NCBI GenBank assembly: GCA_964291285.2
Contig: OZ219787.1
Span: forward strand, 2,048,001 to 2,112,000
From: Alphaproteobacteria bacterium
Lineage (GTDB): Bacteria; Pseudomonadota; Alphaproteobacteria; Bin95
DNA: 64,000 nt
Reading direction: 5' to 3'
Shown here: positions 1 to 64,000 of the stretch, piece by piece
Layout of the letters: every line of letters starts with the position of its first letter
Numbering within the stretch: the first letter of the stretch is position 1
Notes under the pieces: model-generated
What the model was told of the DNA's origin: nothing
The model's input: only the letters and a program-made list of their open reading frames with translations
Database searches by the model: none
Made by a program: the position numbers and the translations under genes

Positions 1-2245
1 CAAGCAGCCTCGGCGGAGACATCGGCAGTTCGTACATCCGCGTGCCGACCGCCTGGTCGATGGCGTTGGCGATCGCGGCCATGGGCGGGCAGATATTCAC
101 CTCGCCCACGCCCTTGACGCCGTAGGGGTGGCTCGGATTGGGGACCTCGACCAGCACCGCGTCGATCATCGGCAGGTCGGAGGCCACCGGCACCCGGTAG
201 TCGAGGAAACCCGCATTCTCCAGCCGGCCCTTGTCGTCGTAGATATATTCCTCGTTCAGCGCCCAGCCGATGCCCTGCACGACGCCGCCCTGGATCTGGC
301 CCTCGACATAGGAGGGATGGATCGCGCGGCCCACATCCTGCGCTGCGATGAAACGCAGCACCTGGACATGGCCGGTCTCGGGATCGACCTCGATATCGCA
401 GAACTGGCTGGAGAAGCCCGGAGCCTGGGCGCCGGCATTAGTGGTGCCGGCCGCGCCGATCGGCCCGCCCGTCAGTGCCCGCTTGGCCGCGAGTTCGCCG
501 ATGGTGAGCGGCTCGAAATCGCCGACATTGGCGCCGGCGGGATGGGCGGCGCCGTCCCGCCATTCCACGGCGTCCACATCGACATCCCAGATCATCGCGG
601 CGCGCTGGCGCAGGTCGTCGATCACCTTGTTGCAGGCCTGGTGGACGGCGATGCCGGTCGCGAAGGTCACGCGGCTACCGCCGGTGACATGCGTGTAGCC
701 GACCGACGCCGTGTCGGAGACGACGCAGCGCACCTTGTCGTAATCGACGCCGAAGGTCTCCGCCGCCATCAGCGCCATGCTCGCGCGCGAGCCGCCGACA
801 TCGACGCTGCCGCTGCCGACGATCACCGTGCCGTCGTCGTTGACATGGACGGTCGCGCTCGATTCGCCGCCGCCGTTGAACCAGAAGCCGGAGGCGACGC
901 CGCGGCCCTGGTTCGGGCCGATGGGCTTCTTGTAGTCGGGATGCGCCATGAGCGCTTCCAGCGTCTCGACATAGCCGTCATGGCTGAGCTTCGGCCCATA
1001 GACCATCTGGGTGCCCTGGCGGGCGGCGTTCTTCAGGCGGAATTCCACCGGGTCCATGCCGACCTTCTTGGCCAGCATGTCGAGCACGCTCTCGACCCCG
1101 AAGGCCGAGATCGGCGAGCCGGGCGCGCGGTAAGCCGCCGCCTTCGGGCGGTTGCACACCACATCGTAGCCGACCGTGCGCGCGTTCCCGATATCGTAAG
1201 GCGCAAACGCGCACATGCAGGCGTTCATCACCGGCGAGCCGGGGAAGGCGCCCGCCTGGAAGTTGAAGGTGGCGTCGGCGGCCGTGATCTTGCCGTCGCC
1301 GGTGCAGCCGATTTTGACGCTCATCGAGGCGCCGGAGGTCGGGCCGGTCGCCTTGAAGACCTCCTCGCGCGTCATCTGCATGCGCACGGGCTGGCTGCAT
1401 TTCCGCGAAAGCGCGGCCGCCAGCGGCTCCAGATAGACGATGGTCTTGCCGCCGAAGCCGCCGCCGATCTCCAGCGCCGTCGCGCGGATATCGCCGGGGC
1501 TGATGCCGAGCAGCTTGGCGGTCATGGCGCGGACCACGAAGTGGCCCTGGCTCGACGACCAGATCTCGCCCTGCCCGTCGGCGTCGAAGCGCGCCATGCA
1601 GGCATGGGTCTCGATATAGCCCTGGTGGACCGGCGCGGTCTTGAAGCTCTTCTCGACGATGTGGTCGGCGGCGGCAAAGCCCGCTTCGAGGTCGCCGATG
1701 CCGAACTCGAGCCGCTTCGAGATGTTGGACGGCTTTTCGGGAGCCGGCTCGACGCCGCGCGTGGTCATGTCCTCGAACAGAAGCGGCGCGTCCGGCTTCA
1801 TCGCCTCATCGACATCGATCACATGCGGCAGCACCTCGTAATCGACCTCGATGAGCGAGAGCGCCTCCTCGGCGACCGCGGCGCTCCCTGCGGCCACGGC
1901 CGCGACCGCATGGCCTTCATAGAGCACTTTCTCGCGCGCCATGATGTTGCGGGTGATGTGCCAGAAGTTCTGCGCCACCCGCTCCGGGCCGATATAGGCG
2001 AAGGGGTGGTCCGGAAAGTCGGCGGACGTGACCACCGCCCTGACGCCGGGCAGGGCCTCGGCTTTCGAGGTGTCGATGCCCCGGATGCGCGCATGGGCAT
2101 GGGGGCTGCGCAGCACCTTGCCGATCAGCTCGCCGGGCAGCCGGTAATCGGCGCCGTACTGGGCGCGGCCGGTGACTTTCGGCACGCCGTCCGGACGGAC
2201 GGGGCGGGTGCCAACCCACTTGAACTCTTTCGCTTCGGCGCTCAT
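1..2245 (-). CDS. Xanthine dehydrogenase/CoxL-family molybdopterin-binding large subunit (3' end runs off the window)
   Basis: Not in the ORF track because there is no stop in the window. Manual translation from the ATG at 2245 gives MSAEAKEFKWVGTRPVRPDGVPKVTGRAQYGADY..., an internal IGGGFGGK motif, and C-terminal HPYGVKGVGEVNICPPMAAIANAI. Confidence 0.9.
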   Translation of the reverse strand, partial: MSAEAKEFKWVGTRPVRPDGVPKVTGRAQYGADYRLPGELIGKVLRSPHAHARIRGIDTSKAEALPGVRAVVTSADFPDHPFAYIGPERVAQNFWHITRNIMAREKVLYEGHAVAAVAAGSAAVAEEALSLIEVDYEVLPHVIDVDEAMKPDAPLLFEDMTTRGVEPAPEKPSNISKRLEFGIGDLEAGFAAADHIVEKSFKTAPVHQGYIETHACMARFDADGQGEIWSSSQGHFVVRAMTAKLLGISPGDIRATALEIGGGFGGKTIVYLEPLAAALSRKCSQPVRMQMTREEVFKATGPTSGASMSVKIGCTGDGKITAADATFNFQAGAFPGSPVMNACMCAFAPYDIGNARTVGYDVVCNRPKAAAYRAPGSPISAFGVESVLDMLAKKVGMDPVEFRLKNAARQGTQMVYGPKLSHDGYVETLEALMAHPDYKKPIGPNQGRGVASGFWFNGGGESSATVHVNDDGTVIVGSGSVDVGGSRASMALMAAETFGVDYDKVRCVVSDTASVGYTHVTGGSRVTFATGIAVHQACNKVIDDLRQRAAMIWDVDVDAVEWRDGAAHPAGANVGDFEPLTIGELAAKRALTGGPIGAAGTTNAGAQAPGFSSQFCDIEVDPETGHVQVLRFIAAQDVGRAIHPSYVEGQIQGGVVQGIGWALNEEYIYDDKGRLENAGFLDYRVPVASDLPMIDAVLVEVPNPSHPYGVKGVGEVNICPPMAAIANAIDQAVGTRMYELPMSPPRLL

Positions 2246-2315
2246 CCACAGGGTCTCCAGAATCGGGGCGTAACGGTCCCGCCTATGCAAGCCCATCCGG
2301 CGGCCGCGCGCAAGT

Positions 2316-3263
2316 GTGCCGGCGCGCGCGGAGGGCAAGGGACTTGCCCCGGCCGGCGGTTTCGGCAAGCTGGCGGAAGGTGACCGTTTTCTTGCACCGG
2401 GGAGGCCGCCGGCGTTGCAGATCGTTCCGTTCGATGCCCCGCTTGGCGCAGAGATGCGCGGGCTGGACGCCTCGCAGCCGGTCGGCGCGGCGGATGCGGA
2501 TGCGCTCCGCCGCGCGCTGGACGAACATCTCGTGCTGCTCGCGCGCGGCCAGCGGCTGGACGACCCGGCGCTGATGGCCTTCTCCCGCGTCTTCGGCGAG
2601 TTGGACCCGCCGGGGCCGAATCCCTATGGCGCACCCTTCCTGCCGGAGTTCCCGGAGATCAACGTCATCTCCAATGTGGTCGAGAACGGCCGGCCCATCG
2701 GCAATCTGGGCGCGGGCGAGGCGGTCTGGCATGCGGACATGACCTATATCGAGAAGCCGCCGAAGGCCGCGCTCCTCCATGCGCTGGAGGCGCCGGAGGG
2801 CGAGGGCGACACCTATTTCGCCAACCAGTTCGCCGCGTGGGCGGCGCTTCCCGATGAGGACAAGGCCCGGATCGAGGGGCTCCGCTGCGTCCATGACAGC
2901 GCGCATAACAGCGCCGGCATGCTCCGCCGGGGCTACCGGGAAATCGAGGATGTGCGCGAGACGCCGGGCGCGCGCCAGCCGCTGGTGCGCACCGACCCGG
3001 CGACGGACAGGAAGGCGCTCTTCCTCGGCCGGCGGCCCCATGCCTGGGTCGTCGGGCTTGAGGTGGCGGAGAGCGATGCGCTGCTTGACCGCCTCTGGGC
3101 CCATGCCTCCGACTCGCGCTTCGTGTGGCGCCATCGCTGGCGGCCGGGCGACCTCTTGGTCTGGAACAATCTGGGCGTGCTGCACCGCCGCGACGCCTTC
3201 GACGCCAGGGCCCGCCGGATCATGCACCGCACCCAGATCCGGGGCGAGCGGGAGATCGCCTGA
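2316..3263 (+). CDS. TauD/TfdA-family Fe(II)/2-oxoglutarate dioxygenase
   Basis: WHADMTY (HxD), GDTYFAN, and HRWRPGDLLVWNN..VLHRR motifs. The true start is probably about 2415. Confidence 0.88.
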   Translation: MPARAEGKGLAPAGGFGKLAEGDRFLAPGRPPALQIVPFDAPLGAEMRGLDASQPVGAADADALRRALDEHLVLLARGQRLDDPALMAFSRVFGELDPPGPNPYGAPFLPEFPEINVISNVVENGRPIGNLGAGEAVWHADMTYIEKPPKAALLHALEAPEGEGDTYFANQFAAWAALPDEDKARIEGLRCVHDSAHNSAGMLRRGYREIEDVRETPGARQPLVRTDPATDRKALFLGRRPHAWVVGLEVAESDALLDRLWAHASDSRFVWRHRWRPGDLLVWNNLGVLHRRDAFDARARRIMHRTQIRGEREIA

Positions 3264-3267
3264 GGCC

Positions 3268-3960
3268 ATGAAACGCTTCTACGAGCAGGCGGAGGCGGTG
3301 CCGCTCGATGCAGGCGGCTACGGCGTCGCGCTGGACGGCCGCCGGGTGCGCACGCCGGCGGGCCGGCCCCTTGCCCTGCCGAGCCGGGCGCTGGCGGCGG
3401 CGGTCGCGGGCGAATGGTCCGAACAGGGTGACAGGGTCGAGCCTCGGACCATGGCGATGATGACGCTGTCGGCAACCGCGCTCGACCGGGTCGCGCCCCG
3501 CGCCGGCGAGGTCGCCGCCGAGATCGCGCACTACGGGGAGACGGACCTGCTCTGCTACCGCGATGCGCCCGGCGGCGAGCTTGCCCAGCGCCAGAATGCG
3601 GCCTGGCAGCCGGTACTGGACTGGCTGGCCGAAGCCCATGGCGCACGTCTCAGGACGGTGGCGGGCGTGATGCCGGCCGCGCAGGAGAAGGGCGCGCTCG
3701 AAGCGCTCCGGCGCGCGGTGGACGCCCACGAGCCGTTCCGCCTGGCGGCGCTGCACACGGCCGTTGCCGCCACCGGCTCCGCGGCGCTCGGCATGGCGCT
3801 CCTCGGCGGCCGGCTGAACGCCTGCCAGGCATGGCGCTGCGCGCGCCTCGACGATGAGTGGCAGGCGGAGCGCTGGGGCGAGGAGGAGGACGCGCGCAGG
3901 CGGGGCGCGGCGCTGTGGGACGAACTCGCCGCCGTCGAGCGCTTCGCGGCGCTGCTATAG
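3268..3960 (+). CDS. ATP12-family F1-ATPase assembly chaperone
   Basis: MKRFYEQA..VALDGRRVRTPAG..ETDLLCYR..LDDEWQAERWGEEE; ATG at 3268 within track ORF 2779..3960. Confidence 0.9.
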   Translation: MKRFYEQAEAVPLDAGGYGVALDGRRVRTPAGRPLALPSRALAAAVAGEWSEQGDRVEPRTMAMMTLSATALDRVAPRAGEVAAEIAHYGETDLLCYRDAPGGELAQRQNAAWQPVLDWLAEAHGARLRTVAGVMPAAQEKGALEALRRAVDAHEPFRLAALHTAVAATGSAALGMALLGGRLNACQAWRCARLDDEWQAERWGEEEDARRRGAALWDELAAVERFAALL

Positions 3961-3978
3961 ACAGGGAGACCCGAGGCC

Positions 3979-5511
3979 ATGAACGATATCGTGGACATGC
4001 TGGAAGCCAAGCGCGCCCAGGCCCGCCTCGGCGGCGGCGAGAAGCGCATCGAGGCGCAGCACCGGCGCGGCAAGCTGACCGCGCGCGAGCGGCTGGACGT
4101 GCTGCTCGACGAGGGCTCCTTCGAGGAATACGACATGTTCGTGGAGCACCGCTGCGCCGATTTCGGCATGGAGGCGCAGCGCATTCCGGGCGACGGCGTG
4201 GTCACCGGCCACGGCACCGTCAACGGGCGGCTCGTCTTCGTCTTCAGCCAGGACTTCACCGTGTTCGGCGGTTCGCTGTCCGAGGCGCACGCCGAAAAGA
4301 TCTGCAAGGTGATGGACCGGGCGATGAAGGTCGGCGCGCCGGTCGTCGGCCTCAATGATTCGGGCGGCGCGCGCATCCAGGAGGGCGTGGCCTCGCTCGG
4401 CGGCTATGCCGAGGTGTTCCAGCGCAATGTGCTGGCCTCGGGCGTCGTGCCGCAGGTCTCGGTCATCATGGGGCCCTGCGCGGGCGGGGCGGTCTATTCC
4501 CCGGCGATGACCGACTTCATCTTCATGGTGGAGGACACCTCCTTCATGTATGTCACCGGCCCGGACGTGGTGCGCACCGTGACCCACGAGACGGTGACCC
4601 ATGAGGAGCTCGGCGGGGCGCGCACCCACGCCAGGCGCTCCGGCGTCGCCGACCTTGCGCTCGACAACGACATCGAGGCGCTGATGCAGGTCCGGCGGTT
4701 CCTGGGCTTCCTGCCCTCCTCGAACCGCGAGGCGCCGCCGCTGCGCCCCACCGAAGATCCCGTCGACCGCCAGGAGCCGTCGCTCGACAGCCTGGTGCCG
4801 GACAACCCGAACAAGCCCTACGACATCAAGGAACTGATCCGGAAGACGGCGGATGAGGGCGTCTTCTTCGAGCTCCAGCCGGACTGGGCGGCCAACATCG
4901 TCATCGGCTTCGCCCGCTATGGCGGCCAGCCGGTCGGGGTCGTCGCCAACCAGCCCATGGTGCTGGCCGGCTGCCTCGACATCGACAGCGCGCGCAAGGG
5001 CGGGCGGTTCGTGCGATTCTGCGACGCCTTCAACCTGCCGATCGTCACCTTCGTCGATGTGCCGGGCTTCCTTCCGGGCACCGTCCAGGAATATGGCGGC
5101 ATCATCAAGCATGGCGCGAAGCTGCTGTTCGCCTACGCCGAGGCGACGGTGCCGAAGGTCACGCTCATCACCCGCAAGGCCTATGGCGGGGCCTATGACG
5201 TGATGAGCTCGAAGCATCTGCGCGGCGACGTGAACTATGCCTGGCCGCAGGCGGAAATCGCCGTGATGGGCGCCAAGGGCGCGGTCGAGATCATCTTCCG
5301 TCAGGATATCGGCGATGAGGAGAAGATCGCCGGGCGAACGGCGGAGTATGCCCGGAAGTTCGCCAACCCCTTCATCGCCTCGGCGCGCGGCTATATCGAC
5401 GACGTGATCCGCCCCCGCAACACCCGCTTCCGCATCTGCCGGTCGCTGGAGGTGCTGCGCAACAAGCGGTTGGAAAATCCCTGGAAGAAGCACGACAATA
5501 TCCCGCTTTAG
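3979..5511 (+). CDS. pccB: Propionyl-CoA carboxylase beta subunit (carboxyltransferase)
   Basis: [34 protein letters not shown], and C-terminal [10 protein letters not shown]. Confidence 0.95.
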
Positions 5512-5534
5512 GGCGCTTGAGGGGAACGGCACCG

Positions 5535-7073
5535 ATGTACTTCGAGACCTTCGACTGGATCGCGCATAACGCCTCGCGGCGGCCGGAAAAGACCGCGCTG
5601 GTCGATCTCGCGAGCGGCCGGAGCATCGACTATGCGCTGATGGACAGGCGGGTCGGGAGTCTTGCGGGCTTCATGCGCAGCCGCCTTGGAATCGAGCCCG
5701 GCGACCGCGTGGCCCTGCTGGCGGAGAATTCCAGCGACTATCTGGAAATCCAGTTCGCCTGCTTCCGCATCGGCGCGGTGTTCGTGCCGCTCAACTGGCG
5801 GCTGACCGTGCCGGAGCTCTCCTACATCGTGGGCGACGCCGGGCCGAAGGCGATGGTCCACGACCGGGACTTCGCGGAAACGGCCGCGGCCGTGCAGGCC
5901 GAGACCGGCTTCCGGCACCGGCTGGAGACCGCCGCCGACGGCAGCCCGTCCGACTATGAGGCGGCGATTGCGGAGGGGCCCTGCGTGGCGGAGATGGTCC
6001 CGCAGCAGATGTCGGACCTCTCGACCATCATGTACACCTCCGGCACGACCGGCCTGCCCAAGGGCGCGCGCATCACCCACGGCATGACCTTCATCAACAC
6101 GGTGAATATCGGCATGCCGCACCGGGTCACGTCCGATTCGGTGACGCTCACCGTGTTGCCGCTGTTCCACACGGGCGGGCTGAACGCCTACGCCAATCCC
6201 GTGCTGCATGCGGGCGGCACGGCGCTGGTCGCCCGGCGCTTCGACCCCGAGGAATGTCTCGCCCTGCTCGCGGACCCGGCGGTCGGCGTCACCAATTTCC
6301 TCGGCGTGCCGGCCAACTTCCAGTTCATGGCGCAGCTTCCCACCTTCGAGGAGGCGGATTTCAGCCATGTGTCGGTGTTCGGCGTCGGTGCGGCGCCCAC
6401 GCCGCATGCGCTGATCGAGATCTGGGCGGCGCGGAACGCGCCGCTCGCCCAGGCCTACGGGATGACCGAGACCGCGCCGCTGGTGATGGCGCTCGATCCC
6501 GTGGACGCCACGCGCAAGATCGGCTCGGCCGGCAAGCCCGTGCTCTACACCCGCACGCGGGTGATAACCGAGGACGGCCGCCCGGCCGCACCGGGCGAGA
6601 CGGGCGAACTGCAGGTTGCGGGGCCGAATGTGACGCCCGGCTACTGGAACAAGCCGAAGGAAACGGCGGACTCGTTCGACGGGGAATGGCTGAAGACCGG
6701 CGACGCCGTCTGGGTCGATGACGAGGGCTACTACTACATCGTGGACCGCTGGAAGGACATGTACATCTCAGGCGGCGAGAACGTCTATCCGGCGGAGGTG
6801 GAAAACGTGCTCTACCGGCTGGACGGTATCGGGGAAGCCGCCGTGATCGGCATGCCGGACGAGCGCTGGGGCGAGGTCGGCTGCGCGGTGGTCGTCCGCC
6901 GCGAGGGCGCGGCTCTGGAGGCGCAGGACGTGCTCGACCACTGCACGGGCCAGCTCGCCCGCTTCAAGCTGCCGCGCCGGGTCCTGTTCACCGGCGCGCT
7001 CCCCCGCAACGCCACCGGCAAGGTGCTGAAACACGAAATCCGCCGCATGCTGGCGGAGGGGGAATTGGGATAA
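5535..7073 (+). CDS. AMP-binding acyl-CoA synthetase (FadD/MenE-like)
   Basis: YTSGTTGLPKG, AYGMTET, DRWKDMYISGGENVYPAEVE, and LPRNATGKVLK motifs. Confidence 0.92.
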   Translation: MYFETFDWIAHNASRRPEKTALVDLASGRSIDYALMDRRVGSLAGFMRSRLGIEPGDRVALLAENSSDYLEIQFACFRIGAVFVPLNWRLTVPELSYIVGDAGPKAMVHDRDFAETAAAVQAETGFRHRLETAADGSPSDYEAAIAEGPCVAEMVPQQMSDLSTIMYTSGTTGLPKGARITHGMTFINTVNIGMPHRVTSDSVTLTVLPLFHTGGLNAYANPVLHAGGTALVARRFDPEECLALLADPAVGVTNFLGVPANFQFMAQLPTFEEADFSHVSVFGVGAAPTPHALIEIWAARNAPLAQAYGMTETAPLVMALDPVDATRKIGSAGKPVLYTRTRVITEDGRPAAPGETGELQVAGPNVTPGYWNKPKETADSFDGEWLKTGDAVWVDDEGYYYIVDRWKDMYISGGENVYPAEVENVLYRLDGIGEAAVIGMPDERWGEVGCAVVVRREGAALEAQDVLDHCTGQLARFKLPRRVLFTGALPRNATGKVLKHEIRRMLAEGELG

Positions 7074-7090
7074 ATCGGCGTGGCGTCCGC

Positions 7091-8038
7091 CTATCCCTTC
7101 GGCGCCTTTTCCTGAGCCGCTGCGTCCCATTCGAATTTCGATGCCCGGGCAAGCCGTTCTATGTCCACCACGCCGGTAAGGCGGCGGCCCTCGACGAGCC
7201 ATGTCGGATAGCGCCGGATGTCCTGAATCGTGCAGGCGGCCGTGAGAGGTCCGTTCGGCCCTGAGGGCGCGCATTCGGTATAGGGCAGGCGCTTGGCGGA
7301 GGCGGTGAAGAGCGCCTTCTGCTCCTGGCAGGCACGGCACCAGTAGGCGCCGTAGAAGCGTGCGCCGCTGTCCTGCAGGTGGGTCGCGAGCGCCTTGAGA
7401 TAGGGGTCCTCCGGGCCGGCGGCGGGATCGAATACCCCCTCGAAATGCAGGTGGAGGCCGAGGACCAGCGCGATGGCGGCCCCGACCGGGAACGGCAGGA
7501 CCCTGCGCCACCCCTGTTCGGGAGTCCGCGCAGGGCGGCGCAGGACGACAAGCAGGAGCAGCAGGTTCATCAGCACGAAGGATGCGAGGCAATATTCGCA
7601 GACCGCCCTGATCTCGAAGACCGACACCAGGGTCAGGAACCAGCTCACGCCGGCGCCGATGCACGCGAAGAGCAGCATGGCGCCCCAGGCCGACGGGCGG
7701 GAGCGCAGCCGCCACGCCAGGCCGGCAAGAAGCGCGTAGGTGAGCAGACCCCAGAGCGCCATCGGCAGGCCGAGCAGGGTGGACCACCGGCTCGACTGCA
7801 CGATGTCGCACCCGGAGTCCGCACCGCACCAGGCCGGGTGCTCGCCGAACCAGGCGGTCAGCGTCAGGTAGCCGGTGAGCAGCACGCCGAGACCCGCGAG
7901 GCCGAGGAGCCAGCTGTCGAGGGAATGCTTCGCGTGCGCCGGCGCTCCGGAGCCGGCGGGGGCCCGCTTCGGGGCAGGCGCGCCCGCAGTGCGGCCGCGG
8001 CGGGCGCTGGAGCTCGGTCGTTTGCGCTTTCTGGGCAT
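7091..8038 (-). CDS. Vitamin K epoxide reductase (VKOR) domain fused to a thioredoxin-like domain
   Basis: Loop cysteines CGADSGCDIVQSSRW, TM helices, CEYCLAS active site, then FYGAYWCRACQEQK and ..YPTW thioredoxin motifs. Confidence 0.88.
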   Translation of the reverse strand: MPRKRKRPSSSARRGRTAGAPAPKRAPAGSGAPAHAKHSLDSWLLGLAGLGVLLTGYLTLTAWFGEHPAWCGADSGCDIVQSSRWSTLLGLPMALWGLLTYALLAGLAWRLRSRPSAWGAMLLFACIGAGVSWFLTLVSVFEIRAVCEYCLASFVLMNLLLLLVVLRRPARTPEQGWRRVLPFPVGAAIALVLGLHLHFEGVFDPAAGPEDPYLKALATHLQDSGARFYGAYWCRACQEQKALFTASAKRLPYTECAPSGPNGPLTAACTIQDIRRYPTWLVEGRRLTGVVDIERLARASKFEWDAAAQEKAPKG

Positions 8039-8197
8039 CGGGCATCCGTTCCGGATATCGGTTCGTTCCGACCCTCGCGAGGAGGGTTTTCGGGGAAGCA
8101 TATTATGGAAACGCCCGTAGTGGCTTCGATACGATCTTACGGATTGGCAATGTCGTTGGCGCTCGACCCGTCCGGCGGGGAAGGGACCGGAGGGTCT

Positions 8198-9202
8198 TCA
8201 GCCCGGTCCCGGCGCCGAGGGGGCCGGAGAGCGGCGGCGGGCGCTTCCGTCGGCAAGCTTCCGTTCGCGCCAGTAGACATAGATGCCGGAGCCGGCGATG
8301 AGCGTGCAGCCGAGCAGCACCCAATGGTCGGGCAGATGGTCGAACACGAGCCAGCCGAGCAGGATGGCGGAGGGCAGCGCGACATATTCGAAGGGCGCCA
8401 GCGTGGCCGCGTCGGCCAGCCTGTAGGCCTGGGTCAGCGAATAGGCGATGAAGCCGGAGAGGCCGCCCAGCAGCACGAACAGCAGCCAGTGTTCCGGCGT
8501 CGGCCATACCCAGGCGCGGAACAGGAACAGCCATGTCCTGTTCTCCATGCCCTCGGCGAAGCGCCCGTCGCCGGCGACGGCGAAGAAGCCGAGGCTGACG
8601 GTAATGAACATGACCTGGATATAGGCCGCCATGGCCGAGGCCGGGGCGCTCGCCCGGAGCTTCCGCGTCAGGATCTGCATGGTGGCGTAGGCCAGCGCCG
8701 CCGCCATCGGCAGCAGCAGGGTCCACCGGTCCGCGGCGTGTTCGAGTTCGCCGGTTCCGGGCCGGAGCATGACCAGCACGCCGAGGAACCCGACCAGCAC
8801 GGCGGAGAGCCGCCGGATGCCGACCTTCTCGCCGAGGAAGGGAACGGACAACAGCGTGATGAGCAGCGGAGCGACGAAGAAGAGCGCCGTCACGTCGGCC
8901 AGCGGCGCCGACGCCAGCGCGCCGAAGAAGGCGAGATTCGCCAGGACCATGCAGAGGCCGCGCGCAATGTGGGCGGCGGGGCGCCCGGTGCGCAGCGCCC
9001 TCAAGCCCCCCTCGAAACGCAGCACGGCGAGGCTGAACAGCAGCGCCACCAACGCGCGCACGAACACGATCTCGTGCAGCGGGTAGCGGTCCGACATCGC
9101 CTTGACGATGGAATCGTTGATGGTGATGACCACCATGCCGAGGCAGATCATGGCGATGCCCAGGCGGGGATCGTTCGCCGGTCGAAACGCTCTGCCAGCC
9201 AT
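8198..9202 (-). CDS. DMT/EamA-family transporter
   Basis: About 10 TM segments; FLGEKVGIRR and AYRLADAATLAPFEY motifs. Confidence 0.88.
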   Translation of the reverse strand: MAGRAFRPANDPRLGIAMICLGMVVITINDSIVKAMSDRYPLHEIVFVRALVALLFSLAVLRFEGGLRALRTGRPAAHIARGLCMVLANLAFFGALASAPLADVTALFFVAPLLITLLSVPFLGEKVGIRRLSAVLVGFLGVLVMLRPGTGELEHAADRWTLLLPMAAALAYATMQILTRKLRASAPASAMAAYIQVMFITVSLGFFAVAGDGRFAEGMENRTWLFLFRAWVWPTPEHWLLFVLLGGLSGFIAYSLTQAYRLADAATLAPFEYVALPSAILLGWLVFDHLPDHWVLLGCTLIAGSGIYVYWRERKLADGSARRRSPAPSAPGPG

Positions 9203-9323
9203 CGGCGGGAAACCCTCGAACCCCGGACGGAACGCTGCCGCCCGGTCGCGGGAATCATACGGATATCCGGCCGCGCCCGGCAACGGAGAAGTTCGGCGCC
9301 GCTGGCGGCGCGGACGCCGTCCG

Positions 9324-10265
9324 TCAGTCGATATGCAGCACGGCCTTGCCGGGGAAGCGGCGCTCGATCAGGTCGTCGGCAGTGCGCGCGACCTCGCTCC
9401 AGGACGCCTCGCGCTCGATGGCGGTGTCGAGACGGCCCTGCGCCACGAGGCCGAGCAGGCGGGCGAGATGGTCGCGCGGCGGGGCGATCTCGCTCTTGTA
9501 GTAGAGATGGAAGCCGAGGATGCGCGCAAGGCCGCGGGTCATGAAATCCCCGATCGCGACGGAGATCGCGGGCGCGGCGGTGACGCCGTAACAGACCGCG
9601 AGCCCCTCGGGGCCGAGCGCGCGCACGCCGGCCTCGAGGATCGGCCCGGCGACGCTGTCCACCACCAGCCGGTAGGGGCCGGCCGCCTCGATGCCGCTGC
9701 CGTCCGGGCTCACGATGAGCCTGCCGAGGCCCACCCGGTCGGCGAAGGCGCGCTGGTCCTCGCGCCGGATCTGGCTCAGCACCTCCGCCCCGCCGATGCG
9801 CGCGAGCTGGGCCGCGAACAGCCCGACGCCGCCCGTAGCCCCGGTGACCAGCACGCGCGCGCCGATCAGGCAGTCGCCCGCATCGATGGAGTGCAGCGCC
9901 GTCAGGCCCGCGACGGGCAGCGTCGCCGCCGCGGCGTCGCTCACCCCGTCCGGTATCGGGCAGAGATAGCTACCAAGGATCGGCGCGCGTTCGGCCCAGC
10001 CTTCCATGCGCGGCGAGAAGCCCACGACGCGCGCGCCCTCCGGCGGGCTGGAGCCGTCGGCCGCGGCCTTCTCGACGGTGCCCGCAATGTCCCAGCCGAT
10101 GCGGATCGCGCGCTCCGCGCGCTCCGCCCGCCTCACCTCGCCGCGATTGAGCGAGAAGGCGGAGACGCGCACCAGCGCCTCGTTGGAGAAGGGCGGTCGC
10201 TCCTCGACTTCTGCGACTTCAAGCCGGTCCGGGCTTCCGGGAACGGCGCGGACGGCGCGGATCAT
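9324..10265 (-). CDS. Zinc-binding/MDR-family oxidoreductase
   Basis: SLNRGEV, VLVTGATGGVG, and GKAVL motifs; start at MIRAVRAV overlaps the upstream stop. Confidence 0.85.
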   Translation of the reverse strand: MIRAVRAVPGSPDRLEVAEVEERPPFSNEALVRVSAFSLNRGEVRRAERAERAIRIGWDIAGTVEKAAADGSSPPEGARVVGFSPRMEGWAERAPILGSYLCPIPDGVSDAAAATLPVAGLTALHSIDAGDCLIGARVLVTGATGGVGLFAAQLARIGGAEVLSQIRREDQRAFADRVGLGRLIVSPDGSGIEAAGPYRLVVDSVAGPILEAGVRALGPEGLAVCYGVTAAPAISVAIGDFMTRGLARILGFHLYYKSEIAPPRDHLARLLGLVAQGRLDTAIEREASWSEVARTADDLIERRFPGKAVLHID

Positions 10266-11248
10266 GGCGATACCTCCAGCAGGACCTTGCCCCAGGTGCG
10301 GCGTGAGGCCAGCGCGCGCAGCGCCGCCGGCAGGTCGTCGAATGCGTAGCGGGCGGAGATTACGGGGTCGATCTCGCCGCGCGCGAGCATGGCGTAGCAG
10401 TCCGCGACCACCTCGTGAGTATATTCGGGGTGGCTGCGGAAATAGCCGCCCCATATGGCGCCGACGGCCGAGGCGTTTTTCAGCAGCAGGCGGTTGGCGG
10501 CGATCTGCTGGATGGCGCCGCCGGCAAAGCCGATGATGAGCGCGCGGCCCTCGACCGCAATGACCTTGAGCGCGAGATTGAAGACCTCACCGCCCACGGG
10601 GTCGAAGATGATATCGGCGCCGCGCCCGCCGGTCGCCTCGCGCACGGCCTCGACCCAGCCGTCATCGGTGTAGTCGAGCGCAAGTTCGGCCCCGTGCTCG
10701 CGGCAGACGGCGAGCTTCTCCTCGCTGCCGGCAAGCGCGATGACATGCGCCCCCCAGGCCTTGCCGATCTGGATCGCCGCCAGTCCGGACCCGCCTGCGC
10801 CGGCCGTCACCAGCAGCCATTCGCCGGCCTTGAGCCCGCCGCGCCGGCCGAGCGCGATGTGGCCGGTCGGATAGACCACCGGCACGCAGGCGGCGAGGTC
10901 CATCGCCACGCCGTCCGGGATCGGATTGATCTGCAGGTCATCGACCACCGCATATTCGGCGAAGGCGCCCCAATAGGGCTGGGCGGCGACACGCTGGCCG
11001 ACCCTGCAGTTCGAACCGGGGCCGACGGCCGCGATCTCGCCCGACAGCTCGCAGCCGGGCGTGAACGGGAAGTCCGGCTTCATCTGGTATTTGCCCTGAA
11101 CCATCAGGATGTCGAGGAAGTTGAGCGCGGCCGTATGCACCTTGACCAGCGCCTGGCCCGGCCCTGGCTCCGGGCGCGCCACGGTCTCGAACGCCATGTC
11201 CTCGGGCTCGCAGAATTCACGCACCCGCCATGCCTGCATCTGGTTCAT
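10262..11248 (-). CDS. NADPH:quinone oxidoreductase (MDR family)
   Basis: LNFLDILMVQGKYQ..PFTPG, GAGGSG, and DPVGG..IGFAGG motifs. Confidence 0.9.
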   Translation of the reverse strand: MNQMQAWRVREFCEPEDMAFETVARPEPGPGQALVKVHTAALNFLDILMVQGKYQMKPDFPFTPGCELSGEIAAVGPGSNCRVGQRVAAQPYWGAFAEYAVVDDLQINPIPDGVAMDLAACVPVVYPTGHIALGRRGGLKAGEWLLVTAGAGGSGLAAIQIGKAWGAHVIALAGSEEKLAVCREHGAELALDYTDDGWVEAVREATGGRGADIIFDPVGGEVFNLALKVIAVEGRALIIGFAGGAIQQIAANRLLLKNASAVGAIWGGYFRSHPEYTHEVVADCYAMLARGEIDPVISARYAFDDLPAALRALASRRTWGKVLLEVSP

Positions 11249-11317
11249 CCGCTCGGCTCCTGTCGTCTCGGGGACCGGCCCCGCAATCGATACCGCCTTT
11301 GCCGCAAACCCGCCAGT

Positions 11318-12301
11318 TCAGCCGAGCCAGGCGCGGCAGCCGGTCGCCTCCAGAACGGGATCGAGCGCAGCCCGGTCGCCGAGCGCGGCATATTTCTCGC
11401 GCAGCACACGGAGCGAGCGGGCGTGGTAGCGCTGGGGCGCCTGTGTCCAGCGCCCGCCCGCGATACCGACGGTGAAGGCCTCCGCGCCGTCGGCAATGGC
11501 GCGGGAATTGGCATCCGACCAGGGCAGGAAGCGCGCGCCGACTTCCTCGGCGAGCAGCGGCGCCAGGGTCGGCGCGAGCGACTCCCACGCCTCGAACGGG
11601 CCTTCGTTCTCCGGGTCCTGCATCCGCCGGCACCAGTCGCGCGTCAGCGGCGGCACGAGGGTGCTGCCGGTCGGGTCGGTCCAGGCTTCCCAGACTTGGG
11701 CGGCGATGCCGAAATCCGCGAAAGCCGGCCGGGCACCGAACAGGTAACGGCGGCCCTCCAGATGCGCTTCCAGCAGCTCCAGCTGGCGGACGAAGGAGGC
11801 CTCGATGATCGGCGCCGTCCCGGGCGAGGAGCCGACGAAGCTCACCCGCGGCACCATGCGCTCTCGCACGGCCCGCGCGCGCTCGGCCACCGTTTCCTCG
11901 TCGGCGTCCGGCAGCATCGAGCGGGCGATGCGCTCCGCCGCCGAGACCTGGTCGGCCTCGTCGCGCCAGCGATAGTGGAACATGTGCTTGTTGCCCCACT
12001 CGTCGCCATATTCCTCCAGCAGCGCGGAGAGGAAGGCGAGCATCGGGTCCCCGGGCTGGGTCGCGGGCTCGGGGAAGGCCGCCTCGAACCGCTCCATGAT
12101 GGGCGTCGAGTCCTGGATGCCCTCGCCCTCGGGCGTGATGACCAGCGGCACGAGCGGCAGCCGCGCATGAGCCTCGTATTCGGCCCGGTTCTCCGGCGTG
12201 CGCGTCAGCCAGTCATGCGCGATGCCCTTGTAGCGGAACCACGCGCGGACCTTGACCGAATAGGGCGAGAGCTCCGAACCGAAAATGCGATAGCGCGCCA
12301 C
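11318..12301 (-). CDS. Glutathione S-transferase family protein
   Basis: SPYSVKVRAWFRYKGI, QDSTPI, and YLFGARPAFADFG motifs; GTG start with an upstream GGAGG. Confidence 0.85.
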   Translation of the reverse strand: MARYRIFGSELSPYSVKVRAWFRYKGIAHDWLTRTPENRAEYEAHARLPLVPLVITPEGEGIQDSTPIMERFEAAFPEPATQPGDPMLAFLSALLEEYGDEWGNKHMFHYRWRDEADQVSAAERIARSMLPDADEETVAERARAVRERMVPRVSFVGSSPGTAPIIEASFVRQLELLEAHLEGRRYLFGARPAFADFGIAAQVWEAWTDPTGSTLVPPLTRDWCRRMQDPENEGPFEAWESLAPTLAPLLAEEVGARFLPWSDANSRAIADGAEAFTVGIAGGRWTQAPQRYHARSLRVLREKYAALGDRAALDPVLEATGCRAWLG

Positions 12302-12411
12302 GGCCTGCGGCCTCCCTGCTGCGAGGCCCCGACCATGCCAGCGAGTCCCGCCGGGGGGCAAGGCGGGCGGCTTTGTTGTTAACAAAGAGCGTCTTTGTGA
12401 ACAATAAACCG

Positions 12412-12430
12412 GTTTGTTGTTCACGGGTGA
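12412..12430. repeat. 19-bp direct repeat GTTTGTTGTTCACGGGTGA, copy 1 (part of palindrome 12397-12424)
   Basis: Identical to 13615-13633. Confidence 0.9.
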
Positions 12431-12460
12431 CGTGCTAGTTTCCTTGTCGATCAAGAAGCG

Positions 12461-13597
12461 GTGTTCCGTGATATGCAAATGCCGTCGCCACCGGCAGGCT
12501 TCTCAATGGATGAGGCGGTTTCCTACCACAGCGGCCGTTTCCCGCCGAAGACACTGGATCACCAGCGGCTGATGCCGGCCGTCAGTCATGCTGCGCTCGC
12601 CATAGGCCGTTACGATTCCCTGCTGAGGACACTCCCGAATCAGGAGCTACTCTTGGCGCCGCTGCGCAGTCGCGAAGCCGTCGCCTCATCGAGAATCGAA
12701 GGCACCGTCGCCACCCTCGAAGAGGTGTTTGCGCTTGAAGAAGCCGACCAGGGCGCAGCCCGTCCGGAAGCGCGGGAGGTATTGTCCTATGTGCGCGCCA
12801 TGGCCCGCGCCGAGCGACTCATGAGCGACGGGCTGCCGATTTGCAGCCGGTTGATCCGTGAGGCCCATGGTGAACTGCTGTTCACGGGGCGCGGGTCGGA
12901 CAAGCGGCCGGGCCAATTCAAGCAGGAGCAGAACTATATCATCGACCGCGCGGCGGGCAGGGTCGTTTTCGTTCCGACTCCCCCTGAGGACCTGGAAGAA
13001 GGTATCCGCCGCTTTGAGAATTTCATGAACACGCCGGGACAGGACCCTCTCATCAGGGCTGCGCTCGGCCATGCCGAGTTCGAAGCGCTGCACCCGTTTG
13101 CGGACGGGAATGGCCGTATCGGCCGGATGCTCGTTACGCTTTCGCTATGGAACGATGACGTGATCTCCCGACCCTGCTTCTACGTAAGCAGCGTGATCGA
13201 GAAGGCCCGCGACGGCTATGTCGACGGGCTCCGGGCTGTATCGGCTAGCAATGCCTGGACCGAGTGGTGCCTTTATTTTCTGGATGTGCTGGCCAGGCAG
13301 GCTGCCGAGAACATCGCTCTCGCGAATCGTATGCTGGACTTTTACAGTGAAACGAAGGAGTCGTTCCCGAGCCTCCTGTCATCGCCATGGGCTGTGCAGG
13401 CCTTGGACGATATGTTCATCAACCCGGTCTTTACCAATCGTTCGTTTTCCAGGCGCACCGGTATCCCGCTGCAGTCCGCATCGCGCTTTACGAGGACGCT
13501 GGTCGAAAACGGCGCACTCGAAATCTATGCCCGGGGTTCCGGGCGCCGGCCGACCTGGTTCGTCTTTCAGCGCTTGCTCGATACCGTACGGCATTGA
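12461..13597 (+). CDS. Fic/DOC-family protein with probable C-terminal winged HTH
   Basis: Canonical HPFADGNGRIGR motif and N-terminal EAVASSRIEG (autoinhibitory-type) motif; lower GC than neighbouring genes. Confidence 0.92.
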   Translation: MFRDMQMPSPPAGFSMDEAVSYHSGRFPPKTLDHQRLMPAVSHAALAIGRYDSLLRTLPNQELLLAPLRSREAVASSRIEGTVATLEEVFALEEADQGAARPEAREVLSYVRAMARAERLMSDGLPICSRLIREAHGELLFTGRGSDKRPGQFKQEQNYIIDRAAGRVVFVPTPPEDLEEGIRRFENFMNTPGQDPLIRAALGHAEFEALHPFADGNGRIGRMLVTLSLWNDDVISRPCFYVSSVIEKARDGYVDGLRAVSASNAWTEWCLYFLDVLARQAAENIALANRMLDFYSETKESFPSLLSSPWAVQALDDMFINPVFTNRSFSRRTGIPLQSASRFTRTLVENGALEIYARGSGRRPTWFVFQRLLDTVRH

Positions 13598-13614
13598 GGC
13601 GGCGGCTCTTCCGA

Positions 13615-13633
13615 GTTTGTTGTTCACGGGTGA
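13615..13633. repeat. 19-bp direct repeat, copy 2; followed by TGAGCGGCAAACGG twice (13631-13644, 13671-13684)
   Basis: Direct sequence comparison. Confidence 0.9.
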
Positions 13634-13687
13634 GCGGCAAACGGGCTTATCGTTCACCAAACGGAAAATATGAGCGGCAAACGGCCG

Positions 13688-15049
13688 CTAGCGCCGCTCC
13701 TCCTCCGCATAGGGGTTGGCGGCGGCGCGGAGCAGGATGCGGATGGGCACGCCCGGCAAGTCGAAATCGCGCCGGAGGCCGTTTGCGAGATAGCGGACAT
13801 AGGACTCCGGCACGGAGGAGGGCCGCGAGCCGAAGATCGCCACGGTCGGCGGCCGGCGCTTGATCTGCGCGGCATAGCGCAGCTTGAGGCGCCTGCCCTT
13901 GACGATGGGCGGCGGATGCGCCTCCAGCGCCTCCTGAAGCCAGCGGTTGAGGGCGCCTGTCGGGATGCGCCGGCTCCACACCTCGCGGCTCTCGAACGCG
14001 GTGCGGACCAGCCGGTCCACGCCGCGCCCGGTGGCGGCGGAGACCGTCAGCAGCGGCACGTTGCGCACTTGCGGCAGGGACGCCTCGACCCGGTCGTGCA
14101 GCGCGCCCAGCGCCTCCGGCGCGTCCCGGATGAGGTCCCACTTGTTCGCGGCGAGCAGCAGCGCCCGGCCTTCCTCGATCGTCCGGGCGGCGATGGCGAG
14201 GTCCTGGCGCTCCAGCCCGTCGGCGGCGTCGAGCAGCAACACGACCACTTCGGCGAAGCGGATGGCGCGGTCTGTATCCGCTGCCGAGAGCCGTTCGATC
14301 CGGTCCTGCACGCGGGCGCGGCGGCGCAGGCCGGCCGTATCCACCAGGCGCACGGGCCGGCCCTTCCAGGCCCATTCCACGGCGATGGCGTCGCGCGTCA
14401 CGCCCGGTTCCGGTCCGGTCAGCAGGCGGTCCTCGCCGAGCAGCCGGTTGATGAGCGTCGATTTGCCCACATTCGGCCGGCCGACAATGGCGAGCTTCAG
14501 CGGGCCCGCCGCCTCGTCATCCGCCTCGTCCTCGTCTTCGTCCGGAGGGGACGCTTCGATGAAGGGCGCGAGCGCCTCGTAGAGCCCCGCAAGCCCCTCG
14601 CCATGCTCCGCCGAAATCGCGACCGGCGCGCCGAAGCCGAGCTCATAGGCTTCGAACGCGCCGTCCATGCCGCGCCCGGACTCCGCCTTGTTCGCCGCCA
14701 GCACGACCGGCGCGGGTCCCCGCCTGAGCCAGGCGGCGAAATGGCGGTCCAGCGCCGTCACCCCGGCGCGCGCATCGACCAGGAAGAGCGCAGCATCGGC
14801 ATCGGCGAGCGCCGCTTCGGTCTGGCGGCGCATGGCGGCTTCGAGGTCGCCGGCGGGCGCATCCTCCAGCCCGGCCGTATCGATGACCGTGAACTCTGCG
14901 CCGCCGAGCGAGGCCGCGCCCTCGCGGCGGTCGCGGGTCACGCCCGGCCGGTCGTCCACGATCGCCTCGCGCCGCCCGACAAGGCGGTTGAACAGCGTCG
15001 ATTTGCCGACATTGGGCCGTCCGACAATGGCGATAACGGCGCCTGGCAT
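13688..15049 (-). CDS. der: Ribosome biogenesis GTPase Der (EngA)
   Basis: Two [10 protein letters not shown]-loops, two DTAG motifs, NKAE/NKWD, and a C-terminal KH-like domain. Confidence 0.97.
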
Positions 15050-15054
15050 GGCGG

Positions 15055-16374
15055 TCAGCGATAAGCGGTCAACACACCGTCGTCGTCGAGCAGCAGCAGT
15101 GTCCGGGCCGCGACGACGGGCGCTAGGCGGTGAGGCCGTCCGGCATCGAGCGTTGCGCCCTTCTGTCCGGTCTTCGGGTCGAGGAAGACGATCTCGCCAT
15201 GCGAACCCGCCAGCACCAGCCGCCCGCCTGCCAGCACCGGGCCGGCCCACTCGATGCGGCCCGTGCGGTCCTCCTCGTCCTCATAGCGCGCAAGCGGTAT
15301 GACCCAGCGCACCTTGCCTGTCTCGGCCTCCGCCGCCACGACCTCGCCCCGTTCCGTTACGGCGAACAGGTGGGCGCCGGCGAGCCATGGCATGTGCAGG
15401 CCGCCAAACTCCCCGCTCCAGACCCGGCGGCCGCTCCGCATGTCGATGGCGCCGGCACGGCCGGTATTGCTGAGCGCGAAGAGCCGTCCGTCATGAACCA
15501 CCGGCGCAGCCTGGACATCGGCCAGCGCCGCCACGAAATCCGCCCGGCGGGCCACGGTGAGGTTGTCGGACCAGAGTTCCCGCCCGGTCTCCGTCTTCAG
15601 CGCGACGATCTCGCCCGAGGAATAGGCGGAAACGGCCGCGCCCTGCGCAACTGCCGGGCCCGCGCCGCCGAGGAGCGCGGTCTGCTCCGCCACGGAATCA
15701 TGGGTCCAGAGAGTGCCGCCGTCGCCGGTGTCGAGGGCATGGGTCCTGTTGTCGAGCGTGGCGACGAAGAGCCGGCTGCCTTCGACCGCCGGCGCGCCCC
15801 GCGCCGGTGCCGACAGCGGCCGGCGCCATACAACGGCTCCGGAGGAGGCGTCGATCGCCAGGGCTTCGGCATAGCCTGTAGCCGCGAACAGGCGGCCTCC
15901 GGCAAAGGCCATGCCGCCGCCCGTCGATTCTTCCTCGTCCTCGGGCCGGGTCCCGACCGACCAAAGCTCGCTGCCGTCCTGCAGGCCGTAAGCGCTGACC
16001 GTGCCGACGGCGTCCATGGCATAGACCCGGCCATTGGCGACGACGGGCTGCGCCATCAGGCGGCGGCCCTCGCCGGAGCCGGCGCCGACGGACCGGGACC
16101 ATGCCGGACCGGACACAGAGCCGAGCGCCGGGTGGCCGATGGCGTGAAAGGGCGCGCCGCCGGCCTGCGGCCAGTCGGCATTGGCGACCTGCTCCGGCAG
16201 TTCCATGGGGCGCGCTGCCGTCTCGGGGTCGCCCTTGAGAGCGCGGTCCAGCGAAAGCACGGCGATGCGGTCGCCGGGGAGTGGCGGGTCTTCGGATGCG
16301 CCAAACCAGCCGTCCGACTCGCAGCCGGTGAGCAGGAACGCGCCCCCGACCGCCAGAAGCAGCGCCCGTCTCAT
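15055..16374 (-). CDS. bamB: BamB-like PQQ beta-propeller lipoprotein
   Basis: Lipobox LTGC, repeated G..W propeller motifs, and synteny with der and yfgM. Confidence 0.85.
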
Positions 16375-17009
16375 GAGGATTCTCCCAATGCAGCCAGCAT
16401 TTCCGCCGCACGCCGGCGCACGCCGGCAGGGGCCTCCGGGTCATCGGCCAGAGCCTTGAAACCCGCGACCGCCGCCGTCGTTTCGCCGAGCGCGACCCGT
16501 GCCGCCGCTATCGTTTCGGCCGCGGAATGGCGCAGCGCCCCCGAGAGCCCTTCCACCGCCGCGATGGCCGCTTCCGGCCGGCCGGCATCCAGTTCGATCA
16601 TGCCACGGAACAGCCGCGCCAGATCGCGATAGACCGGAGCTGCGTCCTCATCGCCCGCCAGCGCCTCGTAGCGGGCGAGCGCGGACTCGGTGTTGCCCTG
16701 CCGGGCGAGTTCCGCTGCTTCGCCGAACCGCGCCAGGAGGCCGGCCCCACCGCCCTCCGCGGCGAGCGCGGCGAAGGCCGCTATGGCATCCCCCGGCTTG
16801 TCCTCTCCGGCCAGCGAAGCCGCCTGTTCCAGCTGTTGGCTCGCCTCGGCGGCCGCCTCCGCCTCCATATGCTTCCAGAGCTGGAACCCGCCGACCGCCA
16901 GCACGGCCAGCACGGCTGCCCCGACCACGAAGACACCGTATTTCCGCCAAAGCTCCTTGGCGCGCTCGGTGCGGACTTCCTCGTCCACCTCGCGAAAGAT
17001 ATCGGCCAC
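16371..17009 (-). CDS. YfgM-like TPR membrane protein
   Basis: ADIFREVDEEVR..LWRKYG plus a TM segment; GTG start after GGAGAGG; conserved yfgM-bamB-der order. Confidence 0.88.
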   Translation of the reverse strand: MADIFREVDEEVRTERAKELWRKYGVFVVGAAVLAVLAVGGFQLWKHMEAEAAAEASQQLEQAASLAGEDKPGDAIAAFAALAAEGGGAGLLARFGEAAELARQGNTESALARYEALAGDEDAAPVYRDLARLFRGMIELDAGRPEAAIAAVEGLSGALRHSAAETIAAARVALGETTAAVAGFKALADDPEAPAGVRRRAAEMLAALGESS

Positions 17010-17166
17010 TTTGCCTCTCCTGGACGGCCGCCGCGTTATAGCTTCCGCCGGCCCCTGTGCGCAAACACCGTCGGTTGTCACGGGTTCGACATATTTCGTC
17101 TGGACGGGGCGCGGAGTTTCGGGGCAGCATAGCTGTCGCCGTCCAGCGAGGAGGACAGAGGAGGCC

Positions 17167-17502
17167 ATGGGAGAGGTCGTCGCGCTCGAAAACCAATACC
17201 GTCCGGCGAAGCCGGTCTTTTTCGACAAGAGAGAGCTTCGCCACCTGATGAACGTTTATAGCCGGCGCGTGTCGGCAGGGGACTGGCGGGATTACGCGAT
17301 AGACTTCCAACGAGGCGAGGCCGTGTTTTCGATTTTCCGGCACAGCTCCGAAGCGCCCCTCTACAGGGTTGCCAAGACCGGGCACAAGGGCCGGTCCGCG
17401 GCGGAATACTCGGTGAGCGAAGGTCCCCGGCTGCTGAAACGCGGGCAGAACATCCGCGACGTGCTCTCCGTGATCGAACGACGACTCGAACTGGTCACCT
17501 GA
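17167..17502 (+). CDS. DUF2794-like protein
   Basis: FFDKREL..VYSRRVSAGDWRDYAIDF..AVFSIFRH..PLYRVAK; GGAGG RBS. Confidence 0.8.
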   Translation: MGEVVALENQYRPAKPVFFDKRELRHLMNVYSRRVSAGDWRDYAIDFQRGEAVFSIFRHSSEAPLYRVAKTGHKGRSAAEYSVSEGPRLLKRGQNIRDVLSVIERRLELVT

Positions 17503-17563
17503 CGGCGCGGTTCCCGGCCCCGTCTCAACCCGGCTAGGCCTCGCCCGCGCCCGTTCTGCGCGG

Positions 17564-17602
17564 CCCTCACCCAACCCTCTCCCCGGGGAGAGGGCTTTCT
17601 TT
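17564..17602 (+). repeat. REP-like palindrome CCCTCTCCCCGGGGAGAGGG, possibly a terminator
   Basis: Perfect 20-bp palindrome at 17575-17594, preceded by CCCTCACCC and followed by a T-rich tail. Confidence 0.6.
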
Positions 17603-17708
17603 CGATGCAACCGTCCCGCATCCCCATGACTCTCTCCTCGCGCTCGGGGAAGGTCAGCCTTTCCGCGCAGTGCGGCCCTGCCGGGCGCGGATACTCCCTG
17701 GCGCCGTG

Positions 17709-17954
17709 TCATGGAATGTCATGTTTTGTCATGGTCGGGGGTGAAATCGCCGTCTCCGGGCGCATCGAAGGGGCCGGCCCTCTGGAACCAGTCGAGGCTG
17801 TCCTGCCGGCGCTGTTCGATGTTCTCCGGCGACCAGGGGGCGTGGAGTTCGGCGTCGTTGTTGCGGCGTCTGCGGCGTTGCCCGACGCGGTGCAGTGGCG
17901 GCAGAAGGCTTCCTGGCGGGTGGAGAGGGCGACGGTCGGGTCGATGATAGGCAT
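17709..17954 (-). pseudogene. Short ORF with a terminase-small-subunit-like HTH N-terminus, probably a relic
   Basis: LSTRQEAFCRHCTASGNAADAA motif and GAAGGAG RBS; low-complexity sequence afterwards. Confidence 0.4.
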
Positions 17955-18376
17955 GGCGGCTCCTTCATTCCGCTTCGGTTCGACAACCATGCCGTCCCGG
18001 CAGGGAGCGACCCTTATCCGCGCGTATCCCGCGCGGGCGCCTGCGCCGGCGCGGGCGCGCCATTGCGCCGGCGCGGTTCGCGCGCCTGATTGCGCGTGCG
18101 CGAGGCGGGCGCAGGACGCACCTCGCCTGTCGGCTGAATCGGGGTCGTTCCGCACCGGGCCGGCGCGGGCGGGAAGCGGCTCCGGATGCCGCTTACCTCG
18201 AACCCATCATATCACGGATTTTCCTGCTTTAGACCAAAAATAGAGAAACATTACCTAAATTTAATGAACACATGGTCACATCCCTTCGTTGCCCCCGCAA
18301 AACGGGGCCGTCCCCGGTTCCCGATGCCGCCGCAGGCCGGTGGAGAGCAGGCCGAACCGCCCGGTCCGATATCGCG

Positions 18377-19510
18377 CTACCGGCGGCCCCGGGCGTCCAC
18401 CGGCCAGATCGCTTCCAGCACCTCGCCGCGCATGGCGTGATAGACGTCGTAGAGATTGACCGTCGGGTCGCAATGCGGCGGGTGCAGCTCGACGATGTCC
18501 CCGACCTTGAGCCGCGCGGGGTTGTCTTCGGCATAGTGGACGCGGCCGTGCTCGTCGCCGGCGAAGCTGAAGGTCGCGCCCTCCGGGGCCCCGCGCGCGA
18601 AGAGCGGCATCGGCCCGTCCGTCGCGAGCGCCTTGAGGCCCGCATCGATGATGGCGAACTCGTCTCCCGCCGCGCTCACCACGGTCGCCATCACGAACAT
18701 GGCGGGTGCGAACGGGCCGGAACCGTCCTCCGTCAGCGCCACCCTGCCGTAATCCACGTCCATCACCGCAAAGCTGCCGGCCTGGAGCTCGCCCAGCACG
18801 CCGTGGCGGTAGTCGAGGTCGTGGGTCCCGGTGCCGCCGCCGGTGACCAGCGGCGGGGCGAGGCCTGCGTCCGCCAGCACCGAGGAGACATGGGCGAGCC
18901 GTTCGGACACGGCCGCCACCGCCTCGGCGCGCTCGGCATAGTCGTACACATGCTGGAGATGGCCGGCGTAACCCTGGATACCGGCGAAGACGAGGCCCGG
19001 CGCCTCGTCGATCTGACGCGCCAGCGCCACCGCCGCCTGCGCCGAAAGCACGCCGGTACGCCGCGTGCCGACATCGATATCGACCAGCAGCGAGAGCGGC
19101 TTGCCGGTCGCCGCTTCCGCCAGGGCCGCGACCGCGCCCGGGTCGTCGGCCACCGCCATCAGCCCTTCGGCGGCTTCGTTGAGCGCAACCAGCCGGGCGG
19201 TGCGGCCGGGGCCGACCACCGGCGAGGTAACGAGCACGCCCGGAATGCCCGCGCCCGCCAGCACCTCCGCCTCGCCAAGCGTCGCGCAGCACTGGCCGAC
19301 CGCGCCCGCCGCGATCTGCCGCCGCGCGACCTCGATGCTCTTGTGGGTCTTGGCGTGCGGGCGCAGCGCCTGCCCGGTCCGCCGGCAGTGCGCGGCCATG
19401 CGCGCGATATTGCGGTCGAGCGTGTCGAGGTCGAGCAGGAGAGCCGGCGTGTTGAGCCTGGCGCGCCCCCCGGCCTCGCCGATCAGATGCACATTGGACC
19501 CGGGTTCCAT
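18377..19510 (-). CDS. DSD1/D-threonine aldolase-like PLP enzyme (alanine racemase fold)
   Basis: TPALLLDLD, LRPHAKTHK (PLP Lys), GGGTGT, DEHG, and HCDPTVN motifs. Confidence 0.92.
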   Translation of the reverse strand: MEPGSNVHLIGEAGGRARLNTPALLLDLDTLDRNIARMAAHCRRTGQALRPHAKTHKSIEVARRQIAAGAVGQCCATLGEAEVLAGAGIPGVLVTSPVVGPGRTARLVALNEAAEGLMAVADDPGAVAALAEAATGKPLSLLVDIDVGTRRTGVLSAQAAVALARQIDEAPGLVFAGIQGYAGHLQHVYDYAERAEAVAAVSERLAHVSSVLADAGLAPPLVTGGGTGTHDLDYRHGVLGELQAGSFAVMDVDYGRVALTEDGSGPFAPAMFVMATVVSAAGDEFAIIDAGLKALATDGPMPLFARGAPEGATFSFAGDEHGRVHYAEDNPARLKVGDIVELHPPHCDPTVNLYDVYHAMRGEVLEAIWPVDARGRR

Positions 19511-19622
19511 GGCCGTCCCTCCCTTCCGCAGCGGCGGCGTCTGAAGCTGTTACAGTTCGTGCTCGGAAGACCGCCCATTCAATGCGGTCTGAATGTGTTC
19601 GCGTACATCCCTGCCTGTTCTA

Positions 19623-20497
19623 GGTCCTGTGGACGGATTTGATCAAGATGAAGGCAGCGGCGAGTGCGACGAAGGAGCTGAAGTTTGTGGCGGTCTTTTC
19701 GCAGCGCAGGGCGATGCGTTTGAAGCGTTTGAGCTTGCCGACGGCCTGTTCGATGCGCGCCCGTCCTCTGTAGAGCGCGCTTGCGAAGCGCTTTGGCCTG
19801 TTTTTGATGTTCTTCCGGTAGGGAATGACGGTCAGGGCGCCTCTTTTCCGGGCGAGTTGGCGGTTTCCGGCGCTGTCATAGCCCTTGTCGGCGACGATGG
19901 CGCGGGGCCGGACATCGGGGCCGATGTCCATCAGGGTCTCGAAATGCGGACTGTCGGCTGCCTCGCCGCCGGTCAGGTCGAAGGCGATCGGCAGGCCGTC
20001 GAAATCGGTCTTCAGGTGGATTTTGGTGCTGAAACCGCCCCGCGAGCGTCCAAGCGCCTGACCCTGCTGCCCCCTTTTGCGCCGGCCGCCGATACATGCG
20101 CGCGGGTCACGGTCGAATCGAACATCTGAACCAGGTGCGCCGTGCTGCTCAAATCCGCCAGCGTGGCGAAAAAGTCCTCGAACACCCCTGAACGGCTCAG
20201 ACGGTGAAAACGCCGCCATACCGTATTCCAGTGCCCGAACCGCTCCGGCAGCGCCCGCCAGGTGATGTTGTGAACCGCAAAGAAGTGCAGCGCCTCCAGA
20301 AACAGACGGTCGTCCTTCGCCTTCGCACCCCGCCTCGGAAGGCAAAGCCGGAAAACCTCCAGCGCAACCTCCCAGTCTCCATTCGTCATCTTCGTCGACA
20401 TCAACGAAACCCCCGAATCGCCGACGCCTCATGATTCAGACAAATCCTCGCACGGGAATCCCTGAACACGCTCCTGAGTCAATACGTCCACAGGGCC
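19623..20497 (-). mobile_element. IS5-family (IS427-like) insertion sequence with a two-frame transposase
   Basis: Terminal IRs GGTCCTGTGGACG / CGTCCACAGGGCC flanked by TA. ORFA is 20012..20404 (WRALPERFG.W.TV) and ORFB ends at 19620 (LGRSRGG..TKIH, ADKGYD, FKRIALR). Slippery AAAAGGGGG at 20070-20078. Confidence 0.92.
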
Positions 20498-20942
20498 TAA
20501 TCATGACGTTTCGCTCCCCATTGGCACTTCGGCTATTGTGCGGATAGCCGAACGGTCTTGTCACTGCCTGGTTTCTTCTCGTGAGTGAAGGCTGGACGTG
20601 TAAGGGGGCTCGCGGGGCCCGTCAGGGGCCTCTTGGGCCACCAGGGCGCTGTGGCGCCCGTTCAGGCTCCCGGCTTGCCCGGGGGCCGTCTGTGCGTTGC
20701 GTGCATCAATAAGGCCGGAATCCGGGGCCGCGGCGAGCTCCACGAGGCGCGACCGGATCCCGGCCGGCGGCGACCGGTGGCTCGGCTGTGCGTTTGGCGC
20801 ACAATGCGAGCTCGGCCGGCGACGTCACTTGTGCGGCCGGCCGCATAGAAACGCCCGGCGCTCCATTGGAGGCCGGGCGGTTCGGCTTCGGCGCGCCTGG
20901 TTGGCGCGGCGGTCAATCCATCGGCTGCGCGTTCAGGCGGTG

Positions 20943-21326
20943 TCAGTCGATTTCACACTCGGCGCAAAGCGACGGCGCGGCCTCGTCGAGGCCGGCGCTG
21001 TCGTCGAGCGGGGCGAGACACCGCTTGCATCGCGGGGTCTCGTCCCAGGCGTCGAGGAAGTGGCGGGCGCGGCGCTGCTTCCAGTCGCTTGTGACGGCGT
21101 AGAACTCTATGCCGCACCAGAGGCAGTAGAAGCTGCGGGCGATGTCGGCGTTTCTGCCGCTGTCGTCACATTGAAGGCATGTATTATACCTGCGAGGCTT
21201 GTACGGATAGAGCCGACATTTCAGGGCTCCCTTACGGTTCCAGGTTCCTTCGATATCTCTTATCCGATTGTGTCCCGGTTCCGTTCTGGAGCCCCTATCT
21301 GTCGGCCCGTGCCCATTGCCGAGCAT
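20943..21326 (-). CDS. Small cysteine-rich hypothetical protein (four CxxC)
   Basis: CLQC, CLWC, CKRC and CAEC; start uncertain. Confidence 0.35.
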   Translation of the reverse strand: MLGNGHGPTDRGSRTEPGHNRIRDIEGTWNRKGALKCRLYPYKPRRYNTCLQCDDSGRNADIARSFYCLWCGIEFYAVTSDWKQRRARHFLDAWDETPRCKRCLAPLDDSAGLDEAAPSLCAECEID

Positions 21327-21497
21327 GCGAGCGGAGCGAGCCTAAGCCTCCGCGCAGCGGAGCCGTAACGCCCGCTTGCGGGCTCTTGCCGCGTAGCGGC
21401 TCGATCTATGCGTCCGGGCATCAGGGAGCGAAACGACCATCTGCCCGGCGCTGGGCCTGGGAGCCAGCGTATAGGGCGAAGCCCGAGTAGCTGGCGG

Positions 21498-21890
21498 CTA
21501 CCAGGCGCTCCGGCGCTTGCGCCGGGTAAAGGCCTTCGGGGCCGCGCAGCGGACCCGGCCGCATTGCATGGTATCGAAGGCAGCGTCCACCACGGGCGCG
21601 TCCGGCTCGATGAAATGCCTGCAGGCCGGCGCGTCCCCGAACGCCGCGCGGCCGACCTCGCCCAGCGGCAGTTCCGCCGAGCCCTCGTGGCAGACCAGCG
21701 CCTTCGCCCCGCTGTCGTTCAGCAGATAGGCCATCTCGTCGCGTTTGAGCAGGATGGAGACCGGCAGCACCGTCGCCCCGGCCTTCAGCACGCCGAAATA
21801 GAAGGCCGGGAAGGCAGGCACGTTGGGGCAGGCGAGCGCCACGATGTCGCCCGGCCCGATGCCCCGCCCCGCAAGGTTCGTCGCGGGCGC
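21498..21890 (-). pseudogene. Fragment of a long-chain fatty acid-CoA ligase N-terminal region
   Basis: GIGPGDIVALACPNVPAFPAFYFGVLKAGATVLPVSILLKRDEMAYLLNDSGAK; lacks the P-loop and the rest of the protein. Confidence 0.75.
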
Positions 21891-22202
21891 TGGTCTCCAG
21901 AATCGTGGCGAGCGAAAGCATGAAAGCGGGTCTCCGGTTCGGCCGCCATCCGGGGGCGGCAACTCCCTGCGCTCCAGCCTAAGGCCCCCGGTCCCCGCCG
22001 CCAAGGCGGGACACCCGCTTCCCGTTCCCCGCCCGCCTCTATCCGGCGGCATGCATCGTGTAGCTGAAGCCGATGGGCGAAACGCAAATGCGGTCGGTGT
22101 AGACGACCGGTCGGTCGCCCTCCGAGAAATGTTTTCCTGCTTATTCTTGAGAGTCATCTTGTGAGATTGTAGGTTTGGAAGGGTTTCTGTTATCGGGAGG
22201 TC

Positions 22203-23144
22203 ATGGATATGGCATTCAAGGTTGCATCGCGTGTTCGTGGCTTGAGCGACGATGCGTTCCGAGCGTCGTTCGGCACGGAGGATCAGTGCCGGGCGGTGCT
22301 AGCCCGATTGCGCTGGCCGAACGGTTTCGAGTGCGGCTCCTGCGGGCATCGGGGGCACTGCATTCTTGCCGGGCGCAGGCTTTACCAGTGCAACCGCTGC
22401 AAGAAGCAGGTTTCGGTGACGTCGGGGACGATCTTCCACTCGACCAAGCTGCCCCTGACGTTGTGGTTTGCGGCGATCCACCTTGTGGTGACGGCGAAGA
22501 ACGGCATTTCGTCGGTGGAACTCGGTCGCCGCCTCGGGGTCAGGCAGCCGACCGCCTGGAGCATGAAGCAGAAGATCATGGCGGTGATGGCCCGGCGCGA
22601 AGCCGACACGCGGCTCGAAGGACGGGTCGAGATGGACGACGCCTATCTCGGCGGGTCGCGCTCCGGCGGCAAGCGCGGCCGGGGCGCGCCGGGCAAGACG
22701 CCCTTCGTGGCGGCGGTCTCGACCAGCGCCGAAGGGGCTCCGCGCAAGGTCAAGCTCGTCCCGGTCAGGGGCTTCCGCAAGCGCGAGATCGCGCGCGGCG
22801 CCAAACGCTGGCTGGCCCCGGGGACGGAGGTCGTCACCGATGCCCTGCACTGCTGGAACGCCCTCGACGGCATCGCCGCAAGCCACAGCGCCATCCGTAC
22901 CGGCTCAGGCCGCCGGGCAGCCCGCATGGCCCCCTTCAAATGGGTCAACACGACCCTCGGCAACATCAAGAGCGCCATCGCCGGAACCTACCGAAAGCTC
23001 GGTCCCGACCATGCCGAACGCTACCTCGCCAGCTTCGCATGGCGATACAACCGACGATACCAACTCAACTCCATGATCCCACGCTTCCTTCACAGCGCCG
23101 TCAGAACACAACCCATCCCATATCAACTACTCATTGCACCCTGA
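22203..23144 (+). CDS. IS1595-family transposase (Zn ribbon + DDE)
   Basis: RWPNGFECGSC..CNRC, GTIFHSTKLPL..WF, VEMDDAYLGG, and YLASFAWRYNRR. The last codon was altered by the IS1380 insertion (originally ..IAG*). Confidence 0.92.
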   Translation: MDMAFKVASRVRGLSDDAFRASFGTEDQCRAVLARLRWPNGFECGSCGHRGHCILAGRRLYQCNRCKKQVSVTSGTIFHSTKLPLTLWFAAIHLVVTAKNGISSVELGRRLGVRQPTAWSMKQKIMAVMARREADTRLEGRVEMDDAYLGGSRSGGKRGRGAPGKTPFVAAVSTSAEGAPRKVKLVPVRGFRKREIARGAKRWLAPGTEVVTDALHCWNALDGIAASHSAIRTGSGRRAARMAPFKWVNTTLGNIKSAIAGTYRKLGPDHAERYLASFAWRYNRRYQLNSMIPRFLHSAVRTQPIPYQLLIAP

Positions 23145-25061
23145 TCGGCGAGCTGATTTTTTTTGCGGCTGGGTTTTGGCTTTCCTGGAACCGTTGTTGA
23201 GTGTTGCCGCGTTGTTCAGGCGGGCGTCGTCGGGTTTGGTATGGATTGGGAGCGGTCTGGCCGCAGTTTTTGCGACGATCCGGTCTTGATCGGGACTGCC
23301 CGGGCGCGCGTTTTCCTCCGGCGTCGTGCCGGTCGGGTTTTTCGGTGGGACTCCTGGGCGCGGGGATCAGCCGGGCGCGGGCGGCGGCATGGCGAGGTTC
23401 ATCCTGCGGCACGCTGCCATCAGATGGGGGCCGGCGTTGCCGAACACGAGTGTGATCCGGCGGCCATGGTGGACGACCCGGGCGACGAGGTGGATCCACA
23501 TCGCGCGCAGACGCTTCATCCGCGTCCATTGCCACTCCTGCCCGCAGGCGGCGCGTCGCAGCAGCGCCAGCACGTTCATCGCCAGCGCCGCGAGCCACAG
23601 CCAGGCGGCATTCGCGCCGAACCGCCCCGACGGCATCATCCCGCCCGCCAGGTCGGACTTGAGCACCGCATGCACCTCCTCGCCGTGGCCGCAACGGGCA
23701 TGAGCCGCGGCGACCACCTCGAAGCTGTCCATCACCTCCAGCCCGTTCGCCTTCTCCGCCCGGATGGCGTCGGGGGCGGGGAAGTTGGTGACATAGGCTT
23801 TGATCCTGTATGCGGGCTTGCCCCGGGCCGCCGGCAGGTCTCCTTCGTCCAGGCCCAGCTCGCCCGGAAGGGCGCGCCGGGTCACGACATGGCGGACCAC
23901 GTGATGCGGCTTCATCGCCAGGGTGCTTGCCGGGACATAAGGCAGTTCGGCGCATTCCAGCGGCGCCCTGTCCGGCGCCGCGCGCCTGTTGCGTGCGTTC
24001 ACCGGCATCGGGCGCCAGGCGTCTTCCCCGAGCCGCGCCACCTCCGCCATCAGCGGCTCCGAGCGCACCGCGCCGCAGACCAACCCCACCGTGCCGAACC
24101 GACGCGTCTCCTCCCTGCGGAACGCCGGGTCGTTGCAGGCGCGGATCACCTCCTCCTGACAAGCGGCCGCGTCGCTGCGCAGCACTACACGACCCACCTC
24201 GTCAGGAAGCTGCAACAGCGCCTCTTCAAGCCCGCGCCGGTTGTCCAGCTTCGCCGGCACATTGCCATCGCGCATCTCAAGCCACGGGACCATGCCGAGC
24301 TCCGGGCAGAACGCGATCAGCGGCTGATAACCCCGCTCCCCCGGAACCGAACCCGACGCCGCACGGTATGTCGACAGACAGGCCCGCTTGCCCGAAGCGA
24401 TGATTGTCGCGTCGAGGTCGATCGTCACCGCGCCCGCGCCCGACTCCCGCACCCCTGCCGCAACAAGGCGACGGGTAACCTCGCGAAGCAGGCCGTCCCT
24501 CTCGCCCGGCGCCGGGATCAACGCCGTCCCCTTCTTGCGCTCGGCGTCATGAACCCCCGCAACATGAAAACGGTCCAGCCAGTCACGGATCGAGCGCGCC
24601 GACGGAAAGCAACGCTCGCGACCGCCCCGGAACCGACGCGCAAGAGAACCGCGAGAGACCCCGAACAGCTTCGGCTCGAACCGGCGCACCAGAGCGCAAA
24701 GCCCGCGGTCCGCCTCCAGAACCTCAATGTCCGACACACGGTCAAGCCCCGCTATGTTCAGAACCAGAACCGCAAGGATCATCTGGCCGTCGCTCCAGCC
24801 CTGTGACGGACTCCCGGACAGACTCGGAAGACCCGCAAGAACCCGCCTCGCCGCCAGCAACTCGAACACCAGAACCACACCGCCACGCGCCGTCGAGGCC
24901 GCGCCGCCTCGCTCGACTGTAACCCTGACCGCAGAGCGATAACCCCTCACCATTCCTTCACCCGCTCGGTGAAAACCAAAATACGCCCACCAGGACGCTC
25001 AAATCATTGTAGGAAACGCATCGGACAACATGCCACCCATGCCGCAGCTCGCCGATCAGGG
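23139..25061 (-). mobile_element. IS1380-family element
   Basis: Perfect 17-bp IRs CCCTGATCGGCGAGCTG; 5-bp duplication TTGCA at 23134-23138 and 25062-25066. Confidence 0.92.
23367..24953 (-). CDS. IS1380-family transposase
   Basis: TIDLDAT, GYQPL, RDGNVPA, LRSDAA, RCGHGEE..KSDL, and PSGRFGANAAW motifs. Confidence 0.88.
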   Translation of the reverse strand: MVRGYRSAVRVTVERGGAASTARGGVVLVFELLAARRVLAGLPSLSGSPSQGWSDGQMILAVLVLNIAGLDRVSDIEVLEADRGLCALVRRFEPKLFGVSRGSLARRFRGGRERCFPSARSIRDWLDRFHVAGVHDAERKKGTALIPAPGERDGLLREVTRRLVAAGVRESGAGAVTIDLDATIIASGKRACLSTYRAASGSVPGERGYQPLIAFCPELGMVPWLEMRDGNVPAKLDNRRGLEEALLQLPDEVGRVVLRSDAAACQEEVIRACNDPAFRREETRRFGTVGLVCGAVRSEPLMAEVARLGEDAWRPMPVNARNRRAAPDRAPLECAELPYVPASTLAMKPHHVVRHVVTRRALPGELGLDEGDLPAARGKPAYRIKAYVTNFPAPDAIRAEKANGLEVMDSFEVVAAAHARCGHGEEVHAVLKSDLAGGMMPSGRFGANAAWLWLAALAMNVLALLRRAACGQEWQWTRMKRLRAMWIHLVARVVHHGRRITLVFGNAGPHLMAACRRMNLAMPPPAPG

Positions 25062-25850
25062 TTGCAGGATGATCCTTGAGAATAAGCAGGAATGTTTTTG
25101 CGAGAGCATGAGCAGCGCCCGGTCGCCATCCGCGTTCAACAGCTTCGCCTCGCTGGAATCGGCGTTGGCAGGCTGAATTCTGGTTTCGATCCGACCGATC
25201 CTGAAGCCGAGATTTTCTTCGACCAGAAGCTCCTCGGTAGGCACGCGGTCCAGGGCCGACGTATCGAATTTGGGAAATACGTCCGGAGGAAAGAAACAAC
25301 TCTCCGCCTCCACTGCCTCTTCCCCGATAAACCGCAGCCTTTCCAGAACGAAAACCGGCTCGTCCGACTCTATGTTCAGCGCTCTCGATACATCGGACGG
25401 CGCCTTCTTGCGGCCGAATGCCATCAGCCGGTAAGTGACGTCGTCCTCCTCCGGCGCGGTCCCGTCGGCGAACACCGGCAGACTGTGCATATCGACGCTG
25501 AAATCCGGGGCCGTTGCCTGCCTGCCGTCGGAACGAAACGCCCCGGCGCTGGCGAAGGTGCCTCGGCCGGGAAACCGCTCGATCCAGCCCTCCCATGCCA
25601 GCCGGGACATGGCGAATTGCACCGTCGCCCGGCTGACGCCGAACATGACCGCAATATCGGCTTCTGTGGGAAGCTGTTCTCCGGTTCCGATCCGCCCCTG
25701 CTGAATCCGCTCGCAGAAATGATCGTAGATGCGGGAGTGAGCTGGCGCCGGCTTCTCCAACTTTCCGACCCCCTGGCGTTCCAACCACTTTGTCCGGTAT
25801 CGGAATCTAGGCAAGTCGCACAAAATGACAATGATATTCTCCAATATAAC

Positions 25851-26190
25851 GTAAGCAGTGCCGACGGGACACCCGGCTCTCGGCTTGACGAGGGCCTGAA
25901 GGGAAGCAGCTCGTCGATGCGGCTGTTGGGATGGCCTGCTGCGATGGCTTCGAGAGTGGCCTTGAGCCAGGCATAGGGTTCGACACGGTTCAGCTTCGCG
26001 GTCTCGATGAGCAAGCCGATACGGCCCCAAGAGCGCGCGCCCACACCGTGGCCGGCGAACAGCGCGTTCTTGGCTGTGAGCTTCACCGGCCGGATTCGAT
26101 TTTCGACGAAGTTGCTGCCCATCTCAACGCGCCCGTCGTGCAGGAACACCAGCATCCTGTCCCACTGGTTAGCGATGTATTGTGAAATCT
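25851..26190 (-). mobile_element. IS66-family remnant (TnpC C-terminus and one end)
   Basis: DGRVEM.SN.VENRIRP..KNALFAG..LIETAKLN.VEPYAWL..IDELLP; GTAAGC terminus at 25851. Confidence 0.85.
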
Positions 26191-26350
26191 CCCCCCGGCA
26201 GCAATAGACTACCCCCTACCGGAATCGACCCGCATGAGCACCATCAGCCGAGCGAACCCAGCATCGCCATGCCAGACTCTCCCCCTTGACAATATGCCGG
26301 AGCCCGATACCGTCCTTGCTCCGTACCTTCACCATCCGGAGCAAAAGAGA

Positions 26351-27106
26351 ATGAAGTTTGGTTTCCTTTCCATTACCGTGGCGTTCCTTTGCCTTTTCAT
26401 CTCCCCGATATATTCCGCGGAACTGACCGATATGCCGGCGGGCAGCAAGGTTGAGAATGTCGTAGCCATAGGGAAGAGCCAAATCCCTCTGCCCAAGGGA
26501 GAATGGGAACTATTGGCGGCACACAATTGGAGGCGGGGTGGTCTCGGGAAGATTGGGGAAGCTGTCTTGAGCCAGGATTCTGGCGAATCCGGGTTTCATT
26601 TTGCCTTCATTCGAGGCAATGTAGAACTGTCCAGTTGCCGAGGGTGGAAGCGGTGGAACAGGTTGTGCGACCGGAAGGACACGCACCATAATTCATCGGA
26701 CAGAAACTATAATCCCAAGGATGCAAGCTGCTGGAATCTCAATCATCGCGTAATGTCCTCGTACAAAAATCCCAAATCTGAATTTCAGAAAAAAATAAAC
26801 CTTGCAATCAAAGAACGACGAATGGCAGGGGTTACATATATCAGAAATGAATTCTTCAAGTCGAGCAGATGTCATTTTGTCGTGGCCATGTATTATTCCG
26901 ATCCTGAACATTTCGGCTTTCCTCTGGAGAAAAGCGGGTGGACAAACAACGCTTGGCATAGAGACCGCCTCAATGAAGACCCACGGCGTGAAAAATTCGT
27001 CGCCGCGGCTAAAGAGGCCGGCCAGCGTCTGCAGGACGCAGTCGAGAAAGGTTTCGAGCGGGAACTCGACAGTTGGACTTCGGATATAGCGCTGAAATTC
27101 GAATAG
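26351..27106 (+). CDS. Exported hypothetical protein, low GC
   Basis: Signal peptide MKFGFLSITVAFLCLFISPIYSA; four further Cys; markedly AT-richer than the host genes. Confidence 0.75.
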   Translation: MKFGFLSITVAFLCLFISPIYSAELTDMPAGSKVENVVAIGKSQIPLPKGEWELLAAHNWRRGGLGKIGEAVLSQDSGESGFHFAFIRGNVELSSCRGWKRWNRLCDRKDTHHNSSDRNYNPKDASCWNLNHRVMSSYKNPKSEFQKKINLAIKERRMAGVTYIRNEFFKSSRCHFVVAMYYSDPEHFGFPLEKSGWTNNAWHRDRLNEDPRREKFVAAAKEAGQRLQDAVEKGFERELDSWTSDIALKFE

Positions 27107-27461
27107 CGGCTTCACGGAGCCACTCTTCCATCGCGGTTTCCAGCGCGGCGCGCACGAAATCGGCGCGCGGAGCGGAAGGCCCTCCAAGAGGATGGCGACC
27201 CGCTTTCGCCGCCATCCTCGAACACACCGACATCACCACGACCGCGATCTAGGGGTCCGTTCCGGTAGGGGGCGAAATCCTGCGCTCTCATGAGCGCAAT
27301 CGGGTTTCCCGAGCGTGCTGAGCCTATCCCGCCTGGGCGGGACGGTCAAAATGTTGAGCCTGTGCATGGCGCCGGAGACGGCAATCCGAACCGATGGTTG
27401 TCATACTCTCATTCGCGGGTTGGTTACCGCCTGACCTTGTCCGATGCGGGCTTGCCTCTCT

Positions 27462-27620
27462 CTAAGAACGGATATCTGTCCCCACGTACGCCGAGGGTTC
27501 GCTCATCACGCCGGGAGCCAGGAACACGATGGCGACCCAGGATGCCGCGGCCAGAAACACGCTGACCCACCACGGAACCCAAACAAGGAGCTCCAGCAGG
27601 CCCTCTCTCCGCCGTGCCAT
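27462..27620 (-). pseudogene. 52-aa membrane ORF resembling the N-terminus of membrane-anchored Mrr-like endonucleases
   Basis: MARRREGLLELLVWVPWWVSVFLAAASWVAIVF..; GGAGG RBS. Resemblance judged by eye only. Confidence 0.4.
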
Positions 27621-29290
27621 CTGCCGAACCTCCACCAGCCCCGCGGATCACGCGACCGCCGCCAGCGCCCGCTCCTTCCGGATCACATACGGGTTCGGGT
27701 CCGCCAGCTCCGCCACGCCAGGCAGCATCCAGTGACGCGCATGCCTCAGACGGAGCACGTCCCGGGGCATGTCCTTCGGCGACGCGATGACGAACTGGTC
27801 GTCCGGACCCATCGACAGGATTTCGTCGGCCGGAACCAGCTGTTCCTTCACCACCGACAGCGACTCCTGGATCGACCCCTGCCCCTCGGGCAGCAATGTC
27901 GCTTCCCTGACCTGCCCCGACCGACTCTCGCTCCGGTTCTCGAAGGTCGCGGCGCCGATCGCCTTGGACAGAACCTCCGCCCCCTCCACATCCATCCGCG
28001 GCCATCCGAGAATCTGGACCACTTCCGCGAGGTGCATCAGCGTCTTCCTGGAATCCCCTCCCCAGGTCTCGTCCAGCGCGGACACCGACTGCGCGAAGGT
28101 CCAGAAATGGACGCCCTTGCCCGCAGCCAGGTTGTAGCCGTCCATCACGGGCTGCAGATGACCCAGCGCCGGCAGCTCGTCGATGACGACGAGCATCTCG
28201 CGCTGCATCGCCCGCCGGGACGCCACCGCATAGGGGATCGAGATCCACAGTCGGAGCCAGCCCTTCACCAGGCCTGTCATCTCGTCCGGCACGACCACGA
28301 ACACGTCCATGTCGCCATTCGCCAGGTCCAGCGGATCGAAACTCGACGAGCTCGTATGCGCCGCGATCTCCGGATAGTTCAGGAACGAGAGCTGGTTGGA
28401 CACCGTGGTGAAGTTCGAGCCGCCTTCCTCCTTGCCCACGCGCCTGGACCGCTCCATCGCAAGATGCATCAGCCCCCCGCAGAACGGGTCGGTCGCTTCC
28501 ACCCGCGCGAAAAACTCGTCCCGCGCATCGTTGCCGAGCGACAGCAGCTCGTAGAGCGTCTTCAGGTTCCGTCGGTCCGGCGGCATCTTGAACCTGACCC
28601 AGGACAGGTAGCCGTTTATCAGCGAGCGCGCGGACTCGTAGAAATGCTTGGAGTTGCCGCCGTCGCTCTTCGGCCGTTCCATCAGCGCCTCGACCAGGAC
28701 GCCGATATCGCGGACCGCCTCGTCACCCTCGCGGATGAAATCCAGCGGGTTGTAGGTATCGCTCTTCCAGACCGGCAGATGCAGCACGGCGCCCTCGCCG
28801 AAATCCGCCTCTCCGCCCTCGAGGCCGCGATGCCGTGCCACCATGCCGAACGGATCGAGCAGGATCGGTCGGCGCCCGAGCGAACGCCGGCGGCGGGCGA
28901 CGATCGGGAACAGCTCGCCCCTCGGATCGATCACCACCGTGGAGCCCGGCCACCCACGCTCCTGCGGAGACAGGTAGTTCAACGCGATCGTCGCGCCCTT
29001 GCCGGTCCTGGGCGGCGCGAACGTCATCGCCGAGCCCTCCAGCGGATAGGCAATCAGCCCGTCACGGCTCTGTCCGAGCATCACCCCCTGGTTCTTCGCC
29101 AGACCCCGAAGCCAGCGCCGCTCCAGGAACTTCGCCTTTCCGAAAAGCTCGGACTCCGCCTTCTTCCGCCCCCTTTCACCGGCAATGCGCTTCACCGTCG
29201 TCCGGGCTGCCTGTCCCAGTATGTTCACCACGACGAAGGCCCCAGCCAAGGGGAGCAGATGGACACAAACCATCTCCCAGCTTTCTCCCA

Positions 29291-30742
29291 GATCGTGCCC
29301 CCGCGGGTGGTGTAAGAGCCTGGCGTCCGTAGCGGTGTCCGGCGGGTAGGGCCGGAACGCTCAGGCTGCCACGGCGGGCAACTTGACGGTTGTATTGTCG
29401 CTCACGGGAGCGATGGATTCCAGCGTCATGTATCTGGCTCTCTGGACTGCCCATTCATCGTTCTGCTCGAGCAGGATTGCGCCGATCAGCCGGGTGATGG
29501 CGTCCTCGTTGGGGAAGATGCCGACGGTGTTTGTGCGCCGCTTGATCTCGCCGTGGAGGCGTTCGAGCGGGTTTGTCGAGTGCAGCTTGGCGCGGTGCGC
29601 GGCCGGGAAGGTCATGTAGGCGAGAACATCGTGCTCGGCCTCGTCCATGATGGCGGCGAGCTTTGGCGCCTTGGGCCTGAGCTGGTCGGCGACCTGGCGC
29701 CACTGGGCGGAGGCGCTGTCTGCATCCTCCTGGGCGAAGGCGGTAGTGACGAAGGCGGAGACGACGCGCCGGCCCTGCTTGCCGGCATGGGCGAGCAGGT
29801 TGCGCATGAAGTGGACGCGGCATCTCTGCCAGGTGGCGCCGAAGATGCGGGTGGCGGCGGCCTTCAGGCCCTTGTGGTCGTCGGAGATCACCAGCTTGAC
29901 GCCGCGCAGGCCGCGGCGGGCGAGCGAGCGCAGGAAGTCGGTCCAGAAGGTCTCGGCCTCGGACGCGCCGATCGCCATGCCGAGCACCTCGCGCCGGCCC
30001 TGATCGTTGACCGCCACCGCGATGGTGACCGCGACCGAGACGACGCGCCCGGCCTCGCGCATCTTCACATAGGTCGCGTCAAGCCAGAGATACGGCCAGT
30101 CGCCCTCCAGCGGCCGGTCGAGGAAGTCGCGGATCTTGTCGTCGATCTCGCCGCACAGCCGCGACACCTGGCTCTTGGAGATGCCCGACATGCCCATCGC
30201 CTGCACCAGGTCGTCCACCGAGCGGGTCGATACGCCCTTGATGTAGGCCTCCTGGATCACCGCCGTCAGCGCCTTCTCCGCCATCCGCCGCGGTTCAAGG
30301 AAGCCCGGGAAGTAGCTCCCCTTGCGCAGCTTCGGGATCTTCAGTTCGACCGTGCCGGCCCGCGTCTCCCAGACCCGGTCCCGGTAGCCGTTGCGCTGCG
30401 TGATCCGGTCCGGCGAGCGCTCGCCGTGCGCGGCGCCCGCAAGGCCCTCAACCTCAAGCGCCATCAGACGCGCGGCCGTGAACCCGATCATCTCGCGAAG
30501 CAGGTCGGCGTCGGAACTCTTCTCCAACAGCGCCCGCAGGGTCATCATGTCGGTGGTGGTCATCGTGGTACTCCTCCGGTCAGGTGGACTGTGACAGCCC
30601 AACCCTAACCGGCACCGCGATGGCCTCCGCTGTGGGTAAGTGGCCCGCCGCCGCCTGACTCCAGACGGTCGCGGCGGCGGGCCACTTACCCACAGCTACC
30701 ACCGGAAGCTTCAGCTCCTACACCACCCCTGGGGACACGACC
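29291..30742 (-). mobile_element. IS256-family element
   Basis: Imperfect 24-bp IRs GATCGTGCCCC..GGTGGTGTA / TACACCACC..GGACACGACC; 8-bp duplication TTCTCCCA. Confidence 0.95.
29361..30563 (-). CDS. IS256-family transposase
   Basis: [32 protein letters not shown], and STNPLER motifs. Confidence 0.95.
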
Positions 30743-31137
30743 TTCTCCCAGCCTGTCCCAGGCCGCACCGCGAAGCCGGAGGAGTCCTCCCCATATCCGG
30801 GACTCGATCATGTACACCCACGCACCGCCCGACATGACGAACGCCATGCCGAGCCCCAGCCCGAAACTCCGCACCTCGCCGGCACGCGACCGCCCGCAGA
30901 AGCACCAGGCCACCAGCCCGCCAACAAGCACCGCCAGAAGCAGTCTCGCAGCCATGTCCGCTTCCGGCCTTCCCGCAACCAGCCAGACCCCAACGCCAAG
31001 ACCGAGCGCCGTAAAGACGCCCGCCACACCGAAGCCCTTCCACCTGTCGCCCATCAGACGCTCCTTTCAACCCGGTTCCGTTCATCGCCCGGAAGCGCGA
31101 CAATCGGGCCGATCCGCCCGATTCTGGACTAAGCCGC

Positions 31138-33345
31138 CTAGCCCCCGACCGGCCCGCCTGCACCGGGCCTGTTGCGCACACCCGCGCCGAAACGGCTCGG
31201 CGCGACCCCGCCGAGCCGTCCCGTGCTGCCGGTCGCCACCCCGATCATCCGATCGGCCTCGCTCATGCCCGAGGCGCGGCCGCCTATCCAATTCATGACC
31301 GCGTCCGGCAGCATCTCGATCAGCTTCAATGATGCGTTCAGCAGCCCGTAGGCGATCATCACGTAGAGCGCGACAAACACCGCATACTGGATAATTCCGG
31401 GTCCGATCTCGCCGGCGCTCTCCCGCATCTGCGTCAGCCAGATCGCATTGAAGAGCTCGATGACGACGGTGAAGACGAGATAACCGACGATCAGTCCGAA
31501 GATCATCAGCGGCGGCCTCAGAACCACGCCTGCCAGCGTCACCAGGCCCCCGACCGTCGAATTCGTGGTCAGGCCGCTCCCCTCCGTTCGCGCCGTCTGG
31601 GCCGCAAGCCAGACGGTCATGGCGATAAATGCCTCGACCACGGCCAGGATCCAGACCAGCAGTCCGAACAGGAACCGGATGAAGGGCAGCGCCGGTACCA
31701 GATAGGCCAGCACCGCCCCGCCGATCAGAAGGGCCATCAGCACCATCGTCACGATGCCGTCGATCACCGGCCAGGTCGCCTCGAAGAGATCGGCCTTCAG
31801 CGAAAACCCGAGAGCCTGCACGTCGCCCAGGTTCGACACCGCCGCAACACTCATCAACGTGCCCGACGTCACCAGAACGCCGGTCACGAGGTTGTGCCCG
31901 ACCGCCGCCAATTCGGAGATCGGATTGTCCCCCTCCACGTCGAGCACATCCTCGAAGGAGAACATCACCGTGTAGAACAGCTGGCTCAGCATGCTGCCCG
32001 CGCCGCCACCCGATGCCCCGGCCTGCGGCGCCCGGCTGCCGAGCGCGCTTACCGGCGTGCCCACCGCCGTCGATATATCCTCAGAAATCTGGAGGAGGGC
32101 CTTGAAGCTCTTCCTGTCCCGATCCTTCAGGGCGAGCATCGGCGGCGTGACCTCCGGGGCGCTCACCACGGCCCAGTTGAACTCTCCGATCCGTTCCGCC
32201 ACCCGGAAGAACAGGCTGCCCGCCGTCGTCCAGCTGCCGTCCTCCGCTTGCTCGGCCGCCAGCTCCTCCCGCGTCTGCGAATTCTGAGCCGCGCCGGCCC
32301 TTTCCACTGCCGCATCCACCACCCGGGCATAAGCTTCCACCGCGCCCGCAACCGCCGTGCTCACGGCCGACCAGTCCATCGGATCGCCAAACCGCTGCCC
32401 GTCCTCGTAAGGCTCCGCAATCCGCTTCGCGACCGCCACCAGCACATTGCGGGCCTGCTCCATGCCCTCAAGATGCGCCCTCGCCACGTCGCCCCGCGGC
32501 CCCTCGCGGTCCAGCCCCGCGAATCTCACCTCTCCGCAATGGCTCCTAATGTCGTAGCCCCTGGTCCCCTGCGCCACCTCATAGCGCCAGACCTGCCCGC
32601 CCCTCGCCGTCGTCTTCACGGGCCCTGTCGCCAGCCGTTTCCCCGCCAGCTCGCGGCAGACCTCCACGACCAGGAAGTCGACCATCATCACCTCCCGGCC
32701 CTCGGCCGACGGCCTGGGCGCCGACACCCCCGAACTTCCCAGAAGCGACGCCGAAAACGGCTTCCACACCGATTGCGCGAAATCCCCTCCCACCCCGGCC
32801 AGGTCCAGGACGATGTGCTGCCCGCCGGAAGGCCCGCCCGGAAGGGGGACCAGAAGGGCGATCGACGCCACGATGCGCACGATCTCCCAGCCGCCGAAAC
32901 CGAGGCGGCCGGTCCGGCCGGTATCCATGACGCCGGCGGCCGTGTGATAGATCAGGAGGACGCCTACGAAGACCAGCACGCCGGCATTGAAATAGCCGAC
33001 CATCTCTCCCAGCGCCGCATAGGCGGCATTGCCGCCGCCGTCGCCCCCTCGCAGCAGGTCGAACAGGTCGCGGCTCGCCTCGTCCACGATATCGAACAGG
33101 TCGGACTCGAACCCCTGGCCCCACGCAAGACCCGTGCCCAGCGCGGTTCCAAGACCCACCAGCGCCAGCCCGGCCACGAGCCGGGCCGCACCGCGCCTCG
33201 ACCGGAACCGGTCGATGCCAAGACGGCTCCCTTCCGGTAGGCGCCACAATGCGCCGACCGAGTCCCCGATCCGTCCCGCCGACGCCCTCATCTGACCGAG
33301 CGACCGCCCGAACTCCGGAAGGAAGAGCAGCCGCAGCAGCCCCAT
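31138..33345 (-). CDS. dotA: DotA/TraY-family polytopic membrane protein
   Basis: FNAGVL..W..VRIV..IALLVPLP.G, GSWTTAGS.F, LAYLVPALPFIRF, VEAFIA, LRPPLMIFGL, and LPDAVMNWIG. Confidence 0.88.
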   Translation of the reverse strand: MGLLRLLFLPEFGRSLGQMRASAGRIGDSVGALWRLPEGSRLGIDRFRSRRGAARLVAGLALVGLGTALGTGLAWGQGFESDLFDIVDEASRDLFDLLRGGDGGGNAAYAALGEMVGYFNAGVLVFVGVLLIYHTAAGVMDTGRTGRLGFGGWEIVRIVASIALLVPLPGGPSGGQHIVLDLAGVGGDFAQSVWKPFSASLLGSSGVSAPRPSAEGREVMMVDFLVVEVCRELAGKRLATGPVKTTARGGQVWRYEVAQGTRGYDIRSHCGEVRFAGLDREGPRGDVARAHLEGMEQARNVLVAVAKRIAEPYEDGQRFGDPMDWSAVSTAVAGAVEAYARVVDAAVERAGAAQNSQTREELAAEQAEDGSWTTAGSLFFRVAERIGEFNWAVVSAPEVTPPMLALKDRDRKSFKALLQISEDISTAVGTPVSALGSRAPQAGASGGGAGSMLSQLFYTVMFSFEDVLDVEGDNPISELAAVGHNLVTGVLVTSGTLMSVAAVSNLGDVQALGFSLKADLFEATWPVIDGIVTMVLMALLIGGAVLAYLVPALPFIRFLFGLLVWILAVVEAFIAMTVWLAAQTARTEGSGLTTNSTVGGLVTLAGVVLRPPLMIFGLIVGYLVFTVVIELFNAIWLTQMRESAGEIGPGIIQYAVFVALYVMIAYGLLNASLKLIEMLPDAVMNWIGGRASGMSEADRMIGVATGSTGRLGGVAPSRFGAGVRNRPGAGGPVGG

Positions 33346-34481
33346 CAGCGCTGCACCTCGAGCCAGTCAGCGAGGCCCGGCAGCCGGCGCATTTCCTCGG
33401 CCGCCGCCCCGAGCCGCGCGGCCTCCATCGCGCCGCGCCGCTCGTCCATCTGGTAGCGCTCCCAGGCGAGCATCAGCGACGCCGCCTGCAGGAGCGTCAG
33501 CTCACGCAGCAGATTGTCCCGGTTCATCGACTGCAGGCCGACCGCCCAGGCCGGGTTCTCGAAGCGCCGCGAGGTGAGGACCTCCAGCAGTTCATGCCGG
33601 CTGACCCGGCCGCCGCTGCCCGCCGCTCCCGGCGCCAAGGCCGAAGCCCAGCCGCCAAGGTCCACAGCCGGCTCGCGTGCGCCGCGCGCCCGGGCAAACC
33701 AGTCCGCGGCAAGAGCCGCGCGCGCATCCGCCGAACGCGCCAGCATCGCGAGCTCGCGGTCCTGGTCGGTATCGACGGCGCGCAACGGAAACCGGTCCCA
33801 CGCGATCGGGGCCGCCAGGTTCCGTCCGAGCTCCCCGGCCGCCAGGCGCTGCCTGTCATCGCCGAACGTGTCCACGTCGAACAGCGAGCCCGCCTTGAGG
33901 TCCGCGTCGTGCCTCGACGGGTCCCCACTGCAGACACCCGCGCCGGCCTGCAGACGGCTCTTGCTGCAATGCTCGCCCGTCCAGACCCCGAAGCGCCGCC
34001 TGGTGTCCGCCGCCAATCCCGCCTGGTCGCCGACTACGGCCGCATCGCCACCAATCCGTCCGGTCTCCCGGGTCGCGGCGCGTTCGCCCGCCTCGGCGCC
34101 CCCGGCGCGGCTGGCCGCCAGACCCGCCATGCCCGTCACCGTCCGGCAACCGGACGAGGTCGGACGATGCTGCAGCTTGGACTGCGTCTCGGCTTCGTCG
34201 CGCGCGATCTCCGCCAGCAGCTTCGTCTGCGCATCGAGTGCGTCGGTCACCGACTTCGCGCCCTCGGCGATATACCCGGAGAGCTGCGCCGTCTGGAGCT
34301 CCAGCGTCCGGACAATGGAGCTCTCCATCCGGTCGATGCGCGCATTCACGTTGCTGATCACCGTTCGCGCCGCCGATCGCGACGCACTCCAGGCGCAACC
34401 GCAGCAACCCGCATGCGCTGCCGGCGCCGCAAGCACGATGACCAGAACCGCCAGGACGGCTGCCCCCGCTCCTCGAATCAC
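33345..34481 (-). CDS. IcmX/TraW-like periplasmic T4BSS protein
   Basis: Signal peptide and coiled coil; C-terminal RRFENPAW..LLRELT..LAWERYQMDER; adjacent to dotA; GTG start overlaps the upstream stop. Confidence 0.6.
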   Translation of the reverse strand: MIRGAGAAVLAVLVIVLAAPAAHAGCCGCAWSASRSAARTVISNVNARIDRMESSIVRTLELQTAQLSGYIAEGAKSVTDALDAQTKLLAEIARDEAETQSKLQHRPTSSGCRTVTGMAGLAASRAGGAEAGERAATRETGRIGGDAAVVGDQAGLAADTRRRFGVWTGEHCSKSRLQAGAGVCSGDPSRHDADLKAGSLFDVDTFGDDRQRLAAGELGRNLAAPIAWDRFPLRAVDTDQDRELAMLARSADARAALAADWFARARGAREPAVDLGGWASALAPGAAGSGGRVSRHELLEVLTSRRFENPAWAVGLQSMNRDNLLRELTLLQAASLMLAWERYQMDERRGAMEAARLGAAAEEMRRLPGLADWLEVQR

Positions 34482-34957
34482 GAGTCCTGCCCTCCCACGA
34501 TTCCCCGAAACACATCCCCGGCGTCCGGATCCACCCCCGGAAGCCGGCGCGTCCTCGGCCTCGCATCGACATCGAGACCGGGAAGCACGCCCAGCTCGCG
34601 ATCGAGCCCGTAGGTCGCCCGGTCGAACGGCCGCGTGACCCTCTGCCGCCATATGTTCCTCGCCGCATCGCAAAGCTGCCCGAACAGGTCCGGAAGCGAC
34701 GGCAGCCGCACCAGCGCGTCCCATGTCGGAAAGTTCAGCAGGTCGCAGGAGAGGTCGTAGATCGAGTCCGGATCGCCGATTCCCTCCTCCTGGTGGCGAA
34801 TGAGGACCTGGTCGCGCTCCACGCCGCGCACGGCCGAATCCTCGAGCGCCTTCGCGACCGCAGGATCGCAGTCCGCCGCTTCTTTCGACTGCCCGGCGGC
34901 CGGGGCCGCCGCCAGCAGCATCGCAAACAGGCCCGCCGCCGCCGTCAGCCTCCTCAC
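34478..34957 (-). CDS. Exported Cys-containing hypothetical protein
   Basis: Signal peptide and three Cys; GTGA overlaps on both sides. Confidence 0.7.
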   Translation of the reverse strand: MRRLTAAAGLFAMLLAAAPAAGQSKEAADCDPAVAKALEDSAVRGVERDQVLIRHQEEGIGDPDSIYDLSCDLLNFPTWDALVRLPSLPDLFGQLCDAARNIWRQRVTRPFDRATYGLDRELGVLPGLDVDARPRTRRLPGVDPDAGDVFRGIVGGQDS

Positions 34958-35238
34958 GGTCCGTCCTCCGCGAAGAGACCGGACCATGCGGGGTCGGCCT
35001 CCGCCTGCAGCCGCGCCGCGCAGACCGAGCACAGGTCCTCCTCGACCCACCAGCACGGCCCGTCATGCATGTCCACACAGGCATTCCAGTCCCAGCACCC
35101 GCATTCCCGGCAGACCGGATCGCCAGGCGCAGGTGGTGGAGGCGGGACCTCGAAGATCGCCTCCGCCAGCGCACGGCGCAGTTCGTGCTTCTCATCCGGA
35201 CCCATGACCTCACTCCTTCGCTGCTCCGATATCCGCAT
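34954..35238 (-). CDS. Small Zn-finger protein (CRECGC..AC..GPCWWV..DLCSVC)
   Basis: Seven-Cys motif; translationally coupled to the next gene. Confidence 0.7.
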   Translation of the reverse strand: MRISEQRRSEVMGPDEKHELRRALAEAIFEVPPPPPAPGDPVCRECGCWDWNACVDMHDGPCWWVEEDLCSVCAARLQAEADPAWSGLFAEDGP

Positions 35239-35252
35239 CGCGCGCCCGCCGA

Positions 35253-38240
35253 CTACGCAGCCGCGCGTGCGGCCGCCCGCACGGTTTCTTCGGCAAGCCC
35301 ATCCAGGATTTCCCCTTCCTCAACCGACGCCTCCATGCCCCGGCCCTCCAGGGCGCGGAACTCCGCATCGATCCGGTCCCTGGCCGACCCGGACGGGAAC
35401 ATGGCAGCCAGCGCCGCTCGTCCGGCCGCCGCCCCGAGCCGCCCCTGGACCCTGTTGCGAAGCGCGACGTCGCGAGGCGCGGTGTTGAGCGCCCAGAGCT
35501 CGACCGGGCCCACGGAGTTCACCAGCATCTGTTCGAGCCGCCCGCCGGCGTCCATCGCCACATGCAGCGCCGGCGCGCCCGTCCTGGAAGGTCCCGTCAG
35601 GCGGAACCGGATGGCTTCGACCGCCGCATCCCCCAGCGCGAACATCTCCGCCAGATGCCTCGCCTCATCCTCCGTCGTTCCGCCCGAACCCAGGATCCAG
35701 AACCCCGTCGCAAGCTCGGCCAGGTCGCCGAAGTCCCCCTCGCGCTGCGAGGCCAGCATGAGCCGCACCCGCTGCTTGCGCGCCTCCCGGACGTCGCGGT
35801 CCACCTGGGCCCGGACGCCCGGTGCGGCAGCCGTGCGGTGATACTCGTCGAACACGAGCCGCTTCGGCGTCTCGCGCACCTCCCGGATCCGCTGCCTGTG
35901 CCACTCGCGGTAGCGCTCCTGGACCGACATCAGCACTTCCTCGCCGATCCACCAGTGCCTGGTCAGCACATGCCGTGCCAGCATGTACATGGCCGCCGTC
36001 TGCCGGTCCGCCTCCGGCGTCCCCTGCGGCGCGACAGCCCCCAGATCCATGGCCGCGACCCGCACATGCCCGATATCGAACGCCGTCGGCTCGAACATCA
36101 GCGGCCACTGCCCCGAAAGCGCCGTCAGAATCCGCACGACGGCCGCCGTCACCGGCTCGCCGCCCGACCCGTAGGTCGCCTGGCCCACCAGGTCCTGCAC
36201 TTCGGCCTGGCGCACCGCCGTCAGGCAGTCCAGCAATGTCGGCACCGCGTAGCGCTGCGCGCGCCCGGCCGCATCGATCTCGCCGGCCTCGAAAAGCAGG
36301 TCGACCGTGTCCCACCAGAGCGGCTCCGCCGGCAGATGAATGCCCCGGCGCTCGAGGGCGGCATCCACCTCGCGGTCCCGACCGCGCGAATAGGGATGCG
36401 GCTCCGCGCCCGGCCGGCCGTCCTCCCGCATCCGGTAGATCACGTCGATCATCGGCGAGATCGTCTCGGCCACCCCGTCCGGAACGCCCTCCGCTCCCGC
36501 CGGCGTCAGGATCAGCGACAGCAGGTTCGTCAGGAACGCCCGCTCCGGCGGGAGCGGGAACCGGCAGCCGAGCTGCGTGTCGCAGGGATTGATCGCATGC
36601 TCGCGTGTCATCTGCGGCGCGAACCATCCCACCTCGTGGCGCCGGTCCTCCGGCAGCGCCTCGCGGACCAGCGACATCAGTCCCGACGAGGACGGGCCGA
36701 TATCGACGACGGCGAGCAGAGGCAGGCGGCGGCGCCCGCCCTGCAGGCAGAAGGCCAGCGACAGCGACCCCAGCAGCACGCTCTTGCCCCGCCCCGGTAT
36801 GCCGTACACCAGGTCGAACCCGAAATCCCCGCTCTCCTCCAGGCTGTAGCCGAGCGGCTTGCCGTCCTCGCTCCGGAACAGGTAATCCGCCCTGTCGGCC
36901 CGCACCGCCGAGGCCGGCCGGAACAGCGGCAGCATGCCGAGCACGCTCTCCAGAGGCGCCAGCGCCGGCTCTGCCGTGCCTCCCGCCGCGAACCCCGGAA
37001 CCGACCCCGCGAACGCCTCGAGCACATCGCCAACGAGCGGAGAGAACTCGCACTCGCCCCAGCCCTCGCAGATCTGCTGCATACGCCCGAGCTGCCGCGC
37101 CAGCCCGGCTTCGCCTTCCTCACCGCCAACCCAGGTCAGGAGGCCGATCCGCAGCCTCACGATTGCCTGCTCGTCGCCGCGCAACACCTGCAGCCCCGCC
37201 AGCGCGTCGCGCACATGCCGGCTGTCTTCCGAGGTGATCGCCAGCACCGAGGCCGCGGCCAGCGCGATCGACGGCCCCGAGCCCGCGAGGCCACCGCCTT
37301 CGAGCAAGAGCGAGAACCGGAACGGGATGTCCGCCTCCGCAAGCCGGCTCATCAACTCCGAGAACGGCCGCTCGACGCGCGGCCCGAGAACCATGTCCAC
37401 CGCCCCGTAAAGCCGGCCGCCGATGCACAGCCGCCCGGACTCCACATGCGGCTCGCGCACCAGGAGCTGCGGCGCCAGCGGCGGCGGAAACGCGCCCAGC
37501 TCCGGCGGCTCGGTGAACCGCGGCCAGACCTCGTCCTCCGGACCGACCGGCCGCCAGTCCGGACCCGCCGCGTCCGGGCCGTTCAACAGCACCCGCATCA
37601 ACCGGACCGCTTCGCGCGAATCCACCGCCCACGCCATCAGGCGCGCTTCCTCCAGCAGGGAGACCACCGTCGACACGAACGCCTCGTGGCGCGGCGGCAG
37701 GCTGTCCACGACCTGGAGCGGGCATTGCGATTCCCGGATCGCCGGCAGCCACGCCTTCAGCCGGCTCTTCAGCTCACGCTTCTCGCGGCGCAGCTGCGGA
37801 CCGGGAATCACGTCGGGCCTGGTCCAGCAGGCGAGCGCGCAGGTCTCTCCGGTCAACAGACCCGCGAGCCGCTCCGAGCGCTCCCCAATCACGTCCCCGA
37901 GCGACAGACCCAGGCGCTCCGACTGGCGACGCTGCCGCGCCGCCGCCGCGTCGATGGCCTGACGCGCCGCGTCGGGAGCGCGCTCCAGCACGATGTGCAG
38001 CCCGTGCCCCCGATCCAGAAACGAGCCGTTCAGGCGCCGCTTCGCGAGCTCCACGAACCCGCCGAGCTCCTTCGACCCGGTAATCGACCGCGCGCCCTCG
38101 ATGCGCACCAGCGTCACCAGCGAGCCGTCATGGCAAAGCAGCGCGTCGCCGGCGAGCGCCACGGGCTCCATGAACGCTTCGAGCGGCTTGCGGCGAACCG
38201 TCCACCAGTAGCGGACCACGTCGTTCAGCTGCCGGAACAC
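35253..38240 (-). CDS. icmB: IcmB/DotO (TraU) VirB4-like ATPase
   Basis: DGSLVT, PGRGKSVL, VDIGPSSSG, INPCDTQLGCRFP, FDEYHRT, REARK, and GPVELWAL.T motifs. Confidence 0.93.
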   Translation of the reverse strand: MFRQLNDVVRYWWTVRRKPLEAFMEPVALAGDALLCHDGSLVTLVRIEGARSITGSKELGGFVELAKRRLNGSFLDRGHGLHIVLERAPDAARQAIDAAAARQRRQSERLGLSLGDVIGERSERLAGLLTGETCALACWTRPDVIPGPQLRREKRELKSRLKAWLPAIRESQCPLQVVDSLPPRHEAFVSTVVSLLEEARLMAWAVDSREAVRLMRVLLNGPDAAGPDWRPVGPEDEVWPRFTEPPELGAFPPPLAPQLLVREPHVESGRLCIGGRLYGAVDMVLGPRVERPFSELMSRLAEADIPFRFSLLLEGGGLAGSGPSIALAAASVLAITSEDSRHVRDALAGLQVLRGDEQAIVRLRIGLLTWVGGEEGEAGLARQLGRMQQICEGWGECEFSPLVGDVLEAFAGSVPGFAAGGTAEPALAPLESVLGMLPLFRPASAVRADRADYLFRSEDGKPLGYSLEESGDFGFDLVYGIPGRGKSVLLGSLSLAFCLQGGRRRLPLLAVVDIGPSSSGLMSLVREALPEDRRHEVGWFAPQMTREHAINPCDTQLGCRFPLPPERAFLTNLLSLILTPAGAEGVPDGVAETISPMIDVIYRMREDGRPGAEPHPYSRGRDREVDAALERRGIHLPAEPLWWDTVDLLFEAGEIDAAGRAQRYAVPTLLDCLTAVRQAEVQDLVGQATYGSGGEPVTAAVVRILTALSGQWPLMFEPTAFDIGHVRVAAMDLGAVAPQGTPEADRQTAAMYMLARHVLTRHWWIGEEVLMSVQERYREWHRQRIREVRETPKRLVFDEYHRTAAAPGVRAQVDRDVREARKQRVRLMLASQREGDFGDLAELATGFWILGSGGTTEDEARHLAEMFALGDAAVEAIRFRLTGPSRTGAPALHVAMDAGGRLEQMLVNSVGPVELWALNTAPRDVALRNRVQGRLGAAAGRAALAAMFPSGSARDRIDAEFRALEGRGMEASVEEGEILDGLAEETVRAAARAAA

Positions 38241-38254
38241 AGCCAGCCAGGTCC

Positions 38255-38620
38255 CTACTGCATCTTTGGCCGGGTCAAGGTGCCGCCGCCCTGGAGATCG
38301 AGCGTCCCGCCCAGCATCTCTACTCCCGCCGGGAAGAAGATCATCGCGACGCCAACCAGCGCCGTCACCACCGCGCCCATGAAGCTCTGCTGCTGCGGAT
38401 TGTCCTGCATGCGCTTGAACTTGTAGAAGCCCATCAGCACCAGAAACCCGCCGACTACGTAGAAGAGTATCTGCACCAGCAGCGGAAAGCTCTCGAGAGC
38501 GCCGGCGCCTTTCTCCGCCATGTCCCCGAGGTCCTTGGAAAGCGCCGGCTCCGCCGCCGCAGCAAGCAGCAACAGCAGCGCAAGCGGACCGAGCCGTTCC
38601 GTAACCGTCTTCGAAGCCAT
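38255..38620 (-). CDS. icmD: IcmD/DotP-like membrane protein
   Basis: Signal peptide, YVVGG..KFKRMQDNPQQ, and a TM segment ending FFP. Confidence 0.75.
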   Translation of the reverse strand: MASKTVTERLGPLALLLLLAAAAEPALSKDLGDMAEKGAGALESFPLLVQILFYVVGGFLVLMGFYKFKRMQDNPQQQSFMGAVVTALVGVAMIFFPAGVEMLGGTLDLQGGGTLTRPKMQ

Positions 38621-38648
38621 CTTCCTTCTCCTTTCGGGTTCAGCCCCT

Positions 38649-39197
38649 TCAACCTTCGGAAATGCTGAGCGGCGCGATGCCAAGCGTGTTCTGGACCCGG
38701 TCGATCACCCACAGGATGTGCCAGCCGCAGACGCCGCCGATGATGTGCGCGAAGGCCTTCCCGGCCGTCGCTCCATTGCGCCCCTCCGCCGAATCCCGCA
38801 GCACGAAGACGCCGCGCAGGAACGAGAACAGCCCGACGAACTGCACCACCTTGAACACCGCCCAGAGCATCAGCTCGTACCGCTCCGACCGCTCGCCCCG
38901 CGCATAGGCAAGGCTGGCGGCCGCGCCTCGCTCGGTGTCCCCGAACAGGGTGTGGCCCCAGGCATCCAGCCACTGCGGGAAGGTCAGAAAGACGATCGCA
39001 ACAAGGAATGTCAGCGCCGTGCCCGCGCCCGACGGCCCCCTGAGGCCCTCTTCCCCGGATCGCATCAACCGCAGCAGCGCCTGCAGGAACACGACCCCGC
39101 CGATCACGTAGCAGGCGATCTCCACCAGGAGGCTGCCCGGCACCAGCAACACCGAGACCAGCGAAACCAAGGCTTCTCCGATGCCCTGGCCGTCCAT
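38649..39197 (-). CDS. icmC: IcmC/DotE (TraQ)-like membrane protein
   Basis: YVIG..TLFG..VQFVGLFSFLRG..GKAFAHIIGG..NTLG pattern. Confidence 0.8.
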   Translation of the reverse strand: MDGQGIGEALVSLVSVLLVPGSLLVEIACYVIGGVVFLQALLRLMRSGEEGLRGPSGAGTALTFLVAIVFLTFPQWLDAWGHTLFGDTERGAAASLAYARGERSERYELMLWAVFKVVQFVGLFSFLRGVFVLRDSAEGRNGATAGKAFAHIIGGVCGWHILWVIDRVQNTLGIAPLSISEG

Positions 39198-40372
39198 CAG
39201 CGCGGCTCCCTGCCACCGCCCGCCGTCCTCGGCACCCGCTCGACCCTCGGGGGCGCCGGCTGCCTGGCAGGACTTTCTGCAGCCGGCGCCGGTGACGTCC
39301 GCTGAAGCCTCCCGGCAAACATGACCGCCACTTCGGCATTCCTCGGAATCTCCACCGTCTGCCTCGACGGCGCCTGCTCCAGCAGCACCTGGCCCACCCG
39401 GCCCGCCGCCGCCGCGAGCCCCGCATCCCGCGCCTGGCGGGCGCTCCTGGCGCTCTCTTCCGTAACGACGGTTTCGCCGGCAACCGACACCACCCGGCGC
39501 TCCGGCTCGGCGCGCGCGATCAGATACCGCTCGACGAACCCCGTCGCCGCCGGCAGCAGCACCCTGTCCCACCAGTGATAGGAGACGTCTCCGGCCACCC
39601 CGAAACAGGCGCAGTCGAGACCCACCGCAACCGCATCCACCGACACCGTCTCGCCCGCGACGTCGAGCGAGGCGATCCGGATAACCATTCTCTCCCGGAC
39701 CAGCTGGAACTCGCCGCGCGCCACCACCCCGGCCAATGGCGGCTGCAGCAGCTCGATCAGCACCGGCCCCGGATAGTCCGAGTTCACCGCATGCATCACG
39801 CGCGCATAGAAGGCGTCGCCGGCCGCCACCCGCGGCAGCGGCCCCTTTGCGGGCGCCGCCGCCTCTCCCCGCCCACCGCCGGTACGTTCCTGCCCGCCGG
39901 AGGCATATGCGATCCGCCGTATGTCGGGCTCTCGGTTGATCGCCTCGATCAGCGCCGCAACGATGGCATCCAGATTTCCTTCATCCTCGCCCGTCCCGAC
40001 CGGAATGCTCGAAGGGTCCCGCTCCCATTCCGGCCGCGGCGCGACGGGTTCAACCGGCACGTCCCCGGCTTTGTCCTCCGGTTCCTCCTTCCCCGTCCCC
40101 CTCCGGACCGGAATCACTTCGGGCGGCTTCACCACTTCCCGTCGCTGCCCGTCGGCAGCTCCCGGCAGTACATCCATGTGCGATTTGCCCTGCTCGCCGG
40201 CCTCCCCCTGCCGCTGGGCATCCCGTTGTTCGATGCTCTCTCCGAACATCGGCGTGCCCACACCCTCGGCGGGATTGAATTTCTGCTCCGGCGTAATGCC
40301 CTCGATCGCCCACGCCGACGACAACGCCGCCAGGGCCAGAACCCCGCCAAGGACGAGCCGCGCCAACATCAT
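39197..40372 (-). CDS. dotG: DotG/IcmE (TraO, VirB10-like), short form
   Basis: AGDAFYA..AVNSDYPGPV..G.F..VSYHWWDR..F..Y..TVEIP..VAVMF. Confidence 0.8.
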   Translation of the reverse strand: MMLARLVLGGVLALAALSSAWAIEGITPEQKFNPAEGVGTPMFGESIEQRDAQRQGEAGEQGKSHMDVLPGAADGQRREVVKPPEVIPVRRGTGKEEPEDKAGDVPVEPVAPRPEWERDPSSIPVGTGEDEGNLDAIVAALIEAINREPDIRRIAYASGGQERTGGGRGEAAAPAKGPLPRVAAGDAFYARVMHAVNSDYPGPVLIELLQPPLAGVVARGEFQLVRERMVIRIASLDVAGETVSVDAVAVGLDCACFGVAGDVSYHWWDRVLLPAATGFVERYLIARAEPERRVVSVAGETVVTEESARSARQARDAGLAAAAGRVGQVLLEQAPSRQTVEIPRNAEVAVMFAGRLQRTSPAPAAESPARQPAPPRVERVPRTAGGGREPR

Positions 40373-41301
40373 CCGCCGCCCTCGATCCCGGCGCCCCACA
40401 GCGGCGCACCGGCATCCCGGATCGACAGCCGCCGCTCCCGCCCGTCCAGCGAGACCCATACCTGCGGCGTCGAGGGAAGCCTGTAAGCCCACCGCCCGCC
40501 CGAACCCCTCTCCGCAGCCCAGGGCCCCGGCGACAGCACGACATGGCGGCTCACCAGCAACAGGTCCTCTCCCTGCCGCCAGGCGCGGTCGCCTGTCCCG
40601 CCACCTTCGACCTCGACCCTGACCGCGCCGGCCGGCGCCACACCCGACAGCAGCGCCGCAAGCTCCCCGTCGCCGGCATGGAAGCTGGCGGGGCGCATCA
40701 GCGCCGCCGCATCCACGCCCGGGCCCGGACGGCCGAGGCGCATCTCCACCCGGAAATCGCTCTCAGCACCGCCCGAATCCTGCAGCAGCACGACCATCGG
40801 CTCCGGCAGGTCCCGGAGCTTCACCACGAGATTGCCGCTGAGAAACCGGCGCTTCGGCGCGAGATAGACCAGATGGCCGCCGCCGTCCTCGCCGCCTTCA
40901 CCCGGCAGGAACTGCGAGTCCACCAGCACCTCCTCGATCGGCCATGGCGACCCCGTCGTGTCCGTCCAGGACAGCACCGTCGTGAACCCCTGCCGGACCT
41001 CGACCGCCGGCACACCGGCGCCGGCGCCCGGATCGACCGCGACCCGCCTGATCCGGCCGCTCGGCCGCAATCCCCGTCCCTGCGCCGCCGCCCGCTGCTG
41101 CTGGCGCACGAGCGCGCCCAGAACCCGGATATGCTCCTGGGTCAACGGCATCACCCGCCGACCGGCCGTCGCCGCTTCTTCCTCCGGAACCGCATATTCC
41201 GGCCAGACATCGGGCTTTTCCGGAGCCTGGCCCTCCGACATCCCCGCAATGACTCCCACGGCCAATGCCAGGATCGTCCGGGCCATATGCACGCGCTTCA
41301 T
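40369..41301 (-). CDS. dotH: DotH/IcmK (TraN)
   Basis: PLT.E.IR, GFTTVLSWTDTTGSPWPI, GNLVVKL..LPEP, RPGP, and LLSGVAPAGA motifs. Confidence 0.88.
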   Translation of the reverse strand: MKRVHMARTILALAVGVIAGMSEGQAPEKPDVWPEYAVPEEEAATAGRRVMPLTQEHIRVLGALVRQQQRAAAQGRGLRPSGRIRRVAVDPGAGAGVPAVEVRQGFTTVLSWTDTTGSPWPIEEVLVDSQFLPGEGGEDGGGHLVYLAPKRRFLSGNLVVKLRDLPEPMVVLLQDSGGAESDFRVEMRLGRPGPGVDAAALMRPASFHAGDGELAALLSGVAPAGAVRVEVEGGGTGDRAWRQGEDLLLVSRHVVLSPGPWAAERGSGGRWAYRLPSTPQVWVSLDGRERRLSIRDAGAPLWGAGIEGGG

Positions 41302-41942
41302 ATCCGCCTCGCCTTCGTCGCGATCACCTGCTCGATGCCGATCCCCGCCGGGCGCTCGTCGAACGGCACCCGCATCACGAGCACCTTCGTCACCATCTCC
41401 GTGGACGAGGTCTTCCGGCCGGCGTGGAACGTCACGATCATCGGGAACTCAAGCTGCCAGCCCGCGCGCCCGTCCGCGAATATCCGCGCGTCCGTCACCA
41501 CCGGAGCCCCCTGGGCCACCGCGCTTGCCACCTGGAAATTGTCCCTGATCCGGTCGAGATAGAGGCTCTCCTCCAGCCCGCCGATGAACGACTCGTAGCC
41601 CTCGTCAGTGAAATACTCGCGAACCGCACTCAGGCGCGGCTGCCAGTCGTGGTGCCCGAAGGTGAATGCCTCGGTCACCGCCGTCACGGTCCAGTTCTTC
41701 AGCGAGGCATCCGTGCGCACCGGCTGGTCCAGCCCCTGCGCCTCGATGACCTTTCCGTCCGGCGTCGCCGCGATCGTCACATAGACCGTGTCGTGAAGGT
41801 CGATATAGCTCCAGAGCGCCGCCGTCAGCAGCACGTTCATCGCCAGCAGCACGAAGGCGATCCGCCGCCAGCCGTGATGGGCCGACCGCTCGAACGAGAG
41901 GCTGCGCGCCGCCGCCGCAACCGCCTGGCGAAGGTCGCTCAT
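41298..41942 (-). CDS. dotI: DotI/IcmL (TraM)
   Basis: TM segment, ATPDGK, W...AVTEAFTF..DW..L..YFT..GY..F...L, WQLEFPM, and GIGIEQ. Confidence 0.9.
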   Translation of the reverse strand: MSDLRQAVAAAARSLSFERSAHHGWRRIAFVLLAMNVLLTAALWSYIDLHDTVYVTIAATPDGKVIEAQGLDQPVRTDASLKNWTVTAVTEAFTFGHHDWQPRLSAVREYFTDEGYESFIGGLEESLYLDRIRDNFQVASAVAQGAPVVTDARIFADGRAGWQLEFPMIVTFHAGRKTSSTEMVTKVLVMRVPFDERPAGIGIEQVIATKARRI

Positions 41943-42307
41943 CGCGCCCATCCGGGCACCCGGTCCGTCGCGACCCACGCCTGCAGAAGCTCCGGAACAG
42001 ATATCCAGCCTCCCAACAGGAAGACCGCGCACATCGCATAACCGACCAACCCGCCCACCTCGCCCCGCCGCCACGCGCGAAAGGCAAGGACGCCCGAGCA
42101 CGCCAGCCCAAGGATGAACGCCACATGCCAGACCCCGCCGACGCGGTCCTCCGCCGGCGTCCACCGCAGCAGCAGGTCCTGCGCCATGCTCCCGTACCGG
42201 TCCGCCAGACCGGGCAATGCCACCCCGACGCACAAAACCGCCAGCACGGCCACCACCGGCACCGCCCCCAGGCCCGCACCCGCCCCACGTTTCAACCGGA
42301 CGCCCAT
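41939..42307 (-). CDS. Small membrane protein
   Basis: Three hydrophobic segments; operon-coupled. Confidence 0.6.
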   Translation of the reverse strand: MGVRLKRGAGAGLGAVPVVAVLAVLCVGVALPGLADRYGSMAQDLLLRWTPAEDRVGGVWHVAFILGLACSGVLAFRAWRRGEVGGLVGYAMCAVFLLGGWISVPELLQAWVATDRVPGWAR

Positions 42308-42310
42308 CGC

Positions 42311-42655
42311 TCAGTCCGCCAACCACATCGGTGCGACCAACGGCGGAATGCCGAGTACTCCCCACAATGCCCAGACCAGTACCCAGAAGCACAAAGCCCC
42401 TGTCGCGGGCACGACGACCTTCAACGCCCTGAACGGCCCTCCGGCGGCGCCGACGCCCTTCAGCCTCACCAACAGCCAACCGGACAGCCCAAGGGCGAAC
42501 ACAAGGCATATCAGGAAGAGAAACCAAACCGGCGACGGTCCCGGCCGCCACAACAGATCCTGCGTCATCCCGTGGTACTGCGCCGCAACACACGGCGCCG
42601 CCCCGGCAACGCATCCCGCCGCGAGCAGGCCGGCCATGCTTGCCCGCACCGTCAC
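42311..42655 (-). CDS. Small membrane protein
   Basis: Signal peptide plus two TM segments; shares Y.(G/S)M(T/A)QDLL with the neighbouring ORF. Confidence 0.6.
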   Translation of the reverse strand: MTVRASMAGLLAAGCVAGAAPCVAAQYHGMTQDLLWRPGPSPVWFLFLICLVFALGLSGWLLVRLKGVGAAGGPFRALKVVVPATGALCFWVLVWALWGVLGIPPLVAPMWLAD

Positions 42656-43638
42656 TGCGGTGCCCCTTCACCGAACCATTCCCCGAAGTCGGCGCCGATC
42701 GCCGATTGAATCCTTCCGTCCCCTCCCCTCATCAACGAGTAAGGAACGAACTCCGAGCCCGTCCGCTCGAACAGCCGCCGGTTGAGAGCCACGCCGCTAG
42801 CTGCATCCGCTTCCAGCGCCGGCCACTTGTCTTCGCTATCCAGAGTGAACCAGCCGCGCGCCCGGTCCTCCGAACCCAGCACCAGCGCCGCCATGACCTC
42901 AGCCTCGGCGCCGCGCGCGCCCACCGGCACCACCCGCAACCTGATCTCGCCCGCCAGCGCCCGCCTCGCGAGCTCCGCCACCGCTGCCCGCGAGGGCAAG
43001 CAGCTCGGATCGGCAAATATCGCGACCTGCGGCCCGCTCTCCCCGAGGTCGAACCCCTCCACCACCAGCGCCATCTCGAAAATGCCTGGCAACGAGGCCG
43101 ACACAGACGAGACCTTGCCACCTGAAACCCTGCTCGCCCCCTCGGCCGGCGCTTGCCTCACCTCCGCCAGCAGCGCCCGGTAAGTATCTCCGGGCTTTGT
43201 ATGACTCTGCGCCCGCGTTTGCTCGCTCACAGCCCGAACAGGCGAAGCTTCCAGGTCCGCGTCCCCAGGATTCCGTCCCTGTCCCCGCTGCCCCTGCTCC
43301 GCACCCCCAACGGCCGGTCTCTCCCGGAACCCTGCAATCTGCCGGCCCGTCACCTCACTGCCGTCTGGAGAGAACAGCAGACCCATCACCCCGTAGCCGC
43401 TCCCGTCCACGTAAAGCGTGTAGGGCCGCTGGCCGCGGGGCGTGACCAGCCACCCCTCGAGCGCTCCCCTCCGACCCAGCGGCTTCACCTCCGCCCCGTT
43501 CGCCCGAAGCCCTGCCACAAGCGAACCGCCCGCCTCCTGGCCCAATGCCGTTTTCGTATCCATCGACCATCCGATCATTGCGGCGCCCAGCACGCCCGAA
43601 ACCGCCCAGGCGCGGGCTTTCTTCGCGCGCAGCTTCAT
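42652..43638 (-). CDS. DsbG/DsbC-like periplasmic thioredoxin-fold protein with a CxxS centre
   Basis: DsbG-like N-terminus (LEGWLV..TLYVD.SG..VMGLLF..DG..VT), IFADPSCLPS, and FVP cis-Pro loop. Confidence 0.7.
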   Translation of the reverse strand: MKLRAKKARAWAVSGVLGAAMIGWSMDTKTALGQEAGGSLVAGLRANGAEVKPLGRRGALEGWLVTPRGQRPYTLYVDGSGYGVMGLLFSPDGSEVTGRQIAGFRERPAVGGAEQGQRGQGRNPGDADLEASPVRAVSEQTRAQSHTKPGDTYRALLAEVRQAPAEGASRVSGGKVSSVSASLPGIFEMALVVEGFDLGESGPQVAIFADPSCLPSRAAVAELARRALAGEIRLRVVPVGARGAEAEVMAALVLGSEDRARGWFTLDSEDKWPALEADAASGVALNRRLFERTGSEFVPYSLMRGGDGRIQSAIGADFGEWFGEGAPQ

Positions 43639-44270
43639 CGCTCCGCCTCCCCGAACCCGCGTTGCAGATACCGCTGGCGCCGGCCGCTCTCGTCCAAACG
43701 CCAGCCCCACCAGCCGACCCCAAACGGAACGACTTCCCGGACCTTCCCACCCCGTCTCGACTGGACGGTCCCTGTCCAGAACCCGTCCATCGAGCCACAG
43801 ACGATCGCGGACACCGGCCCCAATGCCGCGCACACCGCAAACAGCGGATTGGTCAACTGCGACGCGTCCCGGAAGGCTGACTGAATCAGGACCAGTCCCC
43901 CTTCGAACGTCATCGCCGGATCGCCGACCTCTTCGAACCACGCCGCGATAGTTCCCAGAACCGTCAACCCGAACCCGACCAGTGCGCCGACCGCCAGAAA
44001 AACCAAGGGCGGGCGAATGTCCTCCCACGCCATGAAACGAGCCAATCCGCGATCGAACATCCGCCCCCTTCCGCCATGCACCCGACGTCCGGCACCCAGA
44101 CCCGCTACGAACGCAAGCCCATACGCTCCCGCCATCCAGACCGGCGACACCTGAAAACCCGACACGATCAGTCCCCACGTCATCAGCAGGACGCTCCGCC
44201 TGAAGGAGAGCCCCACATGCCGCCGCTCGAACGGGCTCGGCAGGCCCTCCCCTGCACCTTTCACGCCCAT
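43635..44270 (-). CDS. Membrane protein (paralog family member 1)
   Basis: About four TM segments; C-terminal SMDGFW..VQSRRG. Confidence 0.6.
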   Translation of the reverse strand: MGVKGAGEGLPSPFERRHVGLSFRRSVLLMTWGLIVSGFQVSPVWMAGAYGLAFVAGLGAGRRVHGGRGRMFDRGLARFMAWEDIRPPLVFLAVGALVGFGLTVLGTIAAWFEEVGDPAMTFEGGLVLIQSAFRDASQLTNPLFAVCAALGPVSAIVCGSMDGFWTGTVQSRRGGKVREVVPFGVGWWGWRLDESGRRQRYLQRGFGEAER

Positions 44271-44371
44271 GCCACCGCCCCCAGAAACAGCACCGTCCCG
44301 GCCACAACCGCCAACGCCACCAGGCGCGAGCCCGCAACCACCTGCATCACCCTCACGGTCTTTGCCTTCAT
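44261..44371 (-). CDS. Possible 36-aa single-TM peptide
   Basis: MKAKTVRVMQVVAGSRLVALAVVAGTVLFLGAVAWA; GGAGG upstream. Confidence 0.4.
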   Translation of the reverse strand: MKAKTVRVMQVVAGSRLVALAVVAGTVLFLGAVAWA

Positions 44372-44387
44372 TCGCTCGCCTCCGTCC

Positions 44388-45218
44388 CTATCGCGCGCCT
44401 TCCAGCACAACATCCGGATGCAATCCGTTCCCGTCCTCACGGCGACCCAGATATTCTTCTGGCCCGCCGCGCCCTCGAGCGGCGTTCCCCTCTTCCTCCA
44501 GGCCGGGGGGCGCCAGCATTGGAGGACGCTCAATAACGGCCGGCGCCTCGACCATCCCCATCGCCGGATTCGCTTCCCGGCCTCCACGAGGCAACCGCGT
44601 CCCCGGCTGTTCCACTCGCCCTTGCACCCCACTCACCGGTACCCTCCCGGCAGTACCGTCCCCCCTCCAGGCGACATCCACACTCACGAACCCGAGCGTC
44701 ACCGCCCCCGCGCCGAAGGCCGCGAGCATCGTCAACACCCACAGCGCGCACAGCACCGCAACGCCCGAACGGCGCGGGATCGGATCCCGAACAGACGCCA
44801 CGCCCCGCAGGAAGGTCAGGTGCTCCCGGACCCACCCGAAATCCCTGTGCTGACGGTCCAGCAGCAGTTCCACATCGTCCTTCCGCGCCAGGTCCCCCGG
44901 GACATTTCGAATCCCTGCCAATCCCGCCGTCACCGCGAGCAGCCGGTCCCGGACCCTGTCGAACTCCCCGCGCCACGCCGCCGCCTGCGCGTTCACGTCC
45001 CGCCGGTCCGGAACCTTGTCGACCAGCTCCGCCAGCAGCCTTTCGATGAGGCGAATCCTGTCCTCCAGCCGGTGCAACCGCCCCGACAGAGTCTCCCGAT
45101 GTTCGATATCCCAGGGGGACAGCTCCCTATCGTCCTGGACTCCCCCCTCGTCCAGGTCCCCCGGCACCAACAGCCCGCCCGGCCCGGTCCCGAACGTCCT
45201 CCCGCTCTCGTCCGTCAT
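44388..45218 (-). CDS. Coiled-coil membrane-anchored hypothetical protein
   Basis: Heptad region plus one TM segment; TGATG overlap with the upstream gene. Confidence 0.6.
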   Translation of the reverse strand: MTDESGRTFGTGPGGLLVPGDLDEGGVQDDRELSPWDIEHRETLSGRLHRLEDRIRLIERLLAELVDKVPDRRDVNAQAAAWRGEFDRVRDRLLAVTAGLAGIRNVPGDLARKDDVELLLDRQHRDFGWVREHLTFLRGVASVRDPIPRRSGVAVLCALWVLTMLAAFGAGAVTLGFVSVDVAWRGDGTAGRVPVSGVQGRVEQPGTRLPRGGREANPAMGMVEAPAVIERPPMLAPPGLEEEGNAARGRGGPEEYLGRREDGNGLHPDVVLEGAR

Positions 45219-45781
45219 CAGCGATCGCCTCCCGCCCGCCAAATGTGTTTCAACGCCATCGAGGCGCCGTCTTCCGAGAGCCTCCCCGCCGGCGCATCCG
45301 GAACGTCGCCGAGCGCCGCAAACAGCGCCGCCACTGCCTCCTCGAACGTGACCGCCCGAAAGACCCGCCCGTCATGAACCCGGTAGTGCCGGTCCGTGCG
45401 CCACACGACTTCGACGCCGGCACGCGCGCTCCAGCGCGACATGACCGAGCGCAGCGTCTCCTCTGACCACACCCGCCAGTCCGAAGCGCCCACCCGCGCC
45501 GTCGCAAACTCGATTTCGCCCTCGCGTACACCGGCAGGACGGATATGCAGCTCGTCCCCGAAACGCCGCCACGCCAGGCCCGCATCGAACAGCAGGGACC
45601 GCCAGTCGCCATGCACCCGTTCTACCGGACGGCCGCCCTCCACCCTCCGATCCCAGCGCAGCTTCACGCCGACCGGGCCGAGCCTCGCCGCCGTTTCTGC
45701 AAGCGACGTCTCGTCCGGTGCCTGCAGCAGCACGCCCTCTCGCAGCCCGGGCTCAAATTCGAACCCGGCACTCGCCGGCAT
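45218..45781 (-). CDS. TcpQ/PilL-like domain protein
   Basis: WRV..EETLRSVMSRWSARAGVEVVW.TDRHY..FEEAVAALF; start uncertain. Confidence 0.72.
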   Translation of the reverse strand: MPASAGFEFEPGLREGVLLQAPDETSLAETAARLGPVGVKLRWDRRVEGGRPVERVHGDWRSLLFDAGLAWRRFGDELHIRPAGVREGEIEFATARVGASDWRVWSEETLRSVMSRWSARAGVEVVWRTDRHYRVHDGRVFRAVTFEEAVAALFAALGDVPDAPAGRLSEDGASMALKHIWRAGGDR

Positions 45782-45795
45782 CCCGCCTATCGCCC

Positions 45796-46068
45796 CTAGA
45801 GCCAGTGCAAGTCCGCAAACCGCCGATAGCGGTCGAGGAAGAGCGCGCGCCGGCCCCGGCAGCTCGCCGCCCGCACCCGCCTTATCGCCGCCTTCAGCCG
45901 GTAACCCCGTTTCTCCGCGATCCGGAATCCCGCAAACGCCAGCATCAACAGCACCGTCGTCGCAATGTTCGGCCAGAACAGCCAGGCGAATGTCAAAACC
46001 GCCAGCCGGGCGTCGAACCCCCAGATCCGGACCGCCCGCGCGCTGTCGCGCCAGACGACCTGCTCCAT
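45796..46068 (-). CDS. icmT: IcmT/TraK
   Basis: WRDSARAVRIWGFDAR..TM..EKRGY..AIRRVR. Confidence 0.9.
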   Translation of the reverse strand: MEQVVWRDSARAVRIWGFDARLAVLTFAWLFWPNIATTVLLMLAFAGFRIAEKRGYRLKAAIRRVRAASCRGRRALFLDRYRRFADLHWL

Positions 46069-46086
46069 GCCCGCCTCCCCGAAGCC

Positions 46087-47211
46087 TCACCGCCGCTCTC
46101 CCGAAATGCCGTGCGAGGCCCTGATGCGCGCCAGGTCCATCGCCCCGATCCGCCCCTCGGCAGCGACTCCCTCGGCCTGCGCTACCAGGCCCTGGTCCTT
46201 CTCGCGCAACGCCTCCGATATCCGCCGCGGCCAGAGCCGGCGCTCCATGTCGAGCAGCCCGGCCTTCAGCTCGGCATCGAACACCAGCCATTCCCGGATT
46301 GCCGTCCTGCCGCCCTTAGGGTTCGGCAGCAGCACCTGCGTCACGACCAGGTTCAGCATGTCCACCAGCGCCGCGCCGCGCTCATCCCGCTCCTCTTCGC
46401 GAAACTCGCTCAGCATCCGGCGAATGGTGTTCGCCACCCCGATCGTGTGCGTCGTGCTGTAAACCGCGATGCCGAAATCGGCCGCATTGATCGCCGCCTC
46501 GACCGTCTCCCGGTCGCGCGCCTCGCCCACGACCACCGCCGCCGGCCGCCGGCGAAGGCTCGCCCGCAAACCGTCAGCGAAGCTCTCGAAATGCCGCGGG
46601 ATCTCCGAGCTCGACATCAGGCTCGCCCCGCTCGTCTCAACACCGTCGAACACGAACTCGATCGGCGCCTCGTAACTCTGGATGCGGCCCGCGCCCGTCT
46701 CGAGAAGACGCCGCGTCCCGGCCGCCAGCAATGTGCTCTTGCCGCTCCCCGGAACACCCGTCACCAGGTTCAGCCCCGTGCAGGCCTCCAGCGCCGCGAC
46801 GATCTCATCCTCGATCTGCAGTTCGTCCAGCGTCGGGGGATCGCCCGGCAGAAGCCGCATCGTGATGTTGATGCCGAACCCGTGCCTCACCTGGACCGGA
46901 GAGAGATTGCAACGGAACCTGATAGCCTCCCCGCGCCGGATGCTCGCCGCATGGCCGCAGTCCACCGCGCGACCCGACCGCAGAACCCCGTCCGCCGTCT
47001 CCCGCCCGATCGCCCGCGCGATCCTCTCGACCGTCGTGCCGTCCAGCAGCGCTCCCGTCGCCTGCCGCACCCGCCCGTCCACCTCGATCAACGCCGTCGC
47101 CTGCGTCTGGAACGAAACATCCGATGCGCGCTCACCCCACGCCCACCGCAGGAAATCGTCCAGCTGCTCGACCGGAAACGCATGCTCGCCGGGGGACCAC
47201 AAGCCAGTCAT
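46087..47211 (-). CDS. dotB: DotB/TraJ secretion ATPase
   Basis: ASDVSFQT, FRCN, GVPGSGKSTLL, YEAPIEFVFD, LRRRP..VVGEARD.ET, and REWLVFD. Confidence 0.93.
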   Translation of the reverse strand: MTGLWSPGEHAFPVEQLDDFLRWAWGERASDVSFQTQATALIEVDGRVRQATGALLDGTTVERIARAIGRETADGVLRSGRAVDCGHAASIRRGEAIRFRCNLSPVQVRHGFGINITMRLLPGDPPTLDELQIEDEIVAALEACTGLNLVTGVPGSGKSTLLAAGTRRLLETGAGRIQSYEAPIEFVFDGVETSGASLMSSSEIPRHFESFADGLRASLRRRPAAVVVGEARDRETVEAAINAADFGIAVYSTTHTIGVANTIRRMLSEFREEERDERGAALVDMLNLVVTQVLLPNPKGGRTAIREWLVFDAELKAGLLDMERRLWPRRISEALREKDQGLVAQAEGVAAEGRIGAMDLARIRASHGISGERR

Positions 47212-47921
47212 GGCTTCACCTCCGGCGCTTGCTGCCTTATGACAATCCAGAAAGCCCGCAACAGCGAGCATCGCCGCTCGCGTGACACCACAACCAACAC
47301 CGGCCCGTCACTGATTCCCCCGACCAATCCGCCAAACGAAATCGCCGCCGCCCCCACCTCCAGAACAACCGGCGGTCCAAACACAAGCCCGCCAAAACCC
47401 AACAGAAGCAAGGTCAACCGGACTTCCATGAATGCGATGCCTGCATCGCCGATATCGCCCTGTCCAGACACCCTCGCCGCAACTATCGTCACGCCGACCG
47501 CAAGCAGGTATCCGCCGATGAACACCCCAAAATTCAGCCAGCCGGCCCCGCCCAACGCCCCGCAACCGGCCAAAATGCCAGCCGAGAACGCTGTCAGCGC
47601 AAGTGAGCCCGCGAAGTCGTGACCGAGTCCCAGGCGTTCGTCGCCAACGCCTACCAGATCGCCTGGATTGTCGGCCTCGTGATCGCCATGACAGCCGTAA
47701 CCCTGTTCATGTTGACCTTCAGACCTGACGAGACCCGAATTCTCCCGAGGCTCGGTCGCTACCACTTCTGGATCTTCATGATCTTGATGTTCGGCATCCT
47801 GCTCACCCTGCCCCACTGGCTGGACGTCGGCCCGCCCACCGTTTACCGGTTCTGATTCCTCGCGCCGCAGGACATCCAGTGTTACCGACGGCACACCTGT
47901 GACCTTCTGCTTACCCCTCAC
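47208..47921 (-). CDS. Membrane protein (paralog family member 2) with a hydrophilic N-terminus
   Basis: GTG overlaps the dotC stop; C-terminal ISDGPV..VSRERRCSLLRAFW. The start could be internal. Confidence 0.55.
   Translation of the reverse strand: MRGKQKVTGVPSVTLDVLRREESEPVNGGRADVQPVGQGEQDAEHQDHEDPEVVATEPRENSGLVRSEGQHEQGYGCHGDHEADNPGDLVGVGDERLGLGHDFAGSLALTAFSAGILAGCGALGGAGWLNFGVFIGGYLLAVGVTIVAARVSGQGDIGDAGIAFMEVRLTLLLLGFGGLVFGPPVVLEVGAAAISFGGLVGGISDGPVLVVVSRERRCSLLRAFWIVIRQQAPEVKP
47619..47855 (+). CDS. 78-aa two-TM protein antisense to the operon
   Basis: Two clean TM helices; GC-rich third codon positions on the + strand. Confidence 0.5.
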   Translation: MTESQAFVANAYQIAWIVGLVIAMTAVTLFMLTFRPDETRILPRLGRYHFWIFMILMFGILLTLPHWLDVGPPTVYRF

Positions 47922-48784
47922 GGCCCCGCCTCCGCCCATATCGGCAGACCCACTTCGGTATCGCTGCCTCCGGACCGGTACACGAACCCGCGCCACTCCC
48001 GAGCCCGCACCTGAAGCTCCGCAGGCCGCCCGAGGCGAACCAGCGTCTCGCCGACCCGCATCACCTGACCGTCGCCGGCCGTCGCTGACCGGCTCACCTC
48101 GATACTGGGGGCGCCCACCATTCGCGCCGCATGAAGCGTGCCCCAGCGCGCAATCCCTTCCAGCAGCGCATTCAGGCGGTCCAGGTCGGCCGCGAAGATC
48201 GCGTCCGCCTGGGCCACACCCTCATGCCAGCCCTCGGCAATCCAGCGCGCCCAGTCGGCCTTCTCCCGCTCATTCCGGGGGAACAGTACCGATACCGGAG
48301 GCTCCGGAACCCGCCAGCGACGCACCAGATAGTCCCGCCAGTGCGGCGGCGCCGTCGCCAGCCGCTCCGGCTCCACGATCCGCACCACCCGCGCCGCCGA
48401 GGCCGCGCGCCGTCCGTCCCTGCCGAGCCGCACCGCCTGCCGCGTCTCGCCCACCACCGGAGGCACCAGCGTGAACCCGTGCCGGGTCTCGGTCAGACGC
48501 CGGAACCCGTAAAGACGGTCCAGGCTCGCCGCGTGCTTCGCGATGACGGTCCGCTCGATCTCCCAGGAGCGCCACGCCAGACCGCCCTGCGCCCCGAAGG
48601 CCAAAGCGGCCGTGCGCATCGCCTCCCGGCGCTTCTCCTCCCCAAACTCCAATCCCAGATCTGCGCCAGGCCTTGTTTCCAGCAAGCCCGCCAGATCGGG
48701 CGGCGAGGAGTCTTCCGCCCCTCCTGAGAGCGGAACCAGAAGCACGGCTAGGGCCGCAAGGAGGAGGCGCAGGGCCTGCATCAC
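47918..48784 (-). CDS. dotC: DotC/TraI
   Basis: A.AFGAQGGLAWR, LDRLY.F..L, PPVV.E, PPHWRDYL, W...IAEGW.EG..QAD.IF..L.RL. Confidence 0.92.
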   Translation of the reverse strand: MMQALRLLLAALAVLLVPLSGGAEDSSPPDLAGLLETRPGADLGLEFGEEKRREAMRTAALAFGAQGGLAWRSWEIERTVIAKHAASLDRLYGFRRLTETRHGFTLVPPVVGETRQAVRLGRDGRRAASAARVVRIVEPERLATAPPHWRDYLVRRWRVPEPPVSVLFPRNEREKADWARWIAEGWHEGVAQADAIFAADLDRLNALLEGIARWGTLHAARMVGAPSIEVSRSATAGDGQVMRVGETLVRLGRPAELQVRAREWRGFVYRSGGSDTEVGLPIWAEAGP

Positions 48785-49302
48785 CTGCCCGGTCCCTCAG
48801 AACGAGGCTCCTCGAACCAGTCGAGACGCACGGTCATGCGGCCGGCGTCCACGGTCAGAAGCGCGCGGTCGGCCGCCTGCATGCCGGCATCCCTGAAGAT
48901 GTGTATGAGCGGCGCGTCCCTCGCCTCGATCTCGACCAGCACCGGCGCCGGCGGAGGATGTCCCGCCGTCACCAGCGCATAGCCCGCGCCCGCCGCCAGC
49001 TGTCGCGCCAGTTCCTCGAGTGGCCCGATGTAATCCATCGACACGCGCAGCAGCAGTTCCGGCGGCACGTTGCTGGGCATGTCCGGAGCCCTGAGATCCG
49101 CCCCGGCCGAACGCACCTCCGCGAGCACAGCCAGCGACAGCTCCGCGCGAGTCACCGCCTCCGCAATACGCGCTTCAGCGGGATCCATGACCGAGCCGTT
49201 GCCCTCCTTCGGCACCGGGTCCCGCCCGAAATCCAGCGTCTGGCAGCCGGCAAGGGCCAGCGCGCCGACCAGGAACGCGCCCGCCGTCGCGCCGACGCTC
49301 AT
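48781..49302 (-). CDS. dotD: DotD/TraH lipoprotein
   Basis: Lipobox LAGC; MDYIGPLEEL..LA..AGY..G.PP.APVLV..RDAG.QA. Confidence 0.9.
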   Translation of the reverse strand: MSVGATAGAFLVGALALAGCQTLDFGRDPVPKEGNGSVMDPAEARIAEAVTRAELSLAVLAEVRSAGADLRAPDMPSNVPPELLLRVSMDYIGPLEELARQLAAGAGYALVTAGHPPPAPVLVEIEARDAPLIHIFRDAGMQAADRALLTVDAGRMTVRLDWFEEPRSEGPGR

Positions 49303-50261
49303 TGCCCCGCGCTCCCGAGGTCGCGCACCACGAGCCACTTGTTGGGATAGGCCGTTGCCGTGAGCGTCCTGCGCATCGGAGAAATCGCCAGCAGCGCGTC
49401 TGCCGCCGCCAGGAACCCGGCCTCCTCCGTCTCGCCGGCTGGAAACTCTGCCGCCGCTCCCACCTTGAACCGGCGCTCGCTCTTCCACGCCAGCTGCCAA
49501 CCGGCGCGGTCCGCCCAGGCGCGCAAGACGTCCTCGACCGTGCCGTTCCTCTCCGGATCTACCGTCCATCCTGTCTCTCCTGGCGGTTCCGCTTGCGCCG
49601 GACCGGCTTCCTCTTGTCCTTCCACCGCCGCGACAGCACCGGCAGCCACTGCCCGTCCACCAGGCTCCAGCTCCCCCGGAACGCCGACCGCCACACGCCC
49701 CTGCGCAGCCTCTCCCTCTGCATCGCCGTCCTCCTTGTCCGTAAGGGCAGCAAGAACGCCCACCGCGATCCCGCCCGGCATCCGTTCCGGGCGCCGCTGC
49801 TCGATATCGCCGTAGCGGTAGAAAACGAGCCGTCCGTCTTCCCAGCCCCAGTCGTACCCCGAGAGCCGGGCGAGCTCGTCCAGTACCTCGGGAACCGTCC
49901 CCCGCATGGAAAGGCCGAACGGAACCGCCGGCTCCAGAACGACATCGCCGTCCAGCACGCGGCCTGGACGGTCCTGAAGCACCGCCTTCACCCCGGCCCG
50001 GTCCGCAACCAGTCCCGCCAGCTCCCGGAAGGGCAGGGGGGCCAGCTGCTTGACCTCGATCTCCCGCTCGGCAATCTCCGCAGGCAGGGCTTTCGACGGC
50101 GCCACGATCGTCACCGTCGCCGCCATGGGCGCCGCCGCCCAGGAGTTCCGCTGACCGTCCTGGGCCGCCGCCACGGAAACACACCCCAGCAGCACGGCAA
50201 GCAACAGCGCCGCCTCCAGCGACATGTCGACGATCCGCCGGCGACGCCGGCATTTACTCAC
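49299..50261 (-). CDS. TcpQ/PilL-like exported protein
   Basis: Signal peptide, secretin-N-like segment (GTVPEVLDELARLSGYDW), and C-terminal TVEDVLRAWADRAGWQLAW. Confidence 0.72.
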   Translation of the reverse strand: MSKCRRRRRIVDMSLEAALLLAVLLGCVSVAAAQDGQRNSWAAAPMAATVTIVAPSKALPAEIAEREIEVKQLAPLPFRELAGLVADRAGVKAVLQDRPGRVLDGDVVLEPAVPFGLSMRGTVPEVLDELARLSGYDWGWEDGRLVFYRYGDIEQRRPERMPGGIAVGVLAALTDKEDGDAEGEAAQGRVAVGVPGELEPGGRAVAAGAVAAVEGQEEAGPAQAEPPGETGWTVDPERNGTVEDVLRAWADRAGWQLAWKSERRFKVGAAAEFPAGETEEAGFLAAADALLAISPMRRTLTATAYPNKWLVVRDLGSAGQ

Positions 50262-51238
50262 GCTCGGCACCGAAGGCCCCCACAATTCCGTTCTGCTCGA
50301 AAACACCGGCGACCTCTGCCCGGGCCGGACCGGAAAAAACCCCGGATGCGGTTGCCGGCCACGCCCGCGTCGAACGCCATCCTCGCCGTCACGTCGAACT
50401 CCGGCTCCGCGTCCGGCGGCGGCGGACCCTCAACCACGACCTCAGTCCTGGTCACATCGAACAGGCTGACCGGCACATTCGCGAACCTGGCATCCGCAAT
50501 CGACGCTCCGGTCGAGACGTTCACCATCCCGGTAAACGCCGCATCGATCCGTCCGACGACATCGCCGTCTTCGGCATCGTCGCCCAGCGCCTCGATCGAC
50601 CGGAAGGTCAGCTCAGCGACGCCCTGCAGACGCCCGTCCGAAAACCCGCCGGCCTCCGTCACCCCGACCATCCGGCCTCGCCAGGTCGCCGTGACATCCT
50701 GACCCTCGGCGACCTCCGTCAGCGTCCCTAACGCCAGCCCGTAGCGGAACTCGCGAAGGTCCTCGCCCATGCCGTCGCGTTCCAGGAGAACTCCGAACCC
50801 GCTGTGGCGCATCCATCCGCCCCAACTCTCCGCATCGAGGTCCGAGGCCGACACGACATCGATTCCGTCCATCCGCTCGAGAACACCGGCGCTTGCGAGT
50901 TCGTCTGCATTGCCAATCCCGATTCTGCCGCTGCCCGACCCCGAACAGCCCAGGCCCGAGCACCCGACGTCATGCGCTTCGCTTGCGCCGAACCCTCTCT
51001 CCTCATGCACGCTGGTCGCGACCAGCGCATCCGCGCCTGCCACAACCGCGGCCGCCCACACCGACGCCGATGCCCTCTCCATGCCCGGAGACCCAACCGC
51101 CGGCGGGCCCGGCTCCGGTCCTGCCTCTCCGATCCTCGACCCGGGACGCGACGGCCCCTCGTCACCGCCGCAAGCGGACAGGACCGCACCGCAAACCAAC
51201 AGGACCGCGGCCAGACCCCCGTATCTCGATCCGGACAT
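50254..51238 (-). CDS. TbpB/fHbp-like beta-barrel lipoprotein, frameshifted near the C-terminus
   Basis: Lipobox LSACGG, GGWMRHSGF, ATWRGRMVG. The paralog-like tail GPARAEVAGVFEQNGIVGAFGAERE* lies in another frame after the G4T6 tract at 50334-50343. Confidence 0.65.
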
Positions 51239-51240
51239 CC

Positions 51241-52227
51241 CTACCTGCCCTCCTGCCGCCTCGCGCCGAAGGACCCGAGAATGCCGAGCTGCTCCATCGT
51301 CCCGACGCTCTCCTGATGACCCGGCCCATAGAAACCGCCCGTAATGCGGTTCCCGGCAACGCCTGCATCGAACGTCCCGTCCACGCGAACGGGCACATTG
51401 TCGAACCGCACCCGAGGCACGCTGTGCGGCCGCCGGTTGACCAGGTCGTAAATGTCCGAAAACACCGCATCGAGCGAGGAGTCCCCGCCGTCATAGGTCA
51501 GCGTCGCCTCACCCTGCAGCGGCAGATAGCCGTTGGCCGAACTGCCGATCAGCACACCCCGCCAGACCAGATCGAAGTCCGGCAGCGGCGCAGGCCGCGT
51601 CCCGGCAATATCTCCGCCTGCAAGGCCGTAGCGCCACTCCGTCTCCCACCCGTCATCGACCGAAAGCGCATGGCTGAAGACGAACCCGCTATGGTGCATC
51701 CAGGCGCCCAGGCTCCGCATGTCGGGCGTATCGGGCGTCGCCTCCCGCACATCCGCCTGAGCCTCCAGGAGCGTGATTCCGTGCCGGCTCCCCCAGCCAC
51801 TCGAAGCCCGCGTCACCCAGTCGAGGTCGCTCCTCCCGAAACCCCGCGGCACGCCGCCATCGGAGGCATCGCCGGCATCGCCCACCTCGCGCAGCGAACA
51901 CGACGTCCCCTCGCACATCGCCTCCAAGATGAAATCGACCCGTTCCAGCTCCTCCGGCGGCTCGATGACCGGGTCCGGAGGAAGCCCATCCACTTCCGGC
52001 GGCAGCTCGCGCCGCTGCCCATGCACCCGCGTCGCCAGAAGCGAGTCCGTCCGGAACAGGATTTCAGCGGTCCGCGCCGCCTGCTCCCCGCCTGTCTCCG
52101 CAGGCGGCTCCACCCCGGGCGCCGGGCCGGGAGGAGAAGGAAGACGCCGCTCCTCAGTGCCGCCACAAGCCGCCAACGCGAGGCCGCACGCAAACGCGGC
52201 GCCAACTGACCGGAAACGCGAACGCAT
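51241..52227 (-). CDS. TbpB/fHbp-like beta-barrel lipoprotein
   Basis: Lipobox LAACGG, GAWMHHSGF, WRGVLIG..GEATLT, and C-terminal GGFYGPGHQESVG..GSFGARR. Confidence 0.7.
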   Translation of the reverse strand: MRSRFRSVGAAFACGLALAACGGTEERRLPSPPGPAPGVEPPAETGGEQAARTAEILFRTDSLLATRVHGQRRELPPEVDGLPPDPVIEPPEELERVDFILEAMCEGTSCSLREVGDAGDASDGGVPRGFGRSDLDWVTRASSGWGSRHGITLLEAQADVREATPDTPDMRSLGAWMHHSGFVFSHALSVDDGWETEWRYGLAGGDIAGTRPAPLPDFDLVWRGVLIGSSANGYLPLQGEATLTYDGGDSSLDAVFSDIYDLVNRRPHSVPRVRFDNVPVRVDGTFDAGVAGNRITGGFYGPGHQESVGTMEQLGILGSFGARRQEGR

Positions 52228-52772
52228 CACCGGACCGCCCGCTGTTGCGACCGCATGATTACGATCATCCCGCCGCAAAGCGCGCACGTGAACGCGAGGA
52301 CAAACACCGTCAGCAGCACGACCTCAACGCCCTGGACCGCAAGTTCCGGCGGGGGGGCCTCTCCCATCCAAGCCGCCTGCACCAACGCGGACAGGCAATA
52401 GCCCAGTGGAACGAGAGCCATTCCCATCGAGAACAGCATGGTCGCAAGAACGCCCCCGGCCGCCGCAAAAGCAGCGCGACCCCAGGCACCGTGCCGGCCT
52501 TTCAAGCCGGGGCTCGTCTTCCAGACAAGGACGGCGCCGACCGCCCAGGCGACCGCGCCGCCCGCGTAGAACAGAACCTCCCACGAGGAACGCAGCCAGT
52601 CCGATCCCAGGGCGAGCAGCGCCAGGCCCACGACACCCGCTCCCGCGCCGGCCATCGCCAGCGCACCGGCCACTCCGATGCAAAAGTGCCGCCAGTCTTC
52701 CTTCGTCGCCTGAATACCCAGGTCCGCCATCATTGACGGAACACGCCGCCAACCGCCCAGGAGTGACGTCAT
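52227..52772 (-). CDS. Membrane protein
   Basis: About four TM segments; operon-coupled. Confidence 0.6.
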   Translation of the reverse strand: MTSLLGGWRRVPSMMADLGIQATKEDWRHFCIGVAGALAMAGAGAGVVGLALLALGSDWLRSSWEVLFYAGGAVAWAVGAVLVWKTSPGLKGRHGAWGRAAFAAAGGVLATMLFSMGMALVPLGYCLSALVQAAWMGEAPPPELAVQGVEVVLLTVFVLAFTCALCGGMIVIMRSQQRAVR

Positions 52773-53290
52773 TTCCGTACCTCCGGTTCTCCGAACAGCG
52801 CTTCCCAGCACTGTCGCCGCGCTTCACGTTCGCCCCGTATCAGTTCCCACCAGGCCCGCCAGAGGCCGATGCCCCGGCGTTCGGCCACAAGTGCGATCCA
52901 TGCGCCGTCCGCAATGCACCCGAGAACCAGAGCCGAAAACGCAACCCAGACCGCCAGGCCCGCCGTTCCATCGCCTCCTGCCGTCGCGAAAACGATCGCC
53001 AGGACGATCAGCCCCATCCGGGACCCGCCCATCCGGTCTACAGGCAGAGACGCCCTGTGCCTCGCATGCTCCCATCGGTGCAGGCCGGCGAACACGAGGA
53101 CGCCGCAGAAATACCCGCCGAAAACGACAGCCACCCGTTCCGGCCGCGACCCCGCCGGATCGAAAAACTCCAGTACGACGAATAGAGCCCCCGCCATCGC
53201 CGACATTGCCAGAGAGCGCGCCCCATGCACGAAATCCCATCCGCAGTCCCTCACCGCAGGAACTTCATCCGGCCGTGTCCCGGGCCTCAC
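52769..53290 (-). CDS. Membrane protein (paralog family member 3)
   Basis: VVFGGY and IADGAWIALVAERRGIGLWRAWW; GTGA overlap. Confidence 0.62.
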   Translation of the reverse strand: MRPGTRPDEVPAVRDCGWDFVHGARSLAMSAMAGALFVVLEFFDPAGSRPERVAVVFGGYFCGVLVFAGLHRWEHARHRASLPVDRMGGSRMGLIVLAIVFATAGGDGTAGLAVWVAFSALVLGCIADGAWIALVAERRGIGLWRAWWELIRGEREARRQCWEALFGEPEVRK

Positions 53291-54024
53291 CACTCTCCTC
53301 CCCGCCCGGATCGCGCGAGGCCGACCTCCCATCGCAACCCTGCGACGGCCGCCAGCCAGCTTGCCGCTCTTGCCGCCCGTTCCAGTCGGCGCACCTCTCG
53401 CACTGCTTCCAGGAAGGACAACCCACGATCGACCGCCAGCACCGCCAACCAGGCCCCGGCGGACCAACCGGACAGCAGCATGGCGGCCCCACCCGCCAGC
53501 AAACCGGCGACAAGCTGCCCCGACAGCAGCAGAACCGCCGACATGCCCGCGAAAACAAGCCCCGCCGGCGTCATCTCCAGAGGCGCCCCCATACGGCTGC
53601 CCCATCGGGAATACAGAAAGAAGGAAGCCGCTACCGCGACCGGGTAAAACAGACAGGCCCCGGCAACGAACCCTGCTCCCCCCACTCCGCAAATCAACAG
53701 CGCAAGCGCGAAAAACAGCGTCACGAGTGCCGCCAACCTGTAGGACCGACCTATATGTACGATCTGCGCACAATGGACCGTTGCCTCCAGGTCGAGGTCG
53801 CGGCTTACCTGGACACCTCCAACCAATACCTTCCCCTCCTCTTCGACGCCGCCGCCGTCATTCTCATCTCCGTGCTTTTTCTCAGCTTCGCCTCCTCGTT
53901 CCTCGTGCGCGTCATCGCCTCGGTTGCGATCGTCGCCGCCCTCTGCGCCGCTGGCTGGAGCGAATTCGTTCACGACCGCGCCCTGGACCGGGTTCTCGAA
54001 TGCACCTGACTTCCCGACCGTCAT
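53287..54024 (-). CDS. Membrane protein (paralog family member 4) with an acidic N-terminus
   Basis: SAGAWLAVLAVDRGLSFLEAV; ATGA overlap at 54021-54024. Confidence 0.55.
   Translation of the reverse strand: MTVGKSGAFENPVQGAVVNEFAPASGAEGGDDRNRGDDAHEERGGEAEKKHGDENDGGGVEEEGKVLVGGVQVSRDLDLEATVHCAQIVHIGRSYRLAALVTLFFALALLICGVGGAGFVAGACLFYPVAVAASFFLYSRWGSRMGAPLEMTPAGLVFAGMSAVLLLSGQLVAGLLAGGAAMLLSGWSAGAWLAVLAVDRGLSFLEAVREVRRLERAARAASWLAAVAGLRWEVGLARSGRGGEW
53773..54009 (+). CDS. 78-aa two-TM protein antisense to the operon
   Basis: MDRCLQ..TM-TM..RVLECT, with a Cys near each end; GC3-rich on the + strand. Confidence 0.45.
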   Translation: MDRCLQVEVAAYLDTSNQYLPLLFDAAAVILISVLFLSFASSFLVRVIASVAIVAALCAAGWSEFVHDRALDRVLECT

Positions 54025-54586
54025 CGCCCAATCCCGATGACCGGACTGTCCAACCCAGTCGCTGTGGGGACGACCGCAGCGCCCCAGCCCATGCCCGGCC
54101 CGAACACCGCACAACCCTGCCGCAAAGAGCGGCCCCGCATCCGCAGGACGCTCCCTTGCCGCACCGGCGAGCAAATGCTCCCAACCCTTTCCACTGACCG
54201 CGCCATCATTCCCGCCCCTCCCCGACGCCGAAGGTGGCCGGGAAGAGCCGGCACCAGCGCTCGTTCTCCGCATCGAGGCAGAGCTCCGGACGCAGCGTCT
54301 CGGCCGAAAGGCCAAGCCGCGCCCGCTCCGTGTTCCAGTCGACCAGTGTAGGTGACGGTCGTAAAAGGCGCTTATTTGCTGGCGTTGCGCGTTTTTGCGG
54401 GGCGTGATGATCGCAGTGATTGTGGTGCGGCGGTGTTTGTGACGGGGGCCTGGGACGGAAGGAGGGCGTAGCCCGACTGGAGTCGCCGGCCCCCGTCGCG
54501 TTGATATTTTCGCCTGCCGAGGGGAGGGTGTCCTGGCGCTGTCGGCGGGGGTCGCCGGGCTGCGCGAGGGGGTAGACTGGGGCTGC

Positions 54587-54732
54587 TGAGAACGATGCGG
54601 CGCCGGCCCCGTTTGCTAGGTGGCAACGACCGGCGCCGCACCCCCCGAGCCATGCAAGGCACGGCCCGTATGCGCGGTATCGTAGGCGTTCGGGCGTGGG
54701 TCCACCCCGTTCTCATCGGTCTTTGCGATGAG
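54587..54732 (+). ncRNA. Putative structured RNA leader (multi-stem junction)
   Basis: Pairings 54587-94/54708-15, 54596-606/54630-40 and 54644-50/54688-94; TAGACT -10-like box at 54573. Confidence 0.5.
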
Positions 54733-55162
54733 GAACGCCGCCCGCCTGTTCACCTGCGCTTCGTGCCATCGCCAGGTTGTGCTGTGCCGGCGGTGCGACC
54801 ACGGCAACATCTACTGCTCGCGTCCGTGCAGCGGCCGGGCGCGGCGGCGCTCGCTGCGCCTTGCCGGGCGTCGCTACCAGAACAGCCGGCGGGGCCGTCA
54901 CAAGCATGCCGAACGCCAGCGGCGCTACCGCGAGCGCCGTCGCGTCCGTGCGCCTGAGGAGGGGCGCCGTGCGCAGAAAGTGACGCATCACCCTTTGACC
55001 CGTTCACCGCGCCGTCCTGTTGTGGCGGGCATGCCGGCGGGGCGCTCGGGAAGGAGGCCCTTCGGACCCGACCGTCCCGCCGGAGTGTTCCGCTGCGATC
55101 ACTGCGGGCGGTTCTGCGCCCGGGCGGTCTATCCGGGCCTGCGCCCGGCGCGAAGGGAGTGA
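54728..55162 (+). CDS. Zn-finger / Arg-rich protein upstream of istA
   Basis: CASC..CRRCDHGNIYCSRPC, Arg-rich helix, and C-terminal CDHCGRFC; the stop lies 1 nt before the istA ATG. Confidence 0.78.
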   Translation: MRNAARLFTCASCHRQVVLCRRCDHGNIYCSRPCSGRARRRSLRLAGRRYQNSRRGRHKHAERQRRYRERRRVRAPEEGRRAQKVTHHPLTRSPRRPVVAGMPAGRSGRRPFGPDRPAGVFRCDHCGRFCARAVYPGLRPARRE

Positions 55163-55163
55163 G

Positions 55164-56669
55164 ATGGCGATCGACCAGCAGACCCGGGCCGAGATCCTGC
55201 GGCTGTATTTTGCCGAGAAGTGGCGGATCGGCACGATCGCGCGCCAGCTCGGCGTCCACCACGGCACGGTCGAGCGCGCGGTGGCGGCCGCCGGGGCGCC
55301 CACGCCTGAGAAGCGGCGCAGATCTTCGATGATCGATCCGTTCCTGCCCTTCGTCCGCCAGACCCTGGCGGTCTGGCCGAAGTTGCCCTCCAGCCGGCTC
55401 TACCGGATGGCGGTCGAGCGCGGTTACCGGGGGTGCGAGAGCCACTTCCGGCGCATGATCGCGCCCGAGCGTCCGCGGCCGGTGGCCGAGGCCTATCTGC
55501 GCCTCAAGGCCCTGCCCGGCGAGCAGGCCCAGGTCGACTGGGCCCACTTCGGCAAGGTGAGGATCGGGCGTGCGGAGCGCCCGCTGATGGCCTTCGTGAT
55601 GGTGCTCGGCCACTCGCGCCGCCTCTTCCTGCGCTTCTACCTCAACGCCGGGATGGACAACTTCCTGCGCGGCCATGTCGAGGCCTTCGAGGCTTGGCAG
55701 GGCGTGCCCCGCGAGCTCTGGTACGACAATCTGAAGAGCGTCGTGCTGGAGCGGCGCGGCGACGCCATCCGCTTCAATCCCCGGCTTCTCGACTTCGCAG
55801 GCGCCTACCGCTTCCTGCCGAAGCCGGTCGCGGTCGCCCGAGGCAACGAGAAGGGCCGCGTCGAGCGGGCCATACGCTATGTGCGCGACAGCTTCTTCGC
55901 CGCCCGCGCCTGGCGTGACCTCGACGATCTCAACGCCCAGGCCCGGGAGTGGTGCGAGGGCGTCGCCGCCGACCGCCCCTGGCCGGACGACCGCTCCCTC
56001 ACCGTGAGCGAGGCCTTCGAGCGCGAGCGCGGCTCCCTGATGGCGCTGCCCGACGACCGTCCCCCCGTCGACGAGAGGGTCGAGGTCAGGATCGCCAAGA
56101 CCCCCTATGCCAGGTTCGACCTCAATGACTACAGCGTCCCGCATACCCATGTCCGGCGCACCCTCACCGTGGCCGCGACGCTGGAAGAGGTGCGCATCCT
56201 CGACGGCATGGAGGTCATCGCCCGCCATCCGCGCAGCTTCGACAAGGCGGCCCGCATCGAGAACCCCGAACACATTGAGGAGCTGGTCAGGCGCAAGCGT
56301 CACGCCCGCAGCCTGCGCGGGCAGAGCCGGCTGCTCCAGGCCGCGCCCAACAGCGAGCGCCTGATCGCCGAGGCCGCCCCCCGCGGCGCTTATATCGGCG
56401 CCACCGTCGCCGCCCTGCTGCGCCTGCTCGACCAATACGGCGCCGCCGAGCTCGAAGCCGCCATCGACGAGGCCCTCGAACGCGGCGTCCCCCATCCCAA
56501 TGCCGTGCGCCTCAGCCTCACACGGCGGCGCGAACTGCAGGACAGGCCGCCGCCGATCCCCATCGACCTGCCCAGGGACCCGCGCGTGCGCGACATCGCC
56601 GTGCGCGATCACGATCTCGGCGGATACGACGGGCTGGCCGGCTACCATGAAAAGGACAGCGAAGAATGA
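55164..56669 (+). CDS. istA: IS21 transposase IstA
   Basis: HTH, PGEQAQVDWAHFG, YDNLKSVV, EKGRVERAIRY, and NDYSVP motifs. Confidence 0.95.
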   Translation: MAIDQQTRAEILRLYFAEKWRIGTIARQLGVHHGTVERAVAAAGAPTPEKRRRSSMIDPFLPFVRQTLAVWPKLPSSRLYRMAVERGYRGCESHFRRMIAPERPRPVAEAYLRLKALPGEQAQVDWAHFGKVRIGRAERPLMAFVMVLGHSRRLFLRFYLNAGMDNFLRGHVEAFEAWQGVPRELWYDNLKSVVLERRGDAIRFNPRLLDFAGAYRFLPKPVAVARGNEKGRVERAIRYVRDSFFAARAWRDLDDLNAQAREWCEGVAADRPWPDDRSLTVSEAFERERGSLMALPDDRPPVDERVEVRIAKTPYARFDLNDYSVPHTHVRRTLTVAATLEEVRILDGMEVIARHPRSFDKAARIENPEHIEELVRRKRHARSLRGQSRLLQAAPNSERLIAEAAPRGAYIGATVAALLRLLDQYGAAELEAAIDEALERGVPHPNAVRLSLTRRRELQDRPPPIPIDLPRDPRVRDIAVRDHDLGGYDGLAGYHEKDSEE

Positions 56670-57460
56670 CCGACACCCTCATGAACCGCGCCCGCGCGCT
56701 GGGCCTGCACGGCCTCCTCGCCCATTGGGGCGAAGTCGCGGAGCGCGACTGGCTCGCCTCCCTGATCGCGTGGGAAGAAGATGAGAAGCGCGCCCGAAGC
56801 CTCAAACGCCGCCTCGCCGACGCCCGCCTCGGACAGTTCAAGCCGCTCGCAGACTTCGACTGGGACTGGCCAAGGCGCTGCGACCGCATGGCCGTCGAGG
56901 ACCTCATGACCCTCGACTTCCTCAAGGAGGCCGCAAACCTCGTACTGGTCGGACCCAACGGCGTCGGAAAGTCCACCATCGCCGCCAATATCGCCCACCG
57001 CGCCGTCCTCGAAGGCCACATCGTGCGCTTCGCAACCGCCGCCAGCCTGCTCGGCGAACTCGCCGCCATCGACTCCGACACCCTGCTCCAGCGCAGGCTG
57101 CGCTTCTACGCCCGACAGCACCTGCTGGTCATCGACGAAGTCGGATATCTCTCCTACTCCAACCGCCACGCCGACCTGCTGTTCAACATCGTCTCAAGCC
57201 GCAGCCAGCAGAACTCAACCATAATCACCACGAACCGCCCCTTCGCCGAGTGGAGCGAGGCCTTCCCAAACGCCGCCTGCCTGGTCGCCCTCGTCGACCG
57301 GCTCGTCCACAACGCCGAGATCGTCGCCATCGACGGCGACTCCTGGCGCCGCAAGGAAGCCGAGGAACGTCAGAAGCAGCGCAGCGCCGAACGCCGCCGC
57401 CGGCGCGGACCGAAAGCCGGGCAAAGCACTGGAAAGGCGAACCCGGTCCCGTCGCCATAG
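56666..57460 (+). CDS. istB: IS21 AAA+ helper IstB
   Basis: FDWDWP, GPNGVGKST, LLVIDEVGY, TTNRPF.EW, DRLVH, and GDSWR motifs. Confidence 0.95.
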   Translation: MTDTLMNRARALGLHGLLAHWGEVAERDWLASLIAWEEDEKRARSLKRRLADARLGQFKPLADFDWDWPRRCDRMAVEDLMTLDFLKEAANLVLVGPNGVGKSTIAANIAHRAVLEGHIVRFATAASLLGELAAIDSDTLLQRRLRFYARQHLLVIDEVGYLSYSNRHADLLFNIVSSRSQQNSTIITTNRPFAEWSEAFPNAACLVALVDRLVHNAEIVAIDGDSWRRKEAEERQKQRSAERRRRRGPKAGQSTGKANPVPSP

Positions 57461-57462
57461 CC

Positions 57463-58335
57463 ATGCATCCCTCCCGCCCCCGCGAGCGGCGGGTGCGGGC
57501 CGAGAGCCTGCGGGGCTATCCCCTCGAACCCGTCGCCCGAGCCCTCGGCTACCGCAGCGATCCCGACAATGCCGTGCGCTGGAGACGGCCAGGATCGGTC
57601 CTCTCCATCAACCGCTTCATGTTCTACGACCATCTGCGCGCAGAGGAGGGAGCCGGGGCTATCGAACTGGCGGTCCATGCGCTCGGATGCACCCCGCCGG
57701 ACGCCATCGACTTCCTCGCCGAACTGTCCGACCTCTCAATGCCCCCAGGCGGCCGCCGGCAGGCGCCGGCCAAGGACCCCCGCTGGCCCAACCTCCGGCG
57801 ATACCTCGTCGAGCGGCGCGGCCTCGCGGACGCGCTCGTCACCCTGTGCCGCGACCTCGGCCTGGTCCATGCCGACCCTCACGGCAACCCCGTGTTCGTC
57901 CGCCGAAACGCCGCCGGCGAGGCTACCGGCATCGAAACCGTCACCGCTGACCGCAAAACGACCGCGGGCGGCGGCTTCTGGATGTCCTGGGAGACCGAAT
58001 GGCCACACGCCGTCATCCTGGCCGGCAACGCCCTCGACGCACTCTCCATCCTCTCCCTCCACCTCGGCCCGGTAAAACGCACCGAATGCGCCACCGTCTC
58101 CACCGGCGCCGTCGCCACCAAAGTCCCCAAATGGATCGAGGCATGGAACCCGCGCCTCATCTTCTGTGCATACGACGCCACCACAAACGGCGATCACGCC
58201 GCAAGGCGCCTCGCCCGCAACGACACCAGAATCGTCCGGCTGCGACCCGCACTCGACAACCGGGACTGGAACGACATGCTCATCCGCGACCGAGCCGGCG
58301 AACCAATCGAAACCGATGACCAACAGATCAACTGA
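57463..58335 (+). CDS. DUF3991/Toprim-like (primase-related) passenger protein
   Basis: PLEPVARALGY, GAGAIELAVH, YLVERRGL, N.VF, ALDALS, CAYDA..GD.AA, and RP..DWNDML. Confidence 0.75.
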   Translation: MHPSRPRERRVRAESLRGYPLEPVARALGYRSDPDNAVRWRRPGSVLSINRFMFYDHLRAEEGAGAIELAVHALGCTPPDAIDFLAELSDLSMPPGGRRQAPAKDPRWPNLRRYLVERRGLADALVTLCRDLGLVHADPHGNPVFVRRNAAGEATGIETVTADRKTTAGGGFWMSWETEWPHAVILAGNALDALSILSLHLGPVKRTECATVSTGAVATKVPKWIEAWNPRLIFCAYDATTNGDHAARRLARNDTRIVRLRPALDNRDWNDMLIRDRAGEPIETDDQQIN

Positions 58336-58588
58336 AAAACCGCAACCGGCCGAAAAATGTCAGCGAATAGGCGCGCTCTGTAACCGTCGCTAACAACCAG
58401 CTCCTTCTGCGCCGCCCGCAGCCTCCGGAGCGCTTCCACGTCAGCCTTCAGCTCCTGCAGCACCAGGCGCGCTTCCGCATAGGCAGCAACCCATTCCGAC
58501 GCCGCCGCCGGCGTTTCCTCCGCGCCCACGGCGATCGGCCCCGCAGCCGGGACCAGCGCCAGCGCAACGAAAGCCGCCTTCACCCGCA

Positions 58589-59581
58589 TCAGCATCCGAC
58601 GCAGTTCCCCACGGTCAGCGTGCCGATGAAGCCCGTGGCCGACTCGATCCGGCCCGCGATCACGGCATTCGCGTCCACGTTCCCCGTCGCCGTGACATTC
58701 GTTGCCGTCACGCCCTGGCGGACATTCGCGCTCTGCGCGTCCAGCCGCGTCGTCACGTCCACCTCGTTCGCCACGACCTCGCCCGAGAACTCGGCATCGC
58801 CCGTAAAGGTCACGTTCCCGGGCGCCACGAACGCGCCCTCGACCCGGACCGCGCGTCCGACCGCCAGCTCCCCGTCGATCCTGAAATCCCCGCCGACATC
58901 CACATCGGCAGAGACCTCCAGGTTCTCCGCCTCAAGCCTGCCGACGCCCTGGATGTCGTTCCCGTTCAGGTCGAGGTCCGTCTCCATCCGCGCCGCGTTC
59001 GGGCAGCCCGGACGCTCGCGCCTGAACAGCCAGTCGCCGCAGACGCTCGACCTGTCGAACTGCTGGAACACCGCCAGCGCGTTCTCCTTCGGATCGCCGC
59101 CGGCGTCGGCCTGGAACGCCGTCACGTCCTCATTGATCGTCGGCCCCCGGAGAACGCCGTTCTCGTCCACCACCCCCAGCGCCTGTGTGCCCCGCGCCTC
59201 GAACAGACCCGAGCCCGGCCACCACTCGTCGAAGTCCGGCACCACCTGCATGCTCACCACGCTCAGCCGGTCTCCGCTCCGCAGCACCCAGACCTTGTGC
59301 CCACGCTTCATCGGGTCGCCCGCACCGAAGCCGTCCGGCAGCAGGTCCTGCCCCTCGAGCTCCGTCATCGTGACCTCTCTCGACGCGGGATTGCCGGGCT
59401 CGACGAGGTCCCCGTAGTTGGCATGAACGTATTTCTCGACCTGGCCCGCCAGCACCACCAGCTTCCGCGCGGAGCTCACCTCGATCGAGGCCTGAAGGCG
59501 CTCGTCCACCCACTCCAGCACCTCCGCCCCGACCAGCATCAGAACCGGCACCGACAGAACGAGCCCGACGACCCAACCCAT
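58589..59581 (-). CDS. pilV: PilV-like minor pilin/adhesin (Shufflon_N-like) 1
   Basis: N-terminal TM, KYVHANY..L, LLPDGF, WLFRRERPG.P..ARMETDLDLNGNDI, beta-repeat tail ending CVGC. Confidence 0.75.
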   Translation of the reverse strand: MGWVVGLVLSVPVLMLVGAEVLEWVDERLQASIEVSSARKLVVLAGQVEKYVHANYGDLVEPGNPASREVTMTELEGQDLLPDGFGAGDPMKRGHKVWVLRSGDRLSVVSMQVVPDFDEWWPGSGLFEARGTQALGVVDENGVLRGPTINEDVTAFQADAGGDPKENALAVFQQFDRSSVCGDWLFRRERPGCPNAARMETDLDLNGNDIQGVGRLEAENLEVSADVDVGGDFRIDGELAVGRAVRVEGAFVAPGNVTFTGDAEFSGEVVANEVDVTTRLDAQSANVRQGVTATNVTATGNVDANAVIAGRIESATGFIGTLTVGNCVGC

Positions 59582-59584
59582 CGC

Positions 59585-60676
59585 TCAGGGCCCCAGATTG
59601 GGCGGCTGACAGCCGCTGCAGCTGTTCACGACAAGGCTCCCCACCTGCGCGCCGGCGGCGATGGCCTCCGCGCCGGCGTCCACGGTTCCGCTCGCCGCAC
59701 GCACCGTGGCGATTGCCGACAGCTCCCCGCCGATCTCCATGTCCGCCGTGAGCGCCACCGTTTGCGCGCCGACCTCGCCACGCGACCTCAGCGATCTGCC
59801 GACCGCAAACTCGCCCGGAATCCGCCAGGACGTCTGCGACCCGCCGCCGAATGCGAAGTTGCGGTCCGCCTCCACCGTCGTCGCCGCCTGGATCGCAAGG
59901 CTCCCGGCCGGCCTTATCAGCACGTCTCCCGCTGCATCCACGGTCCCTGCAACAGCAACGCTCCCGCGATCCGCGCTCGCGCTCTCGCCGGCCACAGTCC
60001 CGGCCCGCAGGATGTTCGTCCCCGCCTCGAACCGTATCTCCTGCTCCATGGACGACAGCTCCGGACGCCCACCCACCGGGCGCCGATAGACCCGCTCCAC
60101 CGCATGGCCGATGCCGAAGTCCGCGGTCGCGAACATCGACCCTTCCGGCAAGCCGCCCAGCACCGCCACGACATCCGCGAGCCGGCCATGCATCGGGGTC
60201 GCGTCCCCACCGACGAACCCGATATTGTCGAGCCCTCCCATCACCGCGCCCTTCCGCAAATCCGGAAACCGCGCCTCGACTCCGCTTCCCGTGAGGCTGC
60301 AGACCGCGAGCGGAATCCCGTCTGCCATCACCGCCCCGTAACGCGCCTCCACCAGCCCGGCCTGGTCCGCCTCACGGAGACCTGCGGGCAGGAATGGCGT
60401 GAACGGCGGCGCCGGAGGAACAGGAAGCGGCGGCTGCTTCAACTGAGCGACCGTCACCCTCGCCGGCGCCGTGATCGGCCCCGGAGGCACGGCTCCGGGC
60501 GCCGTCACCATGCCGGCCTGAACCGCCCGGTGCATGGCTGTGCAGGTCATGCCCCAGACACGGCCCCGCTCGCGGTCCATCTCCGCCGCAACCAGCGACT
60601 GGTGGTCCTCGCCCCAGATCGCCATCGCGTAGGCCGCCAGCGCCCCGATCACGATTGCCGCAACGACAGGACCCAC
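59585..60676 (-). CDS. PilV-like minor pilin/adhesin 2
   Basis: N-terminal TM, FLPAGL, VYRRPVGGRPELSSME, beta-repeat tail with CSGC. Confidence 0.65.
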   Translation of the reverse strand: MGPVVAAIVIGALAAYAMAIWGEDHQSLVAAEMDRERGRVWGMTCTAMHRAVQAGMVTAPGAVPPGPITAPARVTVAQLKQPPLPVPPAPPFTPFLPAGLREADQAGLVEARYGAVMADGIPLAVCSLTGSGVEARFPDLRKGAVMGGLDNIGFVGGDATPMHGRLADVVAVLGGLPEGSMFATADFGIGHAVERVYRRPVGGRPELSSMEQEIRFEAGTNILRAGTVAGESASADRGSVAVAGTVDAAGDVLIRPAGSLAIQAATTVEADRNFAFGGGSQTSWRIPGEFAVGRSLRSRGEVGAQTVALTADMEIGGELSAIATVRAASGTVDAGAEAIAAGAQVGSLVVNSCSGCQPPNLGP

Positions 60677-60727
60677 AACCCTCTCCCGGAAACCGCCACC
60701 AAGCCGATCGAGCTGCTCATCGCCCGC

Positions 60728-61246
60728 CTATCTGAACGTGAAGGTGAGAAAGTTCGCGCCGTCGCCCTCCGCGCAGGCCGTCGACACCCCGGAGACCGTC
60801 AACTCCGCCTCTTCGTCCTCGTTGACTTCGTCCGGCGCCTCGTCGTCGACCTCGATGTTCACGACGCCGCGCCCGCCGACCAGCTTGACCGCGGCGCGGG
60901 CGCACTGGTCGTCGTCCATGTCCGCGATCGTCAGCGCCATGCGCTCGTTGTCGCCCAGAATCGTGATCTCGCCGCCATACGGGCTCACGATCCCGTCGCC
61001 GTCCGCGTTCAACGCGCTCGACGGCACCTTGTCGTGCTTTATCAGCGTCGGTACGAGATTGGTGTCATCCCCGAGGTCGGCCTGGTTCGCATAGACCACC
61101 TGCACATTGGCACGCAGCCGCACGATCAGCGTGTCCATCTGGCCTTCCTTGGTGTCGGCCACGCCCTCCTCGAAGGCGCCCAGCATGTCCGCGACCAACA
61201 GCAGCCCCATGGCAGCCGCCAGCACATATCCAACAATCGAAGCCAT
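60728..61246 (-). CDS. pilS: PilS-like type IVb major pilin
   Basis: Hydrophobic N-terminal helix, LI...VPS, SPYGGEITI, two-Cys D-region (QCAR..TAC), N.LTFTF end; follows pilR. Confidence 0.8.
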   Translation of the reverse strand: MASIVGYVLAAAMGLLLVADMLGAFEEGVADTKEGQMDTLIVRLRANVQVVYANQADLGDDTNLVPTLIKHDKVPSSALNADGDGIVSPYGGEITILGDNERMALTIADMDDDQCARAAVKLVGGRGVVNIEVDDEAPDEVNEDEEAELTVSGVSTACAEGDGANFLTFTFR

Positions 61247-61252
61247 TACCCT

Positions 61253-62371
61253 CTACTCCCCGATCGTCTTCAGATGGATCGTTGACTGGAACATCGGCGA
61301 CAGCACGAGCGTCGCCAGCATCACGGAGAAGGTGAGCAGAAGAATGCTCAAACCCGCCGTTGCGAACTTCACCATTTCCTCGGAATCCCGGACCCAGCGT
61401 TCCAGGAACGCCGACATCTCCTCGTGCCAGCCCGCCCTGCCGTCGAACGCAGCGCCCACCGCCACCAGCTCGTAATCCGGAAAGCCCGTCCCGGCCGCCT
61501 GCAGCGCCCGGCCAATGCCCATGCCGCCGCGGACCATCCGCTCCTGGATCGCCTCCATCCGCGAACGCACATAGGGCGACGCCCGCTCGCACAGCCGCTC
61601 CCAGGTCGCATCGTTCAACTCGACGCCGAGCTTCATCAGCTCGACCACCATCATCATGAAGGCCGCGCCGCTCACGACCCGGTAGAGCGAGAACGGAACG
61701 TAGTCGTCAAGAAACCGCCGGCCGGCGCCGGTCCAGCGCAGCACCGCCAGCCAGCCCCCGATCACCAGACCCAGGAACCCCGCCCCGATCATGAACTCAT
61801 ACGCGCGCACCGTGGTCGCCAGCCAGTAACCGAGCTGGGCGCCGTTCGACCATTTCTCCGGCTCGCTCATCGCCAGGAACTTCGGCAGCAGCTCGCCCCC
61901 GGCCCACCACAGCCCCGCCAGCGCCATCAGCACCACAGCACCCGGCAACGCCAGAGCGCCCCACAGCGCCCGCGTCATGGTCCGCGTGACCTCCGCAACC
62001 CTGGCCGCCGCACCGACCACCCCGGGCGCGTTGCCCTCGGCCAGGGCGCCCAGAATCATCGCTTCCGACGCCGGCACCCAGCGCGACACCTCCTCGGCAA
62101 ACGCCCTGTTGCCGTCCGCATAGGCGAACTGCCAGCGCCGCAGCATGAACAGCCGCGCCTTGTCCTTCGGGGCCGCCGCGATCGCCGTCTCGATCGCCTC
62201 GCGCATGCTGAACCCGGACTCCAGCGTTCGCCTCATCGTGTTCCACACCACGACCCGCCGCCTCGTGCTGCCGGCCCGCAACCCCACGAGCCCCACAACC
62301 GCCCGCTCGAGGAGCCTCTCGCCCCTCGACCGCGCCGTGCCCGGGCGCCCGATCGCATCCAGCAGGCTCAC
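61253..62371 (-). CDS. pilR: PilR / GspF-family pilus platform protein
   Basis: WVPASE.M, PFSLYR..SG..F, and IGRAL..AG.GFPD.E; three TM segments. Confidence 0.88.
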   Translation of the reverse strand: MSLLDAIGRPGTARSRGERLLERAVVGLVGLRAGSTRRRVVVWNTMRRTLESGFSMREAIETAIAAAPKDKARLFMLRRWQFAYADGNRAFAEEVSRWVPASEAMILGALAEGNAPGVVGAAARVAEVTRTMTRALWGALALPGAVVLMALAGLWWAGGELLPKFLAMSEPEKWSNGAQLGYWLATTVRAYEFMIGAGFLGLVIGGWLAVLRWTGAGRRFLDDYVPFSLYRVVSGAAFMMMVVELMKLGVELNDATWERLCERASPYVRSRMEAIQERMVRGGMGIGRALQAAGTGFPDYELVAVGAAFDGRAGWHEEMSAFLERWVRDSEEMVKFATAGLSILLLTFSVMLATLVLSPMFQSTIHLKTIGE

Positions 62372-64000
62372 GACACCAGCTCCGCACTGTCCTGGATCAC
62401 CGACAACGCCGGCCGCGCCCCGCCGAACACCTCCCTGGCCTCAGCGATCTGCGCGCTCTTCCCGAGAGCATCGAACGGATCGACCAGGCCGTCGCCGACC
62501 GCCCGCCATATCTTCGTGCCCAGCGTCACGCCGCCCATCTCGCTCAGCCAGTAATTCCAGGCCCCGAGAGCGTCCCCCTCCCTCACGAACTTCAGATACC
62601 CGTCGTCCGGAACGATCCATTCGGCGAACGCCAGCCGGTTCGAGTAACCCGCCCACGCCGTCCTCGCGAGCTCGGTATGGCGCTCCCTGAGACAGGTCTC
62701 GCACCCTTCCGGATTGCGGTACCGCACCTCATCGTCGAGCATCGCTTCCAGCTCCGCCGGCAGCCTCCTGCCATCCGCGGGCCTCTCCAGGCAGCACTCC
62801 GGACAGACGATCGACATGAGCCTCTGGTTCATGAACAGCCGGATATTCCCCGGCTTCACCAGCTGCGCGACCTCCACCCCCATGTCCCGGAGCCGGAACG
62901 GTATGCCGTTCGCATTGTGGGCATGCACCGTCGTGTAGATCTGGTGGCCGCTGTCGACGAACTGCAGAACCTGCTTCGCCGTCATCAGGTCCCTGATCTC
63001 TCCGATGCCGCCCACTTGCGGATGAATCCGCACGAAATGCATCAGCACATCACCGAAGATCGCCTCGCGGTCATCGCCCACGCCCCCGCTCGGCACCTGG
63101 ATCTGTATCGCCTTCGGAATCCGGTTCTCCACCGGATCGTCCGCCGTCACCATGTTCAGCGTGTAGTTGTGCTCCTTCATCTGCGTCATCATGTTGACGG
63201 TGTTCGTCGTCGATTTTCCCTCGCCGGTCGGCCCCGCGATGATGACGCCGCCATATTTCGACATCCTGATTTCCCGGAAGATCTCGACGATCTCCCCGCC
63301 GAAGCCGAGCTTCTCCAGCGTCATGTCCTCCGTGATCCGGTTCTTCGGGAATATCCGCACCACCAGATGGTCGCCGGCGATATTCGGGCCGCTCTCGCAG
63401 CGCAGCGCCGCGATCTTCTCCGGCATGCGCAGCTCGTCCCTGCCGATCCCCCAGCCCTGGCGTTCGTTCTTCACGAACGAAACGAGGCGGCTGCCCTCCG
63501 CCTTGCAATAGAACAGGTGGTGGATCATCCACTCGCCTTCCGCCTTGGTGAGCGGCGTCCCCAGCGGAAGTTTCCGGTTGTTCACCTGCACCAGGACCCG
63601 GCAGTCCGACTCCCCGTTCTCGAAGAACACATCGTCCGCCTCGGCCTCCACCGCCTCGTTCAGAATGTCGTAGAGCTTCTGGACCAGGCCCGGGTCGGCC
63701 ATCCGCGACGCCTGCGAGCGCTCTTCCCCCCGCCGGGCCGCCGCAATGTCTTCGAGCGATCCCTTCTTCTCGCGCAGACCCCCCGGAACGAACCCCGTGT
63801 CGCGCAGGTCGCGCAGCACGTCCCGCATATGGCCGTCCGCCGTATAGCCCTCCGCGATCATCGTCCGGCCGTCCGCCCACACGACGCACTTCGACCGGAA
63901 ATCCGCATCCATCCGGCCCCAGTGGATGATCCCGCGATCGTCCACCCAGGGCGGGCGCTCCTTCAGTCCGAGCAGCACCAGGAACCGGGTAAGCCCGTCC
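62368..64000 (-). CDS. pilQ: PilQ / GspE-PilB-family assembly ATPase (5' end probably just outside the window)
   Basis: GPTGEGKSTT, DDPVE, IGEIRD, SGHQIYTTVHA, QRL..CPEC..GC..C; the frame stays open to the window edge. Confidence 0.9.
   Translation of the reverse strand, partial: DGLTRFLVLLGLKERPPWVDDRGIIHWGRMDADFRSKCVVWADGRTMIAEGYTADGHMRDVLRDLRDTGFVPGGLREKKGSLEDIAAARRGEERSQASRMADPGLVQKLYDILNEAVEAEADDVFFENGESDCRVLVQVNNRKLPLGTPLTKAEGEWMIHHLFYCKAEGSRLVSFVKNERQGWGIGRDELRMPEKIAALRCESGPNIAGDHLVVRIFPKNRITEDMTLEKLGFGGEIVEIFREIRMSKYGGVIIAGPTGEGKSTTNTVNMMTQMKEHNYTLNMVTADDPVENRIPKAIQIQVPSGGVGDDREAIFGDVLMHFVRIHPQVGGIGEIRDLMTAKQVLQFVDSGHQIYTTVHAHNANGIPFRLRDMGVEVAQLVKPGNIRLFMNQRLMSIVCPECCLERPADGRRLPAELEAMLDDEVRYRNPEGCETCLRERHTELARTAWAGYSNRLAFAEWIVPDDGYLKFVREGDALGAWNYWLSEMGGVTLGTKIWRAVGDGLVDPFDALGKSAQIAEAREVFGGARPALSVIQDSAELVS

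Follow-up and report, generated by a model that had tools for sequence, protein, structure and literature searches.

Does the long minus-strand run of Dot/Icm-type and thin-pilus genes in this alphaproteobacterial DNA form a secretion device or part of a conjugative element, and is it intact? Minus-strand ORFs of the window (the whole stretch of 64,000 nucleotides that was analysed) were assigned to families by Pfam and NCBIfam searches, and R64 proteins were compared with the cluster by phmmer and family profiles. We conclude that the cluster is most likely the mating-pair-formation half of an integrated MPF-I conjugative element, fused with a type IVb thin-pilus operon and now a decayed, non-autonomous remnant. 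Its features are as follows.

27648..29290, minus: 3' part of the coupling protein (T4CP) gene, VirD4/TraG-type, about residues 102-642 (PF02534 2.9e-39, TraG-D_C, TrwB_AAD_bind)
29291..30742, minus: IS256-family element, transposase 29361-30602 (Transposase_mut 1.6e-121, transpos_IS256)
30743..31054, minus: 5' part of the T4CP gene, about 104 residues with two predicted membrane helices
31138..33345, minus: DotA/TraY (TIGR04346 7.5e-69; R64 TraY 1.8e-14 phmmer, 3e-29 profile)
33345..34724, minus: TraW/IcmX-like (conj_TraW 2.6e-5; R64 TraW 3.7e-10 family profile)
34478..34957, minus: 159-aa ORF of no family at the R64 traV position (no Pfam match)
35253..38240, minus: TraU/IcmB(DotO)-type ATPase (R64 TraU 1.8e-95 phmmer, 1.9e-126 profile)
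38255..38683, minus: TraR/IcmD-like small membrane protein, assigned by position (weak DUF6750; R64 TraR 0.004 profile)
38649..39197, minus: TraQ/IcmC-like (conj_TraQ_IncI1 2e-7 on a longer ORF)
39197..40492, minus: DotG/TraO (T4SS_IcmE_DotG 2.3e-14, TrbI 2.2e-5; R64 TraO 1.7e-11)
40369..41301, minus: DotH/TraN (PF12293 1.4e-40; R64 TraN 2.2e-24)
41298..41951, minus: DotI/TraM (PF11393 8.1e-38; R64 TraM 8.6e-17)
41939..42655, minus: two small conserved ORFs, 122 and 114 aa (orthologues in related genomes G001 and G002; no Pfam match)
42652..43638, minus: DsbG/TrbB-like thiol-disulfide isomerase (NF008657 1.1e-6; R64 TrbB 1.1e-5 profile)
43635..45242, minus: variable ORFs, 211 and 284 aa (weak partial matches only in relatives; no Pfam/NCBIfam match)
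45218..45781, minus: TcpQ/PilL-like (PF10671 2.2e-9; R64 PilL 7.8e-4 profile)
45796..46068, minus: 90-aa ORF, putative IcmT/TraK by size and position (83-89% in G001 and G002)
46087..47271, minus: DotB/TraJ ATPase (TIGR02524 5.5e-74, TIGR02525 3.2e-66; R64 TraJ 1.6e-46)
47918..48784, minus: DotC/TraI lipoprotein family (T4SS_TraI/DotC PF16932 1.9e-58; R64 TraI 4.4e-30)
48781..49542, minus: DotD/TraH lipoprotein with lipobox (PF16816 7.9e-25, NF033882 3.8e-19; R64 TraH 5e-5 profile)
49299..50306, minus: TcpQ-domain lipoprotein, 335 aa, with lipobox (PF10671 3.2e-9)
50258..52287, minus: two paralogous putative lipoproteins, 326 and 348 aa, lipobox in both (no family match)
52324..54315, minus: variable ORFs, 167, 138 and 342 aa, the first two without counterpart in relatives
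54209..54346, minus: 3' part of a conserved small gene (residues 58-112 of a 113-aa G001 ORF at 54373-54209)
54347..58395, plus: IS21-family element, 4049 bp (istA 55020-56669, istB 56666-57460, extra ORF 57463-58335)
58396..58595, minus: 5' part of the conserved small gene (residues 26-77 of the G001 ORF at 58520-58368)
58589..60676, minus: two tandem PilV-like minor pilin/adhesin genes, 330 and 363 aa (Shufflon_N 4.8e-6, 0.0068)
60728..61246, minus: PilS type IVb major pilin (PF08805 1.7e-8, Bundlin 1.7e-5; R64 PilS 2.7e-8)
61253..62371, minus: PilR platform membrane protein (R64 PilR 1.6e-26 phmmer, 7.3e-32 profile)
62368..64000, minus: PilQ assembly ATPase (T2SSE 2.9e-44; R64 PilQ 2.4e-32)

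R64, the IncI1 archetype of MPF-I, carries the pilI-V thin-pilus genes, traE-Y, trbA-C and nikAB. The cluster is a minus-strand MPF-I (IncI/R64-type) transfer region colinear with R64. Its order is PilQ-R-S-V-V of the type IVb thin pilus, lipoproteins, a TcpQ-like protein, DotD-DotC, DotB, a TcpQ-like protein and Dsb, then DotI-H-G, the TraQ/R-like proteins, TraU/IcmB, the TraW-like protein, DotA and the coupling protein. Both the R64 gene order and the homologues of TraY, TraW, TraU, TraO, TraN, TraM, TraJ, TraI, TraH, TrbB, PilL-like, PilV (2.2e-13 and 2.6e-7 by profile for the tandem pair), PilS, PilR and PilQ were confirmed by phmmer and family profiles. An earlier note on this DNA had described a Dot/Icm plus thin-pilus cluster, and for 27648..64000 these family and R64 comparisons bear it out in large part. 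The cluster does not end at 64000. PilQ itself extends to 64002, two bases past the window (full ORF of 544 aa, L001), and the region runs on to about 71245 in window numbering, with six further genes and a PilN remnant. Over 30-64 kb the GC skew has strongly negative values everywhere but at 54-56 kb.

Several single assignments need qualification. The reported icmB holds through R64 TraU, but the 995-aa protein gave no Pfam, NCBIfam or PDB sequence match at the thresholds used; its best PLSDB tblastn matches are 35-38% identical, and some are annotated IcmB/DotO. The reported icmT has size and position as its basis, with no significant R64 TraK match and no meaningful Pfam match. The TraQ/IcmC-like ORF scored 1e-5 with the R64 TraR profile and 0.008 with TraQ, and the family match of the DsbG-like protein falls on its C-terminus. 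The true start of DotD/TraH is probably near 49300. The cluster was compared with related genomes (G-numbers) and with the three paralogous cluster copies of the same genome (P1-P3): DotI/TraM is 94% identical to its 217-aa G001 orthologue, and the TraW/IcmX-like protein 79% identical to those of G001 and G002. The 159-aa ORF is conserved in G001, G002, G005 and P1-P3, and the 335-aa TcpQ-domain lipoprotein in all copies compared. The two paralogous lipoproteins show 74% identity to G002 and 50-53% to G001, where a 375-aa orthologue matches both, the second at 29%.

The earlier proposal of a distinct lineage was supported. Among 72,556 PLSDB plasmids, no match to TraU/IcmB exceeds 38% identity and none to the T4CP exceeds about 30%. 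In a TraU/IcmB tree built without Legionella or Coxiella sequences and rooted on R64 alone, the protein falls in its own clade (support 1.0), solely of uncultured alphaproteobacterial genomes and separate from plasmid-borne alphaproteobacterial IcmB. Its genes are ordered as in a described MPF-I element. Number and distribution of the copies speak for mobility: genomes have 1-4 of them, and they occur (at least 51% identity) in 9 of the 16 other species in the genus but in none of 20 species from the two sister genera. The three P copies, 98-99% identical, lie on two contigs, which also points to mobility.

The cluster is interrupted by insertion sequences at three genes. The "virD4" that the earlier note placed at 27648-29273 is only the 3' part of a T4CP gene, since an IS256-family element sits inside it. 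Residues 102-642 of the 649-aa G001 orthologue align to 27648..29290 and residues 1-105 to 30743..31054 (59%); full-length T4CPs in relatives have 633-667 aa. The IS256 copy is flanked by an 8-bp direct repeat, TTCTCCCA (target duplication), is one of 26 matches in the genome (itself included; at least 300 bp and 90% identity), and is absent from G001, G002 and G005. Hydrophobic segments were found at residues 7-25 and 32-50 of the 5' part; the insertion splits the coupling-protein gene behind the first two membrane helices. Judged by sequence, the protein is of the VirD4/TraG type, not the DotL/TrbC type: only VirD4/TraG families were matched in Pfam and NCBIfam, and the only PDB sequence matches were Cag5 and TrwB. 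It showed no similarity to R64 TrbC (E = 5.6) or Roseomonas IcmO/DotL (0.028).

The stretch previously read as membrane proteins is largely the IS21-family element with plus-strand istA and istB (transpos_IS21 2.3e-72, IS21_help_AAA 1.4e-61), which interrupts the conserved small gene; the residues of the 58396..58595 ORF past the junction match IS copies. It is flanked by a 5-bp repeat, ACCAG (duplication), and is present in the genome in 18 full-length and 4 interrupted copies. Read contigs were compared over 54001-64000: both junctions are crossed by contigs of runs X1 and X2, the right one also by X3 contigs, and a relative in run X4 has the empty site, joining 54341 to 58396 with 4054 bp skipped.

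Just beyond the window, the gene for the PilN secretin is cut short by an IS1595-family element. Residues 464-564 alone are kept locally; residues 5-465 are found on another contig of the source genome (C2:1047685-1049046), beside another copy of the same element with the same 8-bp flank, CAGTAATG. A rather unlikely alternative is an assembly artefact, in which both flanks of a single insertion were attached to a wrong copy of the repeat and the element is in fact contiguous, disrupted by simple insertions only. The 2.3-2.4 kb repeat is 99.9-100% identical in 4 places, and the window's left flank has the 8-bp CAGTAATG that also forms the right flank of the C2 copy, as a single simple insertion would give. 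However, the two copies are not interchangeable, because the C2 copy lacks its first 100 bp including the left inverted repeat, and pilN on C2 is followed by metabolic genes, in line with an outer border of the element there. Even an artefact would leave pilN, the T4CP and the small gene interrupted and the relaxase absent.

The DNA-processing end of the cluster is replaced by IS debris and core genes: the left flank has IS fragments, then Der-type GTPase and BamB-like genes. The genome has 21 TrwC places, none of them in the 2.0-2.2 Mb interval of contig C3, and no PF03432 relaxase was found anywhere in the genome. The earlier note saw no dotL, dotM, dotN, icmS/W, sog or relaxase, and Pfam, NCBIfam and R64 searches agree (DotL/M/N, IcmS/W, Sog and MOBP relaxase absent). 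Of the genes missing from the window, the pilus genes are found just outside it, but relaxase and integrase are not, and no integrase or att site was defined for the lineage. The T4CP of G001 is immediately followed by a Mrr-like gene and a TrwC+AAA_30 relaxase of 996 aa (NCBIfam MobF 5.4e-66). At 2-26 kb past the T4CP, a TrwC domain is present in all four G014/G002 copies, two of three in G047, the single G231 copy and P1-P3. Exceptions are the second G001 copy (nearest TrwC 78 kb off), G196 (about 43 kb) and one G047 copy with only a TrwC fragment close by. The P3 module carries SSB, two Toprim/primase-like genes, ParA and serine recombinases, and P1 carries SSB and a NikA-like gene. Two tyrosine recombinases adjoin the G002 copy; these may be parts of independent elements, of which the source genome has very many.

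It is unlikely that the cluster still works in trans, its pilus and channel genes, or some origin of transfer, being combined with the T4CP and relaxase of the three P-type elements, in which case the region would stay mobilisable or contribute to mating. All ORFs besides the three interrupted genes are still open, the insertions are recent, and the genome also contains two or three P-type elements that look complete, with a T4CP and a TrwC relaxase of 2115 aa. Subunit exchange is nevertheless doubtful, because P-type proteins are only 33-61% identical to those of the window; moreover, the secretin gene is in two pieces, the T4CP is without its membrane anchor, and no local origin of transfer or relaxase remains. 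A Dot/Icm-like system for host-contact or interbacterial effector secretion is most improbable: the core DotA, B, C, D, G, H, I and IcmB is present, some relatives' copies have no relaxase nearby and a related element was found in a sponge metagenome, but no ORF matched DotL/DotM/DotN/IcmS/IcmW, DotU/IcmF or IcmQ/R families, the T4CP is of the conjugative type and broken here, most copies are linked to TrwC relaxases, SSB and primase-like genes, and the genes follow one another as on a conjugative plasmid.

Of the two options in the earlier note, an ICE or a host-contact secretion device, the secretion device is unsupported, given the VirD4/TraG-type T4CP and the TrwC, SSB, primase-like and ParA genes in relatives and paralogues. 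Nor is this a streamlined working system, with three insertions breaking the copy and no relaxase. By homology, an intact member would build a thin pilus from PilN secretin, PilQ, PilR, PilS and two PilV adhesins, stabilising mating pairs, and an envelope-spanning channel from DotC/D/H/G/I, DotA, TraU/IcmB and DotB, to which a membrane-anchored VirD4/TraG-type T4CP would pass the strand bound by a TrwC (MOBF) relaxase. The sequence shows the identities of the genes, the three insertions and the lack of a local relaxase, the relaxase and maintenance end being replaced by IS debris beside core genes; from this we infer that the cluster once served conjugation and has lost this function. Inactivation is recent, because the other ORFs are open and each IS copy matches its siblings at 99.9-100% identity, and the cell could still produce parts such as the channel.

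Among known systems, R64 shares with the cluster the pilus operon followed by traH-I-J(-K) ... traM-N-O-(P)-Q-R ... U ... W ... Y, and homologues of PilN and TraQ/R besides those confirmed above. Unlike R64, it has a TraU only 27% identical, two tandem pilV genes with no shufflon, a VirD4/TraG-type T4CP with MOBF relaxases in relatives, and a chromosomal rather than plasmid location; TrbA/DotM, TrbC/DotL, Sog primase, nuclease, NikA/NikB (MOBP), PilT, PilU and shufflon recombinase were not detected. Judged by NCBIfam/Pfam models, Legionella/Coxiella Dot/Icm shares DotA, B, C, D, G, H, I and IcmB/DotO, whereas the cluster lacks DotL, M, N, IcmS, W, DotU/IcmF and IcmQ/R, has a thin pilus, and is linked to conjugative relaxases in relatives. 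Alphaproteobacterial plasmid dot/icm-like systems such as that of Roseomonas mucosa pSKB0092-2 are likewise presumed conjugative and MPF-I-type (IcmB 34-38% identical), but the Roseomonas plasmid is of MOBP type and has IcmO/DotL among its genes, a Bosea plasmid is not colinear, and the plasmid IcmB proteins fall outside the clade of the window system (support 1.0). Rhizobiaceae linear plasmids are described in a preprint as carrying presumed conjugative dot/icm-like systems, whose relaxase, as stated there, the authors could not identify (bioRxiv 10.1101/2025.05.29.656789). The IncM plasmid pCTX-M3 is described as having MPF-I without a thin pilus, showing that the pilus is an accessory module (PMC3548315); by description, not sequence, it resembles the cluster as an MPF-I conjugation system and differs as a gammaproteobacterial plasmid with no pil operon. 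The "hybrid" layout of the earlier note, a thin-pilus operon followed by tra genes, is the ordinary order of R64 and already known as the IncI layout; what is new, as a variation on a known kind of system, is the combination of MPF-I, a VirD4-type T4CP and MOBF in chromosomes.

Gene identities were assigned by Pfam/NCBIfam family scans and by direct comparison with the proteins of the IncI1 plasmid R64 (NC_005014), the archetype of MPF-I, using phmmer and family profiles (hmmbuild/hmmsearch). The source genome comprises 6.13 Mb in five contigs, with 68% G+C, and the window covers C3:2048001-2112000. From 27648 to the end of the window the coding strand is the minus strand, and GC skew ranges from −0.14 to −0.28, save in the 54-56 kb bin. 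The features are listed below, the cluster in its order of transcription.

1-19500: core and metabolic genes, among them a double GTPase of the Der type and a BamB-like protein
19620-26155: IS pile (IS5-like, IS1595, IS4-like, IS66 C-terminus, GntR fragment), mostly repeated elsewhere in the genome
Beyond the window, upstream of pilQ: 338-aa and 560-aa genes, a fatty-acid-desaturase-like membrane protein, a GNAT acetyltransferase, 690-aa and 434-aa genes
Minus strand, high-coordinate end of the in-window order: PilQ ATPase, PilR, PilS pilin, two PilV-like genes
Minus strand, after the PilV-like genes: a small conserved gene and variable ORFs
Minus strand, next: two paralogous lipoproteins and a TcpQ-domain lipoprotein
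Minus strand, after the TcpQ-domain lipoprotein: DotD/TraH, DotC/TraI, DotB/TraJ
Minus strand, after DotB/TraJ: a 90-aa ORF at the IcmT/TraK position, without significant match
Minus strand, after the 90-aa ORF: a second TcpQ/PilL-like protein and a DsbG/TrbB-like protein
Minus strand, in sequence: DotI/TraM, DotH/TraN, DotG/TraO, TraQ/R-like small proteins, TraU/IcmB
Minus strand, low-coordinate end: a 159-aa ORF, TraW/IcmX-like, DotA/TraY, VirD4/TraG-type coupling protein (T4CP)

The colinear block extends past the window to ∼71245, and the gene list of the earlier note proved essentially right. Inside the pilus operon, the desaturase-like membrane protein (PF00487, 4e-14) and the GNAT acetyltransferase lie at 66321-67918 (4321-5918 of the right-flank locus L001). 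The pair is 57-69% conserved in three paralogous clusters of the genome, above its neighbours, and is absent from the related copies G001, G002 and G005; it may serve pilin or lipid modification. Between the core genes, a dip in G+C (0.636) holds a Fic/DOC-family gene with Fic_N (12461-13597). A unique segment at 26180-27490, bordered by the T4CP remnant on one side and by IS debris on the other, matched nothing in the genome or the fetched loci, and its 290-aa plus-strand ORF (26234-27106) had no family match.

According to an excerpt of PMC3158045, MPF-I typing calls for at least four type-specific proteins among TraI, K, L, M, N, P, Q, R, W, and Y. TraI, TraM, TraN, TraW, and TraY were clear in the cluster and TraQ/TraR were weak, all as family and R64 matches rather than CONJscan calls; TraK, TraL, and TraP were not detected in the cluster by Pfam/NCBIfam, R64 phmmer or profiles. 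The VirB4-family ATPase TraU/IcmB matched R64 TraU at 1.8e-95 (phmmer) and 1.9e-126 (family profile), and had no match at E ≤ 0.001 among PDB sequences. The thin pilus, described in part of PMC3548315 as an accessory of some MPF-I systems, is represented by PilQ, R, S, and V in the window; PilN is known from G001, the closest related copy, whose operon opens with a type IVb secretin of the PilN family (607 aa; TIGR02520, 1.2e-38), and the cluster's own copy is truncated. No cluster ORF carried an A24 peptidase, SLT or recombinase family or an R64 match that would indicate PilU, PilT or Rci. The gene order of R64 is the same as that of the cluster, so the "hybrid" type IVB secretion and type IVb pilus layout singled out in the earlier note is the standard IncI layout and no new fusion.

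The T4CP is not of the MPF-I TrbC/DotL type. Only VirD4/TraG families (Pfam, NCBIfam) match it, its E-values against R64 TrbC and a Roseomonas IcmO are 5.6 and 0.028, and its PDB matches are Cag5 and TrwB only. MPF-I T4CPs form a nearly monophyletic clade in the portion of PMC3548315 that treats them. As the earlier note had observed for dotL, dotM, dotN, icmS/W, relaxase and integrase, no such family appears among the Pfam/NCBIfam matches of the cluster ORFs, several of which belong to no known family.

The cluster has no relaxase of its own, which an ICE would carry and which its relatives and paralogues do carry, as TrwC/MOBF where R64-type MOBP would be expected. Homology to G001 ends at ∼27519, ∼100 nt into an Mrr-like gene that in G001 is directly followed by a 996-aa TrwC+AAA_30 relaxase-helicase (MobF, 5.4e-66). 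The best matches to this relaxase in the window's genome are 55-56% identical and all on other contigs. The earlier note had proposed looking for relaxase, integrase and att sites beyond the 64 kb. None of the 21 TrwC-domain places of the genome falls within 2.0-2.2 Mb of contig C3, which carries the window, and no integrase was found within or flanking the cluster. PF03432 (MOBP/Q, including NikB-type) relaxases are absent from the whole genome, and tRNA genes from the window, 20 kb on either side and the loci L001-L003. Both ends of the cluster have been destroyed by IS elements. Candidate element recombinases occur in related and paralogous copies, namely two tyrosine recombinases in G002 and serine recombinases in the paralogous cluster P3.

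Three insertion sequences, none of them mentioned in the earlier note, interrupt the cluster. An IS256 element (29291-30742, 1452 bp; 26 genome matches at ≥90% identity, itself counted) lies inside the T4CP gene: residues 1-105 of the 649-aa G001 orthologue are encoded at 31054-30740 and residues 102-642 at 29291-27669. Its length and its 8-bp target duplication, TTCTCCCA, fit an in-frame simple insertion. The 5′ piece has two predicted membrane helices, and T4CP relatives in a large protein collection measure 633-667 aa.

The second insertion, an IS21-family element at 54347-58395 (4049 bp; istA, istB, and an extra ORF) flanked by the 5-bp duplication ACCAG, splits a gene that encodes 113 aa in G001. 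It has 18 full-length and four interrupted copies in the genome. Contigs from sequencing runs were compared with the window over 54001-64000, which spans its junctions: contigs of two runs crossed both junctions and those of a third the right one. Read depth on the element was ∼20× that of its flanks. A relative in a fourth run (∼92% identical, labelled sponge metagenome) has the empty site, joining 54341 to 58396 and omitting exactly 4054 bp. The element is unusually long, with a third plus-strand ORF at 57463-58335 (290 aa, weak DUF3991 match) and ∼670 bp holding two small minus-strand ORFs.

The third insertion, an IS1595-family element of 2425 bp with inverted repeats (71247-73671; L001:9247-11671), cuts pilN. 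Four copies are present at 99.9-100% identity, two of them without the first 100 bp; the passenger is a fusion of an N6/N4 DNA methylase with an HNH nuclease. Of PilN, only residues 464-564 are left at this site (91% identical to G001). Residues 5-465 are at 1047685-1049046 of contig C2, adjoining a left-truncated copy of the same element, and the 8 bp CAGTAATG on the left flank of the window copy are found again to the right of the C2 copy. Such a pattern is expected either of a single insertion with later recombination between copies of the IS or of an assembly mis-join. Metabolic genes lie upstream of the C2 piece, so pilN is the outermost gene of the element.

Judged from sequence, the window's copy appears to have been recently inactivated: its T4CP and secretin genes and one small gene are interrupted, and it has lost the relaxase end. 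It is most likely a non-autonomous remnant. The earlier note had proposed an ICE or a host-contact secretion device; the cluster is best interpreted as that half of a conjugative element which serves mating-pair formation and the thin pilus. The locus itself is a case of ordinary decay, and its interest lies in its clade; the copy mainly illustrates rapid IS-driven decay in a genome of extreme IS load.

Three further colinear clusters were found in the same genome, P1 (C2:∼259-296k), P2 (C2:∼463-526k), and P3 (contig C5:∼17-89k). They share 33-61% protein identity with the window's copy and 98-99% DNA identity among themselves. In P1 a 1518-aa TrwC relaxase lies 2 kb from the T4CP, along with an SSB and a NikA-like gene. 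P3 carries, from the element end to the T4CP, 418-aa and 2115-aa TrwC proteins, an SSB, two Toprim/primase-like proteins, ParA, a DnaA_N-domain protein and serine recombinases. The P type is a second MPF-I element type of roughly 70 kb, whose relaxase end recurs as an incomplete fourth copy at C3:∼1894-1918k; the shared ends of its copies could define the mobile unit. The mobile-element load of the genome is extreme. Besides the 21 TrwC-domain places there are ∼26 IS256 matches and several T4CPs belonging to other types, and all five contigs carry tyrosine recombinases in tandem pairs or trios, dozens of them in total.

Relatives were then sought in the genus and the class. Within the genus, nine of 16 other species carry TraU at ≥51% identity and a tenth only at 34%, in up to three copies each; across the genus, the number of chromosomal copies in a genome ranges from one to four. 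One species has a TraU gene that is itself split by ∼4.35 kb. No TraU match was found in 20 species of two other genera of the family, and family-level and order-level searches covered the same 37 genomes. Among 400 sampled other genomes of the class, 29 had a TraU match at E ≤ 1e-30 and only three of these (G047, G231, and G196) reached 59-63% identity. In all three, the same T4CP (58-60%) and PilQ (47-48%) are present too and are colinear, the shared gene order that the earlier note had proposed seeking. Two tested genomes with TraU of the 40% type are without the window-type T4CP. TrwC lies 2-26 kb beyond the T4CP in all four copies of the related genome G014, two of three in G047, the single copy in G231 and the first one in G001; the nearest TrwC is 78 kb away for the second G001 copy and ∼43 kb for G196. 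The pilus half of the window is close only to G001 (PilQ, PilR, PilS, and the second PilV at 77-82%, other pilus-side genes at 42-81%), whereas the channel half is equally close to G001, G002, and G005 (mostly 57-94%), so the two modules recombine.

A scan of one genome per species returned more than 584 TraU relatives, of which the best 80 are all titled as metagenome-assembled genomes. We built a FastTree phylogeny of 80 sequences, 72 of these best 80 loci (eight with internal stops or <900 aa were left out) and eight references, rooted on R64 TraU; Legionella, Coxiella, and Xanthomonas sequences are outside its sampling. A single 31-tip clade with support 1.0 holds both the window type and the P type. 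Plasmid proteins of Roseomonas and Bosea branch outside it, as does a large Micavibrio-labelled group. In the species-level collection the clade counts at least 31 members, all titled as metagenome-assembled and most labelled Alphaproteobacteria or Rhodospirillales. Of the distinct streamlined lineage proposed in the earlier note, the distinctness stands in this clade; the copy that looked streamlined is broken by three insertions and has no relaxase. Small genomes labelled Micavibrio or Bdellovibrionales commonly carry TraU/IcmB relatives at 38-42%, which group apart from the window's clade.

We tentatively propose, as a reading with a real but somewhat smaller chance of being right than wrong, that the window's system and its paralogues form part of an undescribed clade of chromosomal multi-copy MPF-I elements, so far seen almost only in uncultured Alphaproteobacteria, in which a VirD4/TraG-type T4CP and a TrwC (MOBF) relaxase-helicase replaced the ancestral DotL/DotM-type module and MOBP relaxase while the IncI-type thin pilus was kept. 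The cluster itself is best placed in a distinct alphaproteobacterial MPF-I clade that uses VirD4/TraG-type T4CPs and TrwC relaxases. The combination of a type IVB channel, a VirD4-type T4CP and a MOBF relaxase bears on the modularity of substrate recruitment in type IV secretion systems; if the proposal is true, the type IVB recruitment module is exchangeable with its type IVA counterpart.

Compared with known systems, the window's TraU is 27% identical to that of R64, and among 3782 matching PLSDB plasmids none exceeds 38% identity. The top PLSDB matches are alphaproteobacterial plasmids (e.g., of Methylorubrum, Roseomonas, Rhizobium, Bosea, and Komagataeibacter). The Bosea plasmid was considered as a colinear relative and rejected, as it was not colinear on comparison. 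The T4CP is at most ∼30% identical to plasmid-borne T4CPs, the best being sphingomonad VirD4/TraG proteins. The dot/icm genes of Rhizobiaceae linear plasmids are described, in part of 10.1101/2025.05.29.656789, with no relaxase identified. Our literature search returned no description of a lineage joining MPF-I with VirD4-type T4CPs and MOBF, and one may still exist. In the excerpts concerned, chromosomal MPF-I systems are few, essentially those of Legionella and Coxiella (PMC3158045), and MPF-I is "extremely rare among ICE", with none found among delimited ICEs (PMC5587801). If the clade reading is true, MPF-I ICEs have been unsampled rather than "extremely rare".
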